From Acidobacteriota bacterium (lineage in GTDB: Bacteria; Acidobacteriota; UBA6911; RPQK01; CBDAPI01), in assembly GCA_965197285.1 (NCBI GenBank), contig OZ240092.1, positions 3,947,337 through 4,011,336 of the forward strand: DNA of 64,000 nucleotides, written 5' to 3'. Shown piece after piece: positions 1 through 64,000 of this stretch. The position numbers and the translations under genes were made by a program. How positions within the stretch are numbered: the stretch's first letter is position 1; every line of letters starts with the position of its first letter. The notes below the pieces were generated by a model. That model had not been told where the DNA came from. It ran no database searches and worked only from the letters and a program-made list of their open reading frames with translations.

Positions 1-1085
1 AGCGCTATTTCACGGCTGCACTGCACGCCTTACGCTATTTCGGAGAATGGTTTGGGCCCTATCCCTATGAGACCCTGACCATCGTGGACCCGGCTTTCCG
101 GAGCGACAGCGGGGGCATGGAGTATCCCATGCTGATCACTGGAAGAGCCTACTTCCTCACGCCTGAGACAGTTCTTTCTCCGGAGGCTGTGACGGTCCAC
201 GAGGTTGGACATCAGTGGTGGTATGGGATGGTCGCCAACAACGAGTTCGAAGAAGCCTGGCTGGATGAGGGGATCAACAGCTGGGCGGAAACTCGCGTCT
301 TGAGCCGCGCATACCCCCCGGCTTTGTACCATCGCCGTTTCTTTAAGGTAGTACCGATAGCTCTGGACGTCGAGCGGCCTTTTCTCTTCAACGGCCTTTC
401 CTCGTTGCGCGAGGCCGGGCATCTCGATCCCCTGACCAGGACCAGCTGGAGGATTCGCGACCGCAAGACCTACCGGGTCAACTCCTACACGAAGCCGGAG
501 CTCGTCCTGCGCACCCTGGAGCGGTACATGGGCGAAGAACTGTTCCTGAAATCGATGCGAGCTTACTTCCAGGGGTTCGCCTTCCGGCATCCCACCACCA
601 GCGACTTCCTGGCGACCTTCGATCGGGTGTCGGGGAACGACTGGGATTGGTTTTTCGATGAGACATTTCGCCGGTCAGACTTGGCTGATTACTCGATCTC
701 GGCCCTTCGATCCACCCTGATACCACCCGCCCGCGATTCTTCGGGGACGCCCACGCACTCAGAGGTCTTTCGATCGGAAGTGCTGGTGGAGCGAAAAGGA
801 GGCGTTCGGCTTCCGGTCTCGGTGCGGGTCGTGTTCGACGACGGGATCGAATTTCGGGAGTACTGGGACGGTGAGGATAAGTGGCAGCGCTTCAGTTACC
901 GCCGGCCGGCCAGAGTCACCCTGGCTGAGGTGGACCCCGACAACCTCCTGCTGATTGACACGAATCCTGCCAACAACAGCCGCAAGGGCACGCCTGAAGC
1001 GGTCTCGGCGGTAACTCTCAGATGGTCGGGGCGCTGGATGTTCTGGCTTCAAAACCTGCTTGAAACTTTGGCACTCGCGGGATGA
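1..1085 (+). CDS. M1-family zinc metallopeptidase (aminopeptidase N-like), 5' partial (runs off window start)
   Basis: HEVGHQWWYGMV...EAWLDEG gluzincin HEXXH-(18)-E motif; frame open from base 3 (…FGPYPYETLTIVDP…GMEYP typical of M1). Confidence 0.8.
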   Translation, partial: RYFTAALHALRYFGEWFGPYPYETLTIVDPAFRSDSGGMEYPMLITGRAYFLTPETVLSPEAVTVHEVGHQWWYGMVANNEFEEAWLDEGINSWAETRVLSRAYPPALYHRRFFKVVPIALDVERPFLFNGLSSLREAGHLDPLTRTSWRIRDRKTYRVNSYTKPELVLRTLERYMGEELFLKSMRAYFQGFAFRHPTTSDFLATFDRVSGNDWDWFFDETFRRSDLADYSISALRSTLIPPARDSSGTPTHSEVFRSEVLVERKGGVRLPVSVRVVFDDGIEFREYWDGEDKWQRFSYRRPARVTLAEVDPDNLLLIDTNPANNSRKGTPEAVSAVTLRWSGRWMFWLQNLLETLALAG

Positions 1086-1089
1086 TTCG

Positions 1090-2043
1090 ATGCTGAAGGC
1101 ACTCTCTCTCGGGCTGGCCACTCTCAGGCTCCACAAGAAGAGTATTGTCCTGCCTTACCTGGCAAATCTCCTGGTGGGACTGACCCTTGCCGTCCCTTTC
1201 GCTTTTCAATTTGAAGCGATGTTGGACGAGGGAGCGTACCACCAGCGCATGCTCGCCGGCATGGATTTCGTGTGGACGGAGTGGTTCCGAGACCAGGATA
1301 GCGGGCTGGGCTCGACCTTTGGCCCGACTCTGCTGGGGATGGCTCCTTTTCTCCATCACCTGGAGCTGATTCTCACCGGAGACCTGTTCCGTCTTCCGGT
1401 CCTGTTATTGACCGTAGGTCTGCTCTACCTGCTTGTGCACAGCTTCATGACGGCCTCCATCCTGGGATCCCTGGCCAATGATCCCGGAGGCACTACGGTC
1501 CGGGAGTTCTTGAAAAACGGCTCCGAGTTCTTCGGACGGATATTGAGGGTGCGACTCCTGTCACTGTCGGTGCTGGCTCTGGGGGTCTGGCTAATCGGAC
1601 TGCCCATGGGAGAATGGGCCGTCCATCTGGCCCTGACCGCGCCGACGGATCGCCGGGCTTTTGGAATTGCAGTCGGATTTCAAGGCCTTGTCCTGGTTGT
1701 TCTTTTGTGCCTCAAACTGCTTTCCGACTACGCCAAGATCACGGTTGCGCAGCAGGACCGGAGCTCGGTCTTCCTGGCTTACCTCTCGGCCCTCGGCTTC
1801 TGTCTCTCCAACTTTCTGCCCGCGGCAGGACTTTATCTGTCCCTGGTCGCGGCCGGCGTTGTATGGGCTCTGCTGCACACGGGCCTGGATTCGCTGATGC
1901 CGCAGGCCTCAGCATTGGGGATCCTGAGCGGCCTCCTTCTGCAACAGGTCTACATTGGAGGGAGGCTAGCGGTGCGGGCCTGCTTCCTGTGCTCGCAGTC
2001 CCATTTCTTTCTCCAGCGAGAGCGCCTCTCGAGGCGGGGGTAA
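1090..2043 (+). CDS. multi-pass membrane protein, unknown function (alternative start 1060)
   Basis: long ORF, several hydrophobic helices, start overlaps stop of upstream gene (operon-like). Confidence 0.5.
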   Translation: MLKALSLGLATLRLHKKSIVLPYLANLLVGLTLAVPFAFQFEAMLDEGAYHQRMLAGMDFVWTEWFRDQDSGLGSTFGPTLLGMAPFLHHLELILTGDLFRLPVLLLTVGLLYLLVHSFMTASILGSLANDPGGTTVREFLKNGSEFFGRILRVRLLSLSVLALGVWLIGLPMGEWAVHLALTAPTDRRAFGIAVGFQGLVLVVLLCLKLLSDYAKITVAQQDRSSVFLAYLSALGFCLSNFLPAAGLYLSLVAAGVVWALLHTGLDSLMPQASALGILSGLLLQQVYIGGRLAVRACFLCSQSHFFLQRERLSRRG

Positions 2044-2095
2044 TAAGCTCGGACAGTTTCCAAAGTTGTTGCCGGTTGTCAAACTACCGAGTAGA

Positions 2096-2164
2096 GAGTG
2101 GGAGGGGGCTCAGGGCAGCGCGACGTTTAAATTCCCGAGCGCGGCCCTGAGCCTCCTCCCGCTC
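2096..2164. repeat. GC-rich palindromic REP-like element, A-type, TTTAAA centre (copy 1)
   Basis: GAGTGGGAGG..GCTCAGGGC....TTTAAA....GCCCTGAGCC..CTCCCRCTC dyad; near-identical inverted copy at 3263-3331. Confidence 0.7.
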
Positions 2165-2301
2165 TCGGCTCCCCCGGGCAGCTTCCGCGCTGCTGCGCAG
2201 TCACTGTCGTTCCTGGGAGAGCGGCCTGTCGGCCGCTGGCTTTCACTTCCCTGGTTTCCCCAACGACGAAATGGGGCAGGCGTTAGAATGGAGGCTGGTA
2301 C

Positions 2302-3240
2302 TTGTCAATGTGTAAGACCGTCCTCGGCGCTATCCTTCTTGCTGCCGCTCTGGTCCCGTCGAATCCCGGGGTCCGGGGTGAAGACCAGACTTCGCTGTCC
2401 CAACTCAGGTCGAGGGCGCAGGCGGCCATGCAGGCGCGCCGCTTCAGCGAGGCGACCCGCCTGCTGACAAGCATTACAGAACACGATCCGGAGGATGGGG
2501 AGGCCTGGCTCAGGCTGGGCCTCTGTCACCTCAAGCGTCTGCGCTACAAGAGGGCCATTGAGGCACTCCAGCAGGCCTTTCACCTGGATCATGAGCCGGC
2601 GGAAACCAGCTTCCGGATCGCCTTCGCCTACGCCCGGCGAAGGCACGACAAAAAGGCCCTCGAATGGCTGGAGACGTCCGCCGGGCTCGGTTTCAATCGT
2701 CTATCGGAAGCCCGAACATCGAGTGCGTTTCTGGCCTTGCGCGATGCGCCCGAGTTCGATCGGATTCTTCTGATGATCGAGAAAAACCAGAATCCATGCG
2801 AACATTCGGCCGGACACAACCAGCTCGATTTCTGGCTGGGAGATTGGGAGGTCTACACTCCGGCTGGAAGTAAAGCTGGAGAGAATCGCATTGAGAAGAC
2901 TGCGGGTGGCTGCCTGCTTCTCGAAGACTGGAAGTCGGTCAGCGGCGGGACCGGGCGAAGCATGACCTTTTACCATGCCGGGCGCGACAAGTGGCGTCAG
3001 GTGTGGGTCGACCGCGGAGGCTCGACAATCGAGGCCGAAGGAAGCTTCACCCACGGAAAGCTGCGTCTGGAGGGCGTCCACACCCGGATGGGCGGTGGAT
3101 CGGAGAAATGTGTCATCACTCTCGAATTGCTCCCGGACGGACGCGTCCACCAGAAGATTGAACAGTCGCCCGATGGGACCAACTGGTACGTCTGGTTCGA
3201 GGGAATGTACGTGCGGCCCCGCGACGAGGCTGACCCTTGA
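2302..3240 (+). CDS. secreted TPR-repeat protein (signal peptide, ATG alternative at 2308)
   Basis: N-terminal hydrophobic signal; TPR-like helices (EAWLRLGLCHLKRLRYKRAIEALQQAF). Confidence 0.6.
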   Translation: MSMCKTVLGAILLAAALVPSNPGVRGEDQTSLSQLRSRAQAAMQARRFSEATRLLTSITEHDPEDGEAWLRLGLCHLKRLRYKRAIEALQQAFHLDHEPAETSFRIAFAYARRRHDKKALEWLETSAGLGFNRLSEARTSSAFLALRDAPEFDRILLMIEKNQNPCEHSAGHNQLDFWLGDWEVYTPAGSKAGENRIEKTAGGCLLLEDWKSVSGGTGRSMTFYHAGRDKWRQVWVDRGGSTIEAEGSFTHGKLRLEGVHTRMGGGSEKCVITLELLPDGRVHQKIEQSPDGTNWYVWFEGMYVRPRDEADP

Positions 3241-3262
3241 TTGTTCGCGTGAAGTTAAAGAA

Positions 3263-3331
3263 GAGTGGGAGGAGGCTCAGGGCCGCGCTCGGGAATTTAA
3301 ACGTCGCGCTGCCCTGAGCCTCCTCCCACTC
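3263..3331. repeat. GC-rich palindromic REP-like element, A-type (copy 2, inverted relative to copy 1)
   Basis: reverse complement of 2096-2164; sits between convergent gene ends. Confidence 0.7.
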
Positions 3332-3384
3332 TTTCGTCATGGTCAATCTCGCCCGGTCGCCGCTGATTCCTGCCTCTTGGACGG

Positions 3385-5883
3385 TCACCCTTCAATCAAC
3401 TGTCTGACGGCCGCCTCCAGACGGGCTGCCAGCTGATCCGGAGTTTCTCCTTCTTCAAGTTGCAGAGGCTCTCCAAAGGCAACTCGAACCGGCCCCCGCC
3501 GCGGCCAGGAATCGTGAAGCGACAGGCTCTCGAACGTGCCCTGGATGCCGACCGGGACGACGGGGACATCCAGTTCTCGCGCCAGCAGGCCTACGCCGCT
3601 CTTGAAGGACTGCACTCGGCCGTCCGGGCTACGTTTCCCTTCCGGGTAGATCAGAATGCAAAGCCCTCCTTCCGCCAGTTCTCCGGCGTAGCGGAGGGTG
3701 TCCCCGAACCCACCCAGCCGCTGAGGCAAGGGAAACGCACCAAACAGGAGGCACGCCAGGGCGAACTTGCCGGCTGCCGAGAGTCTATCCCCAAGCGATG
3801 AGGTGGCGCTCCAGCAGGCCTCGAAGTATTCCTTCCTGACCGCCGGAGCGATCCGTAATCTCCAGCCCGCCGGCACCGCCGCGAGGACCGCAGCCGTGTC
3901 CAGGTGGCTGCAGTGATTGGCGGCAAACATGAGCGGGGGATCCAGGCTCCCGAGAGCACCCAGTCCGCGAATCTCGAGATCCATCAGGAGGCGAAAGAAC
4001 GGGCTCGCGACCAGATTCAGGAAGGCCCATCGCAACCCGCGGCCGGGAAGGCTCCGAGAGAGGCGGGGTACCCGGTTGTGACTCTCCTTCGCCCCCGAGC
4101 CCGGGCCGCCCGCCCCGGCTTTCCGGATCAAATCCTGAAGATCCTCCACGGTGCGAGCTTCCGAGATGGCCGTTTCCGTGATGCTGACACCAAAGCGGTC
4201 CTCCATCCGGCCCAGCAGCTCCACACGATCCAGTGAGGACAAACCGAGGTCTTCGTCCAGGCGACCGCCCTCGACAGCTCCATGGCCTGGAAGCAGTTGC
4301 TCCAGAGGGTCCTCGATCCGGCGGGGCCCGGAAGAAGCTCCGCGAATCTCTTCGGCCACGCGGTGACGTCTGATCTTCCCGGTGGACGAGGTTCGCGGAA
4401 AGTCGTCCTCCGACCACACCGACCAGCTTCGGATTCTTTGATGTTCCAGCAATTGCAGATTGGCGCAGGCAACGTGTTCACGCGCAGGCACCGATCCATC
4501 CTCAAGGATCAGCGCGGCGTGCACGATTTCCTCCCCGGGGCTGGGCCGTTGTGCCACCACGGCACTGTCGCGCACTCCCTCGAGCCGATTCAAAACGCCT
4601 TCGATGTCTTCCGGGTAGACATTCAGACCGGAGGAGGTCACGATGACGTCCTTTTTTCGACCCAGAAAGTAGAGACGTCCCTGCTCGTCCAGGCGGCCGA
4701 TGTCGCCGGTGTGGAGCCACCCCTCCCGGAGCAGTTTTTCCGTTCGGCCCCCGGGCCCGAGCCGCTCCGAGGCCACGCTGGGCCCACGCACCAGGATCTC
4801 TCCGTCGGGGGCCAGCTCGACTTCCTGGCCCGGGACCGCTTCACCCAGTGCTCCAGGCCGGGAACGGAAGGGATGATTCACGGCTACGACAGGGCTGCTC
4901 TCCGTGAGCCCGTAGCCTTGAACGACCACGAATCCCAGTTCTTTCCAGAACTCTTCGAGCTCCTTTTCAACCGCCGCCCCACCGACGACAAACGCCCAGA
5001 ACTTGAAACCGACTCTGCGGTGAAACGATCGGTGCCGCCACCACCGGGCCGCCACCGCGGCCCAGCCTCTGGTGCCCGCTGCAATCGGTGGCCGGGTGGC
5101 TCCGGCGATCTCGTCGTGCAGCCCCCTCAGCATCCTGGGAACCAGGCAGACGACCGACACCCGGTGGTCGCGAATCGTGCTCAACACCACCCTGGGGCTG
5201 TGGCGGCGGCTCAAGACGACCGATCCTCCCAGCAGAACAGGAATGAAGAGCCCGATGGCCTGGCCGAACATATGGCTGAGAGGCAGGAGGTTGAGGATTC
5301 TCACAGGCTGAAACGGCCATGCCATCCATCGGTAGCGCCGGATCTCGAGGCGAAAGGGTTCCAGGTTCGAGCAGATGTTGCGGTGGCGATGGATCACACC
5401 GGACGGTCGGCCGGTGGTCCCGGAGGTGAAAAGGATCTGAACGGGCTGCTCCGGATCGAGGCTCTGAGGCGACGGCGGCTCAGGGTAGCGGTCGCGGCTG
5501 ACTCGCGTGAGGCGCTCTCTATTCGGCCAGGGAGCCGCATCAGTTTCTTCGCCGTGCAAAAGCAGGTCGGCCCCAACCTGCTCGAGAACGCGCCCGATCA
5601 TCTCGACCGTGCTGCGACTGTCCAGGGGCACGACCTGGACTCCGCTGAGCACACACGCCCAGAAGGCAAAGACCCATTCAGGACGGTTTTCCGACCATAG
5701 AATCACGCGGCTCCCGGCGCCCAGATCCCGGGAGACAAGATATCCCTGGAAGACTCGGATTCGGTCCAGCAGCTCTCGATAGGAAAAATGAAAAGTCCGA
5801 AATCCGTTGTCGTAGCGCAGCGCCTCCCTGTTCCCCAGGCGCTCCATTTCCGGAACCAGGTCAGCCAGTGTGGACAGAGCCAT
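3385..5883 (-). CDS. tri-domain fusion: AMP-dependent acyl-CoA/acyl-ACP synthetase + acyl-carrier (PP-binding) domain + PlsC-type lysophospholipid acyltransferase
   Basis: FTSGTTGRPSGV AMP-binding motif; DLGLSSLDRVELLGRMEDRFG carrier motif with Ser; NHCSHLD (HX4D) and IYPEGKRSPDG LPLAT motifs. Confidence 0.85.
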   Translation of the reverse strand: MALSTLADLVPEMERLGNREALRYDNGFRTFHFSYRELLDRIRVFQGYLVSRDLGAGSRVILWSENRPEWVFAFWACVLSGVQVVPLDSRSTVEMIGRVLEQVGADLLLHGEETDAAPWPNRERLTRVSRDRYPEPPSPQSLDPEQPVQILFTSGTTGRPSGVIHRHRNICSNLEPFRLEIRRYRWMAWPFQPVRILNLLPLSHMFGQAIGLFIPVLLGGSVVLSRRHSPRVVLSTIRDHRVSVVCLVPRMLRGLHDEIAGATRPPIAAGTRGWAAVAARWWRHRSFHRRVGFKFWAFVVGGAAVEKELEEFWKELGFVVVQGYGLTESSPVVAVNHPFRSRPGALGEAVPGQEVELAPDGEILVRGPSVASERLGPGGRTEKLLREGWLHTGDIGRLDEQGRLYFLGRKKDVIVTSSGLNVYPEDIEGVLNRLEGVRDSAVVAQRPSPGEEIVHAALILEDGSVPAREHVACANLQLLEHQRIRSWSVWSEDDFPRTSSTGKIRRHRVAEEIRGASSGPRRIEDPLEQLLPGHGAVEGGRLDEDLGLSSLDRVELLGRMEDRFGVSITETAISEARTVEDLQDLIRKAGAGGPGSGAKESHNRVPRLSRSLPGRGLRWAFLNLVASPFFRLLMDLEIRGLGALGSLDPPLMFAANHCSHLDTAAVLAAVPAGWRLRIAPAVRKEYFEACWSATSSLGDRLSAAGKFALACLLFGAFPLPQRLGGFGDTLRYAGELAEGGLCILIYPEGKRSPDGRVQSFKSGVGLLARELDVPVVPVGIQGTFESLSLHDSWPRRGPVRVAFGEPLQLEEGETPDQLAARLEAAVRQLIEG

Positions 5884-5913
5884 GGGTCACGCGATCGGAA
5901 ACTGACATCCGCC

Positions 5914-6396
5914 CTACCAGTCTTTCTCCCCGATGGGCATGCCGTCCTCCAGATACCAGGTGTCCTCGGCGTATTTCCTGGCCACAAACAGAAAGAGTTG
6001 ACGCTTGGCGTCGGCCTCGGCCAGTGGGACCTGGACGCTCAACCTGAGTTTCGCACCGGTGGCGGGAGCGCTGGCACCGTCCAGCACGTACCCCTTCACG
6101 TTGAGCTGTTCAACTCCCCACCATCCCTGGGTATTGTGCCCCTGCTCGAAAGTCGCGACCGGAACATCGAGCAGCGATTCATTCTCGATCAACTCGAGTT
6201 TCGCGCCGGTCAGCTCGCCGTCGGCACATCCGATTCCCAGACGGTAGGCTTCCCCGGCCGAGAAAGAGCCGAAAGTGACGATCATGTAAACGGTGTCATC
6301 TTTGGTTCGGATCACCGGACTATCCATAGAGGCCCGCTGTCCAAACGAGGAGCCGCAGAGGGCTATGAAAATGAGCCATGCCGCCGATCTCGTCAT
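5914..6396 (-). CDS. small secreted protein, unknown function
   Basis: signal-peptide-like N-terminus (WLIFIALCGSSFG); no recognisable motif. Confidence 0.45.
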   Translation of the reverse strand: MTRSAAWLIFIALCGSSFGQRASMDSPVIRTKDDTVYMIVTFGSFSAGEAYRLGIGCADGELTGAKLELIENESLLDVPVATFEQGHNTQGWWGVEQLNVKGYVLDGASAPATGAKLRLSVQVPLAEADAKRQLFLFVARKYAEDTWYLEDGMPIGEKDW

Positions 6397-6638
6397 TGGA
6401 ATCCCTTTCGATTTCTCCCGCTCCGGAAATTGTAGCTCTAACCGCCCCGCGCGGCAATGGCACTCGCCGGAACGGCTCTAGTGCACTGTCCGGAAAGTTC
6501 GCGCCGCTACTTCGGGCGTCTTTTCGCCGACAGCTTTGTTGCGCTTCCTCGAAAGACGCCCGGCCTTCCTGCGTCGCGCGCCTCACTGTCAACGAAAATC
6601 CATCCCGAATTAACACCACGAACTTCCCGGACAGTACA

Positions 6639-7355
6639 CTAGCCCAGCTCTCGAAATACTCTCTCAGGATGGTTGGAGATGATCCCATCGACGCCCAGGT
6701 CGATCATTCTCCGGATCTGGCGAGGTGCGTCGACGGTCCAGACAAAGACTTCAATGCCGTCGCGATGGGCATCCCGAATCACGACATCGCTGGCCAGCTT
6801 CCGCGACAAGGCCAGGTAGCCAGCCCCCGCACGGTTGGCTCCTCCAACGTAGTCAGGTGGGGCCGTTTTGTACAGCGCCGCATACCGCAGTCCCGGTGCC
6901 AGGCCATGCAGATGCCGGACTGCCTCGAGATCGAAGCTTTGAAGGATGCAGCGCGATCCCATTTCAGCCTGAAGAATCTCCTCAACCACGCGTCGGCAAC
7001 CCTGCATCAGCAGATCACTTTCCTTTAACTCGATCAACAGATCCACCGGGCTGGGGCGCACCTGCTCCAGAACCTGGCCCAGCGAGGGAACCCGCTCGCG
7101 CTCGAAGGCGGAATCAAACCAGGAGCCCGCCGCCCACTGTCTGATCTCGCGAAAGCTCAGTTGGCTGACCCTTCCCTTGCCACTGGTGGTTCGATCGAGC
7201 GTGGGATCATGGATGACCGCCGGCTGCAGGTCGCGAGTAAACTGGATGTCGAGCTCAATCAGATCGCACCCGCGTTCAATGGCCAGCTGAAAAGCTGCTA
7301 AAGTATTCTCCGGAGCGGCCCCCGAACAACCACGGTGGGCGATGACCTTGACCAC
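6639..7355 (-). CDS. glycerophosphodiester phosphodiesterase (GDPD family)
   Basis: VIAHRGCSGAAPENTLAAF...ELDIQFTRD GDPD signature. Confidence 0.8.
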   Translation of the reverse strand: MVKVIAHRGCSGAAPENTLAAFQLAIERGCDLIELDIQFTRDLQPAVIHDPTLDRTTSGKGRVSQLSFREIRQWAAGSWFDSAFERERVPSLGQVLEQVRPSPVDLLIELKESDLLMQGCRRVVEEILQAEMGSRCILQSFDLEAVRHLHGLAPGLRYAALYKTAPPDYVGGANRAGAGYLALSRKLASDVVIRDAHRDGIEVFVWTVDAPRQIRRMIDLGVDGIISNHPERVFRELG

Positions 7356-7387
7356 GGTCTATCATTGTAGGTCGGAGGAACAACACC

Positions 7388-8359
7388 ATGAAAGCGATTC
7401 AGATCAGCAGCTTTGGAGGGCCGGAGGTTCTAGAACCGGTGTCGGTTTCCTCCCCATCTCCCGGACCATCCGAAGTTCTCGTCCGACTTGACGCCGCAGG
7501 AGTCAATTTCATCGACACTTACCACCGGACCGGAGCCTATCCCGCCGAGCTTCCATTCATTCCGGGAGTGGAAGGGGGCGGAACGGTGGCCGAGGTTGGA
7601 TCGGAGGTGGATGGGGTTAAGGAGGGAGATCGCGTGACGTACAGCATGAACCTCGGCTCCTATGCGGAATGGGCAACGGTCCAGGCTGCTCACCTGCTGC
7701 CGGTGCCGGACGGTGTGGATATGGGCTCGGCGGTGGCGGCCACGGTTCAGGGGTTGACCGCCCACTACCTGGCCCGCTCTACTTATCGGCTGACTGCGGA
7801 ATCGGCCGCGCTTGTCCACGCCGCAGCCGGAGGAGTGGGTAGGCTGCTGGTCCAGATGGCACGCGCAGTGGGTGCCGAAGTCTTTGCGACAGTGGGGAGT
7901 GAGGCAAAGGTAGAGATCGCTCGCGGCGCCGGTGCCCAGCACGTAATCAACTACAGCCGGGAGGACTTCGTAAAGCGTGTGCTCGACGGCACGGATGGTC
8001 GAGGCGTAGATGTCGTGTACGATTCGGTTGGGCGTGATACCTTTCAGAATAGTCTGAAGTGTGTTCGGCCGCGTGGCCTGCTTTGCCTGTTTGGCCAGAG
8101 CAGTGGAGCGGTTGAAGCGGTGGACCCGCAGGTGCTCAGTGCCGCAGGCTCCGCCTTCCTGACACGACCCTCTCTGGCCCATTATTCCGCCTCGCGGGAA
8201 GAGCTTCTGGAAAGGGGACGAGAGGTGTACCGGTGGATGAAGGAGGGAGCCGTGTCGGTGCGAATCGACCGGACCTTCCCGCTGCAGGAAGCGGCCGACG
8301 CCCACCGAGCCCTGGAGAGTCGTGCAACTATGGGAAAGATTCTGCTTCTCAACGAGTAG
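7388..8359 (+). CDS. NADPH:quinone oxidoreductase / zinc-type alcohol dehydrogenase-like (MDR superfamily)
   Basis: N-terminal GroES-like fold plus AAAGGVG Rossmann motif; 323 aa, typical Qor length. Confidence 0.8.
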   Translation: MKAIQISSFGGPEVLEPVSVSSPSPGPSEVLVRLDAAGVNFIDTYHRTGAYPAELPFIPGVEGGGTVAEVGSEVDGVKEGDRVTYSMNLGSYAEWATVQAAHLLPVPDGVDMGSAVAATVQGLTAHYLARSTYRLTAESAALVHAAAGGVGRLLVQMARAVGAEVFATVGSEAKVEIARGAGAQHVINYSREDFVKRVLDGTDGRGVDVVYDSVGRDTFQNSLKCVRPRGLLCLFGQSSGAVEAVDPQVLSAAGSAFLTRPSLAHYSASREELLERGREVYRWMKEGAVSVRIDRTFPLQEAADAHRALESRATMGKILLLNE

Positions 8360-8374
8360 ACCGGATAGGAAGCC

Positions 8375-9310
8375 ATGAAGCATCGGTTCGTCCTTGTGTG
8401 CATCGTTGTCCTGGGCGTGAGCTGCGGCTCGCTGTTCTCCCAGGAGACCGAGAAGAGGATCGCGCTAACCTTTGAGTACGTGCCGTTCATGAAACCGATG
8501 GGATTCTATCGGGCCCGTGAACTGAGCAACTTGATCCTTCGGAACCTGAAGCAGGAGAACATTCAGGCCGCGGGGTTCGTCGTTCAATCCAAGGTCGAGG
8601 ATGATCCTTCGACCTATGTAATACTGGATGATTGGGCCGCCCAGGGGCACGTCCTGGGCAACCAGACGTGGGGCGACGCCGACTACAACGAACTGGAACA
8701 CCGCTACTTCTTCGAGCACGTTCGTGACGGGCAGAAACACCTGCGCACTATTGCGCTCGCCCATCCCCTCAACTACCGGTTTTTGCGTTTTCCCTACCTG
8801 CACGAGGGGGACACTCCAAAGAAGAAAAAGCGCATTCGAAAAGATCTCGATCGCGGCAATTATCGAATCGCCCACGTCTCGGTCAAAACCGCGGTTAATT
8901 TCTTCAACCGTCCCTTTGTGCGTTCCCAAACCGAGCACCCTGAAAAACTGGAACCCTTGAAGAAGAAGTACCTCGGCCACGTGATGGCCTCGCTCGACTA
9001 CGCGGAGAAGCAGAGTCAAGCGGTCTTCGGGCGCAACATTCCCCATGTCCTGCAACTGCATATGGGAGTCGCCACGTCGCTGATGATCAAGCCTTTGATC
9101 GAGGCCCTGAAGTCCAGGGGCTACGGTTTTGTCAGCCTGGTCGACGCGCTCGACGATCCTGCTTACAGCACGACGGAGGAGTATGTGGGTCCTCTGGGTC
9201 TGACTTTTACCGATCGAGTCGCTTTTACCAGAGGCCTGTCCTTTGATGCGGGCTCAGGAGTTGACTCCGGCGGGCTCGAAAAGGATCTGGAAGCCTTCCT
9301 GGAGCGGTAA
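8375..9310 (+). CDS. NodB-like polysaccharide deacetylase family protein, probably catalytically divergent; signal peptide
   Basis: GHVLGNQTW and RFPYLHEG resemble NodB motifs 2/3, but motif 1 is TFEYV (not TFDDG) and the second His is Gln. Confidence 0.5.
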   Translation: MKHRFVLVCIVVLGVSCGSLFSQETEKRIALTFEYVPFMKPMGFYRARELSNLILRNLKQENIQAAGFVVQSKVEDDPSTYVILDDWAAQGHVLGNQTWGDADYNELEHRYFFEHVRDGQKHLRTIALAHPLNYRFLRFPYLHEGDTPKKKKRIRKDLDRGNYRIAHVSVKTAVNFFNRPFVRSQTEHPEKLEPLKKKYLGHVMASLDYAEKQSQAVFGRNIPHVLQLHMGVATSLMIKPLIEALKSRGYGFVSLVDALDDPAYSTTEEYVGPLGLTFTDRVAFTRGLSFDAGSGVDSGGLEKDLEAFLER

Positions 9311-9332
9311 TCACGGCTGCACTGACCGTGAA

Positions 9333-9947
9333 TCACGACGGATCGGGCACAGCCATCGCCGCCACTTCCCGGTATCGAGGGCAGTCGGTTGTGTGATCGT
9401 TGACCATCCCCACGGCCTGCATCATCGCATAGCAAATGGTGGATCCGGCAAACTTGAAGCCGCGGCGGCGCAATTCCCCGCTCAGTCGATCCGACTCCGG
9501 ACTCGTGACCGGCAGCTCGCGGAGGTGTTTCCAGGAATTCTGGATCGGCCTGTTGTCGACAAAACTCCATAGAAACTTCGCGAATTCGCCGAATTCTTCC
9601 TGAACCTGAAGGAAGGCTCGTGCATTCGTAATTGCCGACCTGATCTTCAACTGGTTGCGGATGATGCCGGGATTGGCGAGCAGCCGCTGCACGTCCTCTT
9701 GGGTGTAGGCGGCAACCCGGGCGGGGTCGAAGTGATCGAATGCCTTCCTGTAATTCTCCCTCTTTCGCAGGACTGTCAACCAGCTCAACCCGGCCTGGGC
9801 CCCATCCAGCGTAAGGGCCTCGAAGAGCAGCCGGTCATCGCGCACCGGCACTCCCCACTCCGTATCGTGATATTCCTCATACAACGGATCGGAACTCACC
9901 CAGGCGCAGCGGACGACCCGCTGGGGACTTCCGGTTGGCTCAATCAT
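9333..9947 (-). CDS. tag: DNA-3-methyladenine glycosylase I
   Basis: EYHDTEWGVP and Cys/His zinc site typical of Tag. Confidence 0.9.
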   Translation of the reverse strand: MIEPTGSPQRVVRCAWVSSDPLYEEYHDTEWGVPVRDDRLLFEALTLDGAQAGLSWLTVLRKRENYRKAFDHFDPARVAAYTQEDVQRLLANPGIIRNQLKIRSAITNARAFLQVQEEFGEFAKFLWSFVDNRPIQNSWKHLRELPVTSPESDRLSGELRRRGFKFAGSTICYAMMQAVGMVNDHTTDCPRYREVAAMAVPDPS

Positions 9948-9960
9948 GCTGATGTCGTCC

Positions 9961-9995
9961 GAATTAAGAATTAAGAATTAAAAATTAAAAATTGA
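9961..9995. repeat. AT-rich MITE-like repeat, site A (single copy, approx coords)
   Basis: GAATTAAGAATTAAGAATTAAAAATTAAAAATTGA in a 62% GC background; same motif at 18459, 18723, 26549, 26726. Confidence 0.6.
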
Positions 9996-10315
9996 AGGTT
10001 GAACGTTTCGTGAAGTGTTCAGTTTAACCGGCCGTGAACCCTTAACCTCTGGCGCGTGGTGCTCAAATCTCTGCCGCCCCTCCAGGGCTCCTGTGCTTTG
10101 CCGAGACTTCCGTGGGCTGACGCCCCCGGCTATTTTCTTGCGGCCGCTCCGCGGCCTGAAGAAAGCCCCCAAAGGGGGCGAAAGAGAATAGCCGGGGCCG
10201 CAAGGCCCCGGTAAAAGACGCATCATCCAAAGACAGCCCCCAAAGGGGGCGGCAGAAAAAAGCTGGATCGATTTTGGTTTGGGCAACACGCCTTTCAACT
10301 CGCTGAATAAAGCGG

Positions 10316-11983
10316 TTAGAGCCGTAGAAGCGAAAAAGCCCAGATGATGAGACCGGCCAGTAGACAGTAGCAACTCATGGGGATGATCGTCTTGCGAATC
10401 AGACTTCCCTCCCGGCCCATCAGCCCGACAGTGGCGGAGGCGGCAACCACGTTGTGAACGGTCACCATGTTACTAGCCGCCCCTCCCACCGCCTGTGCGG
10501 CCACGATCAATGTGGGCAGCACCTCGATTCTCTGAGCGGTGGAAAACTGAAAGAGCGAGAACATAAGGTTTGAAATCGTGTTACTTCCGGCAACAAACGC
10601 GCCCATTGCTCCGATCCAGGGAGCTACAAGGGGCCAGGCGCCACCCACAAGGGCTGCCGCCGTTTCGGCGAGTAGAAGAGGCATGCTTTCGAGTCCGGAG
10701 TTGTTGTAGGCCGCCCCGGACTGAATGAAAACACGCACCATGGGAACCGCGAAAATCAGTGCCACGGCCGCTCCCAGAAGCTGTGAACCAGCCAGCCGCC
10801 AGGACCCCAGGATCTGCGTGCGCGACATTCCGTGCAGCCCGTAGGTCAAGAAACAAGTGACCAGAAACATGAAGCCGGGGAGGTAAAAGGGCTGGACCGT
10901 CTGCCCGATGCCGGTTCCGAACAGGTCGCTGGGTCCGATCGAGACACCACTCAGCCACGCCCGAATACCCAGCCCGGGGATGCGAGTGATCAGGAGAAGA
11001 ATGGCCACAATCGCATAGGGCGACCAGGCTCGGAGAGTCGACATCGTCGCTGCCGGTGCCGCTGCTGCGGCTTCGCCCTCCAGTGTGCCGGACCAGTCAG
11101 CATCCCAGGTCTCCCGCGGCGGAAAGTCCCACAGCTTCTTCTTTGTAAACCAACCGCGGCGGATGACCGGAACTGCGACCAGCAGTCCCACCGCCCCCCC
11201 GATCAGAGAGGGAAACTCGGGGCCCAGCAACCTGGCACAAAGAAGATAGGGGACCACGAAGCAGCAGGCAGCAAACAGGGCAAACGGCCACATGTCAAGG
11301 CCGTCGCGAAAGCGGCGCGAAGGCCCGAAGAAGCGACTCAGCAGACCACAGAGAAAAAGTGGAACCTTCATTCCGCACAGGGAGTGCAGAATTGCCACTC
11401 GAAAGGTCACATCTTCTATCAACCCTGCGAAGGAGCCCTCCCCGGCCAACAGGTACTCCTCGACGATGGGAGCATCCAGACCTCCCGCCACTCCGACCAG
11501 AATCGGGGTCCCAACGGCGCCAAAGGAAACCGGCGTACTCTGAATGACCAGACCTACCATCACTGCGGCAGCCGCCGGGAAGCCGAGAGCCAGCAGCAGA
11601 GGAGCGGTGACGGCCGCCGGCGTCCCGAAGCCCGATGCACCTTCAATGAAACTTCCGAACAGCCAACCGACTACGATTGCCTGAATGCGGCGATCGCCGC
11701 TCAGGCCGGTCAGCGAAGCTCGAATCGTCCGGACGGCGCCGCTTCGGGTGATGGTGGACAGCAGAAGAAGAGCACCGAATACGATGTAGAGGAGCGCGAC
11801 GGCCAGAATCAGGCCCTGAATCGTGGCAGCCACCAGGACCTCCGGCCGGACCCTCCACACGGCAACTGCCGGTAACAGAGTGGCCAGATAGGCCAGCGGC
11901 ATAGCCCGCCGTGCCGGCAACCGCATCCAGACCAGGAGAATCGCGACTGCCAGGATCGGGGTAAGCGCAAGAAGACTCAGCAC
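10316..11983 (-). CDS. lctP: L-lactate/glycolate permease (LctP family)
   Basis: 12+ TM helices and the GFGTPAAV LctP signature. Confidence 0.8.
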
Positions 11984-12013
11984 TACTGCGTTGGGAGAAC
12001 GTGGAAGGAAGTA

Positions 12014-12232
12014 CTAGTTACTGCACATTCCGCGCTGCGGTGCGCCGCACGGACAGGCGCCGGCCTCAGGGACCGCTGTGCTGGAATCCTGACGAGCGAC
12101 TGCAAACGCGGAGATCAGCTTCAGCGTCCTGCTCCCCGTACAATCCGGACACTCGACCACATCCGGCTCCCGAAAAGCGATCTTCTCAAAGCGCGTGTCA
12201 CAGTCATCGCAGCGATACTCAAAAATGGGCAT
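12014..12232 (-). CDS. FmdB-family zinc-ribbon regulatory protein (72 aa; the upstream part of the listed ORF is spurious)
   Basis: MPIFEYRCDDCDTRFE...VECPDC...ACPCG paired CxxC ribbon. Confidence 0.7.
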   Translation of the reverse strand: MPIFEYRCDDCDTRFEKIAFREPDVVECPDCTGSRTLKLISAFAVARQDSSTAVPEAGACPCGAPQRGMCSN

Positions 12233-12283
12233 GGGCTCTATTGTAAACCAACAAAGCCAGCCCGTCCTGTTAAACAAGGAGAG

Positions 12284-13480
12284 ATGCGTATCGCTGCATG
12301 CCTCCTGGTATCGCTGGTCATGGTGTTGAGCGACTGTGGATGGGCGCCTCGAGAGACCCGGGCAGTGTGGGTGGTTCGGGATGCTCTGGTGAGTCCTGAA
12401 GCCGTGGCCCGGATGGTTGAGGATGCCGTGCAAGGCGGGTTCAACACTTTGCTCGTCCAGGTTCGGGGAAGGGGCGACGCTTACTACCGGTCCGATCTCG
12501 TGCCCAGAGCGGAGCAACTTGCCCGCCAACCATCCGATTTCGATCCCCTGCGATTGACCATAAAACTGGCCACAAAGCGAGGGCTGCGCGTGCATGCCTG
12601 GATCAACCTTCTACTGGTGTCGAGCCTTTCCCGGCTGCCCCGCTCAAAGGATCACGTCATCCGCCGCCACCCTGAGTGGCTGGTGCTCCCGGCCGATTTA
12701 GTCAACAAGGTCAACCATCTACCGCCGGATGATCCCAGGGGCCTGTCGCTGCGGGCTCGCTACTACAGGAACAACCGCAATGCGGACGGCCTCTTCCTCG
12801 ATCCGGCTCTGCCCGAGGTACAGGACCACCTTCTTGCGGTGATTCGCGAACTGCTGTCCAGCTACCGAATCGACGGACTCCACCTGGATTATGTCCGCTA
12901 CCCCGGGGCCGACCCCGGCTACAGTCTGAAGGCGCTGCAGGCTTTCCTCGAACGCAATCCTGAAGGCAGAGGGAGTCCGGCGCACCCGCATGGCGGCGGC
13001 TCTCTGGAGCTGGTTCGGGAGCATTCACCATTGTGGGATCAGTTTCGGCGCGATCAGGTCACCGGACTGGTCACTCGGATTCGACACGAGCTCGCGAAGA
13101 CATCCCCGACAATCCTGTTATCGGCTGCGGTCGTGGCGGACGCCGACCTCGCTTACGAATCCAGACTGCAGGACTGGAAACACTGGCTGGAAGCCGGAAT
13201 TCTGGACGTGGTCTGCCCGATGGCCTATACAGCTGAGCCGGAAGTCTTCGAAAGTCGCATCCGGATCGCCCGCCGATCCAGTTCCGGCTCCCGCCTGTGG
13301 GCCGGAATCGGCGCCTACAAGCTCGACGGGAAAGGGATCATCCAGCAGATCAGGCTGTCACGCCAACTGGGCGCCGACGGCTTCGTCGTCTTCTCCTACA
13401 ACACCCTGGCGGCCTCCGAAGAATCTCGGCACCAACTCCTGGAGCCAGTGGCTGAATTCCTGCAGTCACAGAGCCCCTGA
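12284..13480 (+). CDS. GHL10-family (glycoside hydrolase-like, YngK/DUF187) lipoprotein
   Basis: lipobox-like SDCG; VWVVRDAL...GFNTLLVQVRGRGDAYY...LHLDYVRYPG typical of GHL10. Confidence 0.6.
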   Translation: MRIAACLLVSLVMVLSDCGWAPRETRAVWVVRDALVSPEAVARMVEDAVQGGFNTLLVQVRGRGDAYYRSDLVPRAEQLARQPSDFDPLRLTIKLATKRGLRVHAWINLLLVSSLSRLPRSKDHVIRRHPEWLVLPADLVNKVNHLPPDDPRGLSLRARYYRNNRNADGLFLDPALPEVQDHLLAVIRELLSSYRIDGLHLDYVRYPGADPGYSLKALQAFLERNPEGRGSPAHPHGGGSLELVREHSPLWDQFRRDQVTGLVTRIRHELAKTSPTILLSAAVVADADLAYESRLQDWKHWLEAGILDVVCPMAYTAEPEVFESRIRIARRSSSGSRLWAGIGAYKLDGKGIIQQIRLSRQLGADGFVVFSYNTLAASEESRHQLLEPVAEFLQSQSP

Positions 13481-13506
13481 TTCCAGATTCCAAATCCCAG
13501 AAATGT

Positions 13507-13534
13507 GGGAGTCGCCCCGGGGCCCCGCCCACTC
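13507..13534. repeat. half-copy of the GC-rich palindromic element (B-type arm)
   Basis: GGGAGTCGCCCCGGGGCCCCGCCCACTC matches the right arm of the element at 57114-57183 in all but 2 positions; lies between convergent stops. Confidence 0.5.
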
Positions 13535-13541
13535 TGGGCAG

Positions 13542-14810
13542 TCAGTCCAGATGCCGGAGAACGTGTCCCCCATAGATCTGGCGGGGGCGGGCGATTCGGC
13601 GATCGGGGTCGTTCATGAACTCTTCCCACTGGGAGATCCAGCCGCTGGTTCTGGCAACGGCGAACAGCACCGGAAACATGGACGGGGGGAAGCCGATCGC
13701 TTTGTAAATGATCCCGGAATAGAAATCCACGTTGGGATAGAGCTTGCGACTGACGAAATAATCGTCCTTGAGGGCGATCTGCTCCAGGTGCTGTGCCAGG
13801 TCGAGCAACGGAGTGGGCTCAGCCACCTCGAAGACCTGATCTGCCAGCTTCTTGATGATCTTGGCTCGCGGATCGTAGTTCTTGTAAACCCGGTGGCCAA
13901 ATCCCATCAGCCTCATCTCGCCCTTCTTTACTCGCTCCACGTGCCCGTCTACGCGGTCAGGTGAGCCGATACTCTCGAGCATCCTCACGACCGCGGCATT
14001 GGCCCCTCCGTGAAGTGGCCCGGCCAGCGCACCGATCGACGCGGCGGCGGCCATGTAAGGGTCGGGCAAAGAACTGCCCACACTTCGCATGGCATTGGCG
14101 CTGCAGTTCTGTTCGTGGTCGGCGTGAAGCAGGAACAGCACATCCAGGGCCCGGGAGTAAACGGGACTCACCTCGGATCCGTCCCCCTGGTGGAAAACCG
14201 TCCTCAAGAAATCGGCGGCAAAGTCCGCTTCCGGATCGGGTTCTACGAACGGCAATCCCATGGTGTGGCGACAGGCGCAGGCGGCGATGCCGGGCATGTG
14301 ACCGAGGAGACGCAGCAGGTGAAGACGCCGCCCCTGGGCATCGTCCAGGTTGGAGGCTTCGGGATAGAGTCCTGAAAGAGCTGCCACGGCGCTCATCACC
14401 ATTGCCATCGGGGCAGCGTCCCGGGGAAAGCTGGAGATCAGCTTTTGGATCTCTGCCGGGATGCCGCCGTGAGAGCGGATCGTATGACTCCACTCCCGGT
14501 AGCTGTCCGGGTCGGGGAGATCCCCATGAAAAACGAGATAGGCGCCCTCCAGGAAGGAAACCCTTCCGGCAAGTTCTTCGATCGGGTATCCCCGATACCG
14601 CAGGATCCCTTTGTGGCCGTCTATATAAGTGATGGTACTTCGGCAGGAACCGGTGTTGGAGAAGCCCGGGTCGTAGGTGATCAGACCGAAATCCCCGTCG
14701 TCCACCTTGATTTGCCGAAGGTCGAGCGCCCGCACCGATCCATCTCTGATCTCGAGCTCGTATTCACGGCCGGTGCGGTTGTCTCTGACGGTTAGACTCG
14801 TGGTCTGCAT
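13542..14810 (-). CDS. gltA: citrate synthase
   Basis: GFGHRVYKNYDPRA, LHGGAN and NVDFYSG signatures. Confidence 0.9.
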   Translation of the reverse strand: MQTTSLTVRDNRTGREYELEIRDGSVRALDLRQIKVDDGDFGLITYDPGFSNTGSCRSTITYIDGHKGILRYRGYPIEELAGRVSFLEGAYLVFHGDLPDPDSYREWSHTIRSHGGIPAEIQKLISSFPRDAAPMAMVMSAVAALSGLYPEASNLDDAQGRRLHLLRLLGHMPGIAACACRHTMGLPFVEPDPEADFAADFLRTVFHQGDGSEVSPVYSRALDVLFLLHADHEQNCSANAMRSVGSSLPDPYMAAAASIGALAGPLHGGANAAVVRMLESIGSPDRVDGHVERVKKGEMRLMGFGHRVYKNYDPRAKIIKKLADQVFEVAEPTPLLDLAQHLEQIALKDDYFVSRKLYPNVDFYSGIIYKAIGFPPSMFPVLFAVARTSGWISQWEEFMNDPDRRIARPRQIYGGHVLRHLD

Positions 14811-14976
14811 CGATCCCTTTCGTTACTAATCTTCCAGCAACTGCAGTCTTGTCAAGAGCGGGGCGTTTGAAACCAGTTACGGACAGCGCAGAAAGCGCGG
14901 TCCCTCAAGCCTCTCGGAGCGCCATCTAGGATAGCTGAGTATTCCTGGAAACTCAATCGCGTGGTAGACTTTTTAC

Positions 14977-15579
14977 ATGTCTAAAGTGTTCCTGGCGCTG
15001 GCTTTCCTGGTTTTGCTGCCAGGGGCCACGGCGGGAACGAGTCTGCGCTTCAATTCTGTTCTCTATTCCTTTGTGATAGAGCAACCCGACGGATGGGTGG
15101 TGGAGGTCGAGAGCGTTTCTCAGATCGCTAACTTCGTGCTTCATCCAGCCGAGACACACTGGCGCAGCGCACCGGTCGTGATTTTCGGTCGCTTTGTGCC
15201 TAGGACGGCCGGCGAGACTCTCGCGGACTTCGTGAAGCAGGACGAAGAACGGTTTCGAGAGGGTTGTACCGGCGCCCGCGTAACAGATGTGGACTGGAAC
15301 GCTGATCTGGAGAGGACATTTCTGCTCAAGTCCCTTACCTGCGTCAATCGGCGCAAGGAGATCGTCGCCGTCACGGAAGTGCCGTCCTACTTTGGCGTCT
15401 TTATTCTATCGGGACAGCAGGCCCGGGCCGTGGACGAGGCGTCCGATTCCTTTCAGGTTTTGCTGGGCGGATTCGAGTGGATCGAGACGAAGAGGGAGTA
15501 CTGGCATCCCGGAGCCGAGGACCAACCCGACGCCGTTTCCGGGCCCCGCCGTGGCAGCGCCCCGCATCGTCACCGGTAA
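14977..15579 (+). CDS. secreted hypothetical protein
   Basis: signal peptide (ALAFLVLLPGATAG); no motif recognised. Confidence 0.4.
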   Translation: MSKVFLALAFLVLLPGATAGTSLRFNSVLYSFVIEQPDGWVVEVESVSQIANFVLHPAETHWRSAPVVIFGRFVPRTAGETLADFVKQDEERFREGCTGARVTDVDWNADLERTFLLKSLTCVNRRKEIVAVTEVPSYFGVFILSGQQARAVDEASDSFQVLLGGFEWIETKREYWHPGAEDQPDAVSGPRRGSAPHRHR

Positions 15580-15639
15580 CCGCTTCAAGCGGGGTTCTTT
15601 GACTAAACACAGTACTTCCCTGTATTCTTTTCCGCCTCA

Positions 15640-17001
15640 ATGCGAGTACTCATCCTGGGTGGCGGTGCTGTCTCGTACCTGGTCGCCCGCCGGCTGATTC
15701 GTGAGAAAAACGAAATCACGATCGTCGAGCGCGACGAGCAACGTTGCGAGGAGCTGGAGGGGCGGCTGGACGCAAGGATCGTCCAGGGTAACGCGGCCAG
15801 CATTGAGACTCTGGAACGAGCTGGCATTACGCGAGCCCAGATGATCATCGCCGCCACCGATAACGATCAGATCAACATCATCGGCACTCTGATCGCCCAA
15901 AACTATCAAAACATTCGGATCAAGGTCATGCGGCTGCGGACGCACGAAGCTATGCGGTGGCAAAAGCTGGCGGCTCACCGGAGTTTCCAGGTAGATCGCG
16001 TCATTCACCCCGACCGAGAAGCCGCAGACCGACTGCTGAGGGTTGTTTCGCTCCCGGGAGTATCCGACGTCCGAAGCTTCATGGACGGTCGAGTTCGGCT
16101 CTTCGGGATGAATGTCCGCGATGACAGCTGGCTGGTCGGAAAATCCATGCGCGAGCTCGAAGAGGCCTCACCCCCCGAGCACTCGTTGATCTGCATGATC
16201 TTTCGCGGCCATCGCGTCATCATTCCGAGGGCGGACGATCGACTCATGCCCGGCGACCACGTGTACGTCGTGGTTGCCAACGACCAGTTCGAGGAAGGGA
16301 TGGAGTTCATGGGTCTGTCCTCATCGGAGCGGGCTCAGCGAGTCTTCATCCTGGGAGGAAAACAGATCAGTATCGAACTGGCCCGGCGGCTGGAGAAGAC
16401 GGGGGTTCAGGTCAAGCTTTTTGAGCGGGATCGGCAGCGTTGCGAAAAAATCTCCACCCTGGTCAAACGCACGGTCGTGGTCCACGCGGATGGTACGGAT
16501 CAGAGAATTCTTGACGAAGAGAACATTGAAGGGATCGATGCCTACATGGCACTCACGACCCGGGACGAAGACAACATCATCGCCGCCCTGCTCTCCAAGC
16601 GCCTCGGCGCCAGGAAGGCGGTCGCCCTCGTGAACCGGCTCGATCTTCTGCCCATCGTCCCCCTGCTGGGCATCAATGCCAGTTTGAGCCTCCGCCTCGT
16701 CACGGTGGATCGAATCCTGCGGTTCGTACGCAAGGGCCGGGTCTTGTCCGTTCACACCTTCCGGCAGGAAGAGGCTGAGGCCATCGAGCTCATCGCAACC
16801 GAAGGTTCTCCTTATGTGAACAGGCAGCTGCGCAAGGTGCACCTGCCGCACACCGCGATCATCGGCGCTATCGGACGCCGAGACGGTGAGATCGTGGTAC
16901 CGCGGGGAGACGCGGTCATCAAGCCCGGCGACCGGGTCATTTTCTTTTGTCTGGAACAGGTCGTGCAGGAACTGGAGGCGGCATTCATTGCTGAGGATTG
17001 A
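15640..17001 (+). CDS. trkA: Trk potassium uptake system NAD-binding subunit
   Basis: two GxGxxG Rossmann (ILGGGAVS / ILGGKQIS) plus two TrkA-C domains. Confidence 0.9.
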   Translation: MRVLILGGGAVSYLVARRLIREKNEITIVERDEQRCEELEGRLDARIVQGNAASIETLERAGITRAQMIIAATDNDQINIIGTLIAQNYQNIRIKVMRLRTHEAMRWQKLAAHRSFQVDRVIHPDREAADRLLRVVSLPGVSDVRSFMDGRVRLFGMNVRDDSWLVGKSMRELEEASPPEHSLICMIFRGHRVIIPRADDRLMPGDHVYVVVANDQFEEGMEFMGLSSSERAQRVFILGGKQISIELARRLEKTGVQVKLFERDRQRCEKISTLVKRTVVVHADGTDQRILDEENIEGIDAYMALTTRDEDNIIAALLSKRLGARKAVALVNRLDLLPIVPLLGINASLSLRLVTVDRILRFVRKGRVLSVHTFRQEEAEAIELIATEGSPYVNRQLRKVHLPHTAIIGAIGRRDGEIVVPRGDAVIKPGDRVIFFCLEQVVQELEAAFIAED

Positions 17002-18458
17002 TGTCGATCGTTCGCTGGGCGAAACTCCTGGAAGTTCTTGGATACTTCAGCCTGGCCATCGCAACCGCGATGATTCTTCCCCTGCTTCTGGCCCTCTACT
17101 GGCGAGACGGTGGTCTGGCACCCCTGCTGGTAGCCATAGGCCTCTCGGGCGCCATCGGGGCCGTGCTGATTGCCGTCTGCCGGGGCCCTTCGATCGAGTT
17201 CAACCATCGAGAGGCCATCGTGATGGTCGTCCTCACGTGGCTCGCCGCGATCTCCCTGGGCGCACTCCCCTATTACTTTTCTGAGTTCTTCCCGAGTTTC
17301 ACGGACAGCTTCTTTGAGTCGGCGTCCGGCTTCACCACCACCGGCGCAACGATACTGGACGACATCGAGTCGGTCGCCGGCAGTCTGCTCTTCTGGCGAG
17401 CTCTTACCCACTGGCTTGGGGGAATGGGGATCATCCTGCTGGGTATCGCCATTCTGCCTCTGATCGGAACCGGAGGGATGGAACTTTACCGAGCCGAGTT
17501 TTCCGGCTCCAGCTCTGAGAAATTGAAACCCCGAATCGCCGAGACCGCCGCCTCACTGTGGGGAATCTACTTCACTCTGACCCTTGCCTGCTTCCTTCTA
17601 CTGATGGCCGCCGGTATGGGGCCGTTCGAGGCCATCTGTCACGCTTTTTCCACCATGGCCACCGGCGGTTTCTCGACCCGCAACCAAAGCATCGGGTCTT
17701 TCCACAGCGCCTTCGTGGAATCCGTCATCATCCTGTTCATGTTTCTGGCTGGTGTCAACTTTGCACTGCACTACCGTCTCCTCATGGAGCGGCGCGTGGG
17801 GCGCTTTCTACGAGATCGGGAGCTCCGCGCCTACGTGTGTGTGATCGTCACGGCTACGGCCGCGGTCTTGATCTCACTGAGCCTGGTTCTGGGCACCCCC
17901 TTTGCCACGGCTCTTCGAGTGGGTCTGTTTCAAGTGGTTTCCATCCTCACGGGGACCGGCTTATCCTCGGCCGATTTTGCTCAGTGGACTCCGTTCGCTC
18001 AGCTTGTCCTGCTCGCCCTCATGTTCTTCGGAGGTTGCACGGGTTCCACATCGGGCGGTCTGAAGATCGCCAGAATGGACATGCTCCTGCAGGTGATTCG
18101 ACGAGAGTTCAAGAGGATGGTCGAGCGACGAGGCGTCTTTGCCATCTACATGGGCCGGGAAGTGGTTCCGGAATCGACCATCCAGAGTCTCCTGAACCTG
18201 GTTTATCTGGCCTTCTTGATCAACTTCGGAGCGTGCATGCTCCTGACCGCTTTCGGGACGGATGTCTTCACCGCGATGTCAGCCGTCGCCGCCTCCATGT
18301 TCAACATCGGCCCCGGACTGGGAGCCGTGGGGCCCAGCGAGAACTACGCCGCCTTCCCCGCCCCCGTCAAATGGACCCTGACTCTATGCATGATCGCCGG
18401 TCGGCTGGAGTTCTATGCCTTTCTAGTCGTGCTTTCGCGGGCTTTTTGGAGGAAATGA
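16998..18458 (+). CDS. trkH: Trk/Ktr potassium transporter membrane subunit
   Basis: 4-bp overlap with trkA stop; multiple TM with TGF/GGxTGSTSGG-type pore loops. Confidence 0.9.
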   Translation: MMSIVRWAKLLEVLGYFSLAIATAMILPLLLALYWRDGGLAPLLVAIGLSGAIGAVLIAVCRGPSIEFNHREAIVMVVLTWLAAISLGALPYYFSEFFPSFTDSFFESASGFTTTGATILDDIESVAGSLLFWRALTHWLGGMGIILLGIAILPLIGTGGMELYRAEFSGSSSEKLKPRIAETAASLWGIYFTLTLACFLLLMAAGMGPFEAICHAFSTMATGGFSTRNQSIGSFHSAFVESVIILFMFLAGVNFALHYRLLMERRVGRFLRDRELRAYVCVIVTATAAVLISLSLVLGTPFATALRVGLFQVVSILTGTGLSSADFAQWTPFAQLVLLALMFFGGCTGSTSGGLKIARMDMLLQVIRREFKRMVERRGVFAIYMGREVVPESTIQSLLNLVYLAFLINFGACMLLTAFGTDVFTAMSAVAASMFNIGPGLGAVGPSENYAAFPAPVKWTLTLCMIAGRLEFYAFLVVLSRAFWRK

Positions 18459-18497
18459 ATTCCAAATTAAAGATTAAAAATTGAAAATTGAAAATCT
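18459..18497. repeat. AT-rich MITE-like repeat, site B left arm (approx)
   Basis: AATTCCAAATTAAAGATTAAAAATTGAAAATTGAAAATC; inverted partner at 18723-18768. Confidence 0.6.
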
Positions 18498-18512
18498 CTA
18501 GGTTGAGAATCA

Positions 18513-18719
18513 CTACGCCTGTCCCTGAGCCTTCTTGCTATCCTCGGGTATTGGCTTCTTCAGGTATTTTGACAAACCTGAGAGTTGCTTGCTGATGATG
18601 AGCAGATCCGATTGCAACCGTGCACACACTTCTGGGGACACAAGACCCAGTCGGCCGGCCAGCAGTAGCTGCGTTCTCAACTCGCCGCTCTCCCCCTCCA
18701 AAGTGCGAACTTGAGTCAA
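18513..18719 (-). pseudogene. C-terminal half of a four-helix-bundle protein (23S rRNA intervening-sequence protein family), N-terminus missing
   Basis: GESGELRTQLLLAGRLGLVSPEVCARLQSDLLIISKQLSGLSKYLKK matches the conserved C-terminal helices (...ELETQLLLA..LG...) of the family; only 68 aa, enclosed by AT-rich inverted repeats. Confidence 0.55.
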
Positions 18720-18722
18720 CCG

Positions 18723-18768
18723 AGTCTTTAATTTTCAATTTTTAATCTTTTATTTTTTATTTTTAATC
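18723..18768. repeat. AT-rich MITE-like repeat, site B right arm (inverted; approx)
   Basis: reverse complement GATTAAAAATAAAAAATAAAAGATTAAAAATTGAAAATTAAAG. Confidence 0.6.
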
Positions 18769-19908
18769 AACCCCCACCGCCCGATCCAGATCTTCGATGA
18801 GATCCGCCGTGGCCTCCAGGCCCACCGAAAGCCGTACCAAAGTATCCGAAATCCCCACAGCGGCGAGCTCCTCGGGGGAGAGGCCGGCGTGGGAAGAGAC
18901 GGCGGGGCGTATGACCAGGGTCTCGGCTCCGCCCAGGCTGGGAGCCACAATGGGGATGGAAAGACGATCGAAAAAGCGGTCGACTCGTTCCAGATCACCC
19001 TTGATCTCAAAGCTGAGCATGCCTCCAAAAGCCGTGAAAAGCGACCTGGCGGTGGCATGTCCCGGGCTCTGCTCCAGCCCAGGGTAATTCACGCGATCGA
19101 CCGCGTCATGGTCGGCCAGAAAGCGAGCAATTCGAAGCGCCGACTCATTCTGGTGTCTGACCCGCAGCGGCAGCGTCGTGATTCCCCGGTCGAGCAGGAA
19201 ACAGGCGTTGGGGTCGAGCGTGGCTCCAAGATGGTTCAGTCTGGAGGTGATCCTGGCGACCAACTCGCGGCTACCCACAAAGACGCCGGCTATGATGTCG
19301 CTGTGACCGTTCAGGTACTTGGTTGCACTGTGCAGGACCAGGTCGAAGCCGATTTCGATCGGCCTGAAGTTCACCGGCGTCGCGAAGGTGTTGTCGATCA
19401 GCGACACCAGGTTGCGTTCTCGAGCGAAGGCAATCACTTCCCGCAGCCTCGGAACGTCCATGAGAGGGTTGGTGATCGACTCCACGTAGATCGCCCGGGT
19501 ATTCTCCTTGACCTTCCTCTGCCAGCTCTCGGGATCGTCACCCGCAATCCAATCGTGCGCGATTCCAAGTCGTCCCAGCTCGCGGCCCACAAAATGGTGA
19601 GTCCCTCCATAGAGTCCGCTCTGGGCCAACAGGTGCGTTCCCGGCTGCAGGACCGTCAGCAGAGACGTCGTAATCGCCGCCATACCGCTGGCCGTGACCA
19701 TGGCCGCCTCTCCCCCTTCCAGGTCGGCCAGCTTGGCCGACACAGCCCGATGGTTGGGAGTGTTGTTCAGACGGGCGTAAAGGACGTCGTCATAGTTCAC
19801 CTCCCCACCGTATTCAAACGTGGAGGATTGAAAGATCGGCAGGCTGACAGCCCGGCCGATTCCCGGTCTGGGTTGCCCGGAGTGGACGGCTTTCGTTTCA
19901 AGTCTCAC
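18763..19908 (-). CDS. Cys/Met-metabolism PLP-dependent enzyme (cystathionine gamma-synthase/beta- or gamma-lyase family)
   Basis: SATKYLNGHSD PLP-lysine motif; 381 aa. Confidence 0.85.
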   Translation of the reverse strand: MRLETKAVHSGQPRPGIGRAVSLPIFQSSTFEYGGEVNYDDVLYARLNNTPNHRAVSAKLADLEGGEAAMVTASGMAAITTSLLTVLQPGTHLLAQSGLYGGTHHFVGRELGRLGIAHDWIAGDDPESWQRKVKENTRAIYVESITNPLMDVPRLREVIAFARERNLVSLIDNTFATPVNFRPIEIGFDLVLHSATKYLNGHSDIIAGVFVGSRELVARITSRLNHLGATLDPNACFLLDRGITTLPLRVRHQNESALRIARFLADHDAVDRVNYPGLEQSPGHATARSLFTAFGGMLSFEIKGDLERVDRFFDRLSIPIVAPSLGGAETLVIRPAVSSHAGLSPEELAAVGISDTLVRLSVGLEATADLIEDLDRAVGVD

Positions 19909-20100
19909 TATGACGTTTCCTTTCCCTGGTAGTTTCTTATGTCAACAGAATACACGCCCGGTGGCCAACTCTAGCTGTTACAGCCTGTGCAAGCAGGCCG
20001 GGGCGCAATTGCAGGAAAAGCTCAAAACGCGCTAAACTATTACTATTATGCCACTTGGCCGCATCCTACAGGGGCGTGGCGGAGGCCGAGGGAGGGTACG

Positions 20101-21132
20101 TTGAAGGTCTGGTTGATCAGGGCTCTCTTCGTGGTCATTCTGACCACCGTGACCTCATTCATGCGGCCGTTCGGGTTCTCACTGCAGGGTGCCGTGGCTC
20201 TGGGCCTGTGTCTCTCGGCGATCGTTGTCCTGGCTGAGTTGAGCATTCTCCACACTTCCTCCAGGACTCTTGTCGGCGCTGCCCTGGGTTCGCTACTCGG
20301 AATCGTGGGTGCCAGCTTGATGAGCCTGATCATCGATAAGATGTTTTTCCTTTCTGTTCCGACGACGACTTTTCTTCAGATCCTGGTTCTGGCAACGATG
20401 ACTTACATCGGCTTCGCCCTGGGGATCAGCAGGGGCGACCTCGTCCTCAACCTGGGAGGACTGGTTAAAGAACGGGGCGGACCCAGGCTGTCGACCAAGA
20501 TCCTGGATACCAGTGTGGTGATCGACGGCCGCGTGGCCGACATCATCGAGACGGGCTTTCTGGGCGGCTGGATCGTAGTTCCCGAGTTCGTCTTGAGGGA
20601 ACTGCAGCAGGTGGCCGACTCCTCTGATTCGATCAAGAGAAATCGGGGCCGAAGAGGCCTCGACATTCTGCGCAGAATCCAGAAAAAGGGCGAGGCCAAC
20701 GTGCAGATCCTGAACCAGGACTACCCGGAGCTGGACGAGGTGGATCTGAAATTGATTCAGCTGGCCAAGGATCTCGATGGCAAGATCGTCACCAACGATT
20801 TCAACCTCAACAAGGTGGCTCAGCTACATGGCGTGGCCGTGCTCAACATCAACGAGCTGGCCAATTCGCTGAAGCCCGTGGTGCTCCCGGGCGAGAGCAT
20901 GAGCGTGTTTATCCTCAAGGAAGGAAAGGAATACAACCAGGGCGTTGCGTACCTGGACGACGGGACGATGGTGGTCGTGGACAATGCTCGCCGCATGATC
21001 GGCAGGAACATTGAAATGCAGGTGACCAGCGTCCTGCAGACGACTGCCGGGAAGATGATTTTCGGGCGCGCACAGGCGGATTCGACCGACTCGGAAGGTG
21101 ATTATACGCGCGAGAGGGTTTCCAGGCTTTGA
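20101..21132 (+). CDS. PIN/TRAM-domain membrane protein (YacL-like); start set at TTG 20101 after a GGAGGG RBS, the ORF-track start 19987 is probably too early
   Basis: N-terminal TM helices, central PIN-like domain and C-terminal TRAM; sits immediately upstream of ispD-ispF as yacL does in Bacillus. Confidence 0.7.
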   Translation: MKVWLIRALFVVILTTVTSFMRPFGFSLQGAVALGLCLSAIVVLAELSILHTSSRTLVGAALGSLLGIVGASLMSLIIDKMFFLSVPTTTFLQILVLATMTYIGFALGISRGDLVLNLGGLVKERGGPRLSTKILDTSVVIDGRVADIIETGFLGGWIVVPEFVLRELQQVADSSDSIKRNRGRRGLDILRRIQKKGEANVQILNQDYPELDEVDLKLIQLAKDLDGKIVTNDFNLNKVAQLHGVAVLNINELANSLKPVVLPGESMSVFILKEGKEYNQGVAYLDDGTMVVVDNARRMIGRNIEMQVTSVLQTTAGKMIFGRAQADSTDSEGDYTRERVSRL

Positions 21133-21785
21133 CCGGACTCATTCTGGCTTCCGCCGGCTCGGGGGCGCGTTTCGAGTCCGCTGTTCCCAAACAATTCCTG
21201 CAATTCCAGGGAAAGCCGATTTATCTGTTTGCGCTGGAGACTATTGGTGAACTCTGCGAGGAGATCGTCGTTGTAGTTCCCCGGGACTGGCTGGGCCGGG
21301 TACGGAAAGAGTGCCTGGCGCTGGATCTGCGGGAACGAGTCAAGGTGGTCACCGGGGGGCTGTCGCGGCAGGAATCGGTGTCTCTAGGGCTCGAAGCGTT
21401 AACGCCGGGTATCACCAGGGTCCTTGTCCACGACGCAGTACGCCCCCTGGTTACCCGCGCGCTGGTCGGCAGAGTTCTCAAGGGTCTGGAACACGGGGCA
21501 GCCTGCGTGCCAGTCTTGCCGATTGCCGAGACGGTCAAAGAGGTCGACGGCCATCGAGTCCTCCGGACACTCAACCGCAGGCGACTGCGACTGGCGCAGA
21601 CGCCGCAGGCGTTTTACCGCAATGTTCTGAAAATTGCGCTGTTGGAGGCACAGGAAGACGGAATTTCGGCGACCGATGAGGCGACCCTGGTGGAACGGGC
21701 TGGAGAGAGCGTCTACACCGTCGAGGGAGAGCACGAGAACGTCAAGATCACCTGGAAGCACGACATGAAGCGGCTGGAGTACTAA
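21129..21785 (+). CDS. ispD: 2-C-methyl-D-erythritol 4-phosphate cytidylyltransferase
   Basis: TTG start overlapping the upstream stop (TTGA); LILASAGSGARF...VLVHDAVRPLV IspD motifs. Confidence 0.9.
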   Translation: MTGLILASAGSGARFESAVPKQFLQFQGKPIYLFALETIGELCEEIVVVVPRDWLGRVRKECLALDLRERVKVVTGGLSRQESVSLGLEALTPGITRVLVHDAVRPLVTRALVGRVLKGLEHGAACVPVLPIAETVKEVDGHRVLRTLNRRRLRLAQTPQAFYRNVLKIALLEAQEDGISATDEATLVERAGESVYTVEGEHENVKITWKHDMKRLEY

Positions 21786-21799
21786 GCTGGAGTACTAAG

Positions 21800-22285
21800 A
21801 TGGATTTTCGAGTGGGCACGGGCTTCGACTTCCACCGCTTTTGCCGGGACCGGCCTCTGGTGCTGGGTGGAGTCGCCATCCCCTTCCAGCTGGGCCTGGA
21901 TGGGCACTCCGACGCGGACGTGATCCTGCATGCGCTCAGCGACGCTATCCTGGGAGCTGCGGGACTGCCCGACATCGGATCACATTTCCCCGACAACGAC
22001 CCCGAGTACAAGGATCTCTCCAGCGTCGTTCTCCTGGAAAGAGTCTACCGCCTGGTGCAGATCCGCGGCCTGCGGGTGAGCAATCTCGACATCACGCTCA
22101 TAGCGGAAGAGCCCCGCCTGAATCCCCACATCGGGTCCATAAAAGCCAATCTGGCCCGCCTGCTCGATCTCGACCGCTCCAGGATCGGGGTGAAAGCGAC
22201 CACCATGGAAAAGTCAGGGCCAATCGGTCGATCCGAAGGTGTTGCAGCCCAGGCTGTTGTTCTTCTCGTACAGGGGCGGGATTAG
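21800..22285 (+). CDS. ispF: 2-C-methyl-D-erythritol 2,4-cyclodiphosphate synthase
   Basis: RVGTGFDFHRF...GHSDADV...HALSDAILGA IspF signature. Confidence 0.9.
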   Translation: MDFRVGTGFDFHRFCRDRPLVLGGVAIPFQLGLDGHSDADVILHALSDAILGAAGLPDIGSHFPDNDPEYKDLSSVVLLERVYRLVQIRGLRVSNLDITLIAEEPRLNPHIGSIKANLARLLDLDRSRIGVKATTMEKSGPIGRSEGVAAQAVVLLVQGRD

Positions 22286-22308
22286 TCTAAGTCTAGGGGT
22301 AAAGAGCT

Positions 22309-23112
22309 ATGGCCAATGAGTTCCTCGAGTTTGCTTGTGAGCTGGCGCAAGAAGCAGGGAGCCTCCTGACGGATTACCTGGGTCGGGAACTGGTCATCTC
22401 CAAGAAGGGCAGTATCAATCTTGTCACGGAAGCCGATCTGAAGTCTGAAGAACTGCTCGTGTCGAAGCTGTTGGAGCGCTTTCCCAACCATTCGATCCTG
22501 GCCGAAGAATCAGGGGCCAGCCAGCCCGGGGAGAAGGCATCCGGATTCCGCTGGATCATCGATCCCCTGGATGGGACGACCAACTTCGCGCACCGGTATC
22601 CTTTTTTCTGTGTATCCATCGCGCTGGAGATCGATGATCGCCTGGAGGTAGGAGTCGTGTACGACCCGACTGCCCGAGAGCTCTTTACGGCAGCGCGCGG
22701 CCAGGGCGCCCGGCTCAACGGCCGTTCCATACAAGTTTCTTCCGAGACCTCTTTAGGAGAGAGTCTGGTAGCTACCGGCTTTGCCTACGACCTCGACCAG
22801 ATCCAGAAGAACCTGAGACTGTTCCATGAATTCATGCTGAAGAGCCGAGCCGTAAGGAGAGACGGGTCGGCTGCTCTGGACCTCTGCTATGTTGCAGTAG
22901 GCCGCTTCGAGGGATTCTGGGAACTCAGCCTCAATCCCTGGGACGTGGCGGCGGGCGCCTTGATCGTGGCTGAGGCCGGAGGCCGGGTCAGCCGGTTCGA
23001 CGGCTCACCGGCACAGCTGGAGATTCCCGAGATCGTCGCCACCAACGGACGGATCCACCGGCAGATGCTCTCCATTATTCAGGATGGCCTCGACCTACCC
23101 GACGTCACGTAG
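22309..23112 (+). CDS. suhB: inositol monophosphatase family protein (SuhB-like)
   Basis: WIIDPLDGTTNF and WDVAAG IMPase motifs. Confidence 0.85.
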   Translation: MANEFLEFACELAQEAGSLLTDYLGRELVISKKGSINLVTEADLKSEELLVSKLLERFPNHSILAEESGASQPGEKASGFRWIIDPLDGTTNFAHRYPFFCVSIALEIDDRLEVGVVYDPTARELFTAARGQGARLNGRSIQVSSETSLGESLVATGFAYDLDQIQKNLRLFHEFMLKSRAVRRDGSAALDLCYVAVGRFEGFWELSLNPWDVAAGALIVAEAGGRVSRFDGSPAQLEIPEIVATNGRIHRQMLSIIQDGLDLPDVT

Positions 23113-23140
23113 GGGCCGGTCTTGTGCCGACCCGTTGGGC

Positions 23141-23160
23141 GGGCGACCACCAGGGTCGCC
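23141..23160. terminator. GC hairpin between convergent genes (candidate bidirectional terminator, no U-tract)
   Basis: GGGCGACC-ACCA-GGTCGCCC perfect 8-bp stem 29 bp after the suhB stop and 27 bp from the radical-SAM stop. Confidence 0.4.
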
Positions 23161-23186
23161 CCTACAACCTTTAACAAGCCAGCCCG

Positions 23187-24632
23187 TTAGGTCCGATACA
23201 TAGGCGTGAAGGTGTAGGTCTGGTCTCGCCAGGAGAGCATTTTTAGCTTGTGGAAAGAGGCTCTCAGCACTTCCCGGTTACGAATGGATTCCCGGATCAG
23301 ATCCCAGACGATCGAGGGTCGGCCGTAAAAGCGAAGGTAGGCCTTGCGCTGCAGCTTCATCAGCTCCGGGCCGGTGATGTGCCGGCGTTCAAACGCAACC
23401 TGGTCACTGGTCAGAGTATCCCATTCGATCTCCTCCAGAGTGAGCAAACCTTCCTTCACGAGCTCGTCAAAGATGGCCGTCCCGGGGATGGGAATGACGA
23501 CGTTGAAGTTGGCCCGCACGAGCGGCAGTTCACGAGCCAGTCGAATCGTCTGATTGATCTCTTCGGCCGTCTCGTCCAGCAGTCCGATCATGAAGTAGCC
23601 GGTGATGCGGATGCTGCTGCAATCAGCAATCATCTGAGCGCGCTCGCGGATGGTCTCGACCGTGACACGCTTCTTGATCAGACCTTGAATGCGCTCGCTG
23701 CCGGACTCGATGCCGACTGCCATGGCCTCACATCCCGCCGCTTCCATCACTGCCAGTAACTCGGGGTTCAGGGAATCGAGCCGAACTCCTACGGGGCAGT
23801 CCCATTTCAGATTCAGTCCCGAGTCGATCAGACCTTCGCTGAAGGCAATCGCGTATTTGTTGGCCAGAGTGAACTCATCGTCGATGATGCTGAAGCGCTG
23901 AATTGAGTAACGCTGCTTGAGAAAGCGAAGCTCCTCGATCACATGGCCGACGCTGCGGTGGCGAAGCTTGCGTCCGGACAGCCCCGGCGTGTTGCAATAG
24001 GTACAGGGATAGGGACACCCGCGGGTGGTCAGAACCGGATAGTACTGCTCCCAGATAAAGCTCGGATAGGTGTCCGGCTTCACGAGATCCCAGGCCGGAA
24101 TTCCGTAAGCATCCAGATCGGTCCCGAAGCCTGCCGGGTTGGTGACCACCCGTTGCTCTGCGGCGCTTCGCCAGACCAGCCCCGGAACGCGGGCCAGCTC
24201 GGCTTCCGGAATCCCGAAACCATATTCGCGAAACAGCTCCAGAAACGCTCCCATTCCCTCCTCTGCCTCCGCCTGCCAGGCGAAATCGAGGTTGGGCAGG
24301 GCTGTGAGAACAAACTCGGGAAGAGAGGACGGGTGAGGCCCCCCGGCGAGTGTCAAAATGGCGGGATCAATCGACTTGACGATGTCCAGATGGTGATTGA
24401 CATAGTTGTAATCGCGGCTGTAGCAGCGGAATCCGACCACGTCGAATTCGCCTTCCCGGACGAAGGTCCCGAACTCGCGAAACGTCATCTCTTCTTTGGG
24501 GCAGTCCAACAGCGTGATGTCAAAGCCCTGGTTGCGCAGGACGGTTCCCAGATAGAGAATGCCGCAGTCGGGAGTGACCTGAAAATTGTTCCCCTCCCGG
24601 ACGGGGAGAACCAGAAGCACTTTGAGAGACAT
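23187..24632 (-). CDS. B12-binding-domain radical SAM enzyme (class B)
   Basis: N-terminal cobalamin-binding fold and CPYPCTYC (CxxxCxxC) radical-SAM cluster motif. Confidence 0.85.
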   Translation of the reverse strand: MSLKVLLVLPVREGNNFQVTPDCGILYLGTVLRNQGFDITLLDCPKEEMTFREFGTFVREGEFDVVGFRCYSRDYNYVNHHLDIVKSIDPAILTLAGGPHPSSLPEFVLTALPNLDFAWQAEAEEGMGAFLELFREYGFGIPEAELARVPGLVWRSAAEQRVVTNPAGFGTDLDAYGIPAWDLVKPDTYPSFIWEQYYPVLTTRGCPYPCTYCNTPGLSGRKLRHRSVGHVIEELRFLKQRYSIQRFSIIDDEFTLANKYAIAFSEGLIDSGLNLKWDCPVGVRLDSLNPELLAVMEAAGCEAMAVGIESGSERIQGLIKKRVTVETIRERAQMIADCSSIRITGYFMIGLLDETAEEINQTIRLARELPLVRANFNVVIPIPGTAIFDELVKEGLLTLEEIEWDTLTSDQVAFERRHITGPELMKLQRKAYLRFYGRPSIVWDLIRESIRNREVLRASFHKLKMLSWRDQTYTFTPMYRT

Positions 24633-24768
24633 GTTGCGCTGCTACTTTACTGGAAAGGCCGGCTCAAAGTCTATAAAGTAGATCGTCTCTAGAGAATGAA
24701 CCGGCTCAGTTCGACAGCCGTTAACCGGTTGAATTGAAACGAGTTCCACAGCGCTTACTGACTCACTG

Positions 24769-26541
24769 GTGAGAAACCCCGAGGCCTCGCATCGTCGCTG
24801 GCTCTCCCGACTGGCGCTCATATTGCTGGTTCTGGTCACCAGTTTGCCTTTCCTCAACCAGGCCTACCACATCGATGACCGAATCTACCTGGACGTTGCC
24901 CGGACTATTTTCAACCAGCCGCTGTACCCTTACGACTTTGACGCTCTCTATGAGGGTTTTGTCGCCCCCGATGCCGCCAGTCACAGTCACCTTCCATTCA
25001 CCTCGTACTACCTGGCTCTAACCCAGATCGCAACCGGCCGGGACAGCGAACGAATTGCCCATCTGGCCTTCCTGGTGTTCCCTTTACTGGCCGTTCTTGC
25101 CTTCTACGAACTGGCCGCCAACCTGCTGCGTTTTCCTTTTGCGGCAGCAGCCCTGCTGGTCTCATCGACCGCCTTCCTCACCTTGAGCCATACCATCATG
25201 CCGGACGTTCCGCTGCTGTCCTTCTGGATCCTGGCGCTGGCGTCCTTTCATCATTTCCTGCGAAATCCTGCCGGCACGTGGGCCTGGAGAATCTGCCTGG
25301 GAGCCGTCCTGATGGCAGGCTTCATCTCACTCTTGACGGTCGCTCTGGTGGCGCTGCTGGGAGCCGACTGGATCCTGTTCCGGCGCTCTGCCACGTGGAA
25401 GGATGAGCCAAAGCTTCGCATCGCACTGCTTCTGGCGGCCCCTTTTCTGCTGTGGTTGCTCTGGTATCTTCGAGCTTATCTGCACTATGACCGGTTTGTC
25501 CTGGTAAATACCTTTCTGCACCTGGAACAGCGGTCCCCCTTTTCCCTGGCAGCCGTCGGCTCGAAACTACTCAGCTTCCTGCTCCATGTGGGCGGGACGT
25601 TTGTCTTCCCCGTGGCCGGCTGGCTGGCCTTCACGGGCCGCTCTTCCCGGCGAATGTATGTGGCCGTCTTCTTCCTTGCGTTCATCCCCGCTTATGCGTG
25701 GTATCCGGAGTGGCTCTGGCTGCAGGCCTTTCTCTTCGCAGCCTTTTCGACTACCGCCCTGCTGGCGATCGTCAAAATCGGCGAGGGAGCCGTCCGGCTG
25801 TGGGGGAGCTTCCGGTCCCACAGGTCCCCTCCCGACAGGGTATTCTGGCGGGATCCGGAGCCTGGTCTCACCGCCGAGTCGAGAGCCTTGCTGGGAGTCC
25901 TCTTCCTGTGGTTCTGGGGGGTTCTGGCGGCCTGCTCCCTGGTTTTCTACAGTGGATCGGTTCGCTACGCCGTTCTGGCCCTTCCGGCGTTCCTGCTCCT
26001 GTGGCAGTACGCCCTGGAGACCGCCCACAGTAGCCGCCGAGTCAAGTCCGCACTTCTCTTGAGTCTGGGCTTGACGCTACCGTATTCGCTGGCGATTGCT
26101 TCTGCGGACTACCGCTTTGCCGATGTCTATCGCGAGGAGTCGGCCCGGATTATCGGGGACCTCGGAAACCGCAACAATCAAATCTGGTACGCGGGGGAGT
26201 GGGGTTTTCGGTACTACATGGAAAAGCTGGGTGCGCGGCCGCTGACGAAAACCGGTGTACAACCCGTGGCCGGCGACATTATTGTCAAACCGTACATCGC
26301 CCTTCCCTGGATTACGCTCTACGACGATAACGAGTTCGTCCGCCTTCTGGAGCAGCGCCACGTGGACCCGGAATCCAGTTTCCGGATTCTCGACTTCCAC
26401 ACGGCCGCCGGTTTCTACAGCACCGCCTGGGGTATCCTCCCCATCAGTCTCGCCCAGGGACAAAAGTGGGAGTGGTTCAATATCTATCAGGTCAAGAAGA
26501 AGTACGACGGGCCTGTCCCCGAGATCGACAGACCGTGGTGA
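24769..26541 (+). CDS. GT-C-fold membrane glycosyltransferase (ArnT/PMT, GT39/GT83-like)
   Basis: about 12 TM helices; N-terminal loop NQAYHIDDRIYLDVART with the DD/DxD-like acidic pair typical of ArnT/PMT. Confidence 0.6.
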   Translation: MRNPEASHRRWLSRLALILLVLVTSLPFLNQAYHIDDRIYLDVARTIFNQPLYPYDFDALYEGFVAPDAASHSHLPFTSYYLALTQIATGRDSERIAHLAFLVFPLLAVLAFYELAANLLRFPFAAAALLVSSTAFLTLSHTIMPDVPLLSFWILALASFHHFLRNPAGTWAWRICLGAVLMAGFISLLTVALVALLGADWILFRRSATWKDEPKLRIALLLAAPFLLWLLWYLRAYLHYDRFVLVNTFLHLEQRSPFSLAAVGSKLLSFLLHVGGTFVFPVAGWLAFTGRSSRRMYVAVFFLAFIPAYAWYPEWLWLQAFLFAAFSTTALLAIVKIGEGAVRLWGSFRSHRSPPDRVFWRDPEPGLTAESRALLGVLFLWFWGVLAACSLVFYSGSVRYAVLALPAFLLLWQYALETAHSSRRVKSALLLSLGLTLPYSLAIASADYRFADVYREESARIIGDLGNRNNQIWYAGEWGFRYYMEKLGARPLTKTGVQPVAGDIIVKPYIALPWITLYDDNEFVRLLEQRHVDPESSFRILDFHTAAGFYSTAWGILPISLAQGQKWEWFNIYQVKKKYDGPVPEIDRPW

Positions 26542-26548
26542 AGGGCTA

Positions 26549-26583
26549 GGAAATTGAATTAAAAATTAAAAATTGAAAATTAT
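26549..26583. repeat. AT-rich MITE-like repeat, site C left arm (approx)
   Basis: GAAATTGAATTAAAAATTAAAAATTGAAAATTATC. Confidence 0.6.
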
Positions 26584-26725
26584 CGCTTCGCTCATTGCGA
26601 CTGCTTGGACGCAGCAATACTTGCCTTTAACACATCCATGGCGAATTCGATACAGACTGAGCCGCCGACCGTTTGAAGTTGAAGGTTGACCGTCGAAAGG
26701 TTAGGGTGGTCACCAGGTCTTAAGA

Positions 26726-26754
26726 TCTTTAATTTGCAATTTTTAATTTTTAAT
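26726..26754. repeat. AT-rich MITE-like repeat, site C right arm (inverted; approx)
   Basis: reverse complement GATTAAAAATTAAAAATTGCAAATTAAAG. Confidence 0.6.
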
Positions 26755-26762
26755 CAGGTTGT

Positions 26763-27332
26763 TTGATGAAGATCAAGGCATTGGAAGACAGGCGTCGGGC
26801 GCTCGAAGAGTCCTTTTTCAAGAATCAGAATGCCAGGCTGCTGGCGGCGATGCGGGCTAAGACGGCGAGGGCGGAGAAGAGAGCCGCACTGAGGGAGACT
26901 TCCGGCTTGACGAATCCAGACCTGCTCGACCTGCTTCTCGAGCTTGAAATTGACAGTGAGACCCTGGCCGCTCTCACCCTGATCCCACTGGTCGAAGTGG
27001 CGTGGGCCGACCATGCGATCGCAGACGAAGAGCGGGATGCCATCCTTGATGCCGCCGACTCGGTCGGCATCACCCCCGAGACCGAGACCTATGCCCTGTT
27101 GAGCAACTGGCTCAAGACGGCTCCGCCGGCCAGACTCCTGGAAGCGTGGGAAGCGTATGTCGCAGCACTCACGGAAACACTGACGCCGGATGCCGTCCAG
27201 ACCCTCAAAGAGGACGTGCTCGGGAGGGTCAGGCAAGTCGCCTCGGCGGCCGGTGGCTTTCTGGGACTGGGACGCAAGATCTCCGCGTCAGAGCAAATGG
27301 TCCTCGACCGCCTGGAAAAGGCCTTCGGCTAG
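26763..27332 (+). CDS. hypothetical cytoplasmic protein, TerB-like/DjlA-N-like helical domain (tentative)
   Basis: all-helical, acidic; VEVAWADHAIADEERDAILDAAD resembles TerB-fold proteins; weak. Confidence 0.4.
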   Translation: MMKIKALEDRRRALEESFFKNQNARLLAAMRAKTARAEKRAALRETSGLTNPDLLDLLLELEIDSETLAALTLIPLVEVAWADHAIADEERDAILDAADSVGITPETETYALLSNWLKTAPPARLLEAWEAYVAALTETLTPDAVQTLKEDVLGRVRQVASAAGGFLGLGRKISASEQMVLDRLEKAFG

Positions 27333-27425
27333 CCGAAGGCCACTGACCCGCCCGGCGGTTAGACACCGTGACTATCGAGGAAACCGCAGCAAATTCTTAG
27401 CTTCTTACTTAGCCTGGAGGTCCCC

Positions 27426-30152
27426 ATGAACGACGTGATCGACCGCGATTCTCCACGAGATCCCCAACGGCCTTTAACGCTGGCGGAATACCTGCAGGAG
27501 TTAGACGTTTCCGGTTGGCCCCGTCGCCTCAAGCTGATCTTTGTGGCGGCGGCGGTTCTACTGCTCCTGATGGGTCTGAACTGGGCTCGTACTTTCTACA
27601 CGGATTGGCTTTGGTTCAGCAATCTGGGCTACCAGCAGATCCTTCTGAAGATCGTAACCACTAAAGTCTGGCTCTTTTTGGTGGGCGGACTCGTGTTTGC
27701 AGCCATTGCCGGGACCAACCTTCACTTCGTGTTTCGTTCTACCCGGGGACAGGAGCTGCTGGCGCGAAGCACGATCACCCCACACGTCTATGGAACAGTG
27801 AGACAACTCCTGACCTGGCTTTCTGTAGGGAGTGTAGCGCTGATTAGCTTCTTCGTGGCGGCCACTGCGGCTCGGCAGTGGGATAACATTTTGCGTTTTC
27901 TCTGGGCAGTACCTTTTGGCCAGGTGGATCCCATCTTCCAAAAGGATCTGGGCTTTTTCGTCTTTACACTTCCAGTCCTTCACTTCATCCAACAGTGGTT
28001 GGTGGTCGCCCTGATTCTGGGAACTGTGATGGTGGCGGCCCTCTATTACCTGCTTTCCCGATCGCGTGGGGAAGTCTCGATGTTTTCGGGTGGGGTCCAG
28101 GCCCACCTGGCCGGCCTGGGAACCACCATCTTTTTTCTGGTGGCGGTCGGACACTGGCTGGGCCGCTACGATCTCCTTTACTCCACTTCGGGAGCTGTCA
28201 CAGGTGTCGGCTATACGGAGGCCCACGCGGGACTGCCGCTCCATACTCTGATGGCCATAGTGGCGATTCTAAGTGGCATCCTTCTAAGCGCCGGGAGTTT
28301 TACCTCCAGCCGCAGGCTGGCTCATTGGGCGATCGGTCTGTGGTTTGGGCTGAACATCCTGGTTGGATCCGTCGTGCCGTTCCTGGTCCAGCGGTTGTAT
28401 GTGGAACCAAGTGAGCTTGCGAAGGAGAAACCCTACCTGGAAAACCACATCCAGTTAACCCGCCAGGCTTACGGCTTGGACCGCCTGGAGTCGCAGAGCC
28501 ATCCGGCTGGCCGAGCCGTCCGAGCCGAGGCTGTTGCCCAGAATCAAGGCACCGTTCAGAACGTGCGATTGTGGGACGAGGGCCCTCTTCTTGAGAGTTA
28601 CAACCAGATCCAGTTCTTCCGGCTTTACTACGACTTTTTGTCGGTTACGACTGACCGCTATGTGATCGATGGGCAGCTGCGTCAGGTCATGCTTTCCACG
28701 CGGGAGATCTCCGCTGAGAAACTCCCCCAACAGGCTCAACGGTGGGTGAACCGCCACCTGCAGTTTACCCACGGCTATGGAATTGCCATGAGCCCCGTCA
28801 CCGAGGTCGACTCGGGAGGCCGCCCTGCTTTCTTTGTGAAAGATGTTCCACCCCAGGGCGAGATTCCACTCGAGCGCCCCGAGATCTACTATGGTTTGAA
28901 AAGCCTGGATTCCGTGATTGCCAATACCAGGATGCAGGAGTTCAACTATCCGGGGAGGGATGGCCCCGTCTACACTCGCTATGAGGGAGAAGGAGGAGTC
29001 CTTCTCAGCTCTCTGCTTCGGCGGCTGCTTTATGCCTGGCAGTTCCGGGACCTCAACATTTTGATTTCCGGAGAAATCGGGCCGGACAGTCGGCTCCAAT
29101 ATCGACGAACCGTTGCTGAGCGCTTCAATGCGCTCACCCCCTTTCTTCTGCGCGACGAGAACCCTTACGTTGTGGCTACCGACGGGCGTTTGTCCTGGAT
29201 TCAAGACGCCTATACGGTGACCAACCGGTATCCGTATTCCACGGAATGGCAGCGTCAATTCAATTACATCCGCAATAGTGTCAAAGTGGTCATCGACGCC
29301 TATGAAGGCAGCATGGACTTCTACGTTGCCGATACGTCCGATCCCCTGGTCAAGACCTACCAGCGCATCTTTCCCGGGCTTTTCAAGCCCCTGGAAGAGA
29401 TGCCTGGTCATCTGAAGCCCCACCTCCGCTATCCCCTGGGCCTCTTTACGATCCAGGTCCAAATGCTGCTTCAATATCACATGCAGGATGCCGGTGTGTT
29501 CTATAACAGAGAGGATCAGTGGTCTCTTCCACTGCAGACTTCGTTCGGCCGTACGTCAACCTTGGCACCCTACTACATCGTGGCTCGCCTTCCGGGTGAA
29601 GATCGAGAAGAGTTCCTCCTGATTCAGCCGTTTACTCCGGTCGATCGCCACAACCTGGTTGCCTGGATTGCTGCTCGCAACGATGGTCCCCACTATGGAG
29701 AGCTCGTGCTCTTCCGCTTTCCCCCGGGACGACATGTGGATGGTCCCAACCAGGTCGAGGCCCGGATTGACAATGACGCCATTATTTCCGAGCAGTTCAC
29801 ATTGTGGGGACAGGTTGGATCCGAGGTATCGCGAGGCATACTACTCGTCATCCCGCTGGAGGATTCCATACTGTATGCTGAGCCCGTCTTTCTAAAACCG
29901 GAGGCACTGGAGTTCCCCGAGCTGCGCAGGATCATTCTCGCCGATGCCACCAAGGTGGTCATGCACCCTACACTCGACGGTAGTCTTCAAGCTCTCATAG
30001 GAGCCCGGCCTGCGGTTGTTCCTGCCGGGACGGAAGTGGAAGAGCGGGAGGCAACGTCCCTTGCATCGCAGAAGTTGGAGGCGGTCAAAGCCGGGGTAGA
30101 GGAGGCCCTCGAAAAGCTCCGCGAAGTGCTTAATCGGCTCCAGCAACAATAA
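27426..30152 (+). CDS. UPF0182-family large membrane protein
   Basis: 908 aa; N-terminal about 7 TM helices then a large extracytoplasmic domain; length and architecture match UPF0182. Confidence 0.7.
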   Translation: MNDVIDRDSPRDPQRPLTLAEYLQELDVSGWPRRLKLIFVAAAVLLLLMGLNWARTFYTDWLWFSNLGYQQILLKIVTTKVWLFLVGGLVFAAIAGTNLHFVFRSTRGQELLARSTITPHVYGTVRQLLTWLSVGSVALISFFVAATAARQWDNILRFLWAVPFGQVDPIFQKDLGFFVFTLPVLHFIQQWLVVALILGTVMVAALYYLLSRSRGEVSMFSGGVQAHLAGLGTTIFFLVAVGHWLGRYDLLYSTSGAVTGVGYTEAHAGLPLHTLMAIVAILSGILLSAGSFTSSRRLAHWAIGLWFGLNILVGSVVPFLVQRLYVEPSELAKEKPYLENHIQLTRQAYGLDRLESQSHPAGRAVRAEAVAQNQGTVQNVRLWDEGPLLESYNQIQFFRLYYDFLSVTTDRYVIDGQLRQVMLSTREISAEKLPQQAQRWVNRHLQFTHGYGIAMSPVTEVDSGGRPAFFVKDVPPQGEIPLERPEIYYGLKSLDSVIANTRMQEFNYPGRDGPVYTRYEGEGGVLLSSLLRRLLYAWQFRDLNILISGEIGPDSRLQYRRTVAERFNALTPFLLRDENPYVVATDGRLSWIQDAYTVTNRYPYSTEWQRQFNYIRNSVKVVIDAYEGSMDFYVADTSDPLVKTYQRIFPGLFKPLEEMPGHLKPHLRYPLGLFTIQVQMLLQYHMQDAGVFYNREDQWSLPLQTSFGRTSTLAPYYIVARLPGEDREEFLLIQPFTPVDRHNLVAWIAARNDGPHYGELVLFRFPPGRHVDGPNQVEARIDNDAIISEQFTLWGQVGSEVSRGILLVIPLEDSILYAEPVFLKPEALEFPELRRIILADATKVVMHPTLDGSLQALIGARPAVVPAGTEVEEREATSLASQKLEAVKAGVEEALEKLREVLNRLQQQ

Positions 30153-30183
30153 CAATCCCCCAGGTTTCCACCGCGAAAATTCT

Positions 30184-31530
30184 GTGAACGAAAAGAAGAG
30201 TCATCTCACACTCTACATTTGCATCGCGATTGCCGCGGCAATTGCGCTAGCTTTGCTCGCCCCGCTCTTGGCCACAAAACTCCATGTCGGTGGTGAAGTT
30301 TTCCTGCGGTGTCTCAAAATGATGGTGGTTCCGCTGGTGATGACCAGCGTGATGAGCGGCATCTTGGGCCTCGGAGACGTTCGCGAATTGGGGAAGCCCG
30401 GTGGGGCTGCCATTTTGTACTACGTCTCAACAACTATCCTCGCTGTGGTTGTGGGCCTGGCGGTCGTTAATGCAATCAGACCGGGTGAAGGGACGGTAGA
30501 TAAGGCTACGCTTGAGAAGTTTCAGGGAGGAAACAGTTCAAATTCTCCCAAGTCGCGAATGCTGAAAAAGCTGTCCGACGTGACGGGCATGACCGAGGAT
30601 GAAGTCGGCAGTGTTTTCAAGGAACTTCCCAGCGGTGAACCGGAAACGCCAGGTGTAGCGAAGATCCTGGAGAATCTTGTCTTGATGCTTGTGACGGACA
30701 ATCTCTTCGTCAGTGCGTCCGAAACCAATCTGCTCCCGCTGATCGTGTTCTCCATCATCTTTGCGGGAATGCTCACGACACTGGGCCAAAAGGTGGGGTT
30801 GATCAACGATCTGGTCACACAAGCCAATACCGCTCTCATGAACTTCATCATGCTCCTGATGAAGTTGGCACCCATTGGTATTTTCTGTTTGGTGACGGCA
30901 CGCTTCGGTGAAGCGAGGGCCGAAGGCAGGTTTTTGCAAGAGTTGTCGCAAGTCGGTTGGTATTTCGCAACGGTGCTTGCTGGCTTAGCGTTCCATGTGC
31001 TCGTGACACTCCCAGCCATCTACTGGATGTTCACCAAGAAGAATCCTTACAAGTTCATGTATCAAATGTCCCAGGCTCTTTTGACGGCGTTCTCGACGGC
31101 GAGTTCGTCCGCCACGTTGCCGGTGACGATGGAGACGGCACAGAAAGCTGGGGTGTCGAAAAAATCAACGAATTTTGTCTTGCCATTGGGTGCGACGATT
31201 AACATGGACGGCACGGCGTTGTATGAAGCTGCCGCCGCGATTTTCATTGCCCAGGCAATCGGTTTTCATCTCACATTCACGCAACAGGTAATCATCGCTG
31301 TTACAGCGACCCTGGCCGCTATTGGTGCAGCGGGAATTCCAGAAGCCGGTTTAGTTACGATGTTGATCGTCCTGAACGCGGTCGGACTGCCGATAGCGTA
31401 TGTGGGGTTGATCCTTTCCGTAGACTGGCTGCTTGACAGGTTCCGAACCGCAGCAAATGTCCTTGGTGATTCCGTCGGTGCGGCGGTTGTAGAGATGGCA
31501 ATCCCTGTCGAAGGAACGAAGTCAAGTTGA
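30184..31530 (+). CDS. dicarboxylate/amino acid:cation symporter (DAACS; GltP/DctA-like)
   Basis: PLGATINMDGTALYEAAAAIFIAQA and other DAACS signatures. Confidence 0.85.
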   Translation: MNEKKSHLTLYICIAIAAAIALALLAPLLATKLHVGGEVFLRCLKMMVVPLVMTSVMSGILGLGDVRELGKPGGAAILYYVSTTILAVVVGLAVVNAIRPGEGTVDKATLEKFQGGNSSNSPKSRMLKKLSDVTGMTEDEVGSVFKELPSGEPETPGVAKILENLVLMLVTDNLFVSASETNLLPLIVFSIIFAGMLTTLGQKVGLINDLVTQANTALMNFIMLLMKLAPIGIFCLVTARFGEARAEGRFLQELSQVGWYFATVLAGLAFHVLVTLPAIYWMFTKKNPYKFMYQMSQALLTAFSTASSSATLPVTMETAQKAGVSKKSTNFVLPLGATINMDGTALYEAAAAIFIAQAIGFHLTFTQQVIIAVTATLAAIGAAGIPEAGLVTMLIVLNAVGLPIAYVGLILSVDWLLDRFRTAANVLGDSVGAAVVEMAIPVEGTKSS

Positions 31531-31577
31531 AGAAGGCGGTGGGAATCAAGAACTGGAGATTGACCGCGTTGCCTAGC

Positions 31578-31593
31578 TTGCATTGCAATGCAA
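31578..31593. promoter_or_regulatory. perfect 16-bp palindrome TTGCATTGCAATGCAA overlapping the antitoxin start (candidate TA operator)
   Basis: exact dyad immediately at the vapB-like start codon; RHH antitoxins autoregulate through such operators. Confidence 0.45.
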
Positions 31594-31596
31594 TGC

Positions 31597-31848
31597 ATGG
31601 AAAGGCAGCTAACGGTTCGCGTGCCTAAAGAACTGGATGGAGCAATCGGCCTCGCCGCACGCACGCTTCAGCGCACTCGTTCAGAGATTGTGAAGGATGG
31701 CGCTGCGCCAGTTTCTGACTGTTTCCCTCAAGGGACGGCCAGCCGAAAGGGTTGCGGATTTGATCGGTGCCCTGGATTCGAGAGTCCCGGATCTGGCCGC
31801 CAGGCATCGTGAGTACATCCTGGAATCATTGAGAAATGGCCGGTGAGT
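31597..31848 (+). pseudogene. ribbon-helix-helix (CopG/VapB-like) antitoxin with a single-base frameshift near 31697-31700
   Basis: MERQLTVRVPKELDGAIGLAARTLQRTRSEIVKD then, in the +1 frame, ALRQFLTVSLKGRPAERVADLIGALDSRVPDLAARHREYILESLRNGR*, whose stop overlaps the vapC ATG (ATGGCCGGTGA). Confidence 0.55.
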
Positions 31849-32261
31849 TGCTGCTCGACACCGGAGCACTCGTCTCCCTTCTCGACCGAAGCCAGCCGGC
31901 TCATCCTGACGTATCCAGGTTCTTTGCAGCCTGGGATGGCAAGGCGGTCAGCACTGAAGCGGTTCTCACCGAAGCAACTCACCTTCTGGGGAGAGTCGCA
32001 GGAGGTATCGAAGCCTGCCTGAGTTTCTTTCTCCAGGGGGGAGCCGTCCTCGTGCCCCCATCCATTGTTTCCCTCAGACGAGCCCGCGAGCTGCTGATCC
32101 AGTACGCGGACCTTCCGATGGGCTATGCCGACGCAACGCTCGTGGTTCTCGCCGAAGAACTTGGAATCAGCCGGATTTTGACGACCGATAAGCGAGATTT
32201 CGGGATCTACCGCCGGGCAGGCCGGACACGGTGGCGACCAGTCCAATGCCGACGCCGATGA
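31836..32261 (+). CDS. vapC: PIN-domain toxin, VapC family
   Basis: LLDTGALVSLLD (Asp8), TEAVLTEATHLL, LTTDKRDFGIYR acidic residues in PIN order; start overlaps antitoxin stop. Confidence 0.75.
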   Translation: MAGELLLDTGALVSLLDRSQPAHPDVSRFFAAWDGKAVSTEAVLTEATHLLGRVAGGIEACLSFFLQGGAVLVPPSIVSLRRARELLIQYADLPMGYADATLVVLAEELGISRILTTDKRDFGIYRRAGRTRWRPVQCRRR

Positions 32262-32299
32262 AGATCAGCGACCAGGGCAGCCCGCTACAGGCGGCGGGC

Positions 32300-33096
32300 T
32301 CCCATGAGCGCGTCGTAGGGGCCGTTTTTGAGGGCTCAGGGGATCTTCGTCTCGCTCCTACGTTGGGGATGGAACGGCAACAGCTGGCGTTTCACAGCAA
32401 GGAGCCGGTGCTGCAAGCCGAGTTCGAACGTGCCTTCTTCATGTTCACCGACGATACCGCACAGGAGTTGGAGGGCCAGCTCAAGTTTGGTGAGGGCAAC
32501 TCAGCTCAACTGGAGAAGCACTACCGCGAGTGGATCAAGAAGTTGCAGCGTTACGGCCGGGACTGGACGCCTCGTTTGCTCAAGGGACTACTGGCGGAGG
32601 ATCCTACTCAGCATGCGTTTTTCGTAGCCGAAATTTGTACTCAAGGGAAAGTTTCGACCAGCTCAACTTTCACCCTCACCTGCACAGCCTGGCGGCGGAG
32701 GGAGGTTGGGGCCGAGACAACGGCACTTTTCAGTCCGTCAGTTTGCTGAACTCGGACATCCTCAGCGCTATTTTCCGCCAACAAGTGCTGGAAATGATGG
32801 TGCAAAAGCGCCGCCTCAGCCCCGCCTTCGCTCACAAGATCTCCCACTGGCGCCACAGCGGAGGCTTTCAAGTCTACTGCTCCCAGACCGTACAAGCCGA
32901 CGACCGACAGGCCCTCGAGCGGCTGGCTGCCCGCGCTACTGCGCAAGATCTACGAGTCGACCCCTTCACTTGTCCTCGTTGCTCGGGGCCGATGAAAATC
33001 GTGGCGGTCATCGAGCAACCGGAAACCATCCGCCAGATCCGGCTCTCCACCGATTCCATCTATTGGGACGACGTGCCCACCTGGCCGGATTCCTGA
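32300..33096 (+). pseudogene. IS91-family (Y2/HUH) transposase C-terminal remnant, internally frameshifted near 32640
   Basis: FHPHLHSLAAEGGWGRDNG...HWRHSGGFQV...ERLAARAT...CPRCSGPMKIVAVIEQPETIRQI resembles the conserved C-terminal half of IS91/ISCR transposases; N-terminal half absent; two overlapping frames. Confidence 0.5.
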
Positions 33097-33412
33097 GATC
33101 TACGCCCCCAGGAATCGACGGCCCTGCTTGGAGTGCGTCTTGTTTTGCCCTCGTTCCGTTGCCTTGTTGCTGCGCTCGTGTCCCTCCCCCACGCTTCCCT
33201 TGTTACATCCCCGAAACACCCCGCCTTCCGGCCCTCACGGCTCCTTGTAGGCCCATCTTGACCCGCATTTCAGGACTTGCTACCCTCAGCTTGAAAAGCA
33301 AATTACTATCTTCTTGCCTGTGGTGATTCTTATCTGGCTGGACCGGCCACGTTCGGGAGGGAGTTCTGGAGTTACCCGAATTGATGTTTCAGCTGTGGCA
33401 TAGGAGTTAGCT

Positions 33413-34207
33413 GTGAGTTCTGAGGAGCGGTTTGGTTATGAGTGGGACAAGTACTCAGCGATAGATCCCAACTATCAACTGCAGTTTCGTCGCTGGGTGG
33501 CTCCGTTGACACCTCCAGACTTTCAAGACAAAACGGTTTTGGATGCTGGCTGCGGCATGGGCAGGAACAGCTACTGGGCACTCAGGTGGGGGGCAGAAGC
33601 AGTTACTGCGTTTGACTTTGATGAGCGCTCAGTTAGAGCTGCAAGAAAGAACTTGCAAGAGTTTGGTGATCGAGCCCGAGTCATTTATAAGAGTATCTAT
33701 GATCCACAGGGGGAAGATGAGTTTGATATTGTATTTTCTATTGGGGTGATTCATCACCTGGAAGATCCTAAGGCGGCTCTCGCTAATCTTGTAAAGGCAA
33801 CAAAGCCCGGTGGGCGCTTGCTTATCTGGGTTTACAGCCACGAGGGCAACGAGTGGATTGTAAAAGTAGTTGATCCAGTTCGCAAAAACATCACTTCAAA
33901 GTTGCCAGTGGGACTGGTTCACTTTCTAAGCTACTTTGCCTCCATTCCGCTCTGGACTTTCGTAAAAACTTTTCGTGGTCCTGGGGCTTATCTTCGTCAG
34001 CTGGCAAAATTTAGATTTAGCCACGTACACAGCATTGTATTTGATCAGTTGATCCCTTCAGTTGCCAGTTATTGGACAAAGAACGAAGCACTTGGGCTTT
34101 TGAAGGATTTGGCACTTACAAGTATTGCAATCACTTGTCCTGAAAGTGGCACCGGCTGGACGGTCTTGGGGGTAAAAAAACAGGGCTGCTCGTGGGGGCA
34201 ACCCTGA
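33413..34207 (+). CDS. class I SAM-dependent methyltransferase (small-molecule type); markedly lower GC than surroundings
   Basis: VLDAGCGMGRNS motif I, DIVFSIGVIHHLEDP motif; local GC about 48% vs about 62%. Confidence 0.8.
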   Translation: MSSEERFGYEWDKYSAIDPNYQLQFRRWVAPLTPPDFQDKTVLDAGCGMGRNSYWALRWGAEAVTAFDFDERSVRAARKNLQEFGDRARVIYKSIYDPQGEDEFDIVFSIGVIHHLEDPKAALANLVKATKPGGRLLIWVYSHEGNEWIVKVVDPVRKNITSKLPVGLVHFLSYFASIPLWTFVKTFRGPGAYLRQLAKFRFSHVHSIVFDQLIPSVASYWTKNEALGLLKDLALTSIAITCPESGTGWTVLGVKKQGCSWGQP

Positions 34208-34375
34208 AGAGAGTCAGCTGAAAAGCTTATCCATTCTTACCCGCAATTCTCTACGAGGACGAAAAAGGTGTCAGAGTAGACTGTCCCCTTTTTGACCTGC
34301 TTGACGGCTCAGATCAACCACAGACCAAAGCCTCCGGCACGAGACCGGCCCTACAGTAATCTGGTAACCAGGCGG

Positions 34376-34630
34376 TCAGCCCCCGAAGCTGCGGAAGGAT
34401 GGCCGCCGGGATTCATATTCGCGGATGCGGTCCTCGACCTGCAGAGTGAGTCCCACGTCGTCGATACCCTGCAGAAGGCATTTCTTTCGAAAGCGATCGA
34501 TTTCAAAGCCGAAGCTGAGGGCGGGGCCGGCTTGAATCGTTTGTGACTCCAGGTCGACTCCTATTTCGTAGCCGCGTCTTGCCAGGGCGGCATCGCGGAG
34601 TTGAGTCACCCGGTTCTCTGGCAGGACGAT
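34376..34630 (-). pseudogene. leuD: 3' remnant of leuD (3-isopropylmalate dehydratase small subunit); only about 95 C-terminal codons remain
   Basis: ...IVLPENRVTQLRDAALARRGYEIGVDLESQTIQAGPALSFGFEIDRFRKKCLLQGIDDVGLTLQVEDRIREYE matches the LeuD C-terminus (FxIDxFRxxCLLxGLDDIGLTLQ); the N-terminal GCGSSREHAPWAL region is absent on either side of the IS. Confidence 0.6.
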
Positions 34631-36014
34631 GAGCTATGGTCGGAAGTTGTGTATGAGAGGCGGCGTATCCTGAATCCGTGACCTTCAATCATGGATTCAC
34701 CCGGAGACCGAGAAGGAGGATACGCCTTGAAGAAAGATACTGTAGTTTCCATCGACGAACCAACCACAACGAAGGATGCCTTGACGGAAGTTCTGCGTGA
34801 AGGAGCACAGAAGCTTCTGGCTGAGGCGGTTCAAGCCGAGCTGGAGGAGCTGCTGGAAGAGTACGAGGGTCAGCGTGATGGCCAGGGCCGCAAACGTCTG
34901 GTTCGCAACGGCTACCTGCCGAAGCGTGAGATCCAGACAGGGATTGGAGGAATCCCGGTTCGGATTCCGCGGGTTCGAGACCGTGGAACTGGTGAGGAGT
35001 CGGAGGAGATCATCCGCTTTCGTTCCAGCCTGGTGCCTCCCTATCTGAGACGTAGCAAGAGCGTGGAGGAACTGCTGCCCCTGCTTTACCTGAAGGGGAT
35101 CTCCACAGGAGACTTCTCGGATGCGTTGAGTGCACTGTTGGGGCCGGATGCACCGGGACTGTCGGCCAAGACGATCAGCCGGCTCAAAGGCAAGTGGGTC
35201 AAGGATTATGAGAAGTGGAGGCTGCGTGATCTCTCCAACAAGCGCTACGTTTACGTTTGGGCCGATGGCGTGTATGCCAACGTTCGCTTTGACGACGGCC
35301 GGCTTTGCCTTCTGGTGCTGATCGGAGCCCGTGCGGACGGCAAAAAGGAGCTGATTGCCGTGGAAGATGGCTACCGGGAAAGTGAGCAATCCTGGTGGGA
35401 GTTGCTGCGGAATCTGCGCTCCAGAGGCCTGCACAGGGGACCAAAACTGGCGATTGGCGACGGAGCGCTCGGATTCTGGAAAGCCCTGGCCAAGATCTAC
35501 GGCAATACGCGACAGCAACGCTGCTGGATGCACAAGACGGGCAATGTGCTCAACTGTCTGCCCAAGGCCGTTCAGCCAAAAGCAAAGACGGCGCTGCATC
35601 AGATCTGGATGGCTGAAACTCGAGAGAATGCCTATAGGGCCTTTGACGAGTTCATTGCCACCTATCAGCTGAAGTTTCCAAAGGCCACGTCCTGCCTGGC
35701 CAAGGACCGGACAGAGTTGCTGGCTTTCTACGATTTTCCAGCCGAGCACTGGCCACATCTGAGAACCACAAATCCGATCGAGTCGACCTTCGCAACCGTG
35801 AGACTGCGAACGGCCAAGACTCGAGGCTGTTTGTCCAGGCAAACCATGCTGACGATGGTCTTCAAACTATGCAGAAGCGCTGAGAAAAGATGGCGCCGGC
35901 TACAAGGTTGCCGGCGCCTCGGAGAGGTCATAGAAAACGTCACATTTGTAAACGGAATCCGTGAAAACGAGGTCGCCGCCTAATGGGTCCGTACCCAACT
36001 TTTGACAATAACTC
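34631..36014 (+). mobile_element. IS256-family insertion sequence (1384 bp) flanked by 9-bp direct repeat CAGGACGAT
   Basis: imperfect about 25-bp terminal IRs (GAGCTATGGTCGGAAGTTGTGTATG / rc GAGTTATTGTCAAAAGTTGGGTACG); TSD at 34622-34630 and 36015-36023. Confidence 0.8.
34691..35983 (+). CDS. IS256-family (mutator-type) transposase
   Basis: DDE transposase with the IS256 C-terminal signature (…YDFPAEHWPHLRTTNPIESTFATVRLRT…). Confidence 0.9.
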   Translation: MDSPGDREGGYALKKDTVVSIDEPTTTKDALTEVLREGAQKLLAEAVQAELEELLEEYEGQRDGQGRKRLVRNGYLPKREIQTGIGGIPVRIPRVRDRGTGEESEEIIRFRSSLVPPYLRRSKSVEELLPLLYLKGISTGDFSDALSALLGPDAPGLSAKTISRLKGKWVKDYEKWRLRDLSNKRYVYVWADGVYANVRFDDGRLCLLVLIGARADGKKELIAVEDGYRESEQSWWELLRNLRSRGLHRGPKLAIGDGALGFWKALAKIYGNTRQQRCWMHKTGNVLNCLPKAVQPKAKTALHQIWMAETRENAYRAFDEFIATYQLKFPKATSCLAKDRTELLAFYDFPAEHWPHLRTTNPIESTFATVRLRTAKTRGCLSRQTMLTMVFKLCRSAEKRWRRLQGCRRLGEVIENVTFVNGIRENEVAA

Positions 36015-36500
36015 CAGGACGATGGGCAGGAGGTCGTTATTGACACGAATGTCTTTCTCTCAGGCGTCTTCTTTGGCGGGCTACCCTGCCGGATCTTGAG
36101 GGCCTGGCGTGACAGCAAGCTCACCCTGGTTTATTCCTTGGAAATTCTGGGTGAGTATAGAAGAACGGGTGTCAGACTGGCACGTCGGTTCGAAGGGCTA
36201 GATCTCGATCCATTTCTCGCGCTGGTGGTAACTGAAGGCAGGCTTTTCGCCTCCCCCGCCCTGGATGAAGACGTGTGTGAGGACCCTGCAGACGACAAGT
36301 TCTTCGCATGCGCGGTCGCGAGCGGCTGCAGGCTGATTGTTAGTGGTGACAAGCATCTGCTCAAGGCAACGGGATACACAGCATTGAAGTGCTCCGGCCT
36401 CGAGCATTCGTGGAGAGTTATCTCTAGCCCGGATTATGCAAGAGATCTAAATTCAAGTGAGATTTGGGCCCAGGAAAAAGGCCGTAGCTCTCTGATATAA
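36015..36500 (+). pseudogene. PIN-family toxin (TIGR00305-like toxin-antitoxin component PIN family). Its 5' end is split off by the IS256 insertion and its 3' end runs into the IS1380 terminal repeat
   Basis: VVIDTNVFLSGVFFGG...DPADDKFFACAVASGCRLIVSGDKHLL matches the family; no start codon after the IS; a candidate original TTG start lies at 34601 on the other side of the IS. Confidence 0.6.
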
Positions 36501-38080
36501 AAGGGTTTACAAAAACAAAGACCCTAAACAGGAGCTACGGCAATGTCAAAAACAGTCTGCCAGAATACCCTGCCATTTCACAGCCACAGAAAGATCACGA
36601 CGCGTTTTGATGGAGGGAGCCTCACTTCCGACGCAGGATGGTTGTTGTTTGGATCCCTGGATCGTCAACATCGATTGTGCGAGGGCTTCAGTTCGTGTAT
36701 TGCGGAAAGTCGAGACCGACGCTACGTTCGTCATGACCTGTTGAAGTTGATCCGACAACGAGTCTTGCAGATCGTGGCCGGCTACGAAGACTGTAACGAC
36801 GCCGATACGCTGCGCTCGGATCCGATGCTCAAGACAGTCTGTGATCAGTTGCCAGAGAGCGATCCCGATTTGGCCACCCAGCCGACTTTCTCCCGCCTGG
36901 AGAACTCCGTCACCAAGAAGGATCTGATGCGTCTGAGCCGGTGGCTGCCAGGCCGTTATGTGCGCTCCCTGAAGAAGAGACGTCCCAGCAAGATCATCCT
37001 GGATCTGGACAGTACCGACGACCACACTCACGGCCAACAGGAGTTCTCCTTCTACCACGGGTATTACCGAAACCACATTCTGCATCCTTTGCTGATCTTC
37101 GATGCCGACACGGGAGACCTGGTCTGTGCCGTGTTGAGACCTGGCAACAAGGGGGCTGCCTCTCACATCGTGCCCATTCTGAAGCGAGTCGTGGAGGCCA
37201 TCCGACAAGCAGTGGGGACGGATGTCGAGATTGAGATTCGGGCCGACAGCGGCTTTGCCACGCCTCGGCTCTACGAGTTCTGTGAATGTGAAGAGAATAA
37301 ACTCCAGTATGTCATTGGGTTAAGTCGAAACCCTCGCCTGCAGCGAGTGGTCGAGCCCCTGCTGGATTCGACTCGGCTGAGGTTCCTTGAGCTGGAGGAA
37401 AAACAGCGTCAGTTTGACGAGTTTCTTTATCGAGCCCACAGCTGGGATCGATCCCGTCGCGTCATTGTCAAAGTGGAGGTCGATCAGCGTGGCATCAATC
37501 GTCGCTTTGTAGTTACCAACCGGGACGATCTCTGCTCCCAATCACTTTATGACCACTACACAAACCGAGGGCAGACCGAGAACTTCATCAAGGCCTTCAA
37601 GAATCATCTGAGCATGGACCGACTCAGCTGTCATCGATTCCTGGCCAATCAGTTTCGACTCCTCCTGCATGCACTGGCTTACCAGATGTCCGTGCGCCTG
37701 CGCGACTATCTTCACGGAACCCCCTGGCACAAGCTCGAAATCGAAACCTTACGTCGTCGGGTCCTCAAGATCGGGGCCCGGATCCGACAAACCACTCGAC
37801 GCATCTGGGTCCATCTTTCCTCAGCCTTCCCCGAACAACCCCTCTTCCACCTCGTCTTGAGTCGCCTGAACTCCAGTTAGCTTTTCCCAGCTCCCCCGAA
37901 AAACCGCTTCCGACACTCATCCAGGCCCAGATCTGTCTGAAATTCACTCCCCAAACCACTCAAACGCCTCGCCAACCCATATTCTTCGCAAATCCGCCTG
38001 TCACACCTGCCCGCTTCCGAGTTGGGCCACTTCTCAAGTCGTTTTTCAACACCGAACTACGGTTCTTGCATAATCCGGGC
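36460..38080 (+). mobile_element. IS1380-family insertion sequence, copy a (about 1.6 kb; ends approximate)
   Basis: transposase 36543-37880; candidate IRs GCCCAGGAAAAAGGCCGTAGCTC / rc GCCCGGATTATGCAAGAACCGTAGTTC. Confidence 0.6.
36543..37880 (+). CDS. IS1380-family DDE transposase
   Basis: FDGGSLTSDAGWLLF, LDLDSTDDHTHGQQE, YHGYY, ADSGF, YTNRGQTENFIKAFKN signatures. Confidence 0.9.
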   Translation: MSKTVCQNTLPFHSHRKITTRFDGGSLTSDAGWLLFGSLDRQHRLCEGFSSCIAESRDRRYVRHDLLKLIRQRVLQIVAGYEDCNDADTLRSDPMLKTVCDQLPESDPDLATQPTFSRLENSVTKKDLMRLSRWLPGRYVRSLKKRRPSKIILDLDSTDDHTHGQQEFSFYHGYYRNHILHPLLIFDADTGDLVCAVLRPGNKGAASHIVPILKRVVEAIRQAVGTDVEIEIRADSGFATPRLYEFCECEENKLQYVIGLSRNPRLQRVVEPLLDSTRLRFLELEEKQRQFDEFLYRAHSWDRSRRVIVKVEVDQRGINRRFVVTNRDDLCSQSLYDHYTNRGQTENFIKAFKNHLSMDRLSCHRFLANQFRLLLHALAYQMSVRLRDYLHGTPWHKLEIETLRRRVLKIGARIRQTTRRIWVHLSSAFPEQPLFHLVLSRLNSS

Positions 38081-38082
38081 TA

Positions 38083-38523
38083 GTGGCTGACCGCACCGAG
38101 TTCTGGTGGAACGAGCGCAAGCCCGACGAGCCGATGCTGTGGGAAAGCAAGATCGAACTCGGCGAGAAGTTTTTTAACGAGATTATCCGCCACCCAGTGC
38201 CGCTGGACATGAATACCCTCAACGCGCTCAAACGCTGCTCCCTGGGTCTGGATCTCTACCTCTGGCTCGCCTACCGCACCTTCGCTCTCCGCGCTCCGCA
38301 ACGGCTCACCTGGAAGCAGTTGTACCGTCAGTTCGGCCCGCATCCGGCCAAGGCGAACGATCCCGCCACCGTCAAGAACTTCCGCCGCAAAATCCTACGG
38401 GAGTTGAAGAAGATCAAGATCGCGTGGCCGGACCTAAACTACACTACGGCTCCGGGGGTCTTGATTCTCTTGCCCTCGACGCCCATCATCCTTCCGGGGC
38501 AGCAGCTTTCACTCCCGGAGTAG
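38083..38523 (+). pseudogene. C-terminal fragment of a plasmid replication initiator (RepA_C domain); N-terminal half missing
   Basis: VPLDMNTLNALKRCSLGLDLYLWLAYRTF...TWKQLYRQFG...NFRRKILRELKKIKIAWPDL matches the RepA_C family; begins (GTG) right at the IS1380 end, preceded by an in-frame TAG. Confidence 0.6.
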
Positions 38524-38643
38524 CCCTCAAGTCGCGCGCGTCCCGCACCAAGGATCGCCCCAGACGACCCCGCGCAGTCGCGGGTGGCCTCTTCTAGTGC
38601 CCGCGCCGCTGAAAGTTCGCGCCAGCCCTCCTGCGGCAATTTT

Positions 38644-38830
38644 TTCGAGAGGTTTATCCACAGGGCCACGTAATCCGGCTAGTTTTCCACGCCTAAAGTG
38701 GACCCCTGGAACAATTAACCTTTCGCCTAAAGTGGACCCTCTCAGCCAAAATCCCTTCGCCTAAAGTGGACCCCCATACAAGTAGTAAAGAACAAGTAGT
38801 AGGAGCGACTACTTCTGTGGATAAACAGGA
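38644..38830. promoter_or_regulatory. plasmid oriV-like segment: DnaA boxes flanking three iterons and an A/T-rich direct-repeat patch
   Basis: TTATCCACA at 38654-38662 and its complement TGTGGATAA at 38816-38824; 3x CGCCTAAAGTGGACCC at 38690, 38724, 38758 (34-bp period); CAAGTAGTAAAGAACAAGTAGTAGG. Confidence 0.5.
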
Positions 38831-39757
38831 AGGAAAAACCGGAGAAACCAGAACCACAGAAAAAGAGGGGCCGGGCCTCCTAAAGCCGTAGAAACATTTT
38901 ATTAGTTGAGTTGCGACCGATCCTGCATATCCATTTGCATTCCCAGATCTCGAAGAATCTCCATCTTCGCTTTTACCTCGGAAGGGCCGATCACCCGGAG
39001 TGTGTCAAAGAACTCGCGCAGGCTCTCCGGGCCCAACCCACAAACGTTCAGGGCCTCGCCGACCTGGCCGCAGTTGGGGCAGAGCGTCTGTCCCGTCCCG
39101 ATGTCTTCACCCTCGACGCGCCGCACAGCGTGATCGACTGGGTGGACGACTCGCCCACCCAGTCCACGCGCAAGTGGTGATAACGATCTTGGTTCTTCAT
39201 GGCCTCTACAGATTACCTCAGTTTAGCGTTCCGTTCTGGGACAATTTGCGCAAAGGAACGGTTACGCACCAATTTGACCCGGTAACGATAACCCCGTCGC
39301 TGTGGCGGTCCGGGACAGCTGTTACGGTGGCAGTCCGTCACACCTTCCCCTGCCGCTCAATGGCAGGTGAGCATAGTTTATGTGACTGGACGGCACTGTC
39401 AGAAGAAACGGGCTTGAGTTGGCGAGATGCGCCTTGTAGTGTCTTGGGATGAAGAACCCATTTCGCTATTTCAGGACTTCGCCCGAGATCATTCGCCTTG
39501 CCGTGATGATGTAGGTGCGCTTCCCACTGTCGCTACGCAATGATGTGCCGGTTTCCGTCCATCGGCGTTTCAAGACAGCGTGTAGCGCAACCAGCCGCCA
39601 GATGGTCGCTGAGTTACGACACGTGATCGAAGCCCGTATATTGGAGCTTGAAAGTGAGATCGGAAGCGTTGGGCAGGATGACCTCTGCTAATGCGCATGT
39701 TACCTTTTGCCAGCACTTTCTTGTTGAAATTGGCTTCTAGATGACGCCTGATAACAA

Positions 39758-42700
39758 TTGTCGCGGGTTGATGGGAGGCTTGATGATGGACTTTGCTGGA
39801 ACCGAAGGGACTCAGGGACTCGGCGAATGCAGCACTTCTGTGTTGGCCGGCCGGGTTGGGCGACGGTGCGGCCCGGCGCGGCCCATCCGGCTGGCGACTC
39901 GGGTGGCCGAAGCCGGCGCGGGCCGGTTGCGCCGCTTGTTGCCCTTGCCGGGGCGGCAGCGGCGGCCCCCGCCCTCGCCCAGACCCCCTCGCACTGCAAC
40001 CCGTCGGACCGCAACGAACTCTGGTGCGCGACCCTGACGGTGGAGCTAGACCACCGGTTCGCGGATACTTGGGCGGATATTATCGGGTTTGTCGCCCCCG
40101 ATTCCGGCACGAGTTCTCCTCCTTACGGGAGCGTCGCGCCCGGGCGCACCTTCACTTGGCGCGGGAACTCGTTCAGAGTGGACGTTCTCCGTGTCCGGGG
40201 GATGGGGCAGTTGATATTCAGGTTCGGCCCGGACCGTCTCGGGTCCGGCGTTTTCGCGCTGGAGGTCGGGACGGGAGCGAGCAAGCGAAGCTTCCCAATT
40301 CTCCTTAACGGTTCAAGGTTCCAACAATGGTCCGACACGGGCCTGGCCGGGGCCTGGTCGGCGGGCGACAGCGTCCCGGTCAAGCTCGTCCGCATCGCCA
40401 CCGTGCCGGGCAGGCCGGCCTCCCTGCACGCGGTCCCGAACGGGCAGACGCAGATCGACCTCACCTGGGGCGCCCCCGAGGATGGCGGCGCGGATATCAC
40501 GGGCTACAGGATCGAGGTGTCCACCGACGGAGGCCTCACGTTCAGGGAGCTCGTGGCCACCACGTCCAGCCGGAGCACGACCTACAGCCACACCGGTCTC
40601 ACGCCCGGCAGGACCTATCACTACAAGGTCAAGGCGATCAACTCCGTCGGCACGGGCCCCAGATCGTTGATTCCCAGCGCCACCGCCGGCGCCCCCCCGC
40701 ACAACGTCAACGCGACTGCGCAGTGCGACGCGACCGACAGCAACGAACTGTGGTGCGCCACCCCCTGACGGTGGGCAAACATTCTGCCTTCTTTGGGCTT
40801 GGCAACGTTGCCGGCAGAGTACTTGGCAGTGCCCAACCCGCGTCCTTCACCCTGGACTCGCAGGAAATCCATGTCAGGAAACTGATGTACATTGCCGGAT
40901 CGCGGGCCCTCGATTTCGAAATCTCTCACGGTCTGGGCTCCGGCCACTTCTCGCTGGAGATCGGCACGGGTCGGATCAAGAAGTCCTTCCCCATCGTGAA
41001 CCGGGGAACCCGAACGGTGTTCCGCTTTTCCTTGCAAGGCCTCAACTGGCAGCTCGTCGATACGGCCCCCGTCACGCTCAAGCGCGCCGGCCGCCCGGGC
41101 AGGCCGACCTCGCTGCGCGCGACCGCGAACGGGCCGAGCCAGGTCGACCTCACGTGGAACGCCCCGGAGGATGACGGCGCCGGCCGGATTACGGGCTACA
41201 AGATCGAGTGGGAGGAGCAGGAAGTTTATTTTGCGAAAACCCTCGTGGAAGACACGGGCAACGCGAAGACGACCTATGGCCACACCAGCCAAGGCCCCAT
41301 CCCTCTCAAAGGGGGCGAACTTTACTTTTACCGGGTCTCGGCGATCAACTCCGCCGGAACGGGTCCCGCAACCGAATGGGTGGAGATTGTCGCCAACACC
41401 GCGAGCCCGGCGCTCGGGCACTGCAACCCGTCCGACCCGGACGAGTTCTGGTGCGCCACCATGACGGTCGACACGTGGAGTAGTACGAACGCCAATTGGT
41501 TCGGTTTCCAGACTTATGGGTCAGACCACGGCGACCTATCCCCCAGGATGTTTGCCTGGCAGGGGACCAGCTACACGGTCAGTCAGTTGATCTTCGAACA
41601 AGCCAAACAGGACCTAGATTTCATAGAGATACGGTTCCGTATAAATCCCCTAGGGGCGGCGACGTTTTATGAACAGGACTACGTGCTGCATGTCGGAAAC
41701 CAGCGGTTCCCGTTTCAAGCTGCCAGTGGCTTTCCGGGGGCAGGTCAACGCTATCACGAATGGCTGGATACGGACGTCGACTTCCTGGGGATGTTTTCGA
41801 CGGGCGACCAGGTCATCGTGAAGCTGACGCGCACCAATCACCCGCCAACGTCACGTGACAACCGGGTCTACATCGAGGAGAACACGGGCCATAACTTCTC
41901 GCGTCCGGAGTTTCCATTCTCCGATGAAGACCAGGGCGACCGGCTGGAACGCGTCAGGATCGTGACCGTGCCCGCGGCGAGGAAAGGCACCCTGACCCTC
42001 GACGGCTCTGCGGTGAGCGCCGGCGACACGGTGACGCCCAGTCAACTGGAGGCTGGCCTTCTCAGGTACTCGCCGCCCCCATGGCGGTTTGGCCGGAACC
42101 TCGCGAGATTTGCCTTCAGAGTGAGCGACGGCAAGGACGAGAGCGCGGCAGACTACACGCAGGCGATCAGTGTGACCCGCTCCTCCGGTGGCTACCACGT
42201 CGGGGGTGGCGGCAAGCTTTCGCAGAAATTCACCACGGGCCCCAATCCGGCCGGCTACCGGCTGGAGGACGTCACGGTCGGGATCATACAGGGGCCGCCC
42301 GCCGTGCCGGCGTTCTCGATCTACAGGCCGGTCTCCCGCCTCCAGTCGAAACCGGGGACCGAAAAGGTCCTCGACTTGACCGGCAGCGTGGCCACCACGG
42401 GGGACCAGACCTTCACGCCCGCACCGGGCACGCCCGACAGCGCGCGGATCCTCGAACCCGATACCAGCTATCACGTGGTGTTCGAGGCGGCCTCGAACTC
42501 CCCCGCAAGTGTGCGGCTGCAGCAGAGCACGGCCCCCCCGACCTGAGCAGAGTCCCGGAGGGATGGTCCTTGCAGAACTGGCATTACTATTACGACCGCA
42601 CCCCCCCGAATACCAGCGTCCCGTGGGCCTGGGGCATCAGCACCAGCGGCATCGTCCTGATCGGGATCACCGCCACTCCGGGGGGGGGCGCCGCAGATCG

Positions 42701-43939
42701 CGGTCGATCCGCCGATCGTCGAGGGCGCGCCCCGCCTCAGCGGCGCAGCCGACGGCGGAACCTGGCGGGAGGGCGAGACCGTCGAGGTGGCGCTCACCTT
42801 CAGCGAGGCGGTGGACGTGGACACGACGGACGGCAGGCCGTCGGTCGGCCTCGCGCTCGGGGGACACGCCGCCGCTCCCCGCCGACTATCTGCGGGGCAG
42901 CGGCACGACGGAGTTGGTCTTCGGCTACACGCTGGTCGATGGCGACGGCGACCACAACTCCGTGCTGGTGATGGCGAACAGCCTGACGCTCGATGGCGGG
43001 ACCATCCGCAGCCAGGAGAAGCAGGCGGACGCGCTGCTGGACCACAACGGCGCGGGGACACAGGGCGGCGGCGGCCCTCTCAACGCCGCGCCGACGGCAA
43101 GCTTCCAGGACGTACCGGAGCACCATGACGGGGAGACGGCCTTCACCGTGGGGCTGCGCTTCAGCGGTGAGCCCGCGGGGCTCGATGCCAAGCGGGACGC
43201 GGCCTCGGTGCTCGAGGTGACGGGCGGGACCGTGACGGGTGTGCGGCGGACGGAGACGGGCGCGAGCCCGGTCTGGGAGGTGACGGTCGCGCCCTCGGGC
43301 ATCGGCGACGTGACGGTGCGGCTGCCGGCGCGGGCCTGCGGCGAGGCGCACGCGGCGTGCATCGGCGGGCGGGCGCTGGCCGAGGCCCTGGAGGCGGCGG
43401 TGCCGGGCCTGGCGATGACGGCAGGCTTCACGCAGGCGCCGGATGCGCATGACGGCTCGGGCGCCTTCGAGCTGCACCTTGCGTTCAGCCACGAGCCGAA
43501 GGGCTTCAGCTACCGCACGGTGAGGGATGCGCTGTTCGATATTGAGGGCGGGCGCATCGAGCGCGTGTGGCGCAACCCGCGCGGGCAGAACCGCCAGTGG
43601 GGCATCGAGGTGGTCCCGGCGGGGGATGGCGCGGTCACGCTCACCGCGCGGGCCACAACCAGCTGCGCGGCGCAGCATGCCGCCTGCGACGACGCGGGGA
43701 GGAAGTTCGCGGGAGACCTGGTGCTCACGATCGAAGGTCTCGACGCCGGCGGGGAGCAGACCGAAGATCCGCCCGACCCGATCACCGCGCGCTGGTCACA
43801 GGCGCCCGCCGAGCACGACGGGACCAATGCGTTTAAGATCCGCTTCCATCTGAGCGCGTCACCGGGAAGCCTGAGCTACGTGACGGTCCGGGATTCGCTC
43901 TTCGCCGTGACGGGGGGCAGCATTGACCTTGCCCCCTAA
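39758..43939 (+). pseudogene. giant secreted repeat protein (adhesin-like). It has an N-terminal signal/TAT-like peptide, three ~130-aa Cys-motif modules interleaved with two fibronectin type III domains (third module alone), an Ig-like repeat and three ~105-aa C-terminal tandem repeats. It is interrupted by at least four frameshifts at G/C homopolymers (plus an in-frame TGA at 42544 after a C7 run) and truncated at 43923 by IS3
   Basis: ORFs 39758-40768, 40327-42546, 42787-43128 and 42509-43939 join into one protein if single-base indels are assumed at C5 (about 40753), C7 (about 42535), G9 (42680-42688) and G5 (about 42855); FN3 signature (TWxAPxDDGGxxITGYxI...YxYxVxAxNxxGxG); local GC about 70%. 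Confidence 0.6.
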
Positions 43940-43990
43940 AACGGGTCCAAGTTGAATGTTAGGATTTTCGGTTTTAGGAAGGAGGCAAGG

Positions 43991-44269
43991 ATGGCACGGA
44001 AGCGGTTTACGGCAGAACAAATCATCATGAAGCTGCGTGAGGCAGAGGCAGGTCTAGCCCAAGGACAGACGGTGGGCCAGATGTGCAAACAGATTGGGGT
44101 GACCGAGCAGACCTACTACCGGTGGCGCAAGGAGTACGGAGGGCTTCGACTGAATCAGGCCAAGCGGTTGAAGGTGTTGGAGAAGGAGAATGCCCGGTTG
44201 AAGAAGCTAGTGGCAGATCTGTCTTTGGACAAGCAGATCCTAAAGGAAGTTTCCTCGGGAAACTTCTAG
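43991..44269 (+). CDS. IS3-family transposase OrfA (HTH plus leucine zipper)
   Basis: MARKRFTAEQIIMKLREAE...[21 protein letters not shown]; RBS GGAAGGAGG upstream. Confidence 0.8.
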   Translation: MARKRFTAEQIIMKLREAEAGLAQGQTVGQMCKQIGVTEQTYYRWRKEYGGLRLNQAKRLKVLEKENARLKKLVADLSLDKQILKEVSSGNF

Positions 44270-45162
44270 GCCCGGCGAAGAGGAGACGCGCAGTGGTGTG
44301 GGTGAGGGAGAGATTGGGAGCAGAGCGCGTCTCCGAACGTCGGGCCTGCCAAGTGCTGGGACAGGCTCGATCGACCCAGCGAAGGGAAAGGCATATCCCC
44401 GATGATGAGGCTCGATTGGTGGCTGAGGTGGTGGAGTTGGCCACGCACTACGGGCGATACGGCTACCGACGGATCACGGCCATGCTTCGTTGGGAAGGGT
44501 GGAAAGTGAATCACAAGCGGGTGGAGAGGTTGTGGAGACAGGAGGGGCTGAAAGTCCCGTCCAGACAGCCGAAACGAAGGAGACTGTGGCTTCATGATGG
44601 ATCCTGCGTTCGGTTACGAGCGGCTCACAAGGATCACGTCTGGAGCTATGACTTCGTGCATGAGCGAACCCATGACGGAAGGGCCTTTCGATTATTAACC
44701 CTACTGGATGAATACACCCGGGAGTGTCTGGCCATTGAGGTTCAACGACAGATGAATCACCAGGACGTGTTGGATCGATTGGCGGAGTTGTTCGTGGATC
44801 GGGGAGTGCCTGAATACATTCGGTCCGATAACGGGTCGGAGTTTACGGCTCAGGCGGTTCGGGACTGGCTGAAGGCTGTTGGGGTGAGGACCTTACACAT
44901 CGAGCCCGGCAGCCCCTGGGAGAATGGATATGTGGAGAGCTTCAACGGAAAACTGCGGGATGAACTGCTGAACGTAGAAGTCTTCGACACGTTGTGGGAA
45001 GCGAAGGTGTTGGCCGAGAGATGGCGCAGGGAGTACAACCAGCGACGGCCTCACAGCGCCTTGGCCTATCGGCCGCCGGCGCCGGAGGCCAGATTACCCA
45101 GGTCCCAGGCCCAGAGTTCTATACCATGGAGTGGACTTCAAATGGTCCCAGGTCTAACTTAG
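44083..45162 (+). CDS. IS3-family transposase OrfB (integrase/DDE core), presumably expressed as OrfAB by -1 frameshifting around 44240-44270
   Basis: DDE core with [12 protein letters not shown] and [16 protein letters not shown] motifs. Confidence 0.8.
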   Translation: MQTDWGDRADLLPVAQGVRRASTESGQAVEGVGEGECPVEEASGRSVFGQADPKGSFLGKLLGPAKRRRAVVWVRERLGAERVSERRACQVLGQARSTQRRERHIPDDEARLVAEVVELATHYGRYGYRRITAMLRWEGWKVNHKRVERLWRQEGLKVPSRQPKRRRLWLHDGSCVRLRAAHKDHVWSYDFVHERTHDGRAFRLLTLLDEYTRECLAIEVQRQMNHQDVLDRLAELFVDRGVPEYIRSDNGSEFTAQAVRDWLKAVGVRTLHIEPGSPWENGYVESFNGKLRDELLNVEVFDTLWEAKVLAERWRREYNQRRPHSALAYRPPAPEARLPRSQAQSSIPWSGLQMVPGLT

Positions 45163-45191
45163 AGAGTGGACTCGTTCCTGGGGGCAGGTCA

Positions 45192-45611
45192 ATGGTGACA
45201 TCGACGGGTCTTCTGAGAGGCTCCACCCGATTCCAGTTGATCGGCGAGGAAACAGGGACTTTGGTGGAGGATGTGGGGATTCCCAACGCCAGAACCGGAA
45301 GCAGGTTCCTGACCGCTTACCGCAAGAAGGATGAATTGGCTTTTGCGATCGCCAACCCGACCGAAGACCAGATTGAAGTCAAGGTTCTGGTCTACGACAG
45401 CGAGGATCCGGGCCAGCCGGCGGGGGGATTTCTGATCTTCGTCCCGGGTCGCGGCCAGGTGGCCAGGTTCTTGAGTCAGTTCGTACAGACCGATTTCGAA
45501 GAAGGACACCTGATTGTCGAGAGCGACGGCGGGGAGGAGTTTGCCCTGTCAGGTCTGATTACCTTGGACGGACTTTTCGTTTCGGCGCAGTCGATTTCAC
45601 TGCTTCAGTAA
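45192..45611 (+). CDS. hypothetical protein, possibly 5'-truncated (ATG abuts the IS3 right end)
   Basis: 139-aa ORF immediately after IS3; no motif recognised; GC lower than the adhesin region. Confidence 0.35.
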   Translation: MVTSTGLLRGSTRFQLIGEETGTLVEDVGIPNARTGSRFLTAYRKKDELAFAIANPTEDQIEVKVLVYDSEDPGQPAGGFLIFVPGRGQVARFLSQFVQTDFEEGHLIVESDGGEEFALSGLITLDGLFVSAQSISLLQ

Positions 45612-45758
45612 CGTCGAAAGCGGCTACCGGTCCTGGAAGCACTCGAAGACGCAACTCTGTAACCCGGTTTGCATCCATACCGGCGTGATAAGATCTTTTC
45701 CTGTCCAACCCGGGTCGCTGGAAGGCGAGTGTGGCCCCCGGCACCCTGGAGCGCTGGC

Positions 45759-46958
45759 ATGATGCGAGTCTTTTTTGCCTTTTTCCTGGCCTTCTCCGTC
45801 CTCGTGCCGTCGGATGCGGCGGTGGCTGCCGATGAGGCGTGGACCGGCCTCTGGAAGCTGGAACAAAAGTCGGAAAAGAATAGTCCGATTTTCGTTCTCT
45901 GGATCCCGTCATCCGGCCGGCCCCATCTGTTCGACCACGAGTGGAACGATGTCCACCTTGCCTCCGGCTCCGGCTGGGAGGGAGATAGCCTCGAGATCAG
46001 CCAGTACTTCAAAGGCGGGCAGATTGTCTGGTCGGGTCGGCGCGACGGCAATGCTCTGGAGGGGGAGTGGAAGTTTCTTCATATACAGTACAGTTCCAAG
46101 GGATCTTTTTCCGGGACCCGTGAGTCTCCTGTGGCGCTGAGCGACTGGAACCCTCTGCAGGCTGCTAATGCTTCCACCTCAGAACACGGAGTCCTGAACC
46201 TGACGGCGATACTCCACGAGGCGGCCGGTGATGAAGCCGGCTTTCGGGAGTATTGGGAAAACACGTTCCTCCCCGGCTTCCTGCCTTTTTTACCTGACTT
46301 TCCAGATAGTTCAGTGGCCTGGGCCGCCCTTCAGAAAGACGAGGAAATCGCTGTTTCACGACAGCTCGACGATCACGCCACCAACCTGACGAAGCTCCTG
46401 CAAAAGAACTTTCCTCCCTATAAGAACCCCTACAGCTTTGTCATCTCTCCTTTTGGCGCAAAGCCAAAGCGGATGGTTATTGCAGAGAGTTCGTTCCTCC
46501 TGCTCAACCCGCGTCCGTTTGTCGAGGGGATTGAGACAGACAAGCTCCGGATATCGCAGAAACTTCTGGCTGCTCAACTTTATCCCTTTACGCGCATGTA
46601 CCGGAAACAGTCTGGGGCTGTGTTCAAGACCGGCCTCAAGCTGTTCTTACTCGAGGCGGCCTATCCGGAGGAGCTGCCCGAGATTCTGGAAGTGAAGGAA
46701 AAGCGCCTCACACAACTGCAGAAGCAGCTTCCGAAGTTGAAGGAGAAGATGGGCGCCGGTAAGAAACTCAAACCCGACGAGCTGCGATATCTGAGTCTCG
46801 GTTTCGCTCGGGCACTTGCCTTCAGCTACCCCTTCCAGGGTGTCCTCAAGGCTCCTCCCCGGGAAATCGTCAAGCGCCTGGTGGAGTACATTCATGTGCT
46901 CCCGAAGCGGACCGCGGGGAAGGATCCGGCAGGGGACAAAACGCCCAGGAAGAATTAG
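45759..46958 (+). CDS. secreted hypothetical protein (start at MMRVFFAFFLAF signal peptide)
   Basis: clear signal peptide then 370-aa domain of unknown function with a Lys-rich C-terminus. Confidence 0.5.
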   Translation: MMRVFFAFFLAFSVLVPSDAAVAADEAWTGLWKLEQKSEKNSPIFVLWIPSSGRPHLFDHEWNDVHLASGSGWEGDSLEISQYFKGGQIVWSGRRDGNALEGEWKFLHIQYSSKGSFSGTRESPVALSDWNPLQAANASTSEHGVLNLTAILHEAAGDEAGFREYWENTFLPGFLPFLPDFPDSSVAWAALQKDEEIAVSRQLDDHATNLTKLLQKNFPPYKNPYSFVISPFGAKPKRMVIAESSFLLLNPRPFVEGIETDKLRISQKLLAAQLYPFTRMYRKQSGAVFKTGLKLFLLEAAYPEELPEILEVKEKRLTQLQKQLPKLKEKMGAGKKLKPDELRYLSLGFARALAFSYPFQGVLKAPPREIVKRLVEYIHVLPKRTAGKDPAGDKTPRKN

Positions 46959-46966
46959 TTCGCCGC

Positions 46967-47749
46967 TCAGACCAGATCGACGATCAGCTTGCGCGTGCGG
47001 GAGTGAACCACTGCACCCAGGAGGCACGCACCGAGGGCCACTACGATCAGGTAAAGGAGTCCTGCCGGTGAAGGTGCGGCCTGCCCGAAAAAAACGTAGC
47101 GGTGCAGGGCGATCAGGTGGGTGAGGGGGTTCAGATCCAGGATCCAGGCCAGGCTTCCCGCTCGCGAATGCGGGTACACGATTGGTGTCGTCCAGAAAAG
47201 GATGAGGAAAACTGCGCCCAGGGCCTGAGCCACGTCCCGCACCAGAACAGTCGCACAGGCCAGAATCAGCGAAAGGCCGAATGCCAGAGTCAGTTGCAAC
47301 AAGCCGGCAAGAGGCCAGATGCACAGTGTCACCAGGCTGAGTTCCTGCTTGAACGTCAGGACCGCTACGAATAGAAGAGTTCCCACACACTGGTGAACAA
47401 AAGCCGATGTAATGATTCCCAGGGGCAGAGCAGGAAGAGGAAAACGAGCCCTGGTGATCAGCTGCCCGTGATCGAGAAAGGAGCGGGCCGATCGATTGAG
47501 GCTTTCCTGGAAGGCCAGCCAGGGAAGTAAAGCCGCAAAAAGAAAAAGGGCGAATCGCCCGCTGGACGCGCTCTCATCAAAGCTCTGCCCCAGGAAGCCG
47601 GAAAAGACCAGTGTGTAGACGGTCAACTGCAGCAGCGGATTGAGGATCGACCAGGCTCCTCCCAGCAGCGAGCCCCGGTAGCGACTCTTCACGTCCCGCC
47701 GCACCAGCTCTCCTACCAGGTACCTGTTTCTCCAGAGATCCGTCACCAT
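46967..47749 (-). CDS. ABC-2 type polysaccharide/O-antigen export permease (Wzm/KpsM-like); no cognate ATPase gene adjacent
   Basis: 6-TM ABC-2 architecture; start taken at MVTDLWRNRYLVGELVRRDVKSRYRGS, typical of Wzm. Confidence 0.7.
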   Translation of the reverse strand: MVTDLWRNRYLVGELVRRDVKSRYRGSLLGGAWSILNPLLQLTVYTLVFSGFLGQSFDESASSGRFALFLFAALLPWLAFQESLNRSARSFLDHGQLITRARFPLPALPLGIITSAFVHQCVGTLLFVAVLTFKQELSLVTLCIWPLAGLLQLTLAFGLSLILACATVLVRDVAQALGAVFLILFWTTPIVYPHSRAGSLAWILDLNPLTHLIALHRYVFFGQAAPSPAGLLYLIVVALGACLLGAVVHSRTRKLIVDLV

Positions 47750-47795
47750 TTGTTGCAGCCAGCCTCGCGCAGCCGCGAGGAGTATACTATAGGCC

Positions 47796-49613
47796 TTGGC
47801 TGCGCAGGAGCCCCAGTTCCGAATAGCTCGATCTCTCGTCCTCTTGATTTTCGGGCTTCTGCCCCTGGTGGTTTCCGTCGCGGGCCTGGACAAATTCCGC
47901 ACGCCGAAAGACATCGTGATCACCTCGGCGATTCCTCTCCTGGCAGTCATCTGTCTGGCCGGTTCCTCATTCAGAATCCGTTTGGGCGTCTTCGAGTGTA
48001 CGGTTCTTGGGGCCGCGGTCTACGTTCTGATTCACGGATTTTATCAGGGTGGAATGGAAGCTGCGGTCACGCTCTGCCTGTTCGCGCTGTGGCTGCTGCT
48101 CCTGTCCCGGCTCCTGTCCTGGCGGTTTCAGAAGCGTGTCTGGCTGGTGGCGGCGCTTTCTCTCAGTCTCAACTGCGTGGCCAATGTTGTGCAGTATTTT
48201 GGGATGTTTCCGTGGATGCTGCGAGATGGCGGAAAGGCCATGTCGGGCCGGGTGACGCCGGCAGGCCTGCTCGGGGAAGTCGGCACCGGAGCGATCCTTT
48301 TCGGCATGATCGTCCTGATGTCCATTTACTTTCTCCTCTTCGAGCGGAATCGGTCGCTTCGAGTCGGCTGGCTGTTGGTCTCCCTGTTCAACCTGGTGGG
48401 CCTGCTGCTCACGCGTACGATGACGGCAAGTCTGGCGCTGACAGGATGCCTCCTTCTGTGGCTGGGCTTTCACCACTGGTGGGTCGTCAAACGCCACCCT
48501 CAATCGCGTCGCCGGCTGGCAGCTCTATGGGCTGTTATCGTGGTGGGAGGGGGGTTGGCTGCCGCCTTTGCAGTTCAGTCGGAACTCTGGGACCGCGTCT
48601 CGCGAGCCGCCCGCCAGGCGATGAGCGGAAGCCTGGAAGTGGCCACGGCGGGGCGCTACTCCGTGTATCTGATCACGTGGGACATGATCAAGGACCGGCC
48701 GCTGGCGGGTCGCGGACTCACGTCCTTCGCACCAGCCTTTTACCACCAGCGGACCGAGACCGGGTACGGCCGCGAAGTAGCGCTTCTCCCCCAGGCGGGC
48801 GCCTTTCGAGAGGCCCACAACGAGTACCTGCAAACCTGGGCCGAACTCGGGTTGCCGGGCTTGCTCTTACTCACCGGGCTGCTGGGTTTCTCTCTATTCT
48901 CTGCACTTCGCCTGTCTTTCAGGGAAACCGATCCGCAACGATGCTATTGGGCCGGAATCCTTGCCCTGGCCCTGATCTATTTTCTCATCGCTTCGCTGAC
49001 CATGTTTCCTCTTCATGTCAGCTCCACCGCGATCTTTGTCTGTTTGATCGTGGCGTCCATTCGACATCTCGATCGCTACGGGTTCGAGGAAAACGGTACC
49101 CCTTCAACCGAAGGAGGGGGTAGGAGACGAAAGCTGCTGGCGGCCGTCGCGCTGATCCTGTCCCTGCCCCTGCTTTACGGGCAGTACCAGAAATGGCAGG
49201 CGAACAATTCACTTGGCATGGCGGCGTTCTTGCTGGAGGGGGCCAGCCGGCAGAATCTCAACACCCGGCAACTCCGAACCGTAGCGACGCGGGCGCTGGC
49301 TCTGCTGGATCGTCCCGAGTCGAGTCGCGCCTGGTTTCCGGAGCTTCATAGCCTGCGAGGTTCGGCCGCCATGTTTCTGGGCCGCTACCGGATGGCAGAG
49401 GCATCCTACCGGAAGGCTATAGTCAGGATTCCAAGTCCTGAAACGATGACCAACCTGGCGGCGGCTCTGATTGCCCAGAACGAATGCGAGAAGGCCGAGC
49501 CTTTTCTCCAGTCGGCCCTCCGCTACAATCCGGGGTACCGCGAGGCCGGCCAGGCCCGCCAATACTGTCGCCGCCAGAAACGGCGAAGCACGGGGCCGAA
49601 AAAGGAGCCATGA
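47796..49613 (+). CDS. O-antigen ligase/polymerase-family membrane protein (Wzy_C) with C-terminal TPR domain
   Basis: multi-TM with RGLTSFAPAFYHQ...AHNEYLQTWAELGLPG Wzy_C loop; C-terminal TPR-like helices. Confidence 0.7.
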   Translation: MAAQEPQFRIARSLVLLIFGLLPLVVSVAGLDKFRTPKDIVITSAIPLLAVICLAGSSFRIRLGVFECTVLGAAVYVLIHGFYQGGMEAAVTLCLFALWLLLLSRLLSWRFQKRVWLVAALSLSLNCVANVVQYFGMFPWMLRDGGKAMSGRVTPAGLLGEVGTGAILFGMIVLMSIYFLLFERNRSLRVGWLLVSLFNLVGLLLTRTMTASLALTGCLLLWLGFHHWWVVKRHPQSRRRLAALWAVIVVGGGLAAAFAVQSELWDRVSRAARQAMSGSLEVATAGRYSVYLITWDMIKDRPLAGRGLTSFAPAFYHQRTETGYGREVALLPQAGAFREAHNEYLQTWAELGLPGLLLLTGLLGFSLFSALRLSFRETDPQRCYWAGILALALIYFLIASLTMFPLHVSSTAIFVCLIVASIRHLDRYGFEENGTPSTEGGGRRRKLLAAVALILSLPLLYGQYQKWQANNSLGMAAFLLEGASRQNLNTRQLRTVATRALALLDRPESSRAWFPELHSLRGSAAMFLGRYRMAEASYRKAIVRIPSPETMTNLAAALIAQNECEKAEPFLQSALRYNPGYREAGQARQYCRRQKRRSTGPKKEP

Positions 49614-49643
49614 GGACTGTCTAGCACCAGGCCGGAAGAAAGT

Positions 49644-50612
49644 AGGATTGGAATCGACGCCCGCTCCCTGCGTTGGGGACCGGCAGGTGTTGCTACTTAC
49701 GTCTCCAATCTCCTGCAATTCCTTCCCTGGCTCGACGCTCTGGAATCCTCCAGGCCGGTGAACAACCTGCTCTTCAACTGCGTGCGGGTGCCTCTGGCCG
49801 CGTGGCGCCGCCGATGGCAGGTGTGCCACGCTCCCTCCTACACCTGTCCACTCGTCAGTCCTTGTCCGATCGTCATGACCGTTCACGACATCTCCTATCT
49901 GGCCCACCCCGAGTGGTATCCATACAAGCGAGGGGTCGCGCGACAGGCCTACTACCGGGCCTGTCTGCGGCGGGCGGATCGAATCGTGGTTCCTTCACGG
50001 TTTTCGGAACAGGAGATTGTGGACCGTTTTCCGGGCCTGGAGGGACGGATCCGGATCGTTCCGATGGGGGTGTCCGAGTTCTTCTCGCCCGCCCCCGACC
50101 TGGCCCGTGAAGTCTGTCGAGAGCTGAATCTTCCCTCCCGGTTCATTCTGCACGTGGGGGATCTGCATGTGCGTCGCAATCTGTGGCTGCTTCAGCGGGC
50201 GGCCGAGCAGGTGGGTTTGCCACTCGTCCTGGTTGGAAGACCCCTGGAAGAGGGTTCGATTCCCGACGGAGCTCTGCTCTTCACTGACATTTCAATGGAC
50301 AGGCTCAAAGGGATCTACTCTGCCGCAGCCGTTTTTGCCTACCCGTCCCTGTACGAGGGATTCGGTCTGCCGGTCCTGGAGGCGATGGCCTGTGGGGTTC
50401 CGGTTGTGGCCTCCGACCGGGGCTCCCTTCCCGAGGTTTGCGGCCAGGCCGCCGAACTGGTGGAGCCCGACCAGGACGGCCTGGTTGCCGGCATAGAAAG
50501 AGCGCTGGGAAATGGTGAAGTCCTCCGCAAGAGAGGTCTGGTGCGAGCCTCGGGTTTTTCCTGGGAGCAAACGGCGGCTGCGACGCTGGAAGTGTACCGT
50601 GAACTCATGTGA
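49644..50612 (+). CDS. GT4-family glycosyltransferase; the N-terminal Rossmann domain is in frame from 49614 but lacks a canonical start codon
   Basis: RIGIDARSLRWGPAGVATYVSNLL typical GT4 N-terminus upstream of the listed ATG 49758; C-terminal EGFGLPVLEAMACGVPVV motif. Confidence 0.7.
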   Translation, partial: RIGIDARSLRWGPAGVATYVSNLLQFLPWLDALESSRPVNNLLFNCVRVPLAAWRRRWQVCHAPSYTCPLVSPCPIVMTVHDISYLAHPEWYPYKRGVARQAYYRACLRRADRIVVPSRFSEQEIVDRFPGLEGRIRIVPMGVSEFFSPAPDLAREVCRELNLPSRFILHVGDLHVRRNLWLLQRAAEQVGLPLVLVGRPLEEGSIPDGALLFTDISMDRLKGIYSAAAVFAYPSLYEGFGLPVLEAMACGVPVVASDRGSLPEVCGQAAELVEPDQDGLVAGIERALGNGEVLRKRGLVRASGFSWEQTAAATLEVYRELM

Positions 50613-50819
50613 GCCCAACCGGCTGGCACAACAGGCCCCTGCGAGACGGACCGCTATCAGCGCTTCGAGGCCACACGGCGCGTGACCTTGCCCCCTAAAA
50701 CGGGTCCAAGTTGAATGTTAGGATTTTCGGTTTTAGGAAGGAGGCAAGGATGGCACGGAAGCGGTTTACGGCAGAACAAATCATCATGAAGCTGCGTGAG
50801 GCAGAGGCAGGTCTAGCCC

Positions 50820-52552
50820 GCATAGATCACCGATTTGGAAATGAAGGTGATTTTGGCAGGCCGGAACGGTTTTCTGAGAGTTTCGCTATCGATCCGGTCC
50901 AGGTCGAGTGATGCGGTGGTGTGGAGGGTCGTGAATGGAGCGTTTTTCGGGCTCGGAAGAGGGTGACGGAACGGATTCAGGCAGAGCTCGGCCTGAGCGA
51001 TGGAACGATTTCGTTTTTGGGGCGTTTGATCGGGACAGACCTCAGCAGCGCAGAGGAATGGCCTGGAGGTTTCGAACGACGGCAGCGAAGACCTCGCTGT
51101 AGGGATAGGCTTCCGACATGGAGATCCAGACGTGGCGGACCGTGAGGCGGACCTGGGCGCCGATCTTGAGGAGCTTCAAGCGAATCGTCTGACACTGAGC
51201 GCGAGCCAGGGGGGTCTGCTTCAGTCCGAGACGACGCAAGGCGTGCATGAGCATGTAGGCGGCGGAGGACAGATACAGCCGGAGTTGATTGGCGCGCATC
51301 GTTGCCGCGCTGGTCCGGTCGGCGAACAGATCCAACTGCTGTTCTTTTATGCGGTTCTCCATGTCGCCCCGCGCACAGTAGAAGTCTTCGTAGAGCGCGC
51401 GGGCCCCCAGGCGTTCCGGCGACAGGGAGGTGACGATGAATCGGGGATTGGCGCCTTTCTCCAGGAACTCGGCCTTGCCGACGACGCGTCGCTCCGAGGT
51501 CCAACTGTGGCGAGTCCGGTAGCGGAAATCCTGGAACACCCGCGCCGGTCGCCCGGTGGCGTTGAACTCGGCTTCGGCCTGAGTCATCGCTTCGGCGATC
51601 TCTGACTTGAGCCGATCATTGTTGGCCAACCCCATCACGTAATCCACGTGATGGTCTTCACACCAGCGGAGCAAGTCATCCCGGCAAAAGCCAGAGTCGG
51701 CCCGGATGACGATCGAGACCTCCGGCCAGCTCTGCCGAATCCGGCCGACGATCCGTTCCAGTTCCTCCGCCGATCCCGCGGCCCCATCGATATTGGAACA
51801 CCGCAACCGGGCGCACAGCAGATGCTCCCCCGAGAAGATGTACAGCGGGAGATAACAGTAGTGGCGGTAGTAACCGTGAAAGAACCGGCCTTCCTGCTGG
51901 CCATGGATCGGGTCGTCGGTCGCATCCAGATCCAGCACGATCTCCTCGGGCGCCGATTCGTGGGACTCCACGAAGGCATCCACCATCCAGCCGTCGATCC
52001 GGTCCGGGTCCATCGCGATCTTCTTGTACCGCTCCTGCTCATCGACCTCGGCGCCGGTCAACTCCAACCGGTTCAGCGTACACCTGCCCGCCAGCGCCTT
52101 CCCCCGATCTGAGGCCTGCCGCCGCCGCTCCCCCAACGGATCGGCCTTATTCACCGCCACCGCCAGCATCGGATCGGTGCGCAACTGATCATGATCGTTC
52201 AGATCCTCGTACCCCAGACAGAGTCCGTAGATGCGCTGCCCCAACAACTCCTCGACCGTGTGTTCGATCAACCGCGGATCCCGGTGATCCCTGAAGCACG
52301 CGGTCAGTCCGGCAACGAGACCCGTCCGCTGCTCGACCTCGCGTAACAGCAGCACCCCTGCATCGGAGGTGATCTTCCCGCCGTCGAACCGCGCCTTCAC
52401 TTTGCGTTGAAATAGTCCGTGAAATTCGAACCTGGCTTGTTTACACTCTGTTCTCATAAGGGCCGCCTCCGTTTGGCTTTGAAGTCTTTCATTCAAAACG
52501 CTTTATACCAAACAGGGCGGCCTTTTGAGGTCCTATCGGTGAGAAATGGCGG
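50820..52552 (-). mobile_element. IS1380-family insertion sequence, copy b (a different member from copy a), nested inside IS3 copy 2
   Basis: IRs GCATAGATCACCGAT / rc CCGCCATTTCTCACCGAT; target CTAGCCC present on both sides (TSD 4-7 bp, exact ends ambiguous). Confidence 0.65.
51042..52496 (-). CDS. IS1380-family DDE transposase
   Basis: FDGGKITSDAGVLLL, LDLDATDDPIHGQQE, FHGYY, ADSGF, YCARGDMENRIKE signatures. Confidence 0.9.
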   Translation of the reverse strand: MNERLQSQTEAALMRTECKQARFEFHGLFQRKVKARFDGGKITSDAGVLLLREVEQRTGLVAGLTACFRDHRDPRLIEHTVEELLGQRIYGLCLGYEDLNDHDQLRTDPMLAVAVNKADPLGERRRQASDRGKALAGRCTLNRLELTGAEVDEQERYKKIAMDPDRIDGWMVDAFVESHESAPEEIVLDLDATDDPIHGQQEGRFFHGYYRHYCYLPLYIFSGEHLLCARLRCSNIDGAAGSAEELERIVGRIRQSWPEVSIVIRADSGFCRDDLLRWCEDHHVDYVMGLANNDRLKSEIAEAMTQAEAEFNATGRPARVFQDFRYRTRHSWTSERRVVGKAEFLEKGANPRFIVTSLSPERLGARALYEDFYCARGDMENRIKEQQLDLFADRTSAATMRANQLRLYLSSAAYMLMHALRRLGLKQTPLARAQCQTIRLKLLKIGAQVRLTVRHVWISMSEAYPYSEVFAAVVRNLQAIPLRC

Positions 52553-53661
52553 CTAGCCCAAGGACAGACGGTGGGCCAGGTGTGCAAACAGATTGGGGTG
52601 ACCGAGCAGACCTACTACCGGTGGCGCAAGGAGTACGGAGGGCTTCGACTGAATCAGGCCAAGCGGTTGAAGGTGTTGGAGAAGGAGAATGCCCGGTTGA
52701 AGAAGCTAGTGGCAGATCTGTCTTTGGACAAGCAGATCCTAAAGGAAGTTTCCTCGGGAAACTTCTAGGCCCGGCGAAGAGGAGACGCGCAGTGGTGTGG
52801 GTGAGGGAGAGATTGGGAGCAGAGCGCGTCTCCGAACGTCGGGCCTGCCAAGTGCTGGGACAGGCTCGATCGACCCAGCGAAGGGAAAGGCATATCCCCG
52901 ATGATGAGGCTCGATTGGTGGCTGAGATGGTGGAGTTGGCCACGCACTACGGGCGATACGGCTACCGACGGATCACGGCCATGCTTCGTTGGGAAGGGTG
53001 GAAAGTGAATCACAAGCGGGTGGAGAGGTTGTGGAGACAGGAGGGGCTGAAAGTCCCGTCCAGACAGCCGAAACGAAGGAGACTGTGGCTTCATGATGGA
53101 TCCTGCGTTCGGTTACGAGCGGCTCACAAGGATCACGTCTGGAGCTATGACTTCGTGCATGAGCGAACCCATGACGGAAGGGCCTTTCGATTATTAACCC
53201 TACTGGATGAATACACCCGGGAGTGTCTGGCCATTGAGGTTCAACGACAGATGAATCACCAGGACGTGTTGGATCGATTGGCGGAGTTGTTCGTGGATCG
53301 GGGAGTGCCTGAATACATTCGGTCCGATAACGGGTCGGAGTTTACGGCTCAGGCGGTTCGGGACTGGCTGAAGGCTGTTGGGGTGAGGACCTTATACATC
53401 GAGCCCGGCAGCCCCTGGGAGAATGGATATGTGGAGAGCTTCAACGGAAAACTGCGGGATGAACTGCTGAACGTAGAAGTCTTCGACACGTTGTGGGAAG
53501 CGAAGGTGTTGGCCGAGAGATGGCGCAGGGAGTACAACCAGCGACGGCCTCACAGCGCCTTGGCCTATCGGCCGCCGGCGCCGGAGGCCAGATTACCCAG
53601 GTCCCAGGCCCAGAGTTCTATACCATGGAGTGGACTTCAAATGGTCCCAGGTCTAACTTAG
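52546..53661 (+). CDS. IS3-family transposase OrfB (copy 2)
   Basis: near-identical to 44083-45162. Confidence 0.8.
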
Positions 53662-53687
53662 AGAGTGGACTCGTTCCTGGGGGCAGG

Positions 53688-54557
53688 TCAGCGACTGCCT
53701 CCGAGCTTCTGTCGAAACCGCCGGGCCGCATGCGCCAGGTCGATTCCGGCCAGCACCAGGCGGGTCTGGAGCGGGTGGGCCCTGGGAGCGTAGTGTTTGG
53801 CATGGAAGATCTTCATGGCGTCAAAAAAATGCCTGGTGTTCACCGCCGTGTCCTGGTCTGAGCTGCGACTCTTCAGGTGGGTAACTGTGGCCCCGGCATA
53901 GTACTCCACCAGCCAGCCCGCCTGGAGGGCCCGATAGCAGAAATCCAGGTCCTCGCCATAGAGGAAAAACCCTTCATCCAGGAGCCCGATCTTCTCGGTC
54001 AGTTCTCGGCGAAACATCAGAAACGAACCGGAGACCGCTTCCACCGGCTGCGTCTTGTTTTCGTCCAGAGAGGTCAGGTTGTAGGCTCCGAACTCCCGAC
54101 TGCGGGGAAACAGTCGGCTCAGCCCGAGAAAGCGATAGATCGAATTTCGGACCGTGGGTATGGAGCGCTGGCAGGCCAGCTGGAGACTCCCGTCGGGATT
54201 CAGGATCCGGCATCCCACTACACCCGTCTGCGGGCGGCTCCGAAGGTAGTCCAGGGTCTTCTCGATGGCGTTGTCGTGAATGATAACGTCCGGATTCAGG
54301 AGCAGGAAAAAGGGGGCAGTAGCGTGACGGATTCCACGATTGCAGGCTTTGGCAAACCCCTCGTTGTGCCGATTGAGGAGAAGCACGGGTGAAGAACAGC
54401 GGAGTTCGTTTTCCAGCCGGGACTGGTCAGAGGAAGCGTTGTCCACGACAACCACTTGGATCTGGTCTTCTTGATTCGCCCTTCGTATGCCGGACAGACA
54501 CTGAAGAAGGTCGGCAGTCGAGTTGTAGTTCACGATGATGACGGATAGTTGCATCAC
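53688..54557 (-). CDS. GT2-family glycosyltransferase; its stop codon is supplied by the IS3 terminal TCA (last about 6 native codons replaced)
   Basis: VIIVNYNSTADLLQCL...VVDNASSD GT2 N-terminus; reconstructing the pre-insertion sequence gives ...LGGSRRVASKR*. Confidence 0.8.
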   Translation of the reverse strand: MMQLSVIIVNYNSTADLLQCLSGIRRANQEDQIQVVVVDNASSDQSRLENELRCSSPVLLLNRHNEGFAKACNRGIRHATAPFFLLLNPDVIIHDNAIEKTLDYLRSRPQTGVVGCRILNPDGSLQLACQRSIPTVRNSIYRFLGLSRLFPRSREFGAYNLTSLDENKTQPVEAVSGSFLMFRRELTEKIGLLDEGFFLYGEDLDFCYRALQAGWLVEYYAGATVTHLKSRSSDQDTAVNTRHFFDAMKIFHAKHYAPRAHPLQTRLVLAGIDLAHAARRFRQKLGGSR

Positions 54558-55528
54558 GATGGATCCGCGGTCTTGCGCCGGTACTTGAGCCAGTTCCGCT
54601 CCAGATGAAGCCGGACTTCACTGCTGCTTACAGTGCGGCCCCCCTGGATCCTCTTTCGTTTTCTAACGACGGTGCGGCTCGCTTTGAGAGCATCCAGTTT
54701 CGCCCGCACAAAGGCTGTCCCCCGTCCCTGACTGAAAAAGAAAAGGAGTGCGAGGAGATTGAAGAGGGCTCTTTCTGGAAGATAAAAGAGCAGCAGCCGG
54801 GTCGGCATGTTCTTCCAGAACACGAATTCCGAGTTTCTGTGGCCGTGAAAGACATAGGAATCAGTAAACGTTCCAATGCTGCTGTTCACGCCATGAAGCA
54901 CGCGGGCATCAGCCACATAGAGGCAGCGAAAGCCCATCAACCTGGCTCTGAAGTTCAAATCGGCGTCCTCGTAGACCAGGAAAAAGTCAGGGTCGAATCC
55001 TCCTACGGTTTCCAGGAGACTCCTCCGATACAGTGCGGCCGCAGCACAGGGCCCGAATACTTCCCGCGTTTCCAGATGCTGGTCGACCGGGTCGCCATGG
55101 CCGATCTTGAAGGCAGATCCGACGACAGCCATACCGTCTCCGGCACTGTCGATGACACCCGGTGGGGAGGCAAACTCGATTCTGGAAGCCCAGAAGGACC
55201 ACTCTGGGGAATCGTGATCGAGCAGGGTCTTCAACCAGTCCGAATCGAGCACGACGTCATTGTTCAGGATGGCGATCAAATCCCCACGGGATCTCTCGAT
55301 GCCGGCGTTGCACCCGGCCGGGTAGCCGACGTTGTCAGAAAGAGGAAGTACCCTGAGACGTGCGTCTTTGATCGGGTTCAGGATGTCCAGGCTTCGATCT
55401 GCCGAATGGTTGTCAACGACTATGACCTCCCCCGGGGGGGATGACTGGGAGAGGATCGAGTCTACACAGCTCTGGAGAAATTGTTTCCCGTTGTAGTTCA
55501 CAACTACAACTGACACCGATGGCGGCAC
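54554..55528 (-). CDS. GT2-family glycosyltransferase
   Basis: VSVVVVNYNGKQFLQSCV...VIVVDNHSAD; 4-bp overlap with the downstream gene. Confidence 0.85.
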   Translation of the reverse strand: MPPSVSVVVVNYNGKQFLQSCVDSILSQSSPPGEVIVVDNHSADRSLDILNPIKDARLRVLPLSDNVGYPAGCNAGIERSRGDLIAILNNDVVLDSDWLKTLLDHDSPEWSFWASRIEFASPPGVIDSAGDGMAVVGSAFKIGHGDPVDQHLETREVFGPCAAAALYRRSLLETVGGFDPDFFLVYEDADLNFRARLMGFRCLYVADARVLHGVNSSIGTFTDSYVFHGHRNSEFVFWKNMPTRLLLFYLPERALFNLLALLFFFSQGRGTAFVRAKLDALKASRTVVRKRKRIQGGRTVSSSEVRLHLERNWLKYRRKTADPS

Positions 55529-55580
55529 GACCGTATATTATAATTTAGCGGCAGTGGCTGCGGGCGGATTGGGAGAAAAA

Positions 55581-57047
55581 ATGAAAGCGGGTCAAGCGAG
55601 TATGGCGGCTGGTGTCCGCACGGTCCCTGCCGGAGCGAATGGGACTCTCGACTCGGTTGTCTCCAATCGGCTCTTTCTCGTCTTAGTCGATCTGTCGATC
55701 GGGTGCCTGGCCTATCTCGCGGCTTGGCTGGTTCGCATTCACCTTCACATCCCCTTTACCCAGGAGCTGATCGGCCAGACGCGATGGCTGGTGGTCAGTC
55801 ATCCCTGGATCATGCTGGTCTTCACCCAGCTCTTCTTTCCCTATCTGATGGGCCTGTACGATGACCTCCGGCAGGTACGAAAACGGGAGCTGGTAACGGT
55901 TACGTTCATCGCCTGTGTCATGCAGGTGTCGCTGGTCACGTCGACCCTGTTTTTCCTGAATCCTCAGACGCCGGGAGAGACGGAAGGGCTCTTCCCCAGG
56001 ACCGTCATCGTCCTTTTCGGCGGCTTCAACCTGGTCGGCCTTCTTGCCTGGCGGGCGTACCTGCGAAGTCGAGTCAGAAAGCGGACGCGCCGCATTCTGG
56101 TGGTGGGGAGACGTTACGGCCATGCCAGCGAACTGCTGGAGAATGTGGCCCGGAGCCCGGGGGGCGAGATCGTCGGACTCGTCCTGGAGCGTCCTGATAC
56201 CGGCCCAGAGGGTGGCTCGAAGTATCCGGTGCTGGGAGACGTTTCCAACGTCGGCGAGATTGTTGATCATTTCGGGGTAGACGAAATCGTCTTTTGCTCA
56301 GCTCCATCCTGGCGCGATCGGGTACTGAACCGTTTGTGCCAGTTGCAGGAGGAATCGCGGGTAAACATCGGGATTCACCCCTCGCCATTCGACATCACGA
56401 TCGGAAAGCTGAGGCATATCAACATCCACGATACTCCCCTGATTGAAGTCAAGGAGAACCCCAACGAACCTTTCGAACGGTTCCTGAAACGCGCTTTTGA
56501 TCTGACTGTTGCCAGTGCTGCATTGATTCTCACTGCACCTCTTATGCTTGTGATTGGCGGACTGGTCAGGCTCACTTCCAAAGGGCCGGCTTTCTATGTC
56601 CAGGAGCGGGTAGGGCAGCATGGAGCCCCTTTCCGCCTATTCAAATTTCGGACCATGGTCGTCCACGCGGAAAAAGCGTCCGGCGTCACCCTGGCGGTTC
56701 CCAACGACCCTCGTGTCACCCGTTTTGGACGCATCCTGCGCCGCTCCCGGCTGGATGAACTGCCTCAGATCTGGAATGTGATCAGAGGTGATATGAGCTT
56801 CGTTGGTCCTCGCCCCGAGCGTCCCTATTTTGTGGGTGACTTTGAAAAAAGCGTGCCGGGCTATGCAGAGCGACACAGGGTGAAACCCGGGATGACAGGC
56901 CTGGCCCAGGTTCGCAGTTTCTACGACACTCGGCCGGAGAGCAAGCTCAAATACGATCTTGCGTACATCTACAACTACAGTCTGTCACTCGATCTTCTGA
57001 TTCTGCTCGAGACCCTGAAAGTGATCCTCACCCGCCGGGGAAGTTAG
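55581..57047 (+). CDS. polyprenyl-phosphate hexose-1-phosphate transferase (WbaP/EpsB-like priming sugar transferase)
   Basis: N-terminal TM block plus C-terminal bacterial sugar transferase domain (KRAFDLTVAS...RLFKFRTM...DELPQIWNVIRGDMSFVGPRPERP). Confidence 0.85.
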   Translation: MKAGQASMAAGVRTVPAGANGTLDSVVSNRLFLVLVDLSIGCLAYLAAWLVRIHLHIPFTQELIGQTRWLVVSHPWIMLVFTQLFFPYLMGLYDDLRQVRKRELVTVTFIACVMQVSLVTSTLFFLNPQTPGETEGLFPRTVIVLFGGFNLVGLLAWRAYLRSRVRKRTRRILVVGRRYGHASELLENVARSPGGEIVGLVLERPDTGPEGGSKYPVLGDVSNVGEIVDHFGVDEIVFCSAPSWRDRVLNRLCQLQEESRVNIGIHPSPFDITIGKLRHINIHDTPLIEVKENPNEPFERFLKRAFDLTVASAALILTAPLMLVIGGLVRLTSKGPAFYVQERVGQHGAPFRLFKFRTMVVHAEKASGVTLAVPNDPRVTRFGRILRRSRLDELPQIWNVIRGDMSFVGPRPERPYFVGDFEKSVPGYAERHRVKPGMTGLAQVRSFYDTRPESKLKYDLAYIYNYSLSLDLLILLETLKVILTRRGS

Positions 57048-57062
57048 CGTTCCACCTTCCAA

Positions 57063-57183
57063 GAGTGGGAGGAGGCCTCCTCAGGGCCGCGACCGCCGGG
57101 CTGTGTCAAGAAAGAGTGGGCAGGGCCCCGGGGCAGCGACCGTTTAAATACCCCCGGGAGTCGCCACGGGGCCCTGCCCACTC
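57063..57183. repeat. GC-rich palindromic REP-like element, composite: partial A-type arm plus complete B-type 70-bp palindrome with TTTAAA centre
   Basis: GAGTGGGAGGAGGCCTCCTCAGGGCCGCG... then GAGTGGGCAGGGCCCCGGGGCAGCGACCGTTTAAATACCCCCGGGAGTCGCCACGGGGCCCTGCCCACTC. Confidence 0.7.
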
Positions 57184-57194
57184 TTTCGTCCTGG

Positions 57195-58169
57195 TCAGGC
57201 TTCCGACCCGCCAGCCGCATGGTGCCTGACGACACTCTGGATAGTCCGGTCCAGGTCATAGGACGGTGAAAACCTGATCGCCTCGCGCAGTTTTCGCAAA
57301 TCGGGGACGCGCCGCCGCATGTCCTCGAAGCCGGGCGCGTAGGCTTCTTCGTAAGGAATGAAGCTGATTCGAGACGAGCTGTTTGTCCTCTCGATCACCC
57401 GGTCGGCCAGTTCCTTGATGGTGACCTCTTCATTAGAGCCGACATTGTAGACCTCCCCGGCGGTTTGCTCCTTCATCAGAAGGTCAATGAGGGCACCCAC
57501 TGCATCCCTAACGTGGCAGAAACACCGCGACTGGCTCCCGTCGCCGAACACAGTGAGCGGTCTGTTGGCCATGGCCTGGCGGACGAAGTTGGGCAGCACC
57601 ATCCCGTAGCGTCCCACCTGGCGGGGTCCAACCGTATTGAAGAGGCGCACGATGGTCACGGGAACGCGTCTCTCCGTCCAGTAGGCCAGGCCCAGGAACT
57701 CGTCGATCGCCTTACTGCAGGCGTAGCTCCAGCGGGTCCGGTTGGTGGGTCCAAGGACGAGATCATCGTCCTCGGAAAACGGTATCTTGGCACTCTTGCC
57801 ATACACCTCGGAGGTGGAGGCAAGCAGGACTCTCTTCCTGTCCCTTTCTGCCAGTTCCAGCACCGCCTCGGTTCCCTTGACGTTGGTTTCAATGGTGCCG
57901 ACAGGATCACTGACGATCAGCTGAACCCCGACAGCGGCCGCCAGATGGACTACAGCATCACAGTCCTTCATCATCCGGGACAGGAGGGTGGCGTTGAGCA
58001 CGGTATCGACCTCGAGCCGAAAGGAGGGATGTTGCAGGAGCGGCTGCACGTTTTCCAGCCGACCCGTGGAGAGATCGTCCACTACGTCGACGAGATGACC
58101 CTTCCCCAGCAGTTCTTCAGCAACGTGCGACCCGATAAAACCGGCACCGCCGGTGACCAGAACTCTCAT
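57195..58169 (-). CDS. NAD-dependent nucleotide-sugar epimerase/dehydratase (SDR family)
   Basis: VLVTGGAGFIGSHV Rossmann motif and YACSK catalytic motif. Confidence 0.85.
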   Translation of the reverse strand: MRVLVTGGAGFIGSHVAEELLGKGHLVDVVDDLSTGRLENVQPLLQHPSFRLEVDTVLNATLLSRMMKDCDAVVHLAAAVGVQLIVSDPVGTIETNVKGTEAVLELAERDRKRVLLASTSEVYGKSAKIPFSEDDDLVLGPTNRTRWSYACSKAIDEFLGLAYWTERRVPVTIVRLFNTVGPRQVGRYGMVLPNFVRQAMANRPLTVFGDGSQSRCFCHVRDAVGALIDLLMKEQTAGEVYNVGSNEEVTIKELADRVIERTNSSSRISFIPYEEAYAPGFEDMRRRVPDLRKLREAIRFSPSYDLDRTIQSVVRHHAAGGSEA

Positions 58170-58254
58170 GGGACTTCTACCCTTCTACTTCACGCCGGTT
58201 TCCCGCTCAAGGAAGTTCCCCGCCGGATGGTATAATCTCGGCCCCTGCGGGGTG

Positions 58255-59188
58255 ATGAAGAGAATATCTGTAGTTGTACCCTTATTCAATGAAAAGGACT
58301 CCCTGGATCAGCTCTATGCTGAACTGGTCGAAGTGGCGCAACAGCTCCCCTACGAATTCGAGTTCCTCTTCGTTGACGACGGGAGTACCGACGGGTCCAG
58401 CCAGGCCCTGCGGCGACTCTTCCGATCTGATTCCCGCCTGCAGGTCATTCGTTTTCGGCGCAACTTCGGAAAGTCGGCGGCCTTGTCGGCGGGCTTTTCG
58501 CTGGCACGTGGTGATGTTATTGTCACATTGGACGCGGATCTTCAGGACAAACCGGCCGAAATAGGGAAAGCTGCTGACACGGCTCGAAGAGGGCTACGAT
58601 CTGGTATCCGGCTGGAAGCGGGTACGCCGGGACCCGCTCACCAAGCGATGGCCCTCCTGGCTCTTCAATCTTGCGACCTCCGTGTTGACCGGGGTGCCGC
58701 TGCACGACATCAATTGTGGGTTCAAAGCCTACCGGAGGGAAGTCATCAAAGAGGTCCGGGTCTATGGGGAGATGCACCGGTTTATTCCGGTGCTGGCCAG
58801 TTATCGAGGATTTCGGGTCGGCGAGGTCTGGGTGGAACATCGCTCGCGCGTCTATGGATCCAGCAAGTTCGGTGCCGGGCGCTTCGTCAGTGGCTTTTTC
58901 GATCTGCTGACCGTGATCATGCTGACCCGTTATAACAGCAAGCCGCTGCACGTTTTCGGGGTGCTCGGGGTACTGTCGTTCGCGGCCGGCTTCGCCATCG
59001 AGGTGTACCTGTCCGTAGGCTGGTTCCTGGGTCGCTGGATTGGGGACAGGCCCCTTTTCTTTCTGGGCATCGTCCTTCTTCTGGGGGGGGTCCAATTTGT
59101 CTTTTTCGGCCTGCTGGCTGAGATGATTGCCTACTCCGCGCGCAGACAAGACGAGTACTCCATTCAGGAACTCCTTCGGGCCGAGTAA
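58255..59188 (+). pseudogene. GtrB/ArnC-like polyprenyl-phosphate glycosyltransferase (GT2 plus C-terminal TM helices) with a +1 frameshift near 58565-58570
   Basis: MKRISVVVPLFNE...DADLQDKPAEI in one frame; the expected continuation KLLTRLEEGYDLVSGWKRVRRDPLTKRWPSWLFNLATSVLTGVPLHDINCGFKAY is in the next frame, then TM helices; indel in GGGAAAG. Confidence 0.65.
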
Positions 59189-59195
59189 GTATTCA

Positions 59196-60386
59196 ATGAG
59201 GATCGCGCTGATCGGTCCAACCCATCCGTTCAGGGGCGGGATCGCACACTACACGACCTGCCTCAACGAGGAGCTCCGGCGGCACCACGAGACCCTACTG
59301 ATTTCGTTTTCCAGGCAGTATCCCGAACTACTGTTCCCAGGTCGGACGCAGGAGGATTCGAGTTCACGCTATCTGTCGACTCCGTCAGAGCCCATTTTGA
59401 ATCCCTTTTCCCCGCGGAGCTGGCGTGCCGTAGCCAGGCGTCTCAGACAATTCTCTCCCAGAGCCGTGGTCTTTCAGTGGTGGCACCCGTACTTCGGTCC
59501 GGGCTACTCGTCTATCATGAGACGCGTCAACCGAGACCGGCACATCGATCAACTCTTCCTTTGCCACAATGTCTTCCCCCACGAGATACCCCGGTTCCCC
59601 GGCTCATCGTGGCTGGTAAGACGAGTGATTTCCCGGGCTTTTCGGAGAGTCGACGGGTTTCTTGTCCATTCAGCGGGATTGTCGCGTCAGGTGAAAGCGT
59701 TGAATCCGGGAACTGTAGTTCATCGAATCCTGCACCCTTCCTACGACTTCTTCAACCGACTCGACAATGGCAGTAAAACGTCGGTCGGGCCCAGAGAAAC
59801 AAATGAGTTACGGTTGCTTTTCTTTGGGAAGATTCGAGCCTACAAAGGCCTGGAGGTGTTTCTGAGAGCTCTTGCCCGGCTCGCCGGCAGGGTGGACTTT
59901 CGAGCTACCGTAGCAGGCGAATTCTACATCGACGAATCGCCCTTTAAGCGTATGGCTGAGGACGAGGGCATCTCGGACCGCGTGGTCTGGCACGATCGCT
60001 ACATCCCCAACGAAGAGGTCGGACCGCTCTTTCGTGAGACGGATCTGGTCGTACTGCCGTATCTGGAGGCCACCCAGAGCGGTGTAGTGCCCCTGGCCTT
60101 TCATTTCCTCAAGCCGGTCGTTGTGAGCGATGTGGGCGGGCTGGCCGAGGTCGTTACGGATGGCGAAAGCGGATACCTGGTTCCCCCCGGTGATCCGGAT
60201 GCCCTGGCTGACGCCATCGTGCGCTTCCAGAGAGACCTGCAAGGCACGTCGTTCGAGCCCCACATCCGCCGGGCCCGGGAGAGGCTTTCCTGGGGACAGG
60301 TCGCTGACGGACTCCGAGCCCTGCTTGATTCCTTGCGTTCACGGCAATTGGAACGGCGGGACATCAATCATGGCGGGGAGCACTAA
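59196..60386 (+). CDS. GT4-family glycosyltransferase
   Basis: MRIALIGPTHPFRGGIAHYT N-terminus; C-terminal LPYLEATQSGV (E-x7-E-like) region. Confidence 0.8.
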   Translation: MRIALIGPTHPFRGGIAHYTTCLNEELRRHHETLLISFSRQYPELLFPGRTQEDSSSRYLSTPSEPILNPFSPRSWRAVARRLRQFSPRAVVFQWWHPYFGPGYSSIMRRVNRDRHIDQLFLCHNVFPHEIPRFPGSSWLVRRVISRAFRRVDGFLVHSAGLSRQVKALNPGTVVHRILHPSYDFFNRLDNGSKTSVGPRETNELRLLFFGKIRAYKGLEVFLRALARLAGRVDFRATVAGEFYIDESPFKRMAEDEGISDRVVWHDRYIPNEEVGPLFRETDLVVLPYLEATQSGVVPLAFHFLKPVVVSDVGGLAEVVTDGESGYLVPPGDPDALADAIVRFQRDLQGTSFEPHIRRARERLSWGQVADGLRALLDSLRSRQLERRDINHGGEH

Positions 60387-62571
60387 GGTGGCAGAAGCAA
60401 CCCGGGGGCGACACTCGACGCGCACTCGGGTCACCCTCTTGTGCCTCCTGCTGGCTGCCGTCGTCCTGTCTGCTGGTTCCAATACGCTCCACCATGGCTT
60501 CGTCTTCGACGACGTCACCCTGATTCAGCAGAACACGGACGTGACGGAGTTGAACTGGGGGAGGATCCTGGGCAGAACCGGCTATCGGCCGATTCGCACC
60601 CTCACCTACGCGCTGAATTTCGCCTTGGGAGGCACGAATCCTTTCGGCTACCACCTCTTCAACGTTCTGCTGCACGCGGCCAACGCGATCCTGACCTTCT
60701 TTTTGTTTCGCCACCTGCTGGGAAGGCTGGACGTGTCGTTTCTGGGCGCGATGCTTTTTGCAGTGCACCCCGTGCAGACGGCGTCGGTTGCCTATGTTTC
60801 GGGTCGCAAGGACCTGCTGGCGGCGTTCTTCCTGCTTCTGGCCGCACTTCTGTATGTAGGGTGGAGGCGGCGGGGAGGCCGGGTGAGGGCGGCGTTCACA
60901 GGCCTGTCTCTTGCTCTGGCTGTTCTTTCCAAGGAGGTGGCGGTCGTATTCCCGGCTCTCCTCGTGCTCATCGATTTTTTCGGGGCACCTGAGGGACGGC
61001 GGCACCGGGACGGCAAGAGTTTGAAGGAAGCGCTCAAGAAATCCGCACGGCTTTACATTTTGCTGGCCACAGTCGCTCTTGCAGCTGCTTACTATACGGT
61101 CGTCTGGACCGAGGCCAGCCGTATGGCCGGCTACTGGGGAGGGAGCCTGACCGCCCAGTGGGCCACGTCTTTCAAGCTCTTTGTCCACTATCTGAGGCTG
61201 GCCTTCGTGCCCTACCCCCTGCTGGCCGACTACACCGGCGTGTTCCCGGTTTCCACCGGTTTCACAGAACCGGCTACCGTCTTGTGCGTGCTCGTTTTTG
61301 CCGCCTATCTGGGACTGGCGCTGAGGTTGTGCCGTCGCTATCCACTGGTCACCCTCGGAATGGGATGGTTCCTGGTTCCTTTGCTCCCCGTACTTCAAGT
61401 CGTGGGCTTCCATGAGATCGCGGCCGATCATTTCCTCTACTTGCCGATGATCGGGGCCAGCCTGATCTTCGGCCATCTCGGTGCTCTGGCTGGCTCTTCT
61501 CGAAACACCAATGTTCTGGCCTGGGCGTTCCTGCTGATCGTGTTTGCGGTTTGCTCGATCCTTACCGTTTCCCGCAACCGGGTGTGGGCCAGCCAGCAGA
61601 CGCTGTGGGAAGACACCTATGAGAAAGCCCCGGGATCCTACCGGGCCAACGCCAACCTGGGGCAACTCTACTGGGCCCGCTTCGAGCAGGACCCGATGCG
61701 GAACTCCCAGCTCCGCGCACGGGCGATTCGGCTGCTGGAGCGGGCGGCCGAACTCGACCCCACCGACTCGCTGCCGCTGTCCAACCTGGGTGCGATCTAC
61801 CGTGAATGGGGATGGAACGAGTGGAAGAAGGGCAACCAGGAAGTTGCGGAGGCGCGGGAAAGGCGTGCCCTAGGCTATCTGTCTCGAGCCGTCTCGCTCG
61901 ATCCCGAGGACGTCTGGGCGTATAGCAACCTCGGAGATGTTCGCAAGGATCTGGGCCTGATCTGGTCGCGGCGGGCGAATCCCATCCAGGCCGAGACGGA
62001 AAGGCGGCTGGCGATCGAGGCCTACGAGAAGGCGATCTCTCTGGGTTCCCCCAATCCCCGATTTCCTCTGGTTTACTTCAAGCTAGCCATGGTCAAGGTC
62101 GATCAGAGACGGTTCGCTGAGGCTGTGCCCTGGCTGAAGAGATCAGTGAGGGCGCCCGGTCTGGCCAAAATGTGGGAGCTTCCCTATTGGATGGGATACT
62201 GCTATCTGGCTACGGGGAGGGTCTCTGCTGCCATTCCCCATCTGCGCCGAACGGTAGATCTGCGGCCCTACCCCGCCGGGCTGCGCCTCCTTGCCTACGC
62301 CCTGGAAGGCGTCGGGGAAGCGGAGGAAGCGATAGCCCTCTACGGCCAGGCCCTGCGACAGAATCCGCAATCTTTCGAGACTCATTATCTACTGGGTGCG
62401 GCTCTTCAGGGGCAGGGGAGGACGGATCTGGCCAGACAACACCTCTTGCGTGCCCTTCAACTCGTGGAGGGGCAGCCTCGGACGCCATCAACCAACGCGT
62501 TTCGTAGGGGTATCAAGCGACAGTTGGAAGAAGGTCGGAACGAGGACATGGCCCCCGATCCAGGCAAGTAG
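60370..62571 (+). CDS. TMTC/PMT-like GT-C membrane protein (DUF1736-type) with C-terminal TPR repeats
   Basis: start overlaps the GT4 stop; about 10 TM helices with FVFDDV...YRPIRTLTYALNF...YHLFNVLLHAAN loop, then TPR-like helices. Confidence 0.65.
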   Translation: MAGSTKVAEATRGRHSTRTRVTLLCLLLAAVVLSAGSNTLHHGFVFDDVTLIQQNTDVTELNWGRILGRTGYRPIRTLTYALNFALGGTNPFGYHLFNVLLHAANAILTFFLFRHLLGRLDVSFLGAMLFAVHPVQTASVAYVSGRKDLLAAFFLLLAALLYVGWRRRGGRVRAAFTGLSLALAVLSKEVAVVFPALLVLIDFFGAPEGRRHRDGKSLKEALKKSARLYILLATVALAAAYYTVVWTEASRMAGYWGGSLTAQWATSFKLFVHYLRLAFVPYPLLADYTGVFPVSTGFTEPATVLCVLVFAAYLGLALRLCRRYPLVTLGMGWFLVPLLPVLQVVGFHEIAADHFLYLPMIGASLIFGHLGALAGSSRNTNVLAWAFLLIVFAVCSILTVSRNRVWASQQTLWEDTYEKAPGSYRANANLGQLYWARFEQDPMRNSQLRARAIRLLERAAELDPTDSLPLSNLGAIYREWGWNEWKKGNQEVAEARERRALGYLSRAVSLDPEDVWAYSNLGDVRKDLGLIWSRRANPIQAETERRLAIEAYEKAISLGSPNPRFPLVYFKLAMVKVDQRRFAEAVPWLKRSVRAPGLAKMWELPYWMGYCYLATGRVSAAIPHLRRTVDLRPYPAGLRLLAYALEGVGEAEEAIALYGQALRQNPQSFETHYLLGAALQGQGRTDLARQHLLRALQLVEGQPRTPSTNAFRRGIKRQLEEGRNEDMAPDPGK

Positions 62572-62590
62572 GTACTAGAGGATTCGAGCT

Positions 62591-63265
62591 GTGTACGGCA
62601 AATACAAGGTAACCATTGTAATTCCCTGTCTCAACGAAGAGTCGGGCATTCGACAGGTTCTGGCCAGAATGCCCCAGTTCGTCGACGAGACCATTGTCGT
62701 CGACAACGGTTCTACGGACTCAACCGCCGAGATCGCCCATAAGATGGGTGCCCGCGTGATTCGCGAGGAGATTCGAGGCTACGGGCGGGCCTACCGGACG
62801 GGTTTGCTGCACGCGGCTGGGGATATCATCGTTACGCTGGACGGAGATCATTCCTACCCGGTGGATGCTGTTTCCTATCTGATCGAAGCGTTACTGGACT
62901 CCGGCGTGGGGTTCGTTTCGGCATCCAGGTTCCCGGTCCAGGATCGTGAGTCGATGTCGCTCACCAGCCTGGTGGGCAATATCTTCTTGAGCACGGTGAT
63001 GTCGGTCCTCTACCTGCGGAGGATTCGAGACTCCCAGTCGGGCATGTGGATCTTTTTCCGCAAGAGCCTCGAGCAGATGAACCTGACGAGCGACGGAATG
63101 GCCTTTTCGGAGGAAATCAAGATCGAGGCCCTGACGAACCCCGAGATCGGCTTGAAGGAAATACCCATCCGCTTTTCCAACCGCGAGGGCGAGAAAAAGT
63201 TGCAGCCCTGGCATGACGGTTGGAATAATCTTTTCTTTCTGATCAAGAAAAGGTTTCTTGGATAA
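62591..63265 (+). CDS. GT2 polyprenyl-phosphate sugar synthase (DPM1/DPG-synthase-like, soluble)
   Basis: VTIVIPCLNEESGI...VVDNGSTDST...VTLDGDHSYP GT2 DxD region. Confidence 0.8.
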   Translation: MYGKYKVTIVIPCLNEESGIRQVLARMPQFVDETIVVDNGSTDSTAEIAHKMGARVIREEIRGYGRAYRTGLLHAAGDIIVTLDGDHSYPVDAVSYLIEALLDSGVGFVSASRFPVQDRESMSLTSLVGNIFLSTVMSVLYLRRIRDSQSGMWIFFRKSLEQMNLTSDGMAFSEEIKIEALTNPEIGLKEIPIRFSNREGEKKLQPWHDGWNNLFFLIKKRFLG

Positions 63266-63357
63266 TGGATCGCGAAACGAGTTCTGATGCAGAGGCCGGG
63301 ATCCCTGATCCGTCGTTCTGTAACCGGGTCCCCCGTTGACCTGATGGAATGCGCACC

Positions 63358-64000
63358 ATGGACTGTCCAGTCTGCGAGAACCCCGAGACACGACCATGCT
63401 ATCGGATGACGGACCGTTTTTTCGGGACTACAACCGAAGAGTTCACTCTCAACCGCTGTCCCAGTTGCGGTTTGTTGTTTCTCGAGGAATCTGCAGTTGA
63501 AAAGCAGCTCGGGACCTTCTATCCGCCCGGTTACTGGTGGTCCGAGCAGGGCCCTTCCGGAAAACTGGAGCGTCGCTACCGCGAGTGGATGGTGAGTTCC
63601 GACCAGCTGCGCTTCCTCAGCGGCGTTCTCCAGCCGTTGGGTGGGTTGCGATTACTCGACATCGGTTGTGGCAGCGGAACCTTTGTCAGGCTGGCCCGCC
63701 GGGCGGGAGTCGAGGCGATGGGCCTGGAGCTTTCCCGGGAGGCCGCGGCGATTGCCGAGAGGGAGGCGCCCGGAGCCGTCATGGAAGGCAGCGAGGAGGA
63801 GATTCTGGAACAGGGTCGAGTCTATGATGTGGTCACTCTTTTTCATTCTCTGGAGCACATGACGACGCCCTTTCGATTTCTCAAGAAACTTCGCCGGATC
63901 CTGAAGGAGGAGGGCAGTCTCATCGTCCAGGTCCCGAATGCCGGGAGCCTCCAGGCGCGCGTCTTTGGCTCTCGATGGTATGGCCTGGACTGCCCTCGCC
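63358..64000 (+). CDS. SAM-dependent methyltransferase with N-terminal Cys4 zinc ribbon, 3' partial (runs off window end)
   Basis: frame open from 63358 to the window end; CPVC...CPSCG ribbon; LLDIGCGSGTF motif I. Confidence 0.6.
   Translation, partial: MDCPVCENPETRPCYRMTDRFFGTTTEEFTLNRCPSCGLLFLEESAVEKQLGTFYPPGYWWSEQGPSGKLERRYREWMVSSDQLRFLSGVLQPLGGLRLLDIGCGSGTFVRLARRAGVEAMGLELSREAAAIAEREAPGAVMEGSEEEILEQGRVYDVVTLFHSLEHMTTPFRFLKKLRRILKEEGSLIVQVPNAGSLQARVFGSRWYGLDCPR

Follow-up and report, generated by a model that had tools for sequence, protein, structure and literature searches.

Mobile DNA accumulated beside a polysaccharide gene cluster in an uncultured Acidobacteriota genome and cut into it

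Introduction

IS-rich plasticity zones and IS-mediated erosion are known from IS-expanded bacteria such as Shigella, Bordetella pertussis (IS481), Burkholderia mallei and Orientia. Members of the IS1380 family (ISEcp1 and IS1380), distant kin of piggyBac, generate 4-5 bp duplications. IS3-family elements combine an orfA/orfB pair read through a -1 frameshift with TG...CA ends and a 3-bp duplication. Two other kinds of system resemble parts of the locus described here: iteron plasmid replicons with RepA_C (PF04796), for example from Rhodothermus marinus or of the PromA type, and the Wzx/Wzy- and PEP-CTERM-type exopolysaccharide loci of Acidobacteriota.

Here we analyzed a 64-kb stretch of an uncultured Acidobacteriota genome (the window). 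A preliminary description had placed an IS-dense accessory island at 31560-53700, between an intact housekeeping block and an exopolysaccharide locus. We find that the region is mobile DNA in decay, of an unremarkable kind, in which jumping genes accumulated beside a polysaccharide gene cluster and cut into that cluster. We assign a probability of about 75% to our explanation as a whole, namely that a chromosomal junk patch arose here stepwise rather than by insertion of one island.

Results

Every item inventoried in the preliminary description (IS elements, gene fragments, a VapBC pair, a methyltransferase and an adhesin) was found at or near its reported place. Profile matches and element ends confirmed six IS copies or remnants of four families: an IS256 element, two unrelated IS1380 elements, two near-identical IS3 copies and an IS91-type remnant. 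This supports the view of the region as a mosaic in which mobile DNA gathered and decayed, and where IS elements are mixed with gene fragments and genes of foreign composition. The same structure is present, colinear and 99.9-100% identical, in a second assembly (ENA contig ctg244364; L001 and L011); one further contig is reported only as a similar place to the window.

Windowed GC and tetranucleotide composition agreed with the proposed island in its left part only. The tetranucleotide distance climbs from about 28.5-30 kb and is 0.018-0.030 at ~28.5-45 kb, versus 0.012-0.017 elsewhere in the window; although 45-54 kb was kept out of the reference, the distance there was also 0.012-0.017, like the rest of the window. 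The compositionally foreign mosaic spans about 30.15-43.9 kb, and GC within the zone ranges from 0.48 to 0.72. Because no same-species genome without the mosaic was found, it is composition and content that point to an accessory status for 30-44 kb.

The left edge of the mosaic is probably at 30152 rather than at 31560, where it had been drawn. Its leftmost cargo is probably an SDF (dicarboxylate/amino acid:cation symporter) gene (30184-31530, + strand; Pfam SDF, E = 1.6e-114), since this gene is atypical in composition (GC 0.530 versus 0.597 in the left flank) and is found in unrelated, IS-rich surroundings in four further Acidobacteriota species. There it has 95-97% nucleotide identity, and the homology is limited to the gene and about 35 nt upstream. 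Neither an IS nor a repeat or duplication was found at the left boundary to account for the junction between foreign DNA and the UPF0182 gene. UPF0182 orthologues in the relatives had no neighbours in common with the window on either side, and therefore the 'housekeeping block' is not demonstrably ancestral. The left flank, which had been regarded as essentially intact, does contain some mobile DNA, a 166-bp MITE at 6477-6642.

Next to the SDF gene is a VapBC-type toxin-antitoxin pair (31588-32261, + strand), with an RHH antitoxin (31588-31812; a weak match to RHH_1, E = 0.0025) and a PIN toxin (31836-32261; PIN, E = 5.5e-10 in a profile search). The IS91-family (Y2/HUH) transposase remnant follows at 32590-33078 (+; Pfam Y2_Tnp, E = 4.3e-6, profile positions 12-111 of 183). 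By tblastn it matches residues 156-261 and then directly 361-407 of a 455-aa Trichlorobacter lovleyi transposase; that is, it lacks about 155 N-terminal residues and has lost about 100 internally, in frame. The SAM-dependent methyltransferase gene (33413-34207, +; Methyltransf_11 and Methyltransf_25, E about 1e-18) is indeed low in GC (0.482). A leuD 3' fragment on the opposite strand (34376-34609, -; NF002458 positions 127-197 of 202, E = 9e-17; Pfam LeuD match) comprises the last ~70 of ~200 codons.

The IS256-family element (34631-36014, +; NF033543, 305 bits, cut-off 150; Transposase_mut, E = 5.8e-63) ends in imperfect inverted repeats of about 26 nt and represents a simple insertion. The 9-bp target duplication reported for it, CAGGACGAT, was found at both ends (34622-34630 and 36015-36023). 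To its right is a PIN-family toxin gene (TIGR00305; 36015-36427, +), which had been called split. Its PIN domain is in fact complete (TIGR00305 positions 2-114 of 115, E = 3.6e-14): IS256 cut off only the start or first few codons, and IS1380-A interrupts the 3' tail, the ORF continuing to 36500 within that element. No antitoxin gene is adjacent to this solitary gene.

IS1380-A (1652 bp; 36428-38079, +; NF033539, 373 bits, above the cut-off) has perfect 16-nt inverted repeats (CCCGGATTATGCAAGA), or 20 nt when the CTAG present on both sides is counted in. Copies 95.5-98.5% identical were found in six other loci (L005, L007, L010, L019, L020 and L021), and in nine insertions at seven loci the flanks are CTAG or CTAA. 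Because the element always targets CTAR, matching flanks are uninformative on later recombination. Immediately to the right lies the C-terminal 44% of a plasmid RepA gene (38083-38523, +), which matches the RepA_C profile at positions 100-179 of 181 and shares 41% identity with a 295-aa RepA from a Rhodothermus marinus plasmid, over residues 167-291. The gene is truncated exactly at the IS1380-A right end, so its 5' half was evidently lost through IS-associated deletion or recombination. Farther on, a repeat search found three 17-nt direct repeats, CGCCTAAAGTGGACCCC, with 34 bp spacing (38690-38774; tandem repeat finder period 34, score 103), which look like iterons and a remnant of a plasmid oriV. 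In one relative (L018), a related repA tail and the stretch downstream of it adjoin MobC/NikA genes. A seventh remnant, of a fifth family (IS6), is possible at 39392-39545 (+), where a weak match (NF033587 positions 1-59 of 202, E = 0.0058) covers the first ~32 transposase codons with an in-frame stop; its IRL-like motif, GGCACTGTCAGAA, occurs once in the window and is also matched by 38% of shuffles.

The right part of the mosaic is occupied by an fn3/cadherin-like adhesin (surface protein) gene (39758-43923, +) with two fn3 matches and weak matches to Cadherin_3 and Cadherin_4. As described, it is GC-rich (0.63-0.72) and frame-broken, being split over at least three frames. The breaks coincide with C5, C7 and G9 homopolymer runs, and the first, a +2 insertion, is common to both assemblies. 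Since they lie at C/G homopolymers in an 11x, probably long-read, contig, the breaks may be sequencing errors rather than decay. The gene contains internal repeats of about 700 nt, the last of which is cut at 43923, where IS3-A truncates the 3' end.

IS3-A (1268 bp; 43924-45191, +; NF033516, 246 bits, above the cut-off) has intact orfA (HTH_Tnp_1) and orfB, a GGGAAAC slippery site before the orfA stop, and ends TGACCT...AGGTCA. Several observations identify it as a rearrangement breakpoint. No target duplication was found at its ends, which are flanked by cat and atg; GC drops across it from 0.727 to 0.567; homology to relatives begins at 45194/45195, at its right end; and both neighbouring genes are truncated. 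On the right, only the last ~140 codons remain of a native PKD/Big_9 surface protein gene (45192-45611, +; 53-55% identity to the relatives' proteins). They align to residues 840-987 of a 987-aa protein in L015 and 495-642 of a 642-aa protein in L017; everything 5' of them in this 642-987 aa gene has been lost here. Farther upstream in the relatives' locus are BNR_2, 587-aa, methyltransferase and GT2 genes, all absent from the window. The mosaic does not, as had been proposed, simply sit between two intact blocks: at the breakpoint, the polysaccharide locus has lost its upstream half. The event may have been a deletion or an inversion/translocation.

To the right of IS3-A, homology to three relatives (L015, L016 and L017) covers 45194-50617 and then 53692-59835, starting and skipping exactly at IS ends. 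The genes at 45759-50612 are colinear with theirs at 78-79% nucleotide identity: unk399, encoding a lineage-specific 399-aa protein (+), and, by Pfam, an ABC-2 permease (46970-47749, -), Wzy_C/TPR (47796-49613, +) and GT4 (49614-50612, +). The GT4 frame is open, but the relatives' GTG start has been replaced, so that the canonical start codon is lost. The order in the relatives, as here, is unk399, ABC-2 permease, Wzy/TPR, GT4, two GT2 and a priming transferase, and their locus is 78-87% identical at the nucleotide level and lacks all three IS elements found here. Judging from this gene order, the right 8.5 kb (45.2-53.7 kb) is native polysaccharide locus, outside any island. The preliminary description, which had included it, had named IS-free relatives with the same gene order as evidence against an island, and that is what these relatives present.

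Within this locus, IS3-B (50683-53690, +) is a simple insertion into the last GT2 codons with a 3-bp duplication, GCG. A duplication of this length has 1-in-64 odds of coincidence; independent support comes from the empty site, which is seen in L012, L015, L016 and L017. The copy is in two parts (50683-50819 and 52553-53690; 100% and 99.74% identical to IS3-A by blastn), split at IS3 position 137 into 137-nt and 1138-nt halves by IS1380-B (about 1.73 kb; 50818-52552, -; NF033539, 392 bits, above the cut-off). IS1380-B is nested in the IS3-B orfA with a target duplication CTAG(C), as the halves overlap by 7 nt (CTAGCCC) that occur once in uninterrupted IS3-A; both IS3 copies had been recognized before, but not this nesting. 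The transposase of IS1380-B is 37% identical to that of IS1380-A, and 98% identical copies of the element are found in L020 and L021. The interrupted GT2 gene (53691-54557, -; Pfam Glycos_transf_2) has lost its native C-terminal tail, and the IS3-B end supplies its stop codon. Removing the IS in silico lengthens the ORF from 289 to 313 aa; the orthologue in L012 has 295 aa, and homology to L012 runs 26 nt across the insertion site to the GT2 stop codon.

If 6-7 points were placed uniformly in the 64-kb window, the probability that all would lie within 21 kb would be 0.006-0.017. Nine unrelated loci of related genomes hold 20 IS in 198 kb, about one per 9.9 kb (the IS expansion being sampled in these about 200 kb), and the window has one per 9-13 kb. 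Because the two densities are equal, the IS-rich patch is typical of the lineage, and the 'recombination hotspot' proposed earlier is not demonstrated. A nest of IS1380/IS256 immediately follows UPF0182 in L020 and L021 and is absent there in L019, a same-species polymorphism.

Discussion

In the history that we favor, foreign DNA, probably largely plasmid- or mobile-element-derived, would first have come to occupy ~30.15-43.9 kb. It would have comprised the SDF gene, VapBC, the IS91 remnant, the low-GC methyltransferase, the leuD piece, the solitary PIN toxin gene, half of repA with its iteron-like repeats, the possible IS6 end and the GC-rich adhesin gene. IS elements highly active throughout the lineage would then have entered this DNA, IS256 by simple insertion and IS1380-A at CTAG, and the 5' half of repA would have been removed by IS-associated deletion or recombination. 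In a third step, an IS3 copy, IS3-A, may have mediated a deletion, inversion or inter-copy recombination, which would have joined the adhesin, cut short at its 3' end, to what remains of the native PKD/Big_9 gene (its last ~140 codons) and removed the upstream half of the polysaccharide locus from this place. The second copy, IS3-B, would have cleanly entered the GT2 3' end within the remaining locus, to be inactivated later by IS1380-B in its orfA.

We consider it unlikely that the zone is instead a classical genomic island or ICE, inserted between the housekeeping block and the polysaccharide locus by one site-specific recombinase event and colonized by IS later. The atypical composition at 30-45 kb and the plasmid-type genes (RepA fragment, iteron-like repeats, toxin-antitoxin modules) would fit such an event, as would L018, where a phage integrase as well as MobC/NikA lies beside the related repA tail. 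Yet we found no tRNA gene in the 64 kb and no integrase/recombinase domain in any scanned ORF, which argues against a classical integrative island, and there are no flanking direct repeats. The right edge is a duplication-less IS3, where the genes cut short are native to one side and foreign to the other, and the range of GC within the zone argues for several sources.

A somewhat smaller chance attaches to metagenome assembly artifacts, in which the adhesin/IS3-A/PKD junction, and possibly others, would be chimeras at IS repeats and the adhesin frameshifts homopolymer errors. The contig name gives 11x coverage, the frame breaks lie at homopolymer runs, IS3-A has no target duplication, and 13 of the 15 inter-assembly differences at 45.6-64 kb fall inside IS1380-B, as mixing of repeat copies predicts. 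On the other hand, ctg244364 is colinear with the window over 20-64 kb, including (by coordinate arithmetic) the IS3-A junction, elements of 1.3-3 kb are normally spanned by long reads, and the first frame break is shared by both assemblies.

A composite transposon made of IS3-A, IS3-B and the 5.5 kb between them, importing the ABC-2/Wzy/GT4 genes, is suggested by two directly oriented, 99.7% identical copies bracketing 45192-50682, but is refuted by the colinearity of the enclosed genes with the downstream locus in the IS-free relatives, and sits poorly with the separate 3-bp duplication of IS3-B, its flanks being contiguous in relatives, the differing outer flanks (cat and gcg) and the inactivation of IS3-B by IS1380-B.

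The stepwise-built patch can be compared with each of the known systems in turn. Its native part resembles the exopolysaccharide loci of Acidobacteriota in having a priming polyprenyl glycosylphosphotransferase (TIGR03025), GT2, GT4, Wzy_C/TPR and an epimerase, with UDP-glucose dehydrogenase just downstream of the window (seen in L011) and a gene order conserved in four relatives. Unlike these, it is truncated on the 5' side by IS3-A; one GT2 is tail-less, the start codon of GT4 is gone and no partner ATPase accompanies the ABC-2 permease, and for these reasons it may be partly non-functional here. Like iteron replicons, the mosaic has a RepA C-terminal half with 35-41% identity and, about 170 nt downstream, three evenly spaced 17-nt repeats whose arrangement suggests an iteron function; unlike them, its repA lacks the N-terminal 166 residues, and it is therefore no working replicon.

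As in the IS3 family, an HTH orfA overlaps an rve orfB. The GCG duplication of IS3-B is family-like, although the element itself is disrupted, and IS3-A departs from the family norm in lacking a duplication, which suggests a product of recombination or deletion. Both IS1380 elements have the single DDE ORF (445-484 aa), short inverted repeats starting with CC and 4-5 bp duplications of their family. Both also sit at CTAG, a strict palindromic tetranucleotide target that recalls the TTAA of piggyBac; we found no description of a strict CTAG/CTAA-type target for the IS1380 family in the literature.

From the IS-expanded bacteria named above, this Acidobacteriota lineage differs in being uncultured and environmental and represented by MAGs only, and we know of no link between its IS expansion and host restriction. 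It resembles them in having several IS families clustered among gene fragments, nested insertions, duplication-less IS at breakpoints, lost synteny with relatives and near-identical IS copies at many loci.

Limits of the accessory zone

The preliminary description placed an IS-dense accessory island and recombination hotspot at 31560–53700, between a housekeeping block and an EPS locus. We found partial support for this interpretation, which has to be corrected for its boundaries and for a breakpoint. Tetranucleotide distances, computed against a reference of 1–30152 and 53691–64000 only, were 0.018–0.030 between ~28.5 and 45 kb and 0.012–0.017 everywhere else. The island does not reach 53.7 kb: the stretch from 45 to 54 kb is compositionally indistinguishable from the flanks, and its genes are colinear in three loci from relatives (L015, L016, and L017). 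The relatives are MAGs labelled Acidobacteriota.

The left 30 kb carries ordinary chromosomal genes, encoding an M1 peptidase, an acyl-AMP ligase/acyltransferase, GDPD, Tag, a lactate permease, TrkA/TrkH, a cystathionine-synthase-like enzyme, IspD/IspF, SuhB, a B12 radical-SAM protein, and UPF0182. The right 10 kb belongs to a polysaccharide locus, with a priming glycosylphosphotransferase (TIGR03025), an epimerase, GT2 and GT4 enzymes, and a TPR protein. Three GC-rich perfect hairpins of ~71–78 nt (2095–2165, 3262–3332, and 57110–57187; −62 to −68 kcal/mol) have stems that begin (A)AGAGTGGG and loops that contain TTTAAAT. Two of them, 97% identical and inverted, flank a TPR gene, and the third comes after the gene for the priming transferase; the set resembles a family of REP-like or terminator repeats. 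The only Rfam match at gathering thresholds, the Acido-Lenti-1 sRNA (RF01687; 10110–10157; 39 bits, gathering score 37), lies outside the region, inside or adjoining a small ORF (9978–10373) upstream of the lactate permease gene.

On the left, we place the edge of the accessory zone with moderate confidence at ~30152, one gene earlier than had been proposed. The added gene encodes a dicarboxylate/amino acid:cation symporter (SDF; 30184–31530, plus strand; GC 0.53), which has 95–97% nucleotide identity to copies in four other Acidobacteriota species and 82% amino acid identity to one in a Pirellulaceae MAG. The homology comprises the gene, ~35 nt upstream and a few nucleotides downstream (30149–31533 in the window, ~9970–11345 in L003, L004, L005, and L007), and in the window it begins at the stop codon of UPF0182, the gene to the left; the five contexts otherwise have nothing in common. 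In the relatives SDF lies between two transposase genes (L003), near copies of the IS1380-family element IS1380-A (L005), or near a MITE (L004 and L007). The left edge chosen here follows from the low GC of the gene together with these unrelated contexts near mobile DNA. No IS ends, repeats, or attC-like feature that would account for a transfer are visible at the boundaries of the SDF homology. Likewise, no IS, repeat, or duplication was found at the left junction of the zone. Neither the SDF relatives, from a contig scan, nor seven UPF0182 relatives share neighboring genes with the window, and they provide no empty site at this boundary. Composition is atypical at 30–45 kb, and the sampled relatives are non-syntenic on the left side.

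Insertion sequences

All six IS copies or remnants of four families that the preliminary description lists proved real: an IS256-family element, two IS1380-family elements (IS1380-A and IS1380-B), two IS3-family copies (IS3-A and IS3-B), and an IS91-type remnant. They are clustered (P = 0.006–0.017 for six or seven uniformly placed points falling within 21 kb of the 64-kb window). The IS256 and IS1380 elements show what defines their families, as do the IS3 copies in their transposase genes, and the pieces of IS91 and possible IS6 type are remnants only.

The IS256 element (34631–36014; NF033543, 305 bits against a cut-off of 150; PF00872, E = 5.8e-63) encodes a Mutator-type DDE transposase above the curated cut-off and has the inverted repeats and 8–9 bp target duplication of its family. 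Its terminal repeats are imperfect, with ~18 of the first 25 positions matching, and the proposed 9-bp duplication, CAGGACGAT, is indeed present on either side. Both IS1380 elements encode DDE_Tnp_1_4-type transposases above the NF033539 cut-off of 180 bits (373 bits for IS1380-A, 36428–38079; 392 bits for IS1380-B, ~50818–52552, minus strand; PF13701, E = 1e-143 and 1e-157), with the short inverted repeats and 4–5 bp duplications of that family. The two were rightly described as different, their transposases being only 37% identical. IS3-A (43924–45191; NF033516, 246 bits against a cut-off of 160) has the IS3 arrangement of an HTH orfA (HTH_Tnp_1; 43952–44269) overlapping an orfB with an rve integrase core in the −1 frame, with GGGAAAC ahead of the orfA stop. 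IS3-B is in two parts, 50683–50819 and 52553–53690, which are 100% and 99.74% identical to IS3-A.

The IS91-like Y2 transposase sequence (32590–33078) is, as the preliminary description had it, a remnant and not an element. It aligns to residues 156–261 and then directly to 361–407 of a 455-aa transposase; the N-terminus is missing, as is the segment matching residues 262–360, where the catalytic tyrosines would be expected. The HUH/Y2 transposase with N-terminal zinc-binding domain and catalytic tyrosine region that marks the IS91 family was not found in it. A possible IS6-type left end (39392–39545) retains only ~32 transposase codons, with a weak match (NF033587, E = 0.0058), and its IRL-like motif (IS6 inverted repeats are 14–20 nt long and of the GGCACTG type) is not significant alone.

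A mosaic of probably foreign fragments

Several gene fragments and cargo genes lie among these elements. The VapBC module, the 3′ end of leuD (profile positions 127–197 of 202), the RepA C-terminus (residues 167–291 of 295), and the low-GC methyltransferase (GC 0.48) are all present as proposed. The PIN gene had been called split. Its borders are indeed cut; the TIGR00305 domain itself is complete, to the right of IS256, which takes off at most the first few codons and the upstream region, and the 3′ tail enters IS1380-A. The GC-rich, frame-broken adhesin is a fn3/cadherin-like gene (39758–43923, plus strand; GC 0.63–0.72) in several frames. Its frame breaks coincide with C5, C7, and G9 runs in an 11× contig and may be sequencing errors.

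The right end of IS1380-A coincides exactly with the point where repA is cut. Three 17-nt repeats with 34-bp spacing, ~170 nt downstream of its stop codon, look iteron-like; with RepA residues 1–166 missing, the full-length RepA that a RepA_C-type iteron plasmid replicon has beside its iterons was not found. Megablast of 30150–45200 against 72,556 plasmids returned only two 85–90 nt matches, inside IS256, so the mosaic is not any plasmid known in that set. A tblastx comparison of all loci with the window, otherwise mostly compositional noise, led to a second, shorter repA C-terminal remnant in a relative (L018, 20668–21144; 66% amino acid identity to the window fragment). In that locus the remnant is followed by a 50-nt stretch, 90% identical to window 38778–38826, directly upstream of NikA/MobC genes. 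The two remnants together suggest that a plasmid or ICE family circulates in the lineage and is decaying there. We also noted a small cysteine-containing ORF (...CPNCGQVGEALNVCG...) at 38900–39200 on the minus strand, which is apparently frameshifted and matches no family.

IS3 copies in a truncated polysaccharide locus

The window and three relatives (L015 and L016, which are one species, and L017) share the gene order unk399 (a lineage-specific 399-aa protein), ABC-2 permease, Wzy_C/TPR, GT4, two GT2, priming transferase, epimerase, and further genes. The relatives' loci are 78–87% identical to the window in nucleotide sequence and contain no IS. As in the window, no ATPase partner for the ABC-2 permease is found close by. 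Homology between these loci and the window starts at 45194/45195, three bases past IS3-A, extends to 50605–50617, and resumes at 53692, one base past IS3-B; a further locus, L012, is homologous from 53692 rightward and also for 26 nt across the IS3-B site, to the GT2 stop codon.

Both IS3 copies have the ends TGACCT...AGGTCA. IS3-B is flanked by GCG on both sides, and its halves share a 7-nt overlap, CTAGCCC, found as a single copy in the intact IS3-A. The insertion of IS1380-B thus lies in orfA of IS3-B, a nesting that had escaped earlier notice. Given the empty-site homology, IS3-B, carrying IS1380-B within it, inserted cleanly into the last GT2 codons with a 3-bp duplication, GCG. Removing IS3-B in silico lengthened the GT2 ORF from 289 to 313 aa.

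IS3-A is flanked by cat and atg, i.e., it has no duplication. On its left, the adhesin breaks off within its last repeat unit (GC 0.73); the right side (GC 0.57) holds the last ~140 codons of a PKD/Big_9 surface protein gene, which in relatives encodes 642–987 aa and lies directly upstream of unk399. Upstream of this in the relatives are a BNR_2 gene, genes for a 587–653 aa protein and a 714-aa methyltransferase, and several GT2 genes, all missing from the window. As IS3-A has no duplication, both its neighbors are cut, and the upstream genes are missing, it marks a deletion, an inversion, or recombination between IS3 copies. This event took out the 5′ half of the polysaccharide locus here and joined the remainder to foreign DNA. 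We considered whether the open frame running from IS3-A into 45192–45611 was the adhesin continuing via a 2-bp duplication and rejected this on two grounds, the fall in GC (0.73 to 0.57) and the fragment's homology to the PKD/Big_9 protein of the relatives.

The polysaccharide cluster is truncated and probably impaired, with its upstream half, the GT2 tail, and the GT4 start lost. At 49611–49760, the GT4 frame is open and homologous to the relatives from 49623; the relatives' GTG start, which overlaps the Wzy stop, has been replaced, and a canonical start comes only 48 codons into the frame. This may make GT4 a pseudogene, or its translation may begin at a non-canonical codon. The IS3 copies are directly oriented and share 1.1 kb at 99.7% identity, and homologous recombination between them could delete the intervening 5.5 kb.

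A possible palindromic target for IS1380 elements

IS1380-A has a perfect 16-nt inverted repeat and CTAG at both sides. Copies 95.5–98.5% identical to it occur in L005 (three), L007, L010, L019, L020, and L021, and nearly every full-length copy, including that in the window, is flanked by CTAG or CTAA. For IS1380-B, with copies 98% identical in L020 and L021, comparison with the uninterrupted IS3-A gave the target duplication CTAG(C). These sites suggest that IS1380-A, and IS1380-B at CTAG, use a strict palindromic 4-bp target, CTAR, which for IS1380-A recalls the TTAA of piggyBac. A literature search found nothing relevant on a CTAG target for the IS1380 family. Because IS1380-A sits at CTAG or CTAA, matching flanks do not argue against recombination between its copies.

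A MITE of ~160 bp with 22-nt terminal inverted repeats (TGCACTGTCCGGAAAGTTCGCG) occurs at 6477–6642 in the window and in L004 (8567–8733), L007 (9528–9696), and L017 (7635–7808). Its copies, 90–94% identical across species, form a long hairpin (−68 kcal/mol) and are all flanked by CTAG or TTAG; its ends match no IS in the window.

Origin of the region

Stepwise accretion and erosion is the best-supported account of the region. Foreign, partly plasmid-derived DNA would have been acquired first, IS256 and IS1380-A would then have inserted into it, and the 5′ half of repA would have been lost in association with IS activity. An IS3-mediated rearrangement would next have cut both the adhesin and the native locus, followed by insertion of IS3-B into the GT2 gene and of IS1380-B into IS3-B.

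Acquisition of the zone as a single integrase-mediated genomic island or ICE is unlikely: tRNA and tmRNA genes are absent from the window, no integrase domain was found in the scanned ORFs and no direct or att repeats flank the zone, within which GC spans 0.48 to 0.72. It is also unlikely that the junctions are an assembly chimera, as a 319-kb ENA metagenome contig (ERZ25072076, ctg244364) is colinear with the window and 99.9–100% identical to it over 20184–64000. Between 45.6 and 64 kb, 13 of the 15 substitutions separating the two lie inside IS1380-B (51459–52344, compared with L011, the match on that contig), which suggests that divergent IS1380-B copies were mixed in the consensus during assembly or polishing. 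A composite transposon of two IS3 copies is excluded, since the outer flanks differ and relatives lacking the IS have the cargo, which is native, in colinear order.

The hotspot that had been proposed was not shown for this locus. Nine independent loci from relatives contain 20 IS in 198 kb, or one per 9.9 kb, and the window has one per 9–13 kb. UPF0182 orthologs with 86–93% amino acid identity in seven loci (L008–L010 and L018–L021) never share a neighbor with the window; in every relative sampled their neighbors differ on both sides, and IS, a group II intron, or integrase/MobC genes are frequent among them. L008 has ~7 IS in 22.7 kb beside UPF0182. In L020 and L021, an IS1380 element interrupted by IS256 lies immediately downstream of UPF0182, and L019, with an identical UPF0182 protein, lacks this nest. 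Given the similar IS density and the recurring clustered patches, the patch is a typical one for a lineage in which IS are very active. A broader reading, which we regard as doubtful, would make it a symptom of a lineage-wide IS expansion that scrambles gene order in environmental Acidobacteriota, with SDF possibly moving as a gene-sized unit whose ends are sharply defined. Its bases are the presence of IS1380-A in at least seven sampled loci, the density of about one IS per 10 kb, and the UPF0182 and SDF neighborhoods, which are all different.

For annotation, these results change what counts as island and what as polysaccharide locus. The IS-free colinear relatives provide clean empty sites and document recent IS3, IS1380, and IS256 activity in an uncultured Acidobacteriota lineage, and the insertion sites hint at CTAR as a strict target of one IS1380 member and the MITE. 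Nothing here would surprise those who specialize in mobile DNA; how far IS have driven rearrangement in the lineage is the only aspect that might repay study. The overall structure is of a familiar kind, an IS-rich plasticity patch in which insertions are nested and IS lacking a duplication stand at breakpoints, as in IS-expanded bacteria.

Follow-up and report, generated by a model that had tools for sequence, protein, structure and literature searches.

A probably dead VapBC-type (RHH antitoxin / PIN toxin) cassette beside an IS-rich stretch

The locus described here is best read as the dead remnant of a type II VapBC cassette (RHH antitoxin / PIN RNase toxin), an ordinary, decaying one that lies beside an IS-rich stretch. 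Its state can be explained without unusual biology, as a decayed example of the already known VapBC (RHH-PIN) kind, and we consider it likely that both genes are dead, probably together with the promoter, and that the frameshift in the antitoxin gene is real. The window is the whole 64-kb stretch of DNA that was analyzed, and positions are counted from its first nucleotide. The first-pass annotation had recognized a VapBC-type pair, an assignment borne out by Pfam and by the homologue alignment (RHH_1 at 30 bits once the reading frame is restored, PIN at 40.3 bits), and had described a one-base frameshift in the antitoxin next to an intact toxin and an intact operator, a combination that should be lethal unless the toxin is inactive. 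Aligning the homologous vapBC loci, which it had recommended, confirmed the frameshift and revealed that the toxin is truncated; with the toxin 3’ end replaced at 32213 and an additional D96G change, the lethality paradox is removed. The annotation had left a sequencing indel and a decaying module side by side; we favor the decaying module and retain the sequencing indel as the lesser rival.

Homology to the intact cassette is limited to 31539-32212, where the window is 94% identical at the DNA level to the nearest intact copy, represented by locus L008 (blastn). Twenty-one contigs carry this intact copy, whose antitoxin was called at 86 aa and whose toxin has 137 aa. The features of the module are as follows.

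31560-31565, plus strand: -35 hexamer TTGACC of the module promoter (the scanner calls TTGACC-18-TACAAT in L008; the window, L003 and L004-6 all share GGAGATTGAC unchanged)
31584-31589, plus strand: -10 position, now TGCAAT through A→G at 31585, derived in the window lineage (TACAAT or TACATT in relatives; polarized with L004 as outgroup)
31578-31597, no strand: putative operator dyad, a 16-bp palindrome (31578-31593) and a 19-bp odd palindrome (31579-31597), with the motif kept among homologous loci
31579-31592, no strand: family operator core TGCATTGCAATGCA, from the motif comparison of homologous loci
31597-31695, plus strand: antitoxin codons 1-33, covering the RHH beta-strand, helix 1 and the first half of helix 2 (tblastn HSP of residues 1-33, 100% identity)
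31693-31696, plus strand: frameshift site AAGG (AGG or GGG in relatives), with the insertion aligned in the window, L001 and L002
31697-31846, plus strand: antitoxin codons 34-82 and stop in the +1 frame, covering the end of helix 2, the linker and the toxin-binding C-terminal region (tblastn HSP of residues 33-82; 33 full-length homologues)
31836-32212, plus strand: PIN toxin codons 1-126, with D8, E46, D99 and D118 kept and D96G at codon 32121-32123 (Pfam PIN, 40.3 bits; blastn)
32213-32261, plus strand: foreign 15-codon tail RAGRTRWRPVQCRRR and stop, in place of the native I-H-G-R-x-x-F-E-I-x-P beta5 segment (DNA identity past the breakpoint; AlphaFold)
32213-33330, plus strand: degraded IS91-family (Y2_Tnp, HUH) transposase remnant in several frames (partial Pfam Y2_Tnp and NCBIfam transpos_IS91 matches at 32530-33096; six-frame reading)

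The right limit of the IS91 remnant is approximate, and was placed near the end of an ORF at 32706-33326 that gave no match in the family profile search.

The truncated toxin and the split antitoxin

The toxin ORF (31836-32261, 141 aa) matches Pfam PIN (PF01850) at 40.3 bits against a cutoff of 23.6, over profile positions 2-114 of 120. Contrary to the earlier proposal, it is nevertheless not intact: blastn homology stops at 32212/32213 in every relative that reaches this end (L003, L008, L004-6, L012 and L035; seven of the twelve loci listed). The breakpoint lies twelve codons before the family stop, and the last 15 codons of the window ORF are foreign. Past this point the relatives read …YR-I-H-G-R-x-x-F-E-I-x-P-stop and the window reads …YR-RAGRTRWRPVQCRRR-stop; over the 36 nt that follow, the window matches L008 at 10 positions, whereas L008 and L004 are identical at 29. 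A likeness of the tail to the family consensus (GRT.W..V versus GRT.F.IV) was considered and rejected, since 10 of 36 nt is at chance level. Both F133 and P137, conserved in 99% and 98% of 119 homologues, respectively, are replaced in the window, and the final conserved beta-strand (…F-E-I-V-P) is lost, the sequence in its place being unrelated and coming from the degraded IS91-like element. AlphaFold models made with the same alignment gave pLDDT values below 50 for window residues 129-141, compared with ~94 for the C-terminal strand of the intact homologue P0002 (95.5 overall). The window toxin therefore lacks a complete PIN fold that includes the C-terminal beta-strand, and loss of this strand, beta5, is predicted to inactivate it. 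Neither the lost 3’ end of the toxin nor a paralogous antitoxin or toxin was found by tblastn elsewhere in the 64-kb window.

The four acidic residues are kept (D8, E46, D99 and D118, mapped on D4, E42, D97 and D116 of VapC26). The window lineage also carries D96G, at a position where 117 of 119 homologues (98%) have Asp. We rejected this change as a decisive catalytic knockout, because the active VapC26 has Gly at the corresponding position and D96G therefore need not be disabling. The NCBIfam profile TIGR00028 (Mtu_PIN_fam, cutoff 73.6) scored only 22 bits with the window toxin and 20.6 bits with the intact P0002, which points to a VapC lineage different from Mtu_PIN_fam.

The antitoxin is split over two frames. 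Frame A, which begins MQCMERQLTVRVP and continues …SEIVKDGAAP…, runs from ATG 31588 or ATG 31597 to a stop at 31810-31812 and gives, from ATG 31597, a 71-aa product; frame B runs from ATG 31697 to TGA 31844-31846 and reads MALRQFL…ESLRNGR. As sequenced, the RHH_1 profile scores 18.1 bits (cutoff 20.5) with the match cut at profile position 31, and it rises to 30 bits after removal of one base. A tblastn search with the restored antitoxin likewise returned two HSPs in two frames, in agreement with the one-base frameshift seen in the first pass. No single antitoxin ORF in the sequence as it stands combines the complete RHH with the toxin-binding C-terminus, which is out of frame. The search with the joined antitoxin gave 36 relatives, the full-length ones being 81-128 aa as called and mostly 81-86 aa. 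The restored antitoxin aligns with 33 full-length homologues over its entire length. All 33 share the reading …SEIVRMALRQFL…, with SEIV(R/G)MALRQFL…RPAERV..LIGSLESGVPDLAERHREYILESL..; the frame-A tail (…EIVKDGAAP…), an ending that would have spoken against a frameshift, is absent from every one of them.

DNA alignments show GTG-AAGG-ATG in the window, GTG-AGG-ATG in L008 and L004-6, and GTG-GGG-ATG in L003. Since the homologues read SEIV(R/G)MALRQFL, the extra base lies within AAGG at 31693-31696, and would most simply be a duplicated A (GTG-A[A]GG-ATG). Thus the single extra base of the first-pass annotation stands, but its placement near 31697-31700 shifts to the left, and the restored junction, given there as …KD followed by ALRQ…, becomes …SEIVKMALRQFL…, i.e. 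…SEIVKMALRQ…. The restored protein has 82 aa instead of 83, counted from the homologue-supported ATG 31597 (MERQ…): an in-frame TAA two codons before MERQ in L004 identifies this ATG as the start, so that ATG 31588 is probably not used and the 16-bp palindrome, contrary to what had been thought, probably does not overlap the antitoxin start. Located in helix 2 of the RHH, the insertion cuts the DNA-binding half off from the toxin-binding half. Two half-length antitoxin calls, P0151 (50 aa) and P0156 (51 aa), were examined as independent frameshifts and discarded; L004-6 are in frame and the gene caller chose an internal ATG, and the L007 copy is truncated by the end of its contig. In the restored frame, the antitoxin stop (TGA 31844-31846) overlaps the toxin start (ATG 31836) in the 11-nt ATGGCCGGTGA at 31836-31846, as described before; this overlap exists in the restored frame only, the actual frame stopping at 31812, 24 nt upstream.

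Operator and promoter

The exact 16-bp dyad, TTGCATTGCAATGCAA at 31578-31593, is present as reported, and is nested with a 19-bp odd palindrome, TGCATTGCA-A-TGCAATGCA, at 31579-31597. By chance, 64 kb should contain around 1.2 perfect 16-bp palindromes; two are present in the window, so the dyad is unremarkable by itself and owes its significance only to its position and its conservation among homologues. Homologous loci were gathered with an 11-sequence antitoxin alignment, and the 60-90 nt upstream of the antitoxin start were surveyed in 38 loci from Acidobacteriota, Methylomirabilota/Rokubacteria, Gammaproteobacteria and Planctomycetota MAGs, together with flanks of at most 3 kb on each side. 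With up to two mismatches allowed, 32 of the 38 upstream regions carry the motif TGCATTNNAATGCA within 90 nt of the antitoxin, and the motif is absent from the rest of the fetched flanks. Its commonest form, TGCATTACAATGCA, contains TACAAT, and the window dyad is a variant of this form; judged by its sequence, the window module carries a palindromic putative operator in its own promoter. An RNA element at this site was rejected, Rfam yielding a sole, spurious sub-threshold mir-33 match on the palindrome.

For L008, the promoter scanner predicts TTGACC-18-TACAAT, with its end 7 nt ahead of the ATG. The same 7-nt spacing is found without a Shine-Dalgarno sequence in nine surveyed loci and in L004, and other loci have a 20-25 nt leader with GGAGG. 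A -10 box only 7 nt before the ATG, together with the missing Shine-Dalgarno sequence, suggests a leaderless mRNA, and the transcript of these intact relatives is probably leaderless. The scanner calls no promoter in the window, where the -10 site reads TGCAAT. With L004 as the outgroup, two substitutions are derived in the window, G→T at 31578 and A→G at 31585, and both raise the symmetry of the dyad; the perfect palindrome is therefore a derived state. Sigma-70 promoters require the adenine at the second position of the -10 box. The change at 31585 perfects the palindrome and at the same time removes this key adenine from the conserved TACAAT, and the operator can thus no longer be called intact. 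A few family members (L038, L018 and L032) also have a TGCAAT-like -10 box, and for this reason we only infer that the window promoter has lost its activity.

Taken together with the relatives, these elements suggest how an intact member of the family would work. Transcription would start from the sigma-70-type promoter TTGACC-18-TACAAT, whose end lies 7 nt before the antitoxin ATG. The RHH antitoxin would bind the dyad TGCATT-NN-AATGCA over the -10 box, repressing its own operon, and its C-terminal half (…RPAERV..LIGSLESGVPDLAERHREYILESL) would neutralize the PIN toxin, the translation of which would be coupled to that of the antitoxin via the ATG…TGA overlap.

Probable decay of the module, alternative readings and surroundings

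In the window lineage, each of these parts has been struck. The toxin has lost its last 12 codons at 32212/32213, at the junction with a now-degraded IS91-like element, and with them the terminal strand of the PIN sheet, and has gained D96G; the -10 box has lost its essential second-position adenine by A→G at 31585; and the +1 insertion in RHH helix 2 has parted the DNA-binding half from the toxin-binding half. We propose that the toxin was disabled first and that the antitoxin and the promoter, free of selection, decayed afterwards, leaving a locus that is presumably functionless now.

The family survey fits this order. Among 40 species-representative genomes, both genes are intact at 24 loci, and at eight an intact antitoxin either stands next to a toxin stub or lacks a toxin altogether. 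Antitoxin disruptions are confined to two survey loci, neither of which retains a whole toxin: L027 combines a stop at antitoxin codon 4 with a toxin frameshift, and L044, which has no toxin, bears a +1 insertion less than two codons away from the window site, within one codon of it. A broken antitoxin with an intact toxin was seen at none of the loci in the 40 genomes. This pattern is the one expected if loss begins with the toxin and reaches the antitoxin afterwards. Coding changes polarized with L004 amount to four non-synonymous and six synonymous substitutions and two indels in the window lineage, and to one non-synonymous and eight synonymous substitutions in the intact sister lineage; as a sign of relaxed selection this difference is a trend, the changes being too few for significance.

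The identical insertion is present in three assemblies, namely the window (part of a 5.75-Mb contig), L001 (a 319-kb contig at 11x from a different sample, ERZ25072076, with 1 SNP relative to the window in 6.4 kb) and L002 (2x, sample ERZ25072670, with private indels elsewhere), and all three also have the -10 change, D96G and the toxin junction in common. The same insertion in three independent assemblies argues that the frameshift is real, and we hold this to be very probable. The principal rival is that the frameshift arose in assembly or basecalling and that an intact antitoxin, with GTGAGGATGG at 31690-31699, sits beside a toxin that is truncated even so. The contigs look like long-read metagenome assemblies, and error-like single-base indels do occur in sister contigs (an extra C in L006, GGTC[C]GTG, and a missing G in L002, GGG→GG), which makes a reproducible basecalling error at GAAGGATGG conceivable. 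Moreover, the form of decay seen most often in the family is an intact antitoxin beside a disabled toxin (eight of about 36 assessable loci), and L044, with its insertion so close to the window site, is a MAG from a long-read project. On the other hand, the AAGG site is no homopolymer run, the extra A is common to three assemblies that differ in coverage and each have different private errors, and the sister module is in frame on its 21 contigs, several of which are named in the same style and some of which come from the same samples. The three other independent lesions at the locus, too, make a pseudogene unsurprising, and we judge an artefact unlikely.

Two further readings would keep part of the module at work. 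The toxin could still be active, with the cell surviving through scant expression (a crippled -10 box and uncoupled translation) or through a paralogous VapB elsewhere in the 5.75-Mb genome. The intact D8, E46, D99 and D118 and a PIN score of 40 bits, above threshold, are compatible with this, the -10 mutation would lower expression, and cross-talk of antitoxins between VapBC pairs has been reported (PMC7354431). Yet the beta5 strand with the near-invariant F133 and P137 is gone, the tail has a pLDDT below 50, the window holds no paralogous antitoxin or toxin, and the family survey found no locus combining a broken antitoxin with an intact toxin, so that an active toxin appears very unlikely. 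The split antitoxin, in turn, could be functional, either by programmed +1 ribosomal frameshifting or by translation of a separate 49-aa C-terminal peptide from ATG 31697 that neutralizes the toxin. This ATG is in frame with the entire toxin-binding region and preceded by AAGGA, and one gene caller annotated the 49-aa ORF (P0126). All relatives are in frame, though, which means that no recoding signal is conserved; GUG-AAG-GAU is not among the known +1 slippery sites; the AAGGA touches the ATG, a zero spacing too close for a Shine-Dalgarno sequence; and the half-length ORFs P0151 and P0156 in other genomes are gene-calling or contig-end artefacts. We therefore rejected programmed frameshifting and an internal start, either of which would be extremely improbable. 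Our preferred reading remains a real frameshift in an antitoxin whose toxin is already disabled.

To the right of the module follow the IS91 remnant, a methyltransferase, an IS256 transposase, an N-terminally truncated PIN_3 ORF, a DDE_Tnp_1_4 transposase, a RepA_C fragment and an rve integrase. The IS91 remnant covers Y2_Tnp profile positions 12-111 of 183 and scores 33 bits with transpos_IS91 against a cutoff of 125; it contains no intact HUH/Y2 transposase, its reading frame being broken across three frames. To the left lies an SDF transporter gene (30184-31530) with 95-96% DNA identity to three contigs, which share nothing but this gene with the window and in which its context differs. The named relatives of this SDF gene are from Pirellulaceae (80-82% amino-acid identity), and the closest intact copies of the cassette come from MAGs that bear the label Acidobacteriota. 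Pfam matches of ten other genes in the window were not diagnostic for any phylum. The position of the module is indeed at the left edge of a stretch dense in IS elements. The earlier suggestion that it is the first element of an accessory island and may mark the island boundary is not borne out: the low GC begins at ~29-30 kb, before the module, and the SDF gene is shared only as an isolated gene. Via this neighbor we found no island-free syntenic relative, the SDF gene alone being shared.

A more elaborate history would involve IS91-type capture of the cassette, a template-switch origin of the palindrome and, as a minor variant, an insertion hotspot at codons 33/34. Instead of decaying in place, the truncated vapB-vapC’ may have been captured from an Acidobacteriota-like donor by the adjacent IS91-family rolling-circle element through read-through (one-ended) transposition, and the captured cassette may have been carried into an unrelated host, whose neighboring SDF gene has relatives in Pirellulaceae. 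The perfect dyad may have been born of quasi-palindrome template-switch correction, as both window-derived substitutions add to its symmetry, one of them incidentally silencing the promoter. Codons 33/34 of the VapB family may be an insertion hotspot, at which the window and L044 were struck within one codon of each other. We consider this history unlikely.

Meaning of the locus and relation to known systems

The locus itself carries little weight, being a textbook case of TA decay whose paradox was gone once the homologues had been aligned. It does hold a lesson for annotation: even a PIN ORF that retains the four acidic residues may be a truncated pseudogene, and its C-terminus should be compared with the family. 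Of possible use, too, is the widespread VapBC subfamily of soil bacteria to which the locus belongs, in which nearly the same operator, TGCATTACAATGCA, is fused to the -10 box across several phyla, even where protein identity has dropped to roughly 50%. The operator is found in leaderless and in Shine-Dalgarno-led forms and could serve as a model for the co-conservation of operator and antitoxin, and the family survey backs the expected order of decay, the toxin first and the antitoxin later.

The closest relatives of the module form an uncharacterized RHH-PIN subfamily from Acidobacteriota, Methylomirabilota and other soil MAGs (L008, CBDFLV010000006.1, with P0121/P0277), and have the same promoter, operator core and 11-nt overlap as the window. 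Unlike the window module, the L008-type copies are intact, with an antitoxin of 86 aa as called (83 aa when counted from MERQ), a toxin of 137-138 aa and a TACAAT -10 box, and they lie in a different, conserved chromosomal context (DUF3604 … LMF1).

FitAB of Neisseria gonorrhoeae has an RHH antitoxin that anchors the PIN toxins on an inverted-repeat operator within its own promoter. The sequence and spacing of the FitAB operator differ from those of the window module, and no detectable sequence match between the two was obtained.

Among solved toxins, the closest relative is that of M. tuberculosis VapBC26 (Rv0581/Rv0582; PDB 5X3T; E = 4e-10), which aligns to the very C-terminus and whose RHH antitoxin is encoded upstream of the PIN toxin, as in the window. 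Its antitoxin binds a palindrome in its own promoter, and the active site of VapC26 consists of D4, E42, D97 and D116, with residues 129-134 forming beta5 of a four-stranded parallel sheet (PMC5737657). The C-terminal RFTVIP of VapC26 aligns with FEIVP of the window family, and it is this strand that the window copy is without. The two systems differ in that the toxins are only remotely similar, at about 30% or less as estimated by eye from the alignment, the operator sequence is another one, and the window antitoxin is frameshifted.

Degraded TA loci and orphan antitoxins are common (PMC7354431), and at least 10 of the 40 family loci are in such a state. In the Caulobacter parE pseudogene, the Shigella yacB frameshift and the Klebsiella orphan antitoxins, as in the window, the toxin is disabled and its partner decays or persists. 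Many of the described loci, however, keep a functional antitoxin, whereas in the window both genes and the promoter have been struck.

Relatives of the SDF gene and the TA cassette

The SDF (dicarboxylate/amino acid:cation symporter) gene upstream of the TA module (window 30149-31533) shares 95-96% DNA identity with its counterparts on contigs L048, L049 and L050. The homology between the window and these contigs is confined to the gene, ending at both gene ends, and the neighbours of the gene differ on every contig compared, the window included. In these alignments, the SDF gene shows the behaviour of a recombination patch or of a cassette that is mobile. Its named relatives belong to the Pirellulaceae (Planctomycetota), and the adjoining TA cassette (window 31539-32212) is 94% identical at the DNA level to the copies on L008 and L053, which come from MAGs labelled Acidobacteriota. 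Together, the Acidobacteriota-labelled cassette matches and the Pirellulaceae relatives of the SDF gene point to a putative recent transfer between distant lineages.

The IS-rich stretch

The DNA to the right of the TA module contains the following features.

34691-35983: IS256 transposase
36096-36500, plus strand: PIN_3-domain ORF, a second degraded toxin
36543-37880: DDE_Tnp_1_4 transposase
38083-38523, plus strand: plasmid RepA protein fragment (RepA_C profile positions 100-179 of 181)
51042-52496, minus strand: another transposase assigned to Pfam DDE_Tnp_1_4

The PIN_3 ORF, flanked on one side by the IS256 transposase and on the other by the first DDE_Tnp_1_4 transposase, is N-terminally truncated, because its profile match covers only positions 26-115 of 115. 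The DDE_Tnp_1_4 insertion sequence (window 36424-38084) is 95.7% identical to copies on L048, where two are full-length and a third is cut by the locus end. The RepA fragment suggests that the IS-rich stretch includes remnants of an integrated plasmid.

Decayed family members and assembly indels

Besides the window's copy, two decayed members of this TA family were noted.

L044, 2001-2250: decayed TA copy, Rokubacteria MAG
L027, 138-900: decayed TA copy, Methylomirabilia MAG, 108x coverage

The Rokubacteria copy, which is without a toxin, carries a +1 insertion (GTT[G]GCG) at most one codon from the frameshift site of the window's antitoxin. In the Methylomirabilia copy, antitoxin codon 4 is changed from CAG to TAG and the C-terminus of the toxin is frameshifted. 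Among the relatives of the window's cassette, L006 has an extra C at 3451-3453 (GGTC[C]GTG) compared with L004 and L005, and L002 lacks one base near 3503 (GGG to GG). Each of these single-base indels occurs in just one low-coverage long-read contig; therefore, assemblies from the same source do contain indel errors, a point that matters for the trust placed in any single frameshift.

Palindromes and promoter layouts

Two further palindromes lie in the window.

27320-27341: perfect palindrome GGCCTTCGGCTAGCCGAAGGCC, 22 bp
42480-42498: perfect odd palindrome GTTCGAGGCGGCCTCGAAC, 19 bp, within a high-GC stretch

The 22-bp palindrome overlaps the final 13 bases of an ORF (26763-27332) and is located 85 nt upstream of a UPF0182 gene.

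Comparison of the 60 nt upstream of each antitoxin at the TA family loci L008-L047 revealed two promoter layouts that share their operator and −10 motif: a probably leaderless one, in which 7 nt separate TACAAT from the ATG, and one in which a leader of ~20-25 nt carries the Shine-Dalgarno sequence GGAGG. Several of these loci contain two or three overlapping TGCA-pentamer sites upstream of the antitoxin.

Follow-up and report, generated by a model that had tools for sequence, protein, structure and literature searches.

A probable IS1380-truncated remnant of a RepA_C-type iteron plasmid replication module on a chromosome-like contig of an Acidobacteriota bacterium

In Salmonella genomic island 1 (SGI1), replication requires a RepA_C rep gene that is directly followed by four 17-bp iterons, a DnaA box and AT-rich regions (PMC7433901). 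The locus described here lies in a 64,000-nucleotide stretch of DNA from an Acidobacteriota bacterium (the window, to which all coordinates refer) and resembles the SGI1 rep (S003)/oriV module in several respects: it encodes a RepA_C initiator with oriV directly 3′ of rep, its origin combines direct-repeat iterons of 17 bp with a DnaA box and with A+T-rich regions that contain short repeats, and it appears to sit within a chromosome as part of mobile DNA (PMC7433901). SGI1 rep, however, is intact and is accompanied by an integrase and an excisionase, and SGI1 replicates after excision, whereas the window rep is halved and no integrase was seen. SGI1 also has four iterons and one DnaA box, as against three iterons with a strict period of 34 nt and a pair of inverted boxes in the window. 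No similarity is detectable at the nucleotide level, and the hosts belong to different phyla. SGI1-like IMEs and ICEs are islands bounded by an integrase/excisionase and attachment sites, with an intact rep-oriV; here rep is truncated, and the ORFs scanned around the segment included no tyrosine or serine recombinase, only IS transposases.

The RepA proteins of Rhodothermus marinus pRM21 and pRHOM17201 and the RepA_C initiators of PLSDB plasmids at large (Burkholderia, Xanthomonas, PromA-type plasmids) belong to the same protein family as the window RepA, with 38–48% identity over the retained region. They are distant relatives only, and the conserved layout of the origin is particular to the acidobacterial family. 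At the level of fold, the model of a longer family member matched mini-F RepE, domains 2–3 of Vibrio chromosome-2 RctB and the WH1 domain of a pPS10-type Rep, and iteron binding by two winged helices is presumably shared with the window family, although a sequence search with the family profile gave no match to any PDB chain and the window has the second domain only.

Among IS1380-family elements, strong outward promoters are documented for ISEcp1 and ISPme1, and both mobilise DNA beside their 3′ end (PMC9330008). The window shares with them an IS1380-family element with foreign DNA directly at its 3′ end and an outward promoter-like site. It differs in its CTAG target with a 4-bp duplication and in that, 3′ of the origin, we found neither a convincing surrogate right IS end with CTAG nor the matching duplication of a larger IS-carried unit. 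From the evidence below, we consider it very probable that 38080–39240 is a young, inactive, IS-truncated fragment of a RepA_C-type Acidobacteriota iteron plasmid replication module.

The repA fragment and its origin

A 3′ part of an initiator gene of the RepA_C type (repA′) occupies 38080–38523 on the + strand. Its ORF (38083–38523) starts with GTG at 38083 and encodes 146 aa. The preliminary description had recognised a RepA_C C-terminus in this ORF, and a Pfam search bore this out: RepA_C (PF04796) was matched with an E-value of 6.5e-12 and 46.5 bits (cut-off 26) over profile positions 100–179 of 181. The fragment corresponds to residues ~179–325 of an initiator of ~325 aa, the C-terminal ~45%. 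Residues 180–325 of a full-length RepA from a related locus (L008), which scores 103.6 bits against RepA_C, align to it with 70% identity (tblastn), and residues 162–292 of pRM21 RepA also align. The N-terminal half had been described as missing, and tblastn with the pRM21 and L008 proteins indeed detected no 5′ half of repA in the 64-kb window; residues ~179–325 alone are present of the complete two-half initiator of ~300–325 aa. No NCBIfam model covers the window RepA. Comparison with plasmid databases, which the preliminary description had suggested, was successful for the protein, with annotated RepA homologues on 916 PLSDB plasmids (identity up to ~48%), but not for the origin, as a nucleotide search of PLSDB with the oriV region gave no match.

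The fold was examined on an AF2 model of the longer homologue (P0012) and not of the window fragment. This model was of moderate confidence (pLDDT 74, pTM 0.75), and its top Foldseek matches in the PDB were RctB domains 2–3, RepE54 and a Rep WH1 domain (probability 0.96–1.0, TM 0.4–0.6, E 2.6e-5 to 1.4e-2). The family initiator is thus predicted to have a WH1–WH2 fold with two winged-helix domains (RepE/pi/RctB class). The window fragment retains the final strand of the N-terminal winged-helix domain and the entire C-terminal domain; it keeps the second (WH2) domain only.

A conserved short chromosomal RepA_C protein was also considered and was rejected, as intact family repA genes of 323–326 aa are common in polished MAG loci. 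The best 120 RepA matches were 141–256 aa long and all came from 1x–12x long-read assemblies. The N-terminal "extensions" of the short homologues begin anywhere across residues 80–183; such spread-out starts are typical of frameshifted gene calls, and the short homologues are mostly frameshift artefacts. A breakpoint hot spot at residue 179 was likewise considered, but three cases only were observed, the window and two 3′ repA fragments in another locus (L003, start 179/180). The three were independent by nearest-neighbour analysis, and a crude estimate gave p ~0.02; we do not count the coincidence as a finding.

The first DnaA box of the origin (TTATCCACA, 38654–38662) lies in the inverted-repeat arm GTTTATCCACAG (38652–38663, + strand). 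A DnaA box had been reported 120 nt downstream of the ORF; the box is exact, but the distance is 130 nt past the stop codon. A second box closes the origin at 38815–38826 on the − strand, where the + strand reads CTGTGGATAAAC, and the two boxes together make a 12-nt perfect inverted repeat of GTTTATCCACAG. The 64-kb window has no exact DnaA box other than these occurrences of TTATCCACA, at 38654 (+) and 38816 (−); 0.18 copies would be expected. Between them, a conserved, DnaA-box-like AGTTTTCCACG motif (38681–38691, +) overlaps the start of the first of three iterons, CGCCTAAAGTGGACCC(C/T), at 38690, 38724 and 38758 (38690–38774, +). The three perfect copies and their 34-nt period are as first described, whereas the repeat is 17 nt long (16 invariant positions plus C/T) and not 16. 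The first iteron starts 167 nt past the repA′ stop codon, and the iterons are tandem direct repeats in helical phase beside a rep gene. We found no further copies in the window, even at 3 mismatches. The A+T-rich patch noted earlier is a block at 38776–38803 (+) with ACAAGTAGTA twice (38778 and 38792), between the iterons and the second DnaA box. It is the presumed DNA-unwinding element.

By its sequence, the window origin appears to be a bona fide, complete iteron-type oriV. Dozens of homologous loci have this module in the same order after repA, so the pattern goes beyond chance. As to a chromosomal oriC, neither dnaA nor dnaN was found among the ORFs scanned around the site, and the homologues of the module are plasmid origins. 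The iteron pair had no matches in JGI metagenomes, and among ~200 fetched loci the iteron occurred in the source contig alone; in these searches we did not detect a plasmid with the same iterons.

By analogy with known iteron replicons, and with the RepA_C replicon of SGI1 for which the mechanism is experimental, RepA monomers with two winged helices would bind the iterons just 3′ of repA in an intact module, host DnaA would occupy the two flanking boxes, and the adjacent A+T-rich ACAAGTAGT repeats would melt, whereupon theta replication would start. The origin in the window cannot fire by itself because WH1 and a full initiator in cis are missing. If it has any residual effect, this would be to bind DnaA passively, or a cognate RepA provided in trans.

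The IS1380-family element and the truncation of repA

The IS1380-family element (36428–38079, + strand) is 1.65 kb long. Its transposase (gene at 36543–37880) matched the IS1380-family model NF033539 with 372.8 bits (cut-off 180) and DDE_Tnp_1_4 with 1.7e-143 and 478 bits. The IS ends, CCCGGATTATGCAAGA and TCTTGCATAATCCGGG, are perfect 16-nt inverted repeats beginning CC, with CTAG outside both (36424–36427 and 38080–38083). The right inverted repeat is perfect over 20 nt (38064–38083), and the repA′ ORF begins on its last base, confirming that the ORF starts at the right end of the element. The window holds a natural empty-site control: for a sister element, empty and filled sites in two IS3 copies showed that CTAG is a 4-bp target duplication, and IS1380-family elements here target CTAG with a duplication of that length. 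A 95% identical full copy of the IS at another locus (L129) also has CTAG on both sides. When metagenomes were scanned with the 16-mer IS end, matches were mostly due to chance; only L129 and one further locus (L162) were real, and in L162 a related IS end is followed by CTAA.

Nucleotide homology to repA extends into the CTAG abutting the IS; there, CTA GTG specifies L-V in ..SSLVADRTEF. The IS1380 end is supported as the point at which repA was truncated. In this respect the original proposal, in which a plasmid integrated here and its rep gene was later cut by IS1380, was sustained, but its simple two-step order was not: on its other side the IS borders the 3′ end of a gene unrelated to repA, and not the repA 5′ half. 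This flank carries a PIN_3 toxin gene (36012–36427, +; PIN_3 E 2.2e-17) which, in one reading frame, terminates at the TAG within the left CTAG. No PIN homologue was found near repA in 80 related loci, and the gene is unrelated to the replicon. Since a PIN gene occupies the other flank, we infer, and can only infer because the 5′ half of repA was located nowhere, that a second IS-driven step removed that half.

The two CTAG copies are also what would be found after a simple insertion, had the junction between the PIN_3 gene and repA′ existed before the IS arrived. The IS would then simply have inserted at the CTAG of the junction and duplicated it; the IS-free sequence would read ...GTTATCTCTAGTGGCTGACC... 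without interruption, and the PIN frame would run to a stop within it. The matching flanks are uninformative on this point and do not prove a simple insertion, because this group of IS always duplicates CTAG and has it on both sides. A junction older than the IS is very unlikely in our view: it needs two independent events within 4 nt, and repA homology reaches the right-hand CTAG, as if the IS had hit an intact repA.

In the course of events that we favor, insertion into an intact repA, a CTAG-targeting IS1380 element would have entered at the CTAG in codons Leu178–Val179. Recombination or a deletion between IS copies would then have separated the 5′ 55% of repA, or else the IS would have moved together with DNA at its 3′ end, in the manner of ISEcp1 and ISPme1. 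With the right side trimmed near an IS6-family element, the WH2 half of RepA, the complete origin and one small backbone gene would have remained.

A consensus scan revealed a candidate outward promoter within the right end of the IS, a promoter-like TCAACA-17-CATAAT (38046–38074, +) that points to repA′ and ends 9 nt upstream of its GTG. We therefore considered retention of the remnant as a plasmid-incompatibility or exclusion locus, in which the iterons and the WH2-only RepA′ titrate or poison the initiator of a cognate plasmid. RepA′ would be made from the IS1380 outward promoter and would act by handcuffing or dominant-negative binding, and the DnaA boxes would sequester DnaA locally. The promoter-like site is consistent with such a role, as are the intact 146-codon ORF with the whole C-terminal domain, the three perfectly identical iterons, the unraised dN/dS (0.19 for repA′ versus relatives and 0.23 among full-length genes, a test of low power at dS 0.6–0.9) and the two independent L003 fragments that start at residue 179/180. 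Retained function would explain the intact ORF, the perfect iterons and the lack of relaxed selection just as well as young age does, and a very recent truncation predicts all such features equally. Against retention, the GTG start arose by chance at the junction and has no clear ribosome-binding site, neither the JGI metagenomes nor the ~200 fetched loci yielded a plasmid that shares the iterons, and the junctions of short homologues, mostly frameshift artefacts, span residues 80–183. An exclusion role is on balance very improbable, and so is a domesticated anti-plasmid locus in which RepA′ from the IS1380 promoter, iterons and DnaA boxes block the establishment of a cognate plasmid by initiator titration or handcuffing and in which the repeated, independent truncation at ~179–183 (the window and the two L003 copies) reflects selection in Acidobacteriota for iteron-binding domains that stand alone.

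The right flank and the genomic setting

Past the origin, a terminator scan indicated a terminator-like hairpin (38881–38863) beside a small plasmid-backbone gene (38902–39200, − strand). This gene encodes 98 aa in the related locus L054, where it is intact, and has one apparent frameshift here. Its region is 86–88% identical at the nucleotide level to segments adjacent to repA-oriV in L054, L012, L013 and L020, further matches were found in L016 and L003, and its position is syntenic with that in relatives; searches of Pfam, NCBIfam and PLSDB gave no match. Homology to relatives stops near 39240. An IS6-family remnant follows at 39394–39545 (+), with about the first 30 transposase codons and one stop; these are 76–86% identical to residues 2–31 of annotated IS6 family transposases (tblastn). 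We take the IRL-like GGCACTGTCAGAAG to be its left end, by resemblance to IS26-type ends. The surroundings of the remnant are an IS-rich stretch. Integration of a whole plasmid at this exact site is unproven, because the plasmid-derived piece is ~1.2 kb long and ends near the IS6-family remnant.

The host contig looks like a chromosome by gene content and size, in agreement with the chromosomal embedding proposed at the outset. There are housekeeping genes in the left 34 kb of the window, and the contig encodes, among similar functions, citrate synthase, TrkAH and UPF0182. A metagenome contig of 319 kb matches the window at 99.99% identity, and there are records of the same proteins on contigs >1 Mb. 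The long-read coverage of the assembly is low (11x), and small indels, such as the frameshifts in the PIN and 98-aa genes, may be errors. Low coverage could also point to an assembly chimera, IS copies being classic misjoin sites, or the contig could be a plasmid or chromid that uses the window origin, given that relatives of the replicon occur on contigs of many sizes. A chimera would require two misjoins, because typical long reads exceed the length of the ~1.2-kb piece between the 1.65-kb IS and the IS6 remnant. An independent record, with 2 differing bases over 20.8 kb, shows the same arrangement, and one more similar place was reported. A plasmid or chromid could not be maintained by a truncated initiator and does not fit the housekeeping genes. 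Both are extremely unlikely. The window remnant is a real, young, non-functional replicon leftover. Taken alone it is a routine mobile-DNA scar that leaves the reading of the genome unchanged; it is of value because it leads to a very abundant RepA_C/oriV family with a strongly conserved origin architecture and hypervariable iterons.

A replicon family of soil Acidobacteriota

The family comprises more than 2000 protein matches; 182 loci were confirmed in genomes, and 80 of these were examined. Its hosts are almost entirely Acidobacteriota, uncultured soil members of the Bryobacterales, Terriglobia and Vicinamibacterales. We searched the literature and found no description of the family, apparently a large and undescribed group of plasmid replicons of soil Acidobacteriota. 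Since Acidobacteriota are hard to manipulate genetically, a defined minimal replicon of ~1.3 kb (repA plus oriV) would be a practical starting point for shuttle vectors, and it would also help to link plasmids with their hosts in soil metagenomes.

We aligned 18 origins with MAFFT and tallied the module in 70 related repA copies. The order after repA is a DnaA box, AGTTTTCCACG, two to three iterons at 33–34 nt, ACAAGTAGT(T)AAAGA repeats and a reverse DnaA box. The AGTTTTCCACG motif was found 3′ of repA at the same relative position in 42 of the 70 copies (≤1 mismatch), at least two direct repeats occupied the iteron position in 44/70 (with a period of 33–34 in 38 of these 44), and the complete module was present in 20/70. 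At the position of the first DnaA box relatives read TT(A/T)TCCACAG, and at that of the second CTGTGGATAA(C/A). The A+T-rich repeat has three units in most relatives and two in the window. In contrast to this common layout, the iterons are hardly ever the same in two loci: the 44 copies have 38 distinct cores, as expected for specificity determinants.

The preliminary description had read the layout as that of a theta-replicon origin, and plasmid contigs agree with this: there, a full-length repA precedes homologous and identically organized origins. The closest relative of the window module is on a circular, mobilisable 19.6-kb plasmid contig (MobA/MobL), is 85% identical at the nucleotide level and has three CGCTGAAAACATACACA iterons in the same frame. 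The module is also present on an 11.5-kb contig with ParA and a relaxase. Besides small plasmid-like contigs, the family occurs on contigs of many sizes and within chromosomes of 3–9 Mb. On such Mb-scale chromosomes it is often intact and present in several copies.

The RepA fragment and its protein family

The ORF at 38083–38523 (repA′) starts with GTG, encodes 146 aa including LGLDLYLWLAYRTF and scores 46.5 bits against Pfam RepA_C (gathering cut-off 26 bits), matching profile positions 100–179 of 181 only. The preliminary description had read it as the C-terminal part of a RepA_C protein that lacks its N-terminal half, and both points hold: residues 180–325 of the full-length RepA from a related locus (L008) align with the window at 70% identity, and its first 179 residues match nowhere else in the 64 kb. 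Homology to plasmid RepA proteins is borne out by PLSDB, where annotated RepA genes of 916 plasmids, including Rhodothermus, Burkholderia, Xanthomonas and PromA-type plasmids, match the fragment at 33–48% identity (tblastn); in the 307-aa RepA of pRM21, residues 162–292 align with it.

A large protein collection holds > 2000 homologues of the fragment, the best 120 of which share 74–83% identity and are 141–256 aa long throughout. We ruled out that these represent a conserved short RepA_C protein, as they look like frameshifted gene calls. They come from metagenome long-read contigs at 1x–12x, and their non-homologous N-terminal stretches start at points spread across residues 80–183, as expected from such calls; in polished MAG loci, most copies have an intact repA ORF of 323–326 aa. 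Modelled with AlphaFold (pLDDT 74, pTM 0.75), a family member of 256 aa finds its best solved-structure matches in RctB domains 2–3, RepE54 and a Rep WH1 domain, and on this basis the acidobacterial RepA family is predicted to fold as iteron initiators do, with two winged-helix domains. The fragment begins within WH1, the first domain, in its last strand, and retains the second (WH2) whole.

The origin in the window and in its relatives

Two exact DnaA boxes occur in the 64 kb (0.18 expected): TTATCCACA on the plus strand at 38654–38662, beginning 130 nt past the repA′ stop codon, and its reverse complement at 38816–38824. Both are cores of a 12-nt perfect inverted repeat, GTTTATCCACAG/CTGTGGATAAAC. 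Between them lie three iterons, CGCCTAAAGTGGACCC(C/T), at 38690, 38724 and 38758 (period 34 nt), followed on the 3′ side by two A+T-rich units, ACAAGTAGTA, at 38778 and 38792. The boxes, the direct repeats that they bracket and the A/T-rich patch are thus as first described, with two small corrections: the distance to the first box had been given as 120 bp, and the repeats, given as 16 bp, are 17 nt long. We found no further iteron copy in the window, even at three mismatches, and no extra copies that would make iterons and boxes part of a larger unrelated repeat there. In its elements the window's origin is complete, save for two A+T-rich units instead of the usual three.

Alignment of origins from relatives revealed an ordered module 3′ of repA: TT(A/T)TCCACAG, a spacer of ~ 17 nt, AGTTTTCCACG overlapping the first iteron, 2–3 iterons at 33–34 nt, two to three copies of ACAAGTAGT(T)AAAGA, and GGAGCGAC...CTGTGGATAA(C/A). 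Among 70 related repA copies, 44 are followed by at least two direct repeats (38 of these at period 33–34), 42 by the AGTTTTCCACG motif, 35 by the forward and 29 by the reverse DnaA box, and 20 by the complete set. The iteron cores change nearly copy by copy, with 38 distinct cores among the 44 repeat-bearing copies, a variability that looks like that of specificity determinants in iteron replicons.

The closest relative of repA′ (85% nt identity) is found on a contig of 19.6 kb, marked as circular, which also encodes a relaxase (MobA/MobL), a restriction system of the MmeI type and the toxin–antitoxin pair BrnTA; in the origin there, three CGCTGAAAACATACACA iterons stand in a frame identical to the window's. 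A further close relative shares its 11.5-kb contig with genes for ParA-like and relaxase proteins. Experimental precedent for the rep-then-origin arrangement comes from SGI1, where four 17-bp iterons, together with a DnaA box and A+T-rich regions, lie immediately 3′ of a RepA_C rep gene and where replication needs both rep and oriV (PMC7433901). With a RepA_C fragment and a module shared with plasmid relatives, the segment was correctly described as the remnant of an iteron-type plasmid replicon.

Probable truncation of repA by an IS1380-family element

Directly left of repA′ is a 1.65-kb element (36428–38079) whose transposase belongs to the IS1380 family (NF033539, 373 bits; cut-off 180). 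The ORF does start at its right end, as had been noted: the GTG overlaps the last base of a 20-nt perfect right inverted repeat. CTAG flanks the element at 36424–27 and 38080–83. In another metagenome (L129), a 95% identical copy has CTAG at either end; at L162, a related IS end is followed by CTAA. A second, divergent IS1380-family element (50817–52551) splits one of two IS3 copies (50683–53700), with CTAG at each junction, and the uninterrupted copy (43924–45200) has a single CTAG at 44055–44058 in the empty site ...GGCAGGT CTAG CCCAAGG.... Since the empty copy has one CTAG and the filled copy two, CTAG is both the targeted site and the 4-bp target duplication of these elements. Matching CTAGs are therefore no proof that the flanks of the first element were once contiguous.

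Homology to repA extends into the right-hand CTAG, where CTA GTG GCT GAC translates as L-V-A-D, part of the family motif SSL(V/I)ADRTEF, and relatives have tCTGTGGCTGAC or CTTGTAGCCGAC. Because the homology reaches this junction, the element probably struck an intact repA. Its left flank consists of PIN_3 gene sequence (the 3′ end), and none of 80 related loci has a PIN counterpart near repA. Of the proposed history, a plasmid that integrated and whose rep was later cut by IS1380, the insertion into repA stands, but the left flank needs a second step. The most economical account is insertion followed by a second IS-driven event: either two IS copies would have recombined, or lost the DNA between them, or the IS would have transposed along with DNA adjoining its 3′ end, a movement documented for ISEcp1 and ISPme1 (PMC9330008). 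We found no surrogate right end or matching duplication for such an IS-carried unit; its boundary on the right could since have been lost.

Long-read coverage of the source assembly is 11x. The truncation is not a sequencing error, because a whole IS abuts the cut, and an assembly chimera is unlikely, as it requires two misjoins inside 1.3 kb and an independent record holds the same arrangement. The PIN_3 toxin gene (36012–36427) has two apparent frameshifts, a missing start restorable by one extra G in ATGGG and a shifted C-terminus, which look like homopolymer errors of this assembly rather than true decay. A leuD 3′ fragment (34376–34609, minus strand; LeuD/LeuD_C in the source record) near an IS256-family element (34691–35983) is a further gene remnant within the IS-rich stretch.

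On the right, homology to plasmid relatives runs on through a small minus-strand gene (38902–39200) and ends near 39240; an IS6-family end starts at 39394, followed by ~ 30 first transposase codons. The small gene, 98 aa if intact as in L054 (5335–5631), is frameshifted in the window, which may be a homopolymer error, and shares 86–88% nt identity with copies in L054, L012, L013 and L020. It has a CxxC motif, adjoins repA-oriV in a subset of relatives, is better conserved than repA at the nucleotide level and has no match in Pfam, NCBIfam or PLSDB. Beyond it, a region encoding fibronectin-III repeats (39758–44000; up to 70% G+C, long overlapping ORFs in several frames) suggests one very large surface-protein gene with frameshifts or assembly errors.

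Present state and genomic setting

The window's origin cannot initiate alone, because WH1 is absent and the window has no full repA. The remnant is probably young, since its 146 codons are intact, its three iterons are identical and dN/dS is not raised (0.19 for the fragment against relatives, 0.23 among full-length genes; at dS 0.6–0.9 the comparison is blind to a short neutral phase). A promoter-like TCAACA-17-CATAAT lies 9 nt 5′ of the GTG, within the right end of the IS, so that a WH2-only peptide could be made. That this peptide and the iterons interfere with a cognate plasmid would fit the intact ORF, the upstream site and the identical iterons, but we consider it very improbable: each of these features is equally expected after recent truncation, and a plasmid carrying these iterons was not found in JGI metagenomes or the fetched loci. 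Two tandem 3′ repA fragments at L003 (ENA ERZ25074053 ctg471332, 4.66 Mb; 7267–7707 and 8085–8501) both start at residue 179/180, the same point as the window's. Their truncations appear independent, because their nearest full-length relatives differ, and the shared start could reflect a hot spot or selection for WH2.

The remnant is likely embedded in a chromosome, judged by gene content and contig size. The window is 99.99% identical to a 319-kb ENA contig (ERZ25072076:ctg244364_11x_l), and its proteins are also recorded on > 1 Mb contigs; genes in its left 34 kb, such as those for citrate synthase, TrkA/TrkH, UPF0182 and cystathionine gamma-synthase, are of a housekeeping kind, and 34–54 kb is packed with IS256, IS6, two IS1380 and two IS3 elements. 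An Acido-Lenti-1 sRNA (RF01687; 10110–10157, 39 bits, gathering score 37) upstream of a lactate permease gene supports an acidobacterial origin.

The remnant itself is of modest interest; the more useful result is the acidobacterial RepA_C/oriV replicon family, of which we found no description in the literature searched. Scanning one genome per species confirmed 182 loci, 80 of which were kept, nearly all from Acidobacteriota MAGs (Bryobacterales, Terriglobia, Vicinamibacterales, Acidiferrales). The repA copies, often several per genome and many intact, sit on 20–120-kb contigs and within 3–9 Mb chromosomes, where many transposases, IS1380-type included, as well as ParA and ArdC flank them. 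Intact repA-oriV modules also occur inside these chromosomes (L006–L085), and many MAGs have multiple modules, with iterons that differ between modules (for example OZ250179.1, CBDAOY010000005.1, CBDHGK01, CBDDCL01). Clustering also occurs, for example as three copies inside 35 kb or as the tandem pairs of L005 and L010.
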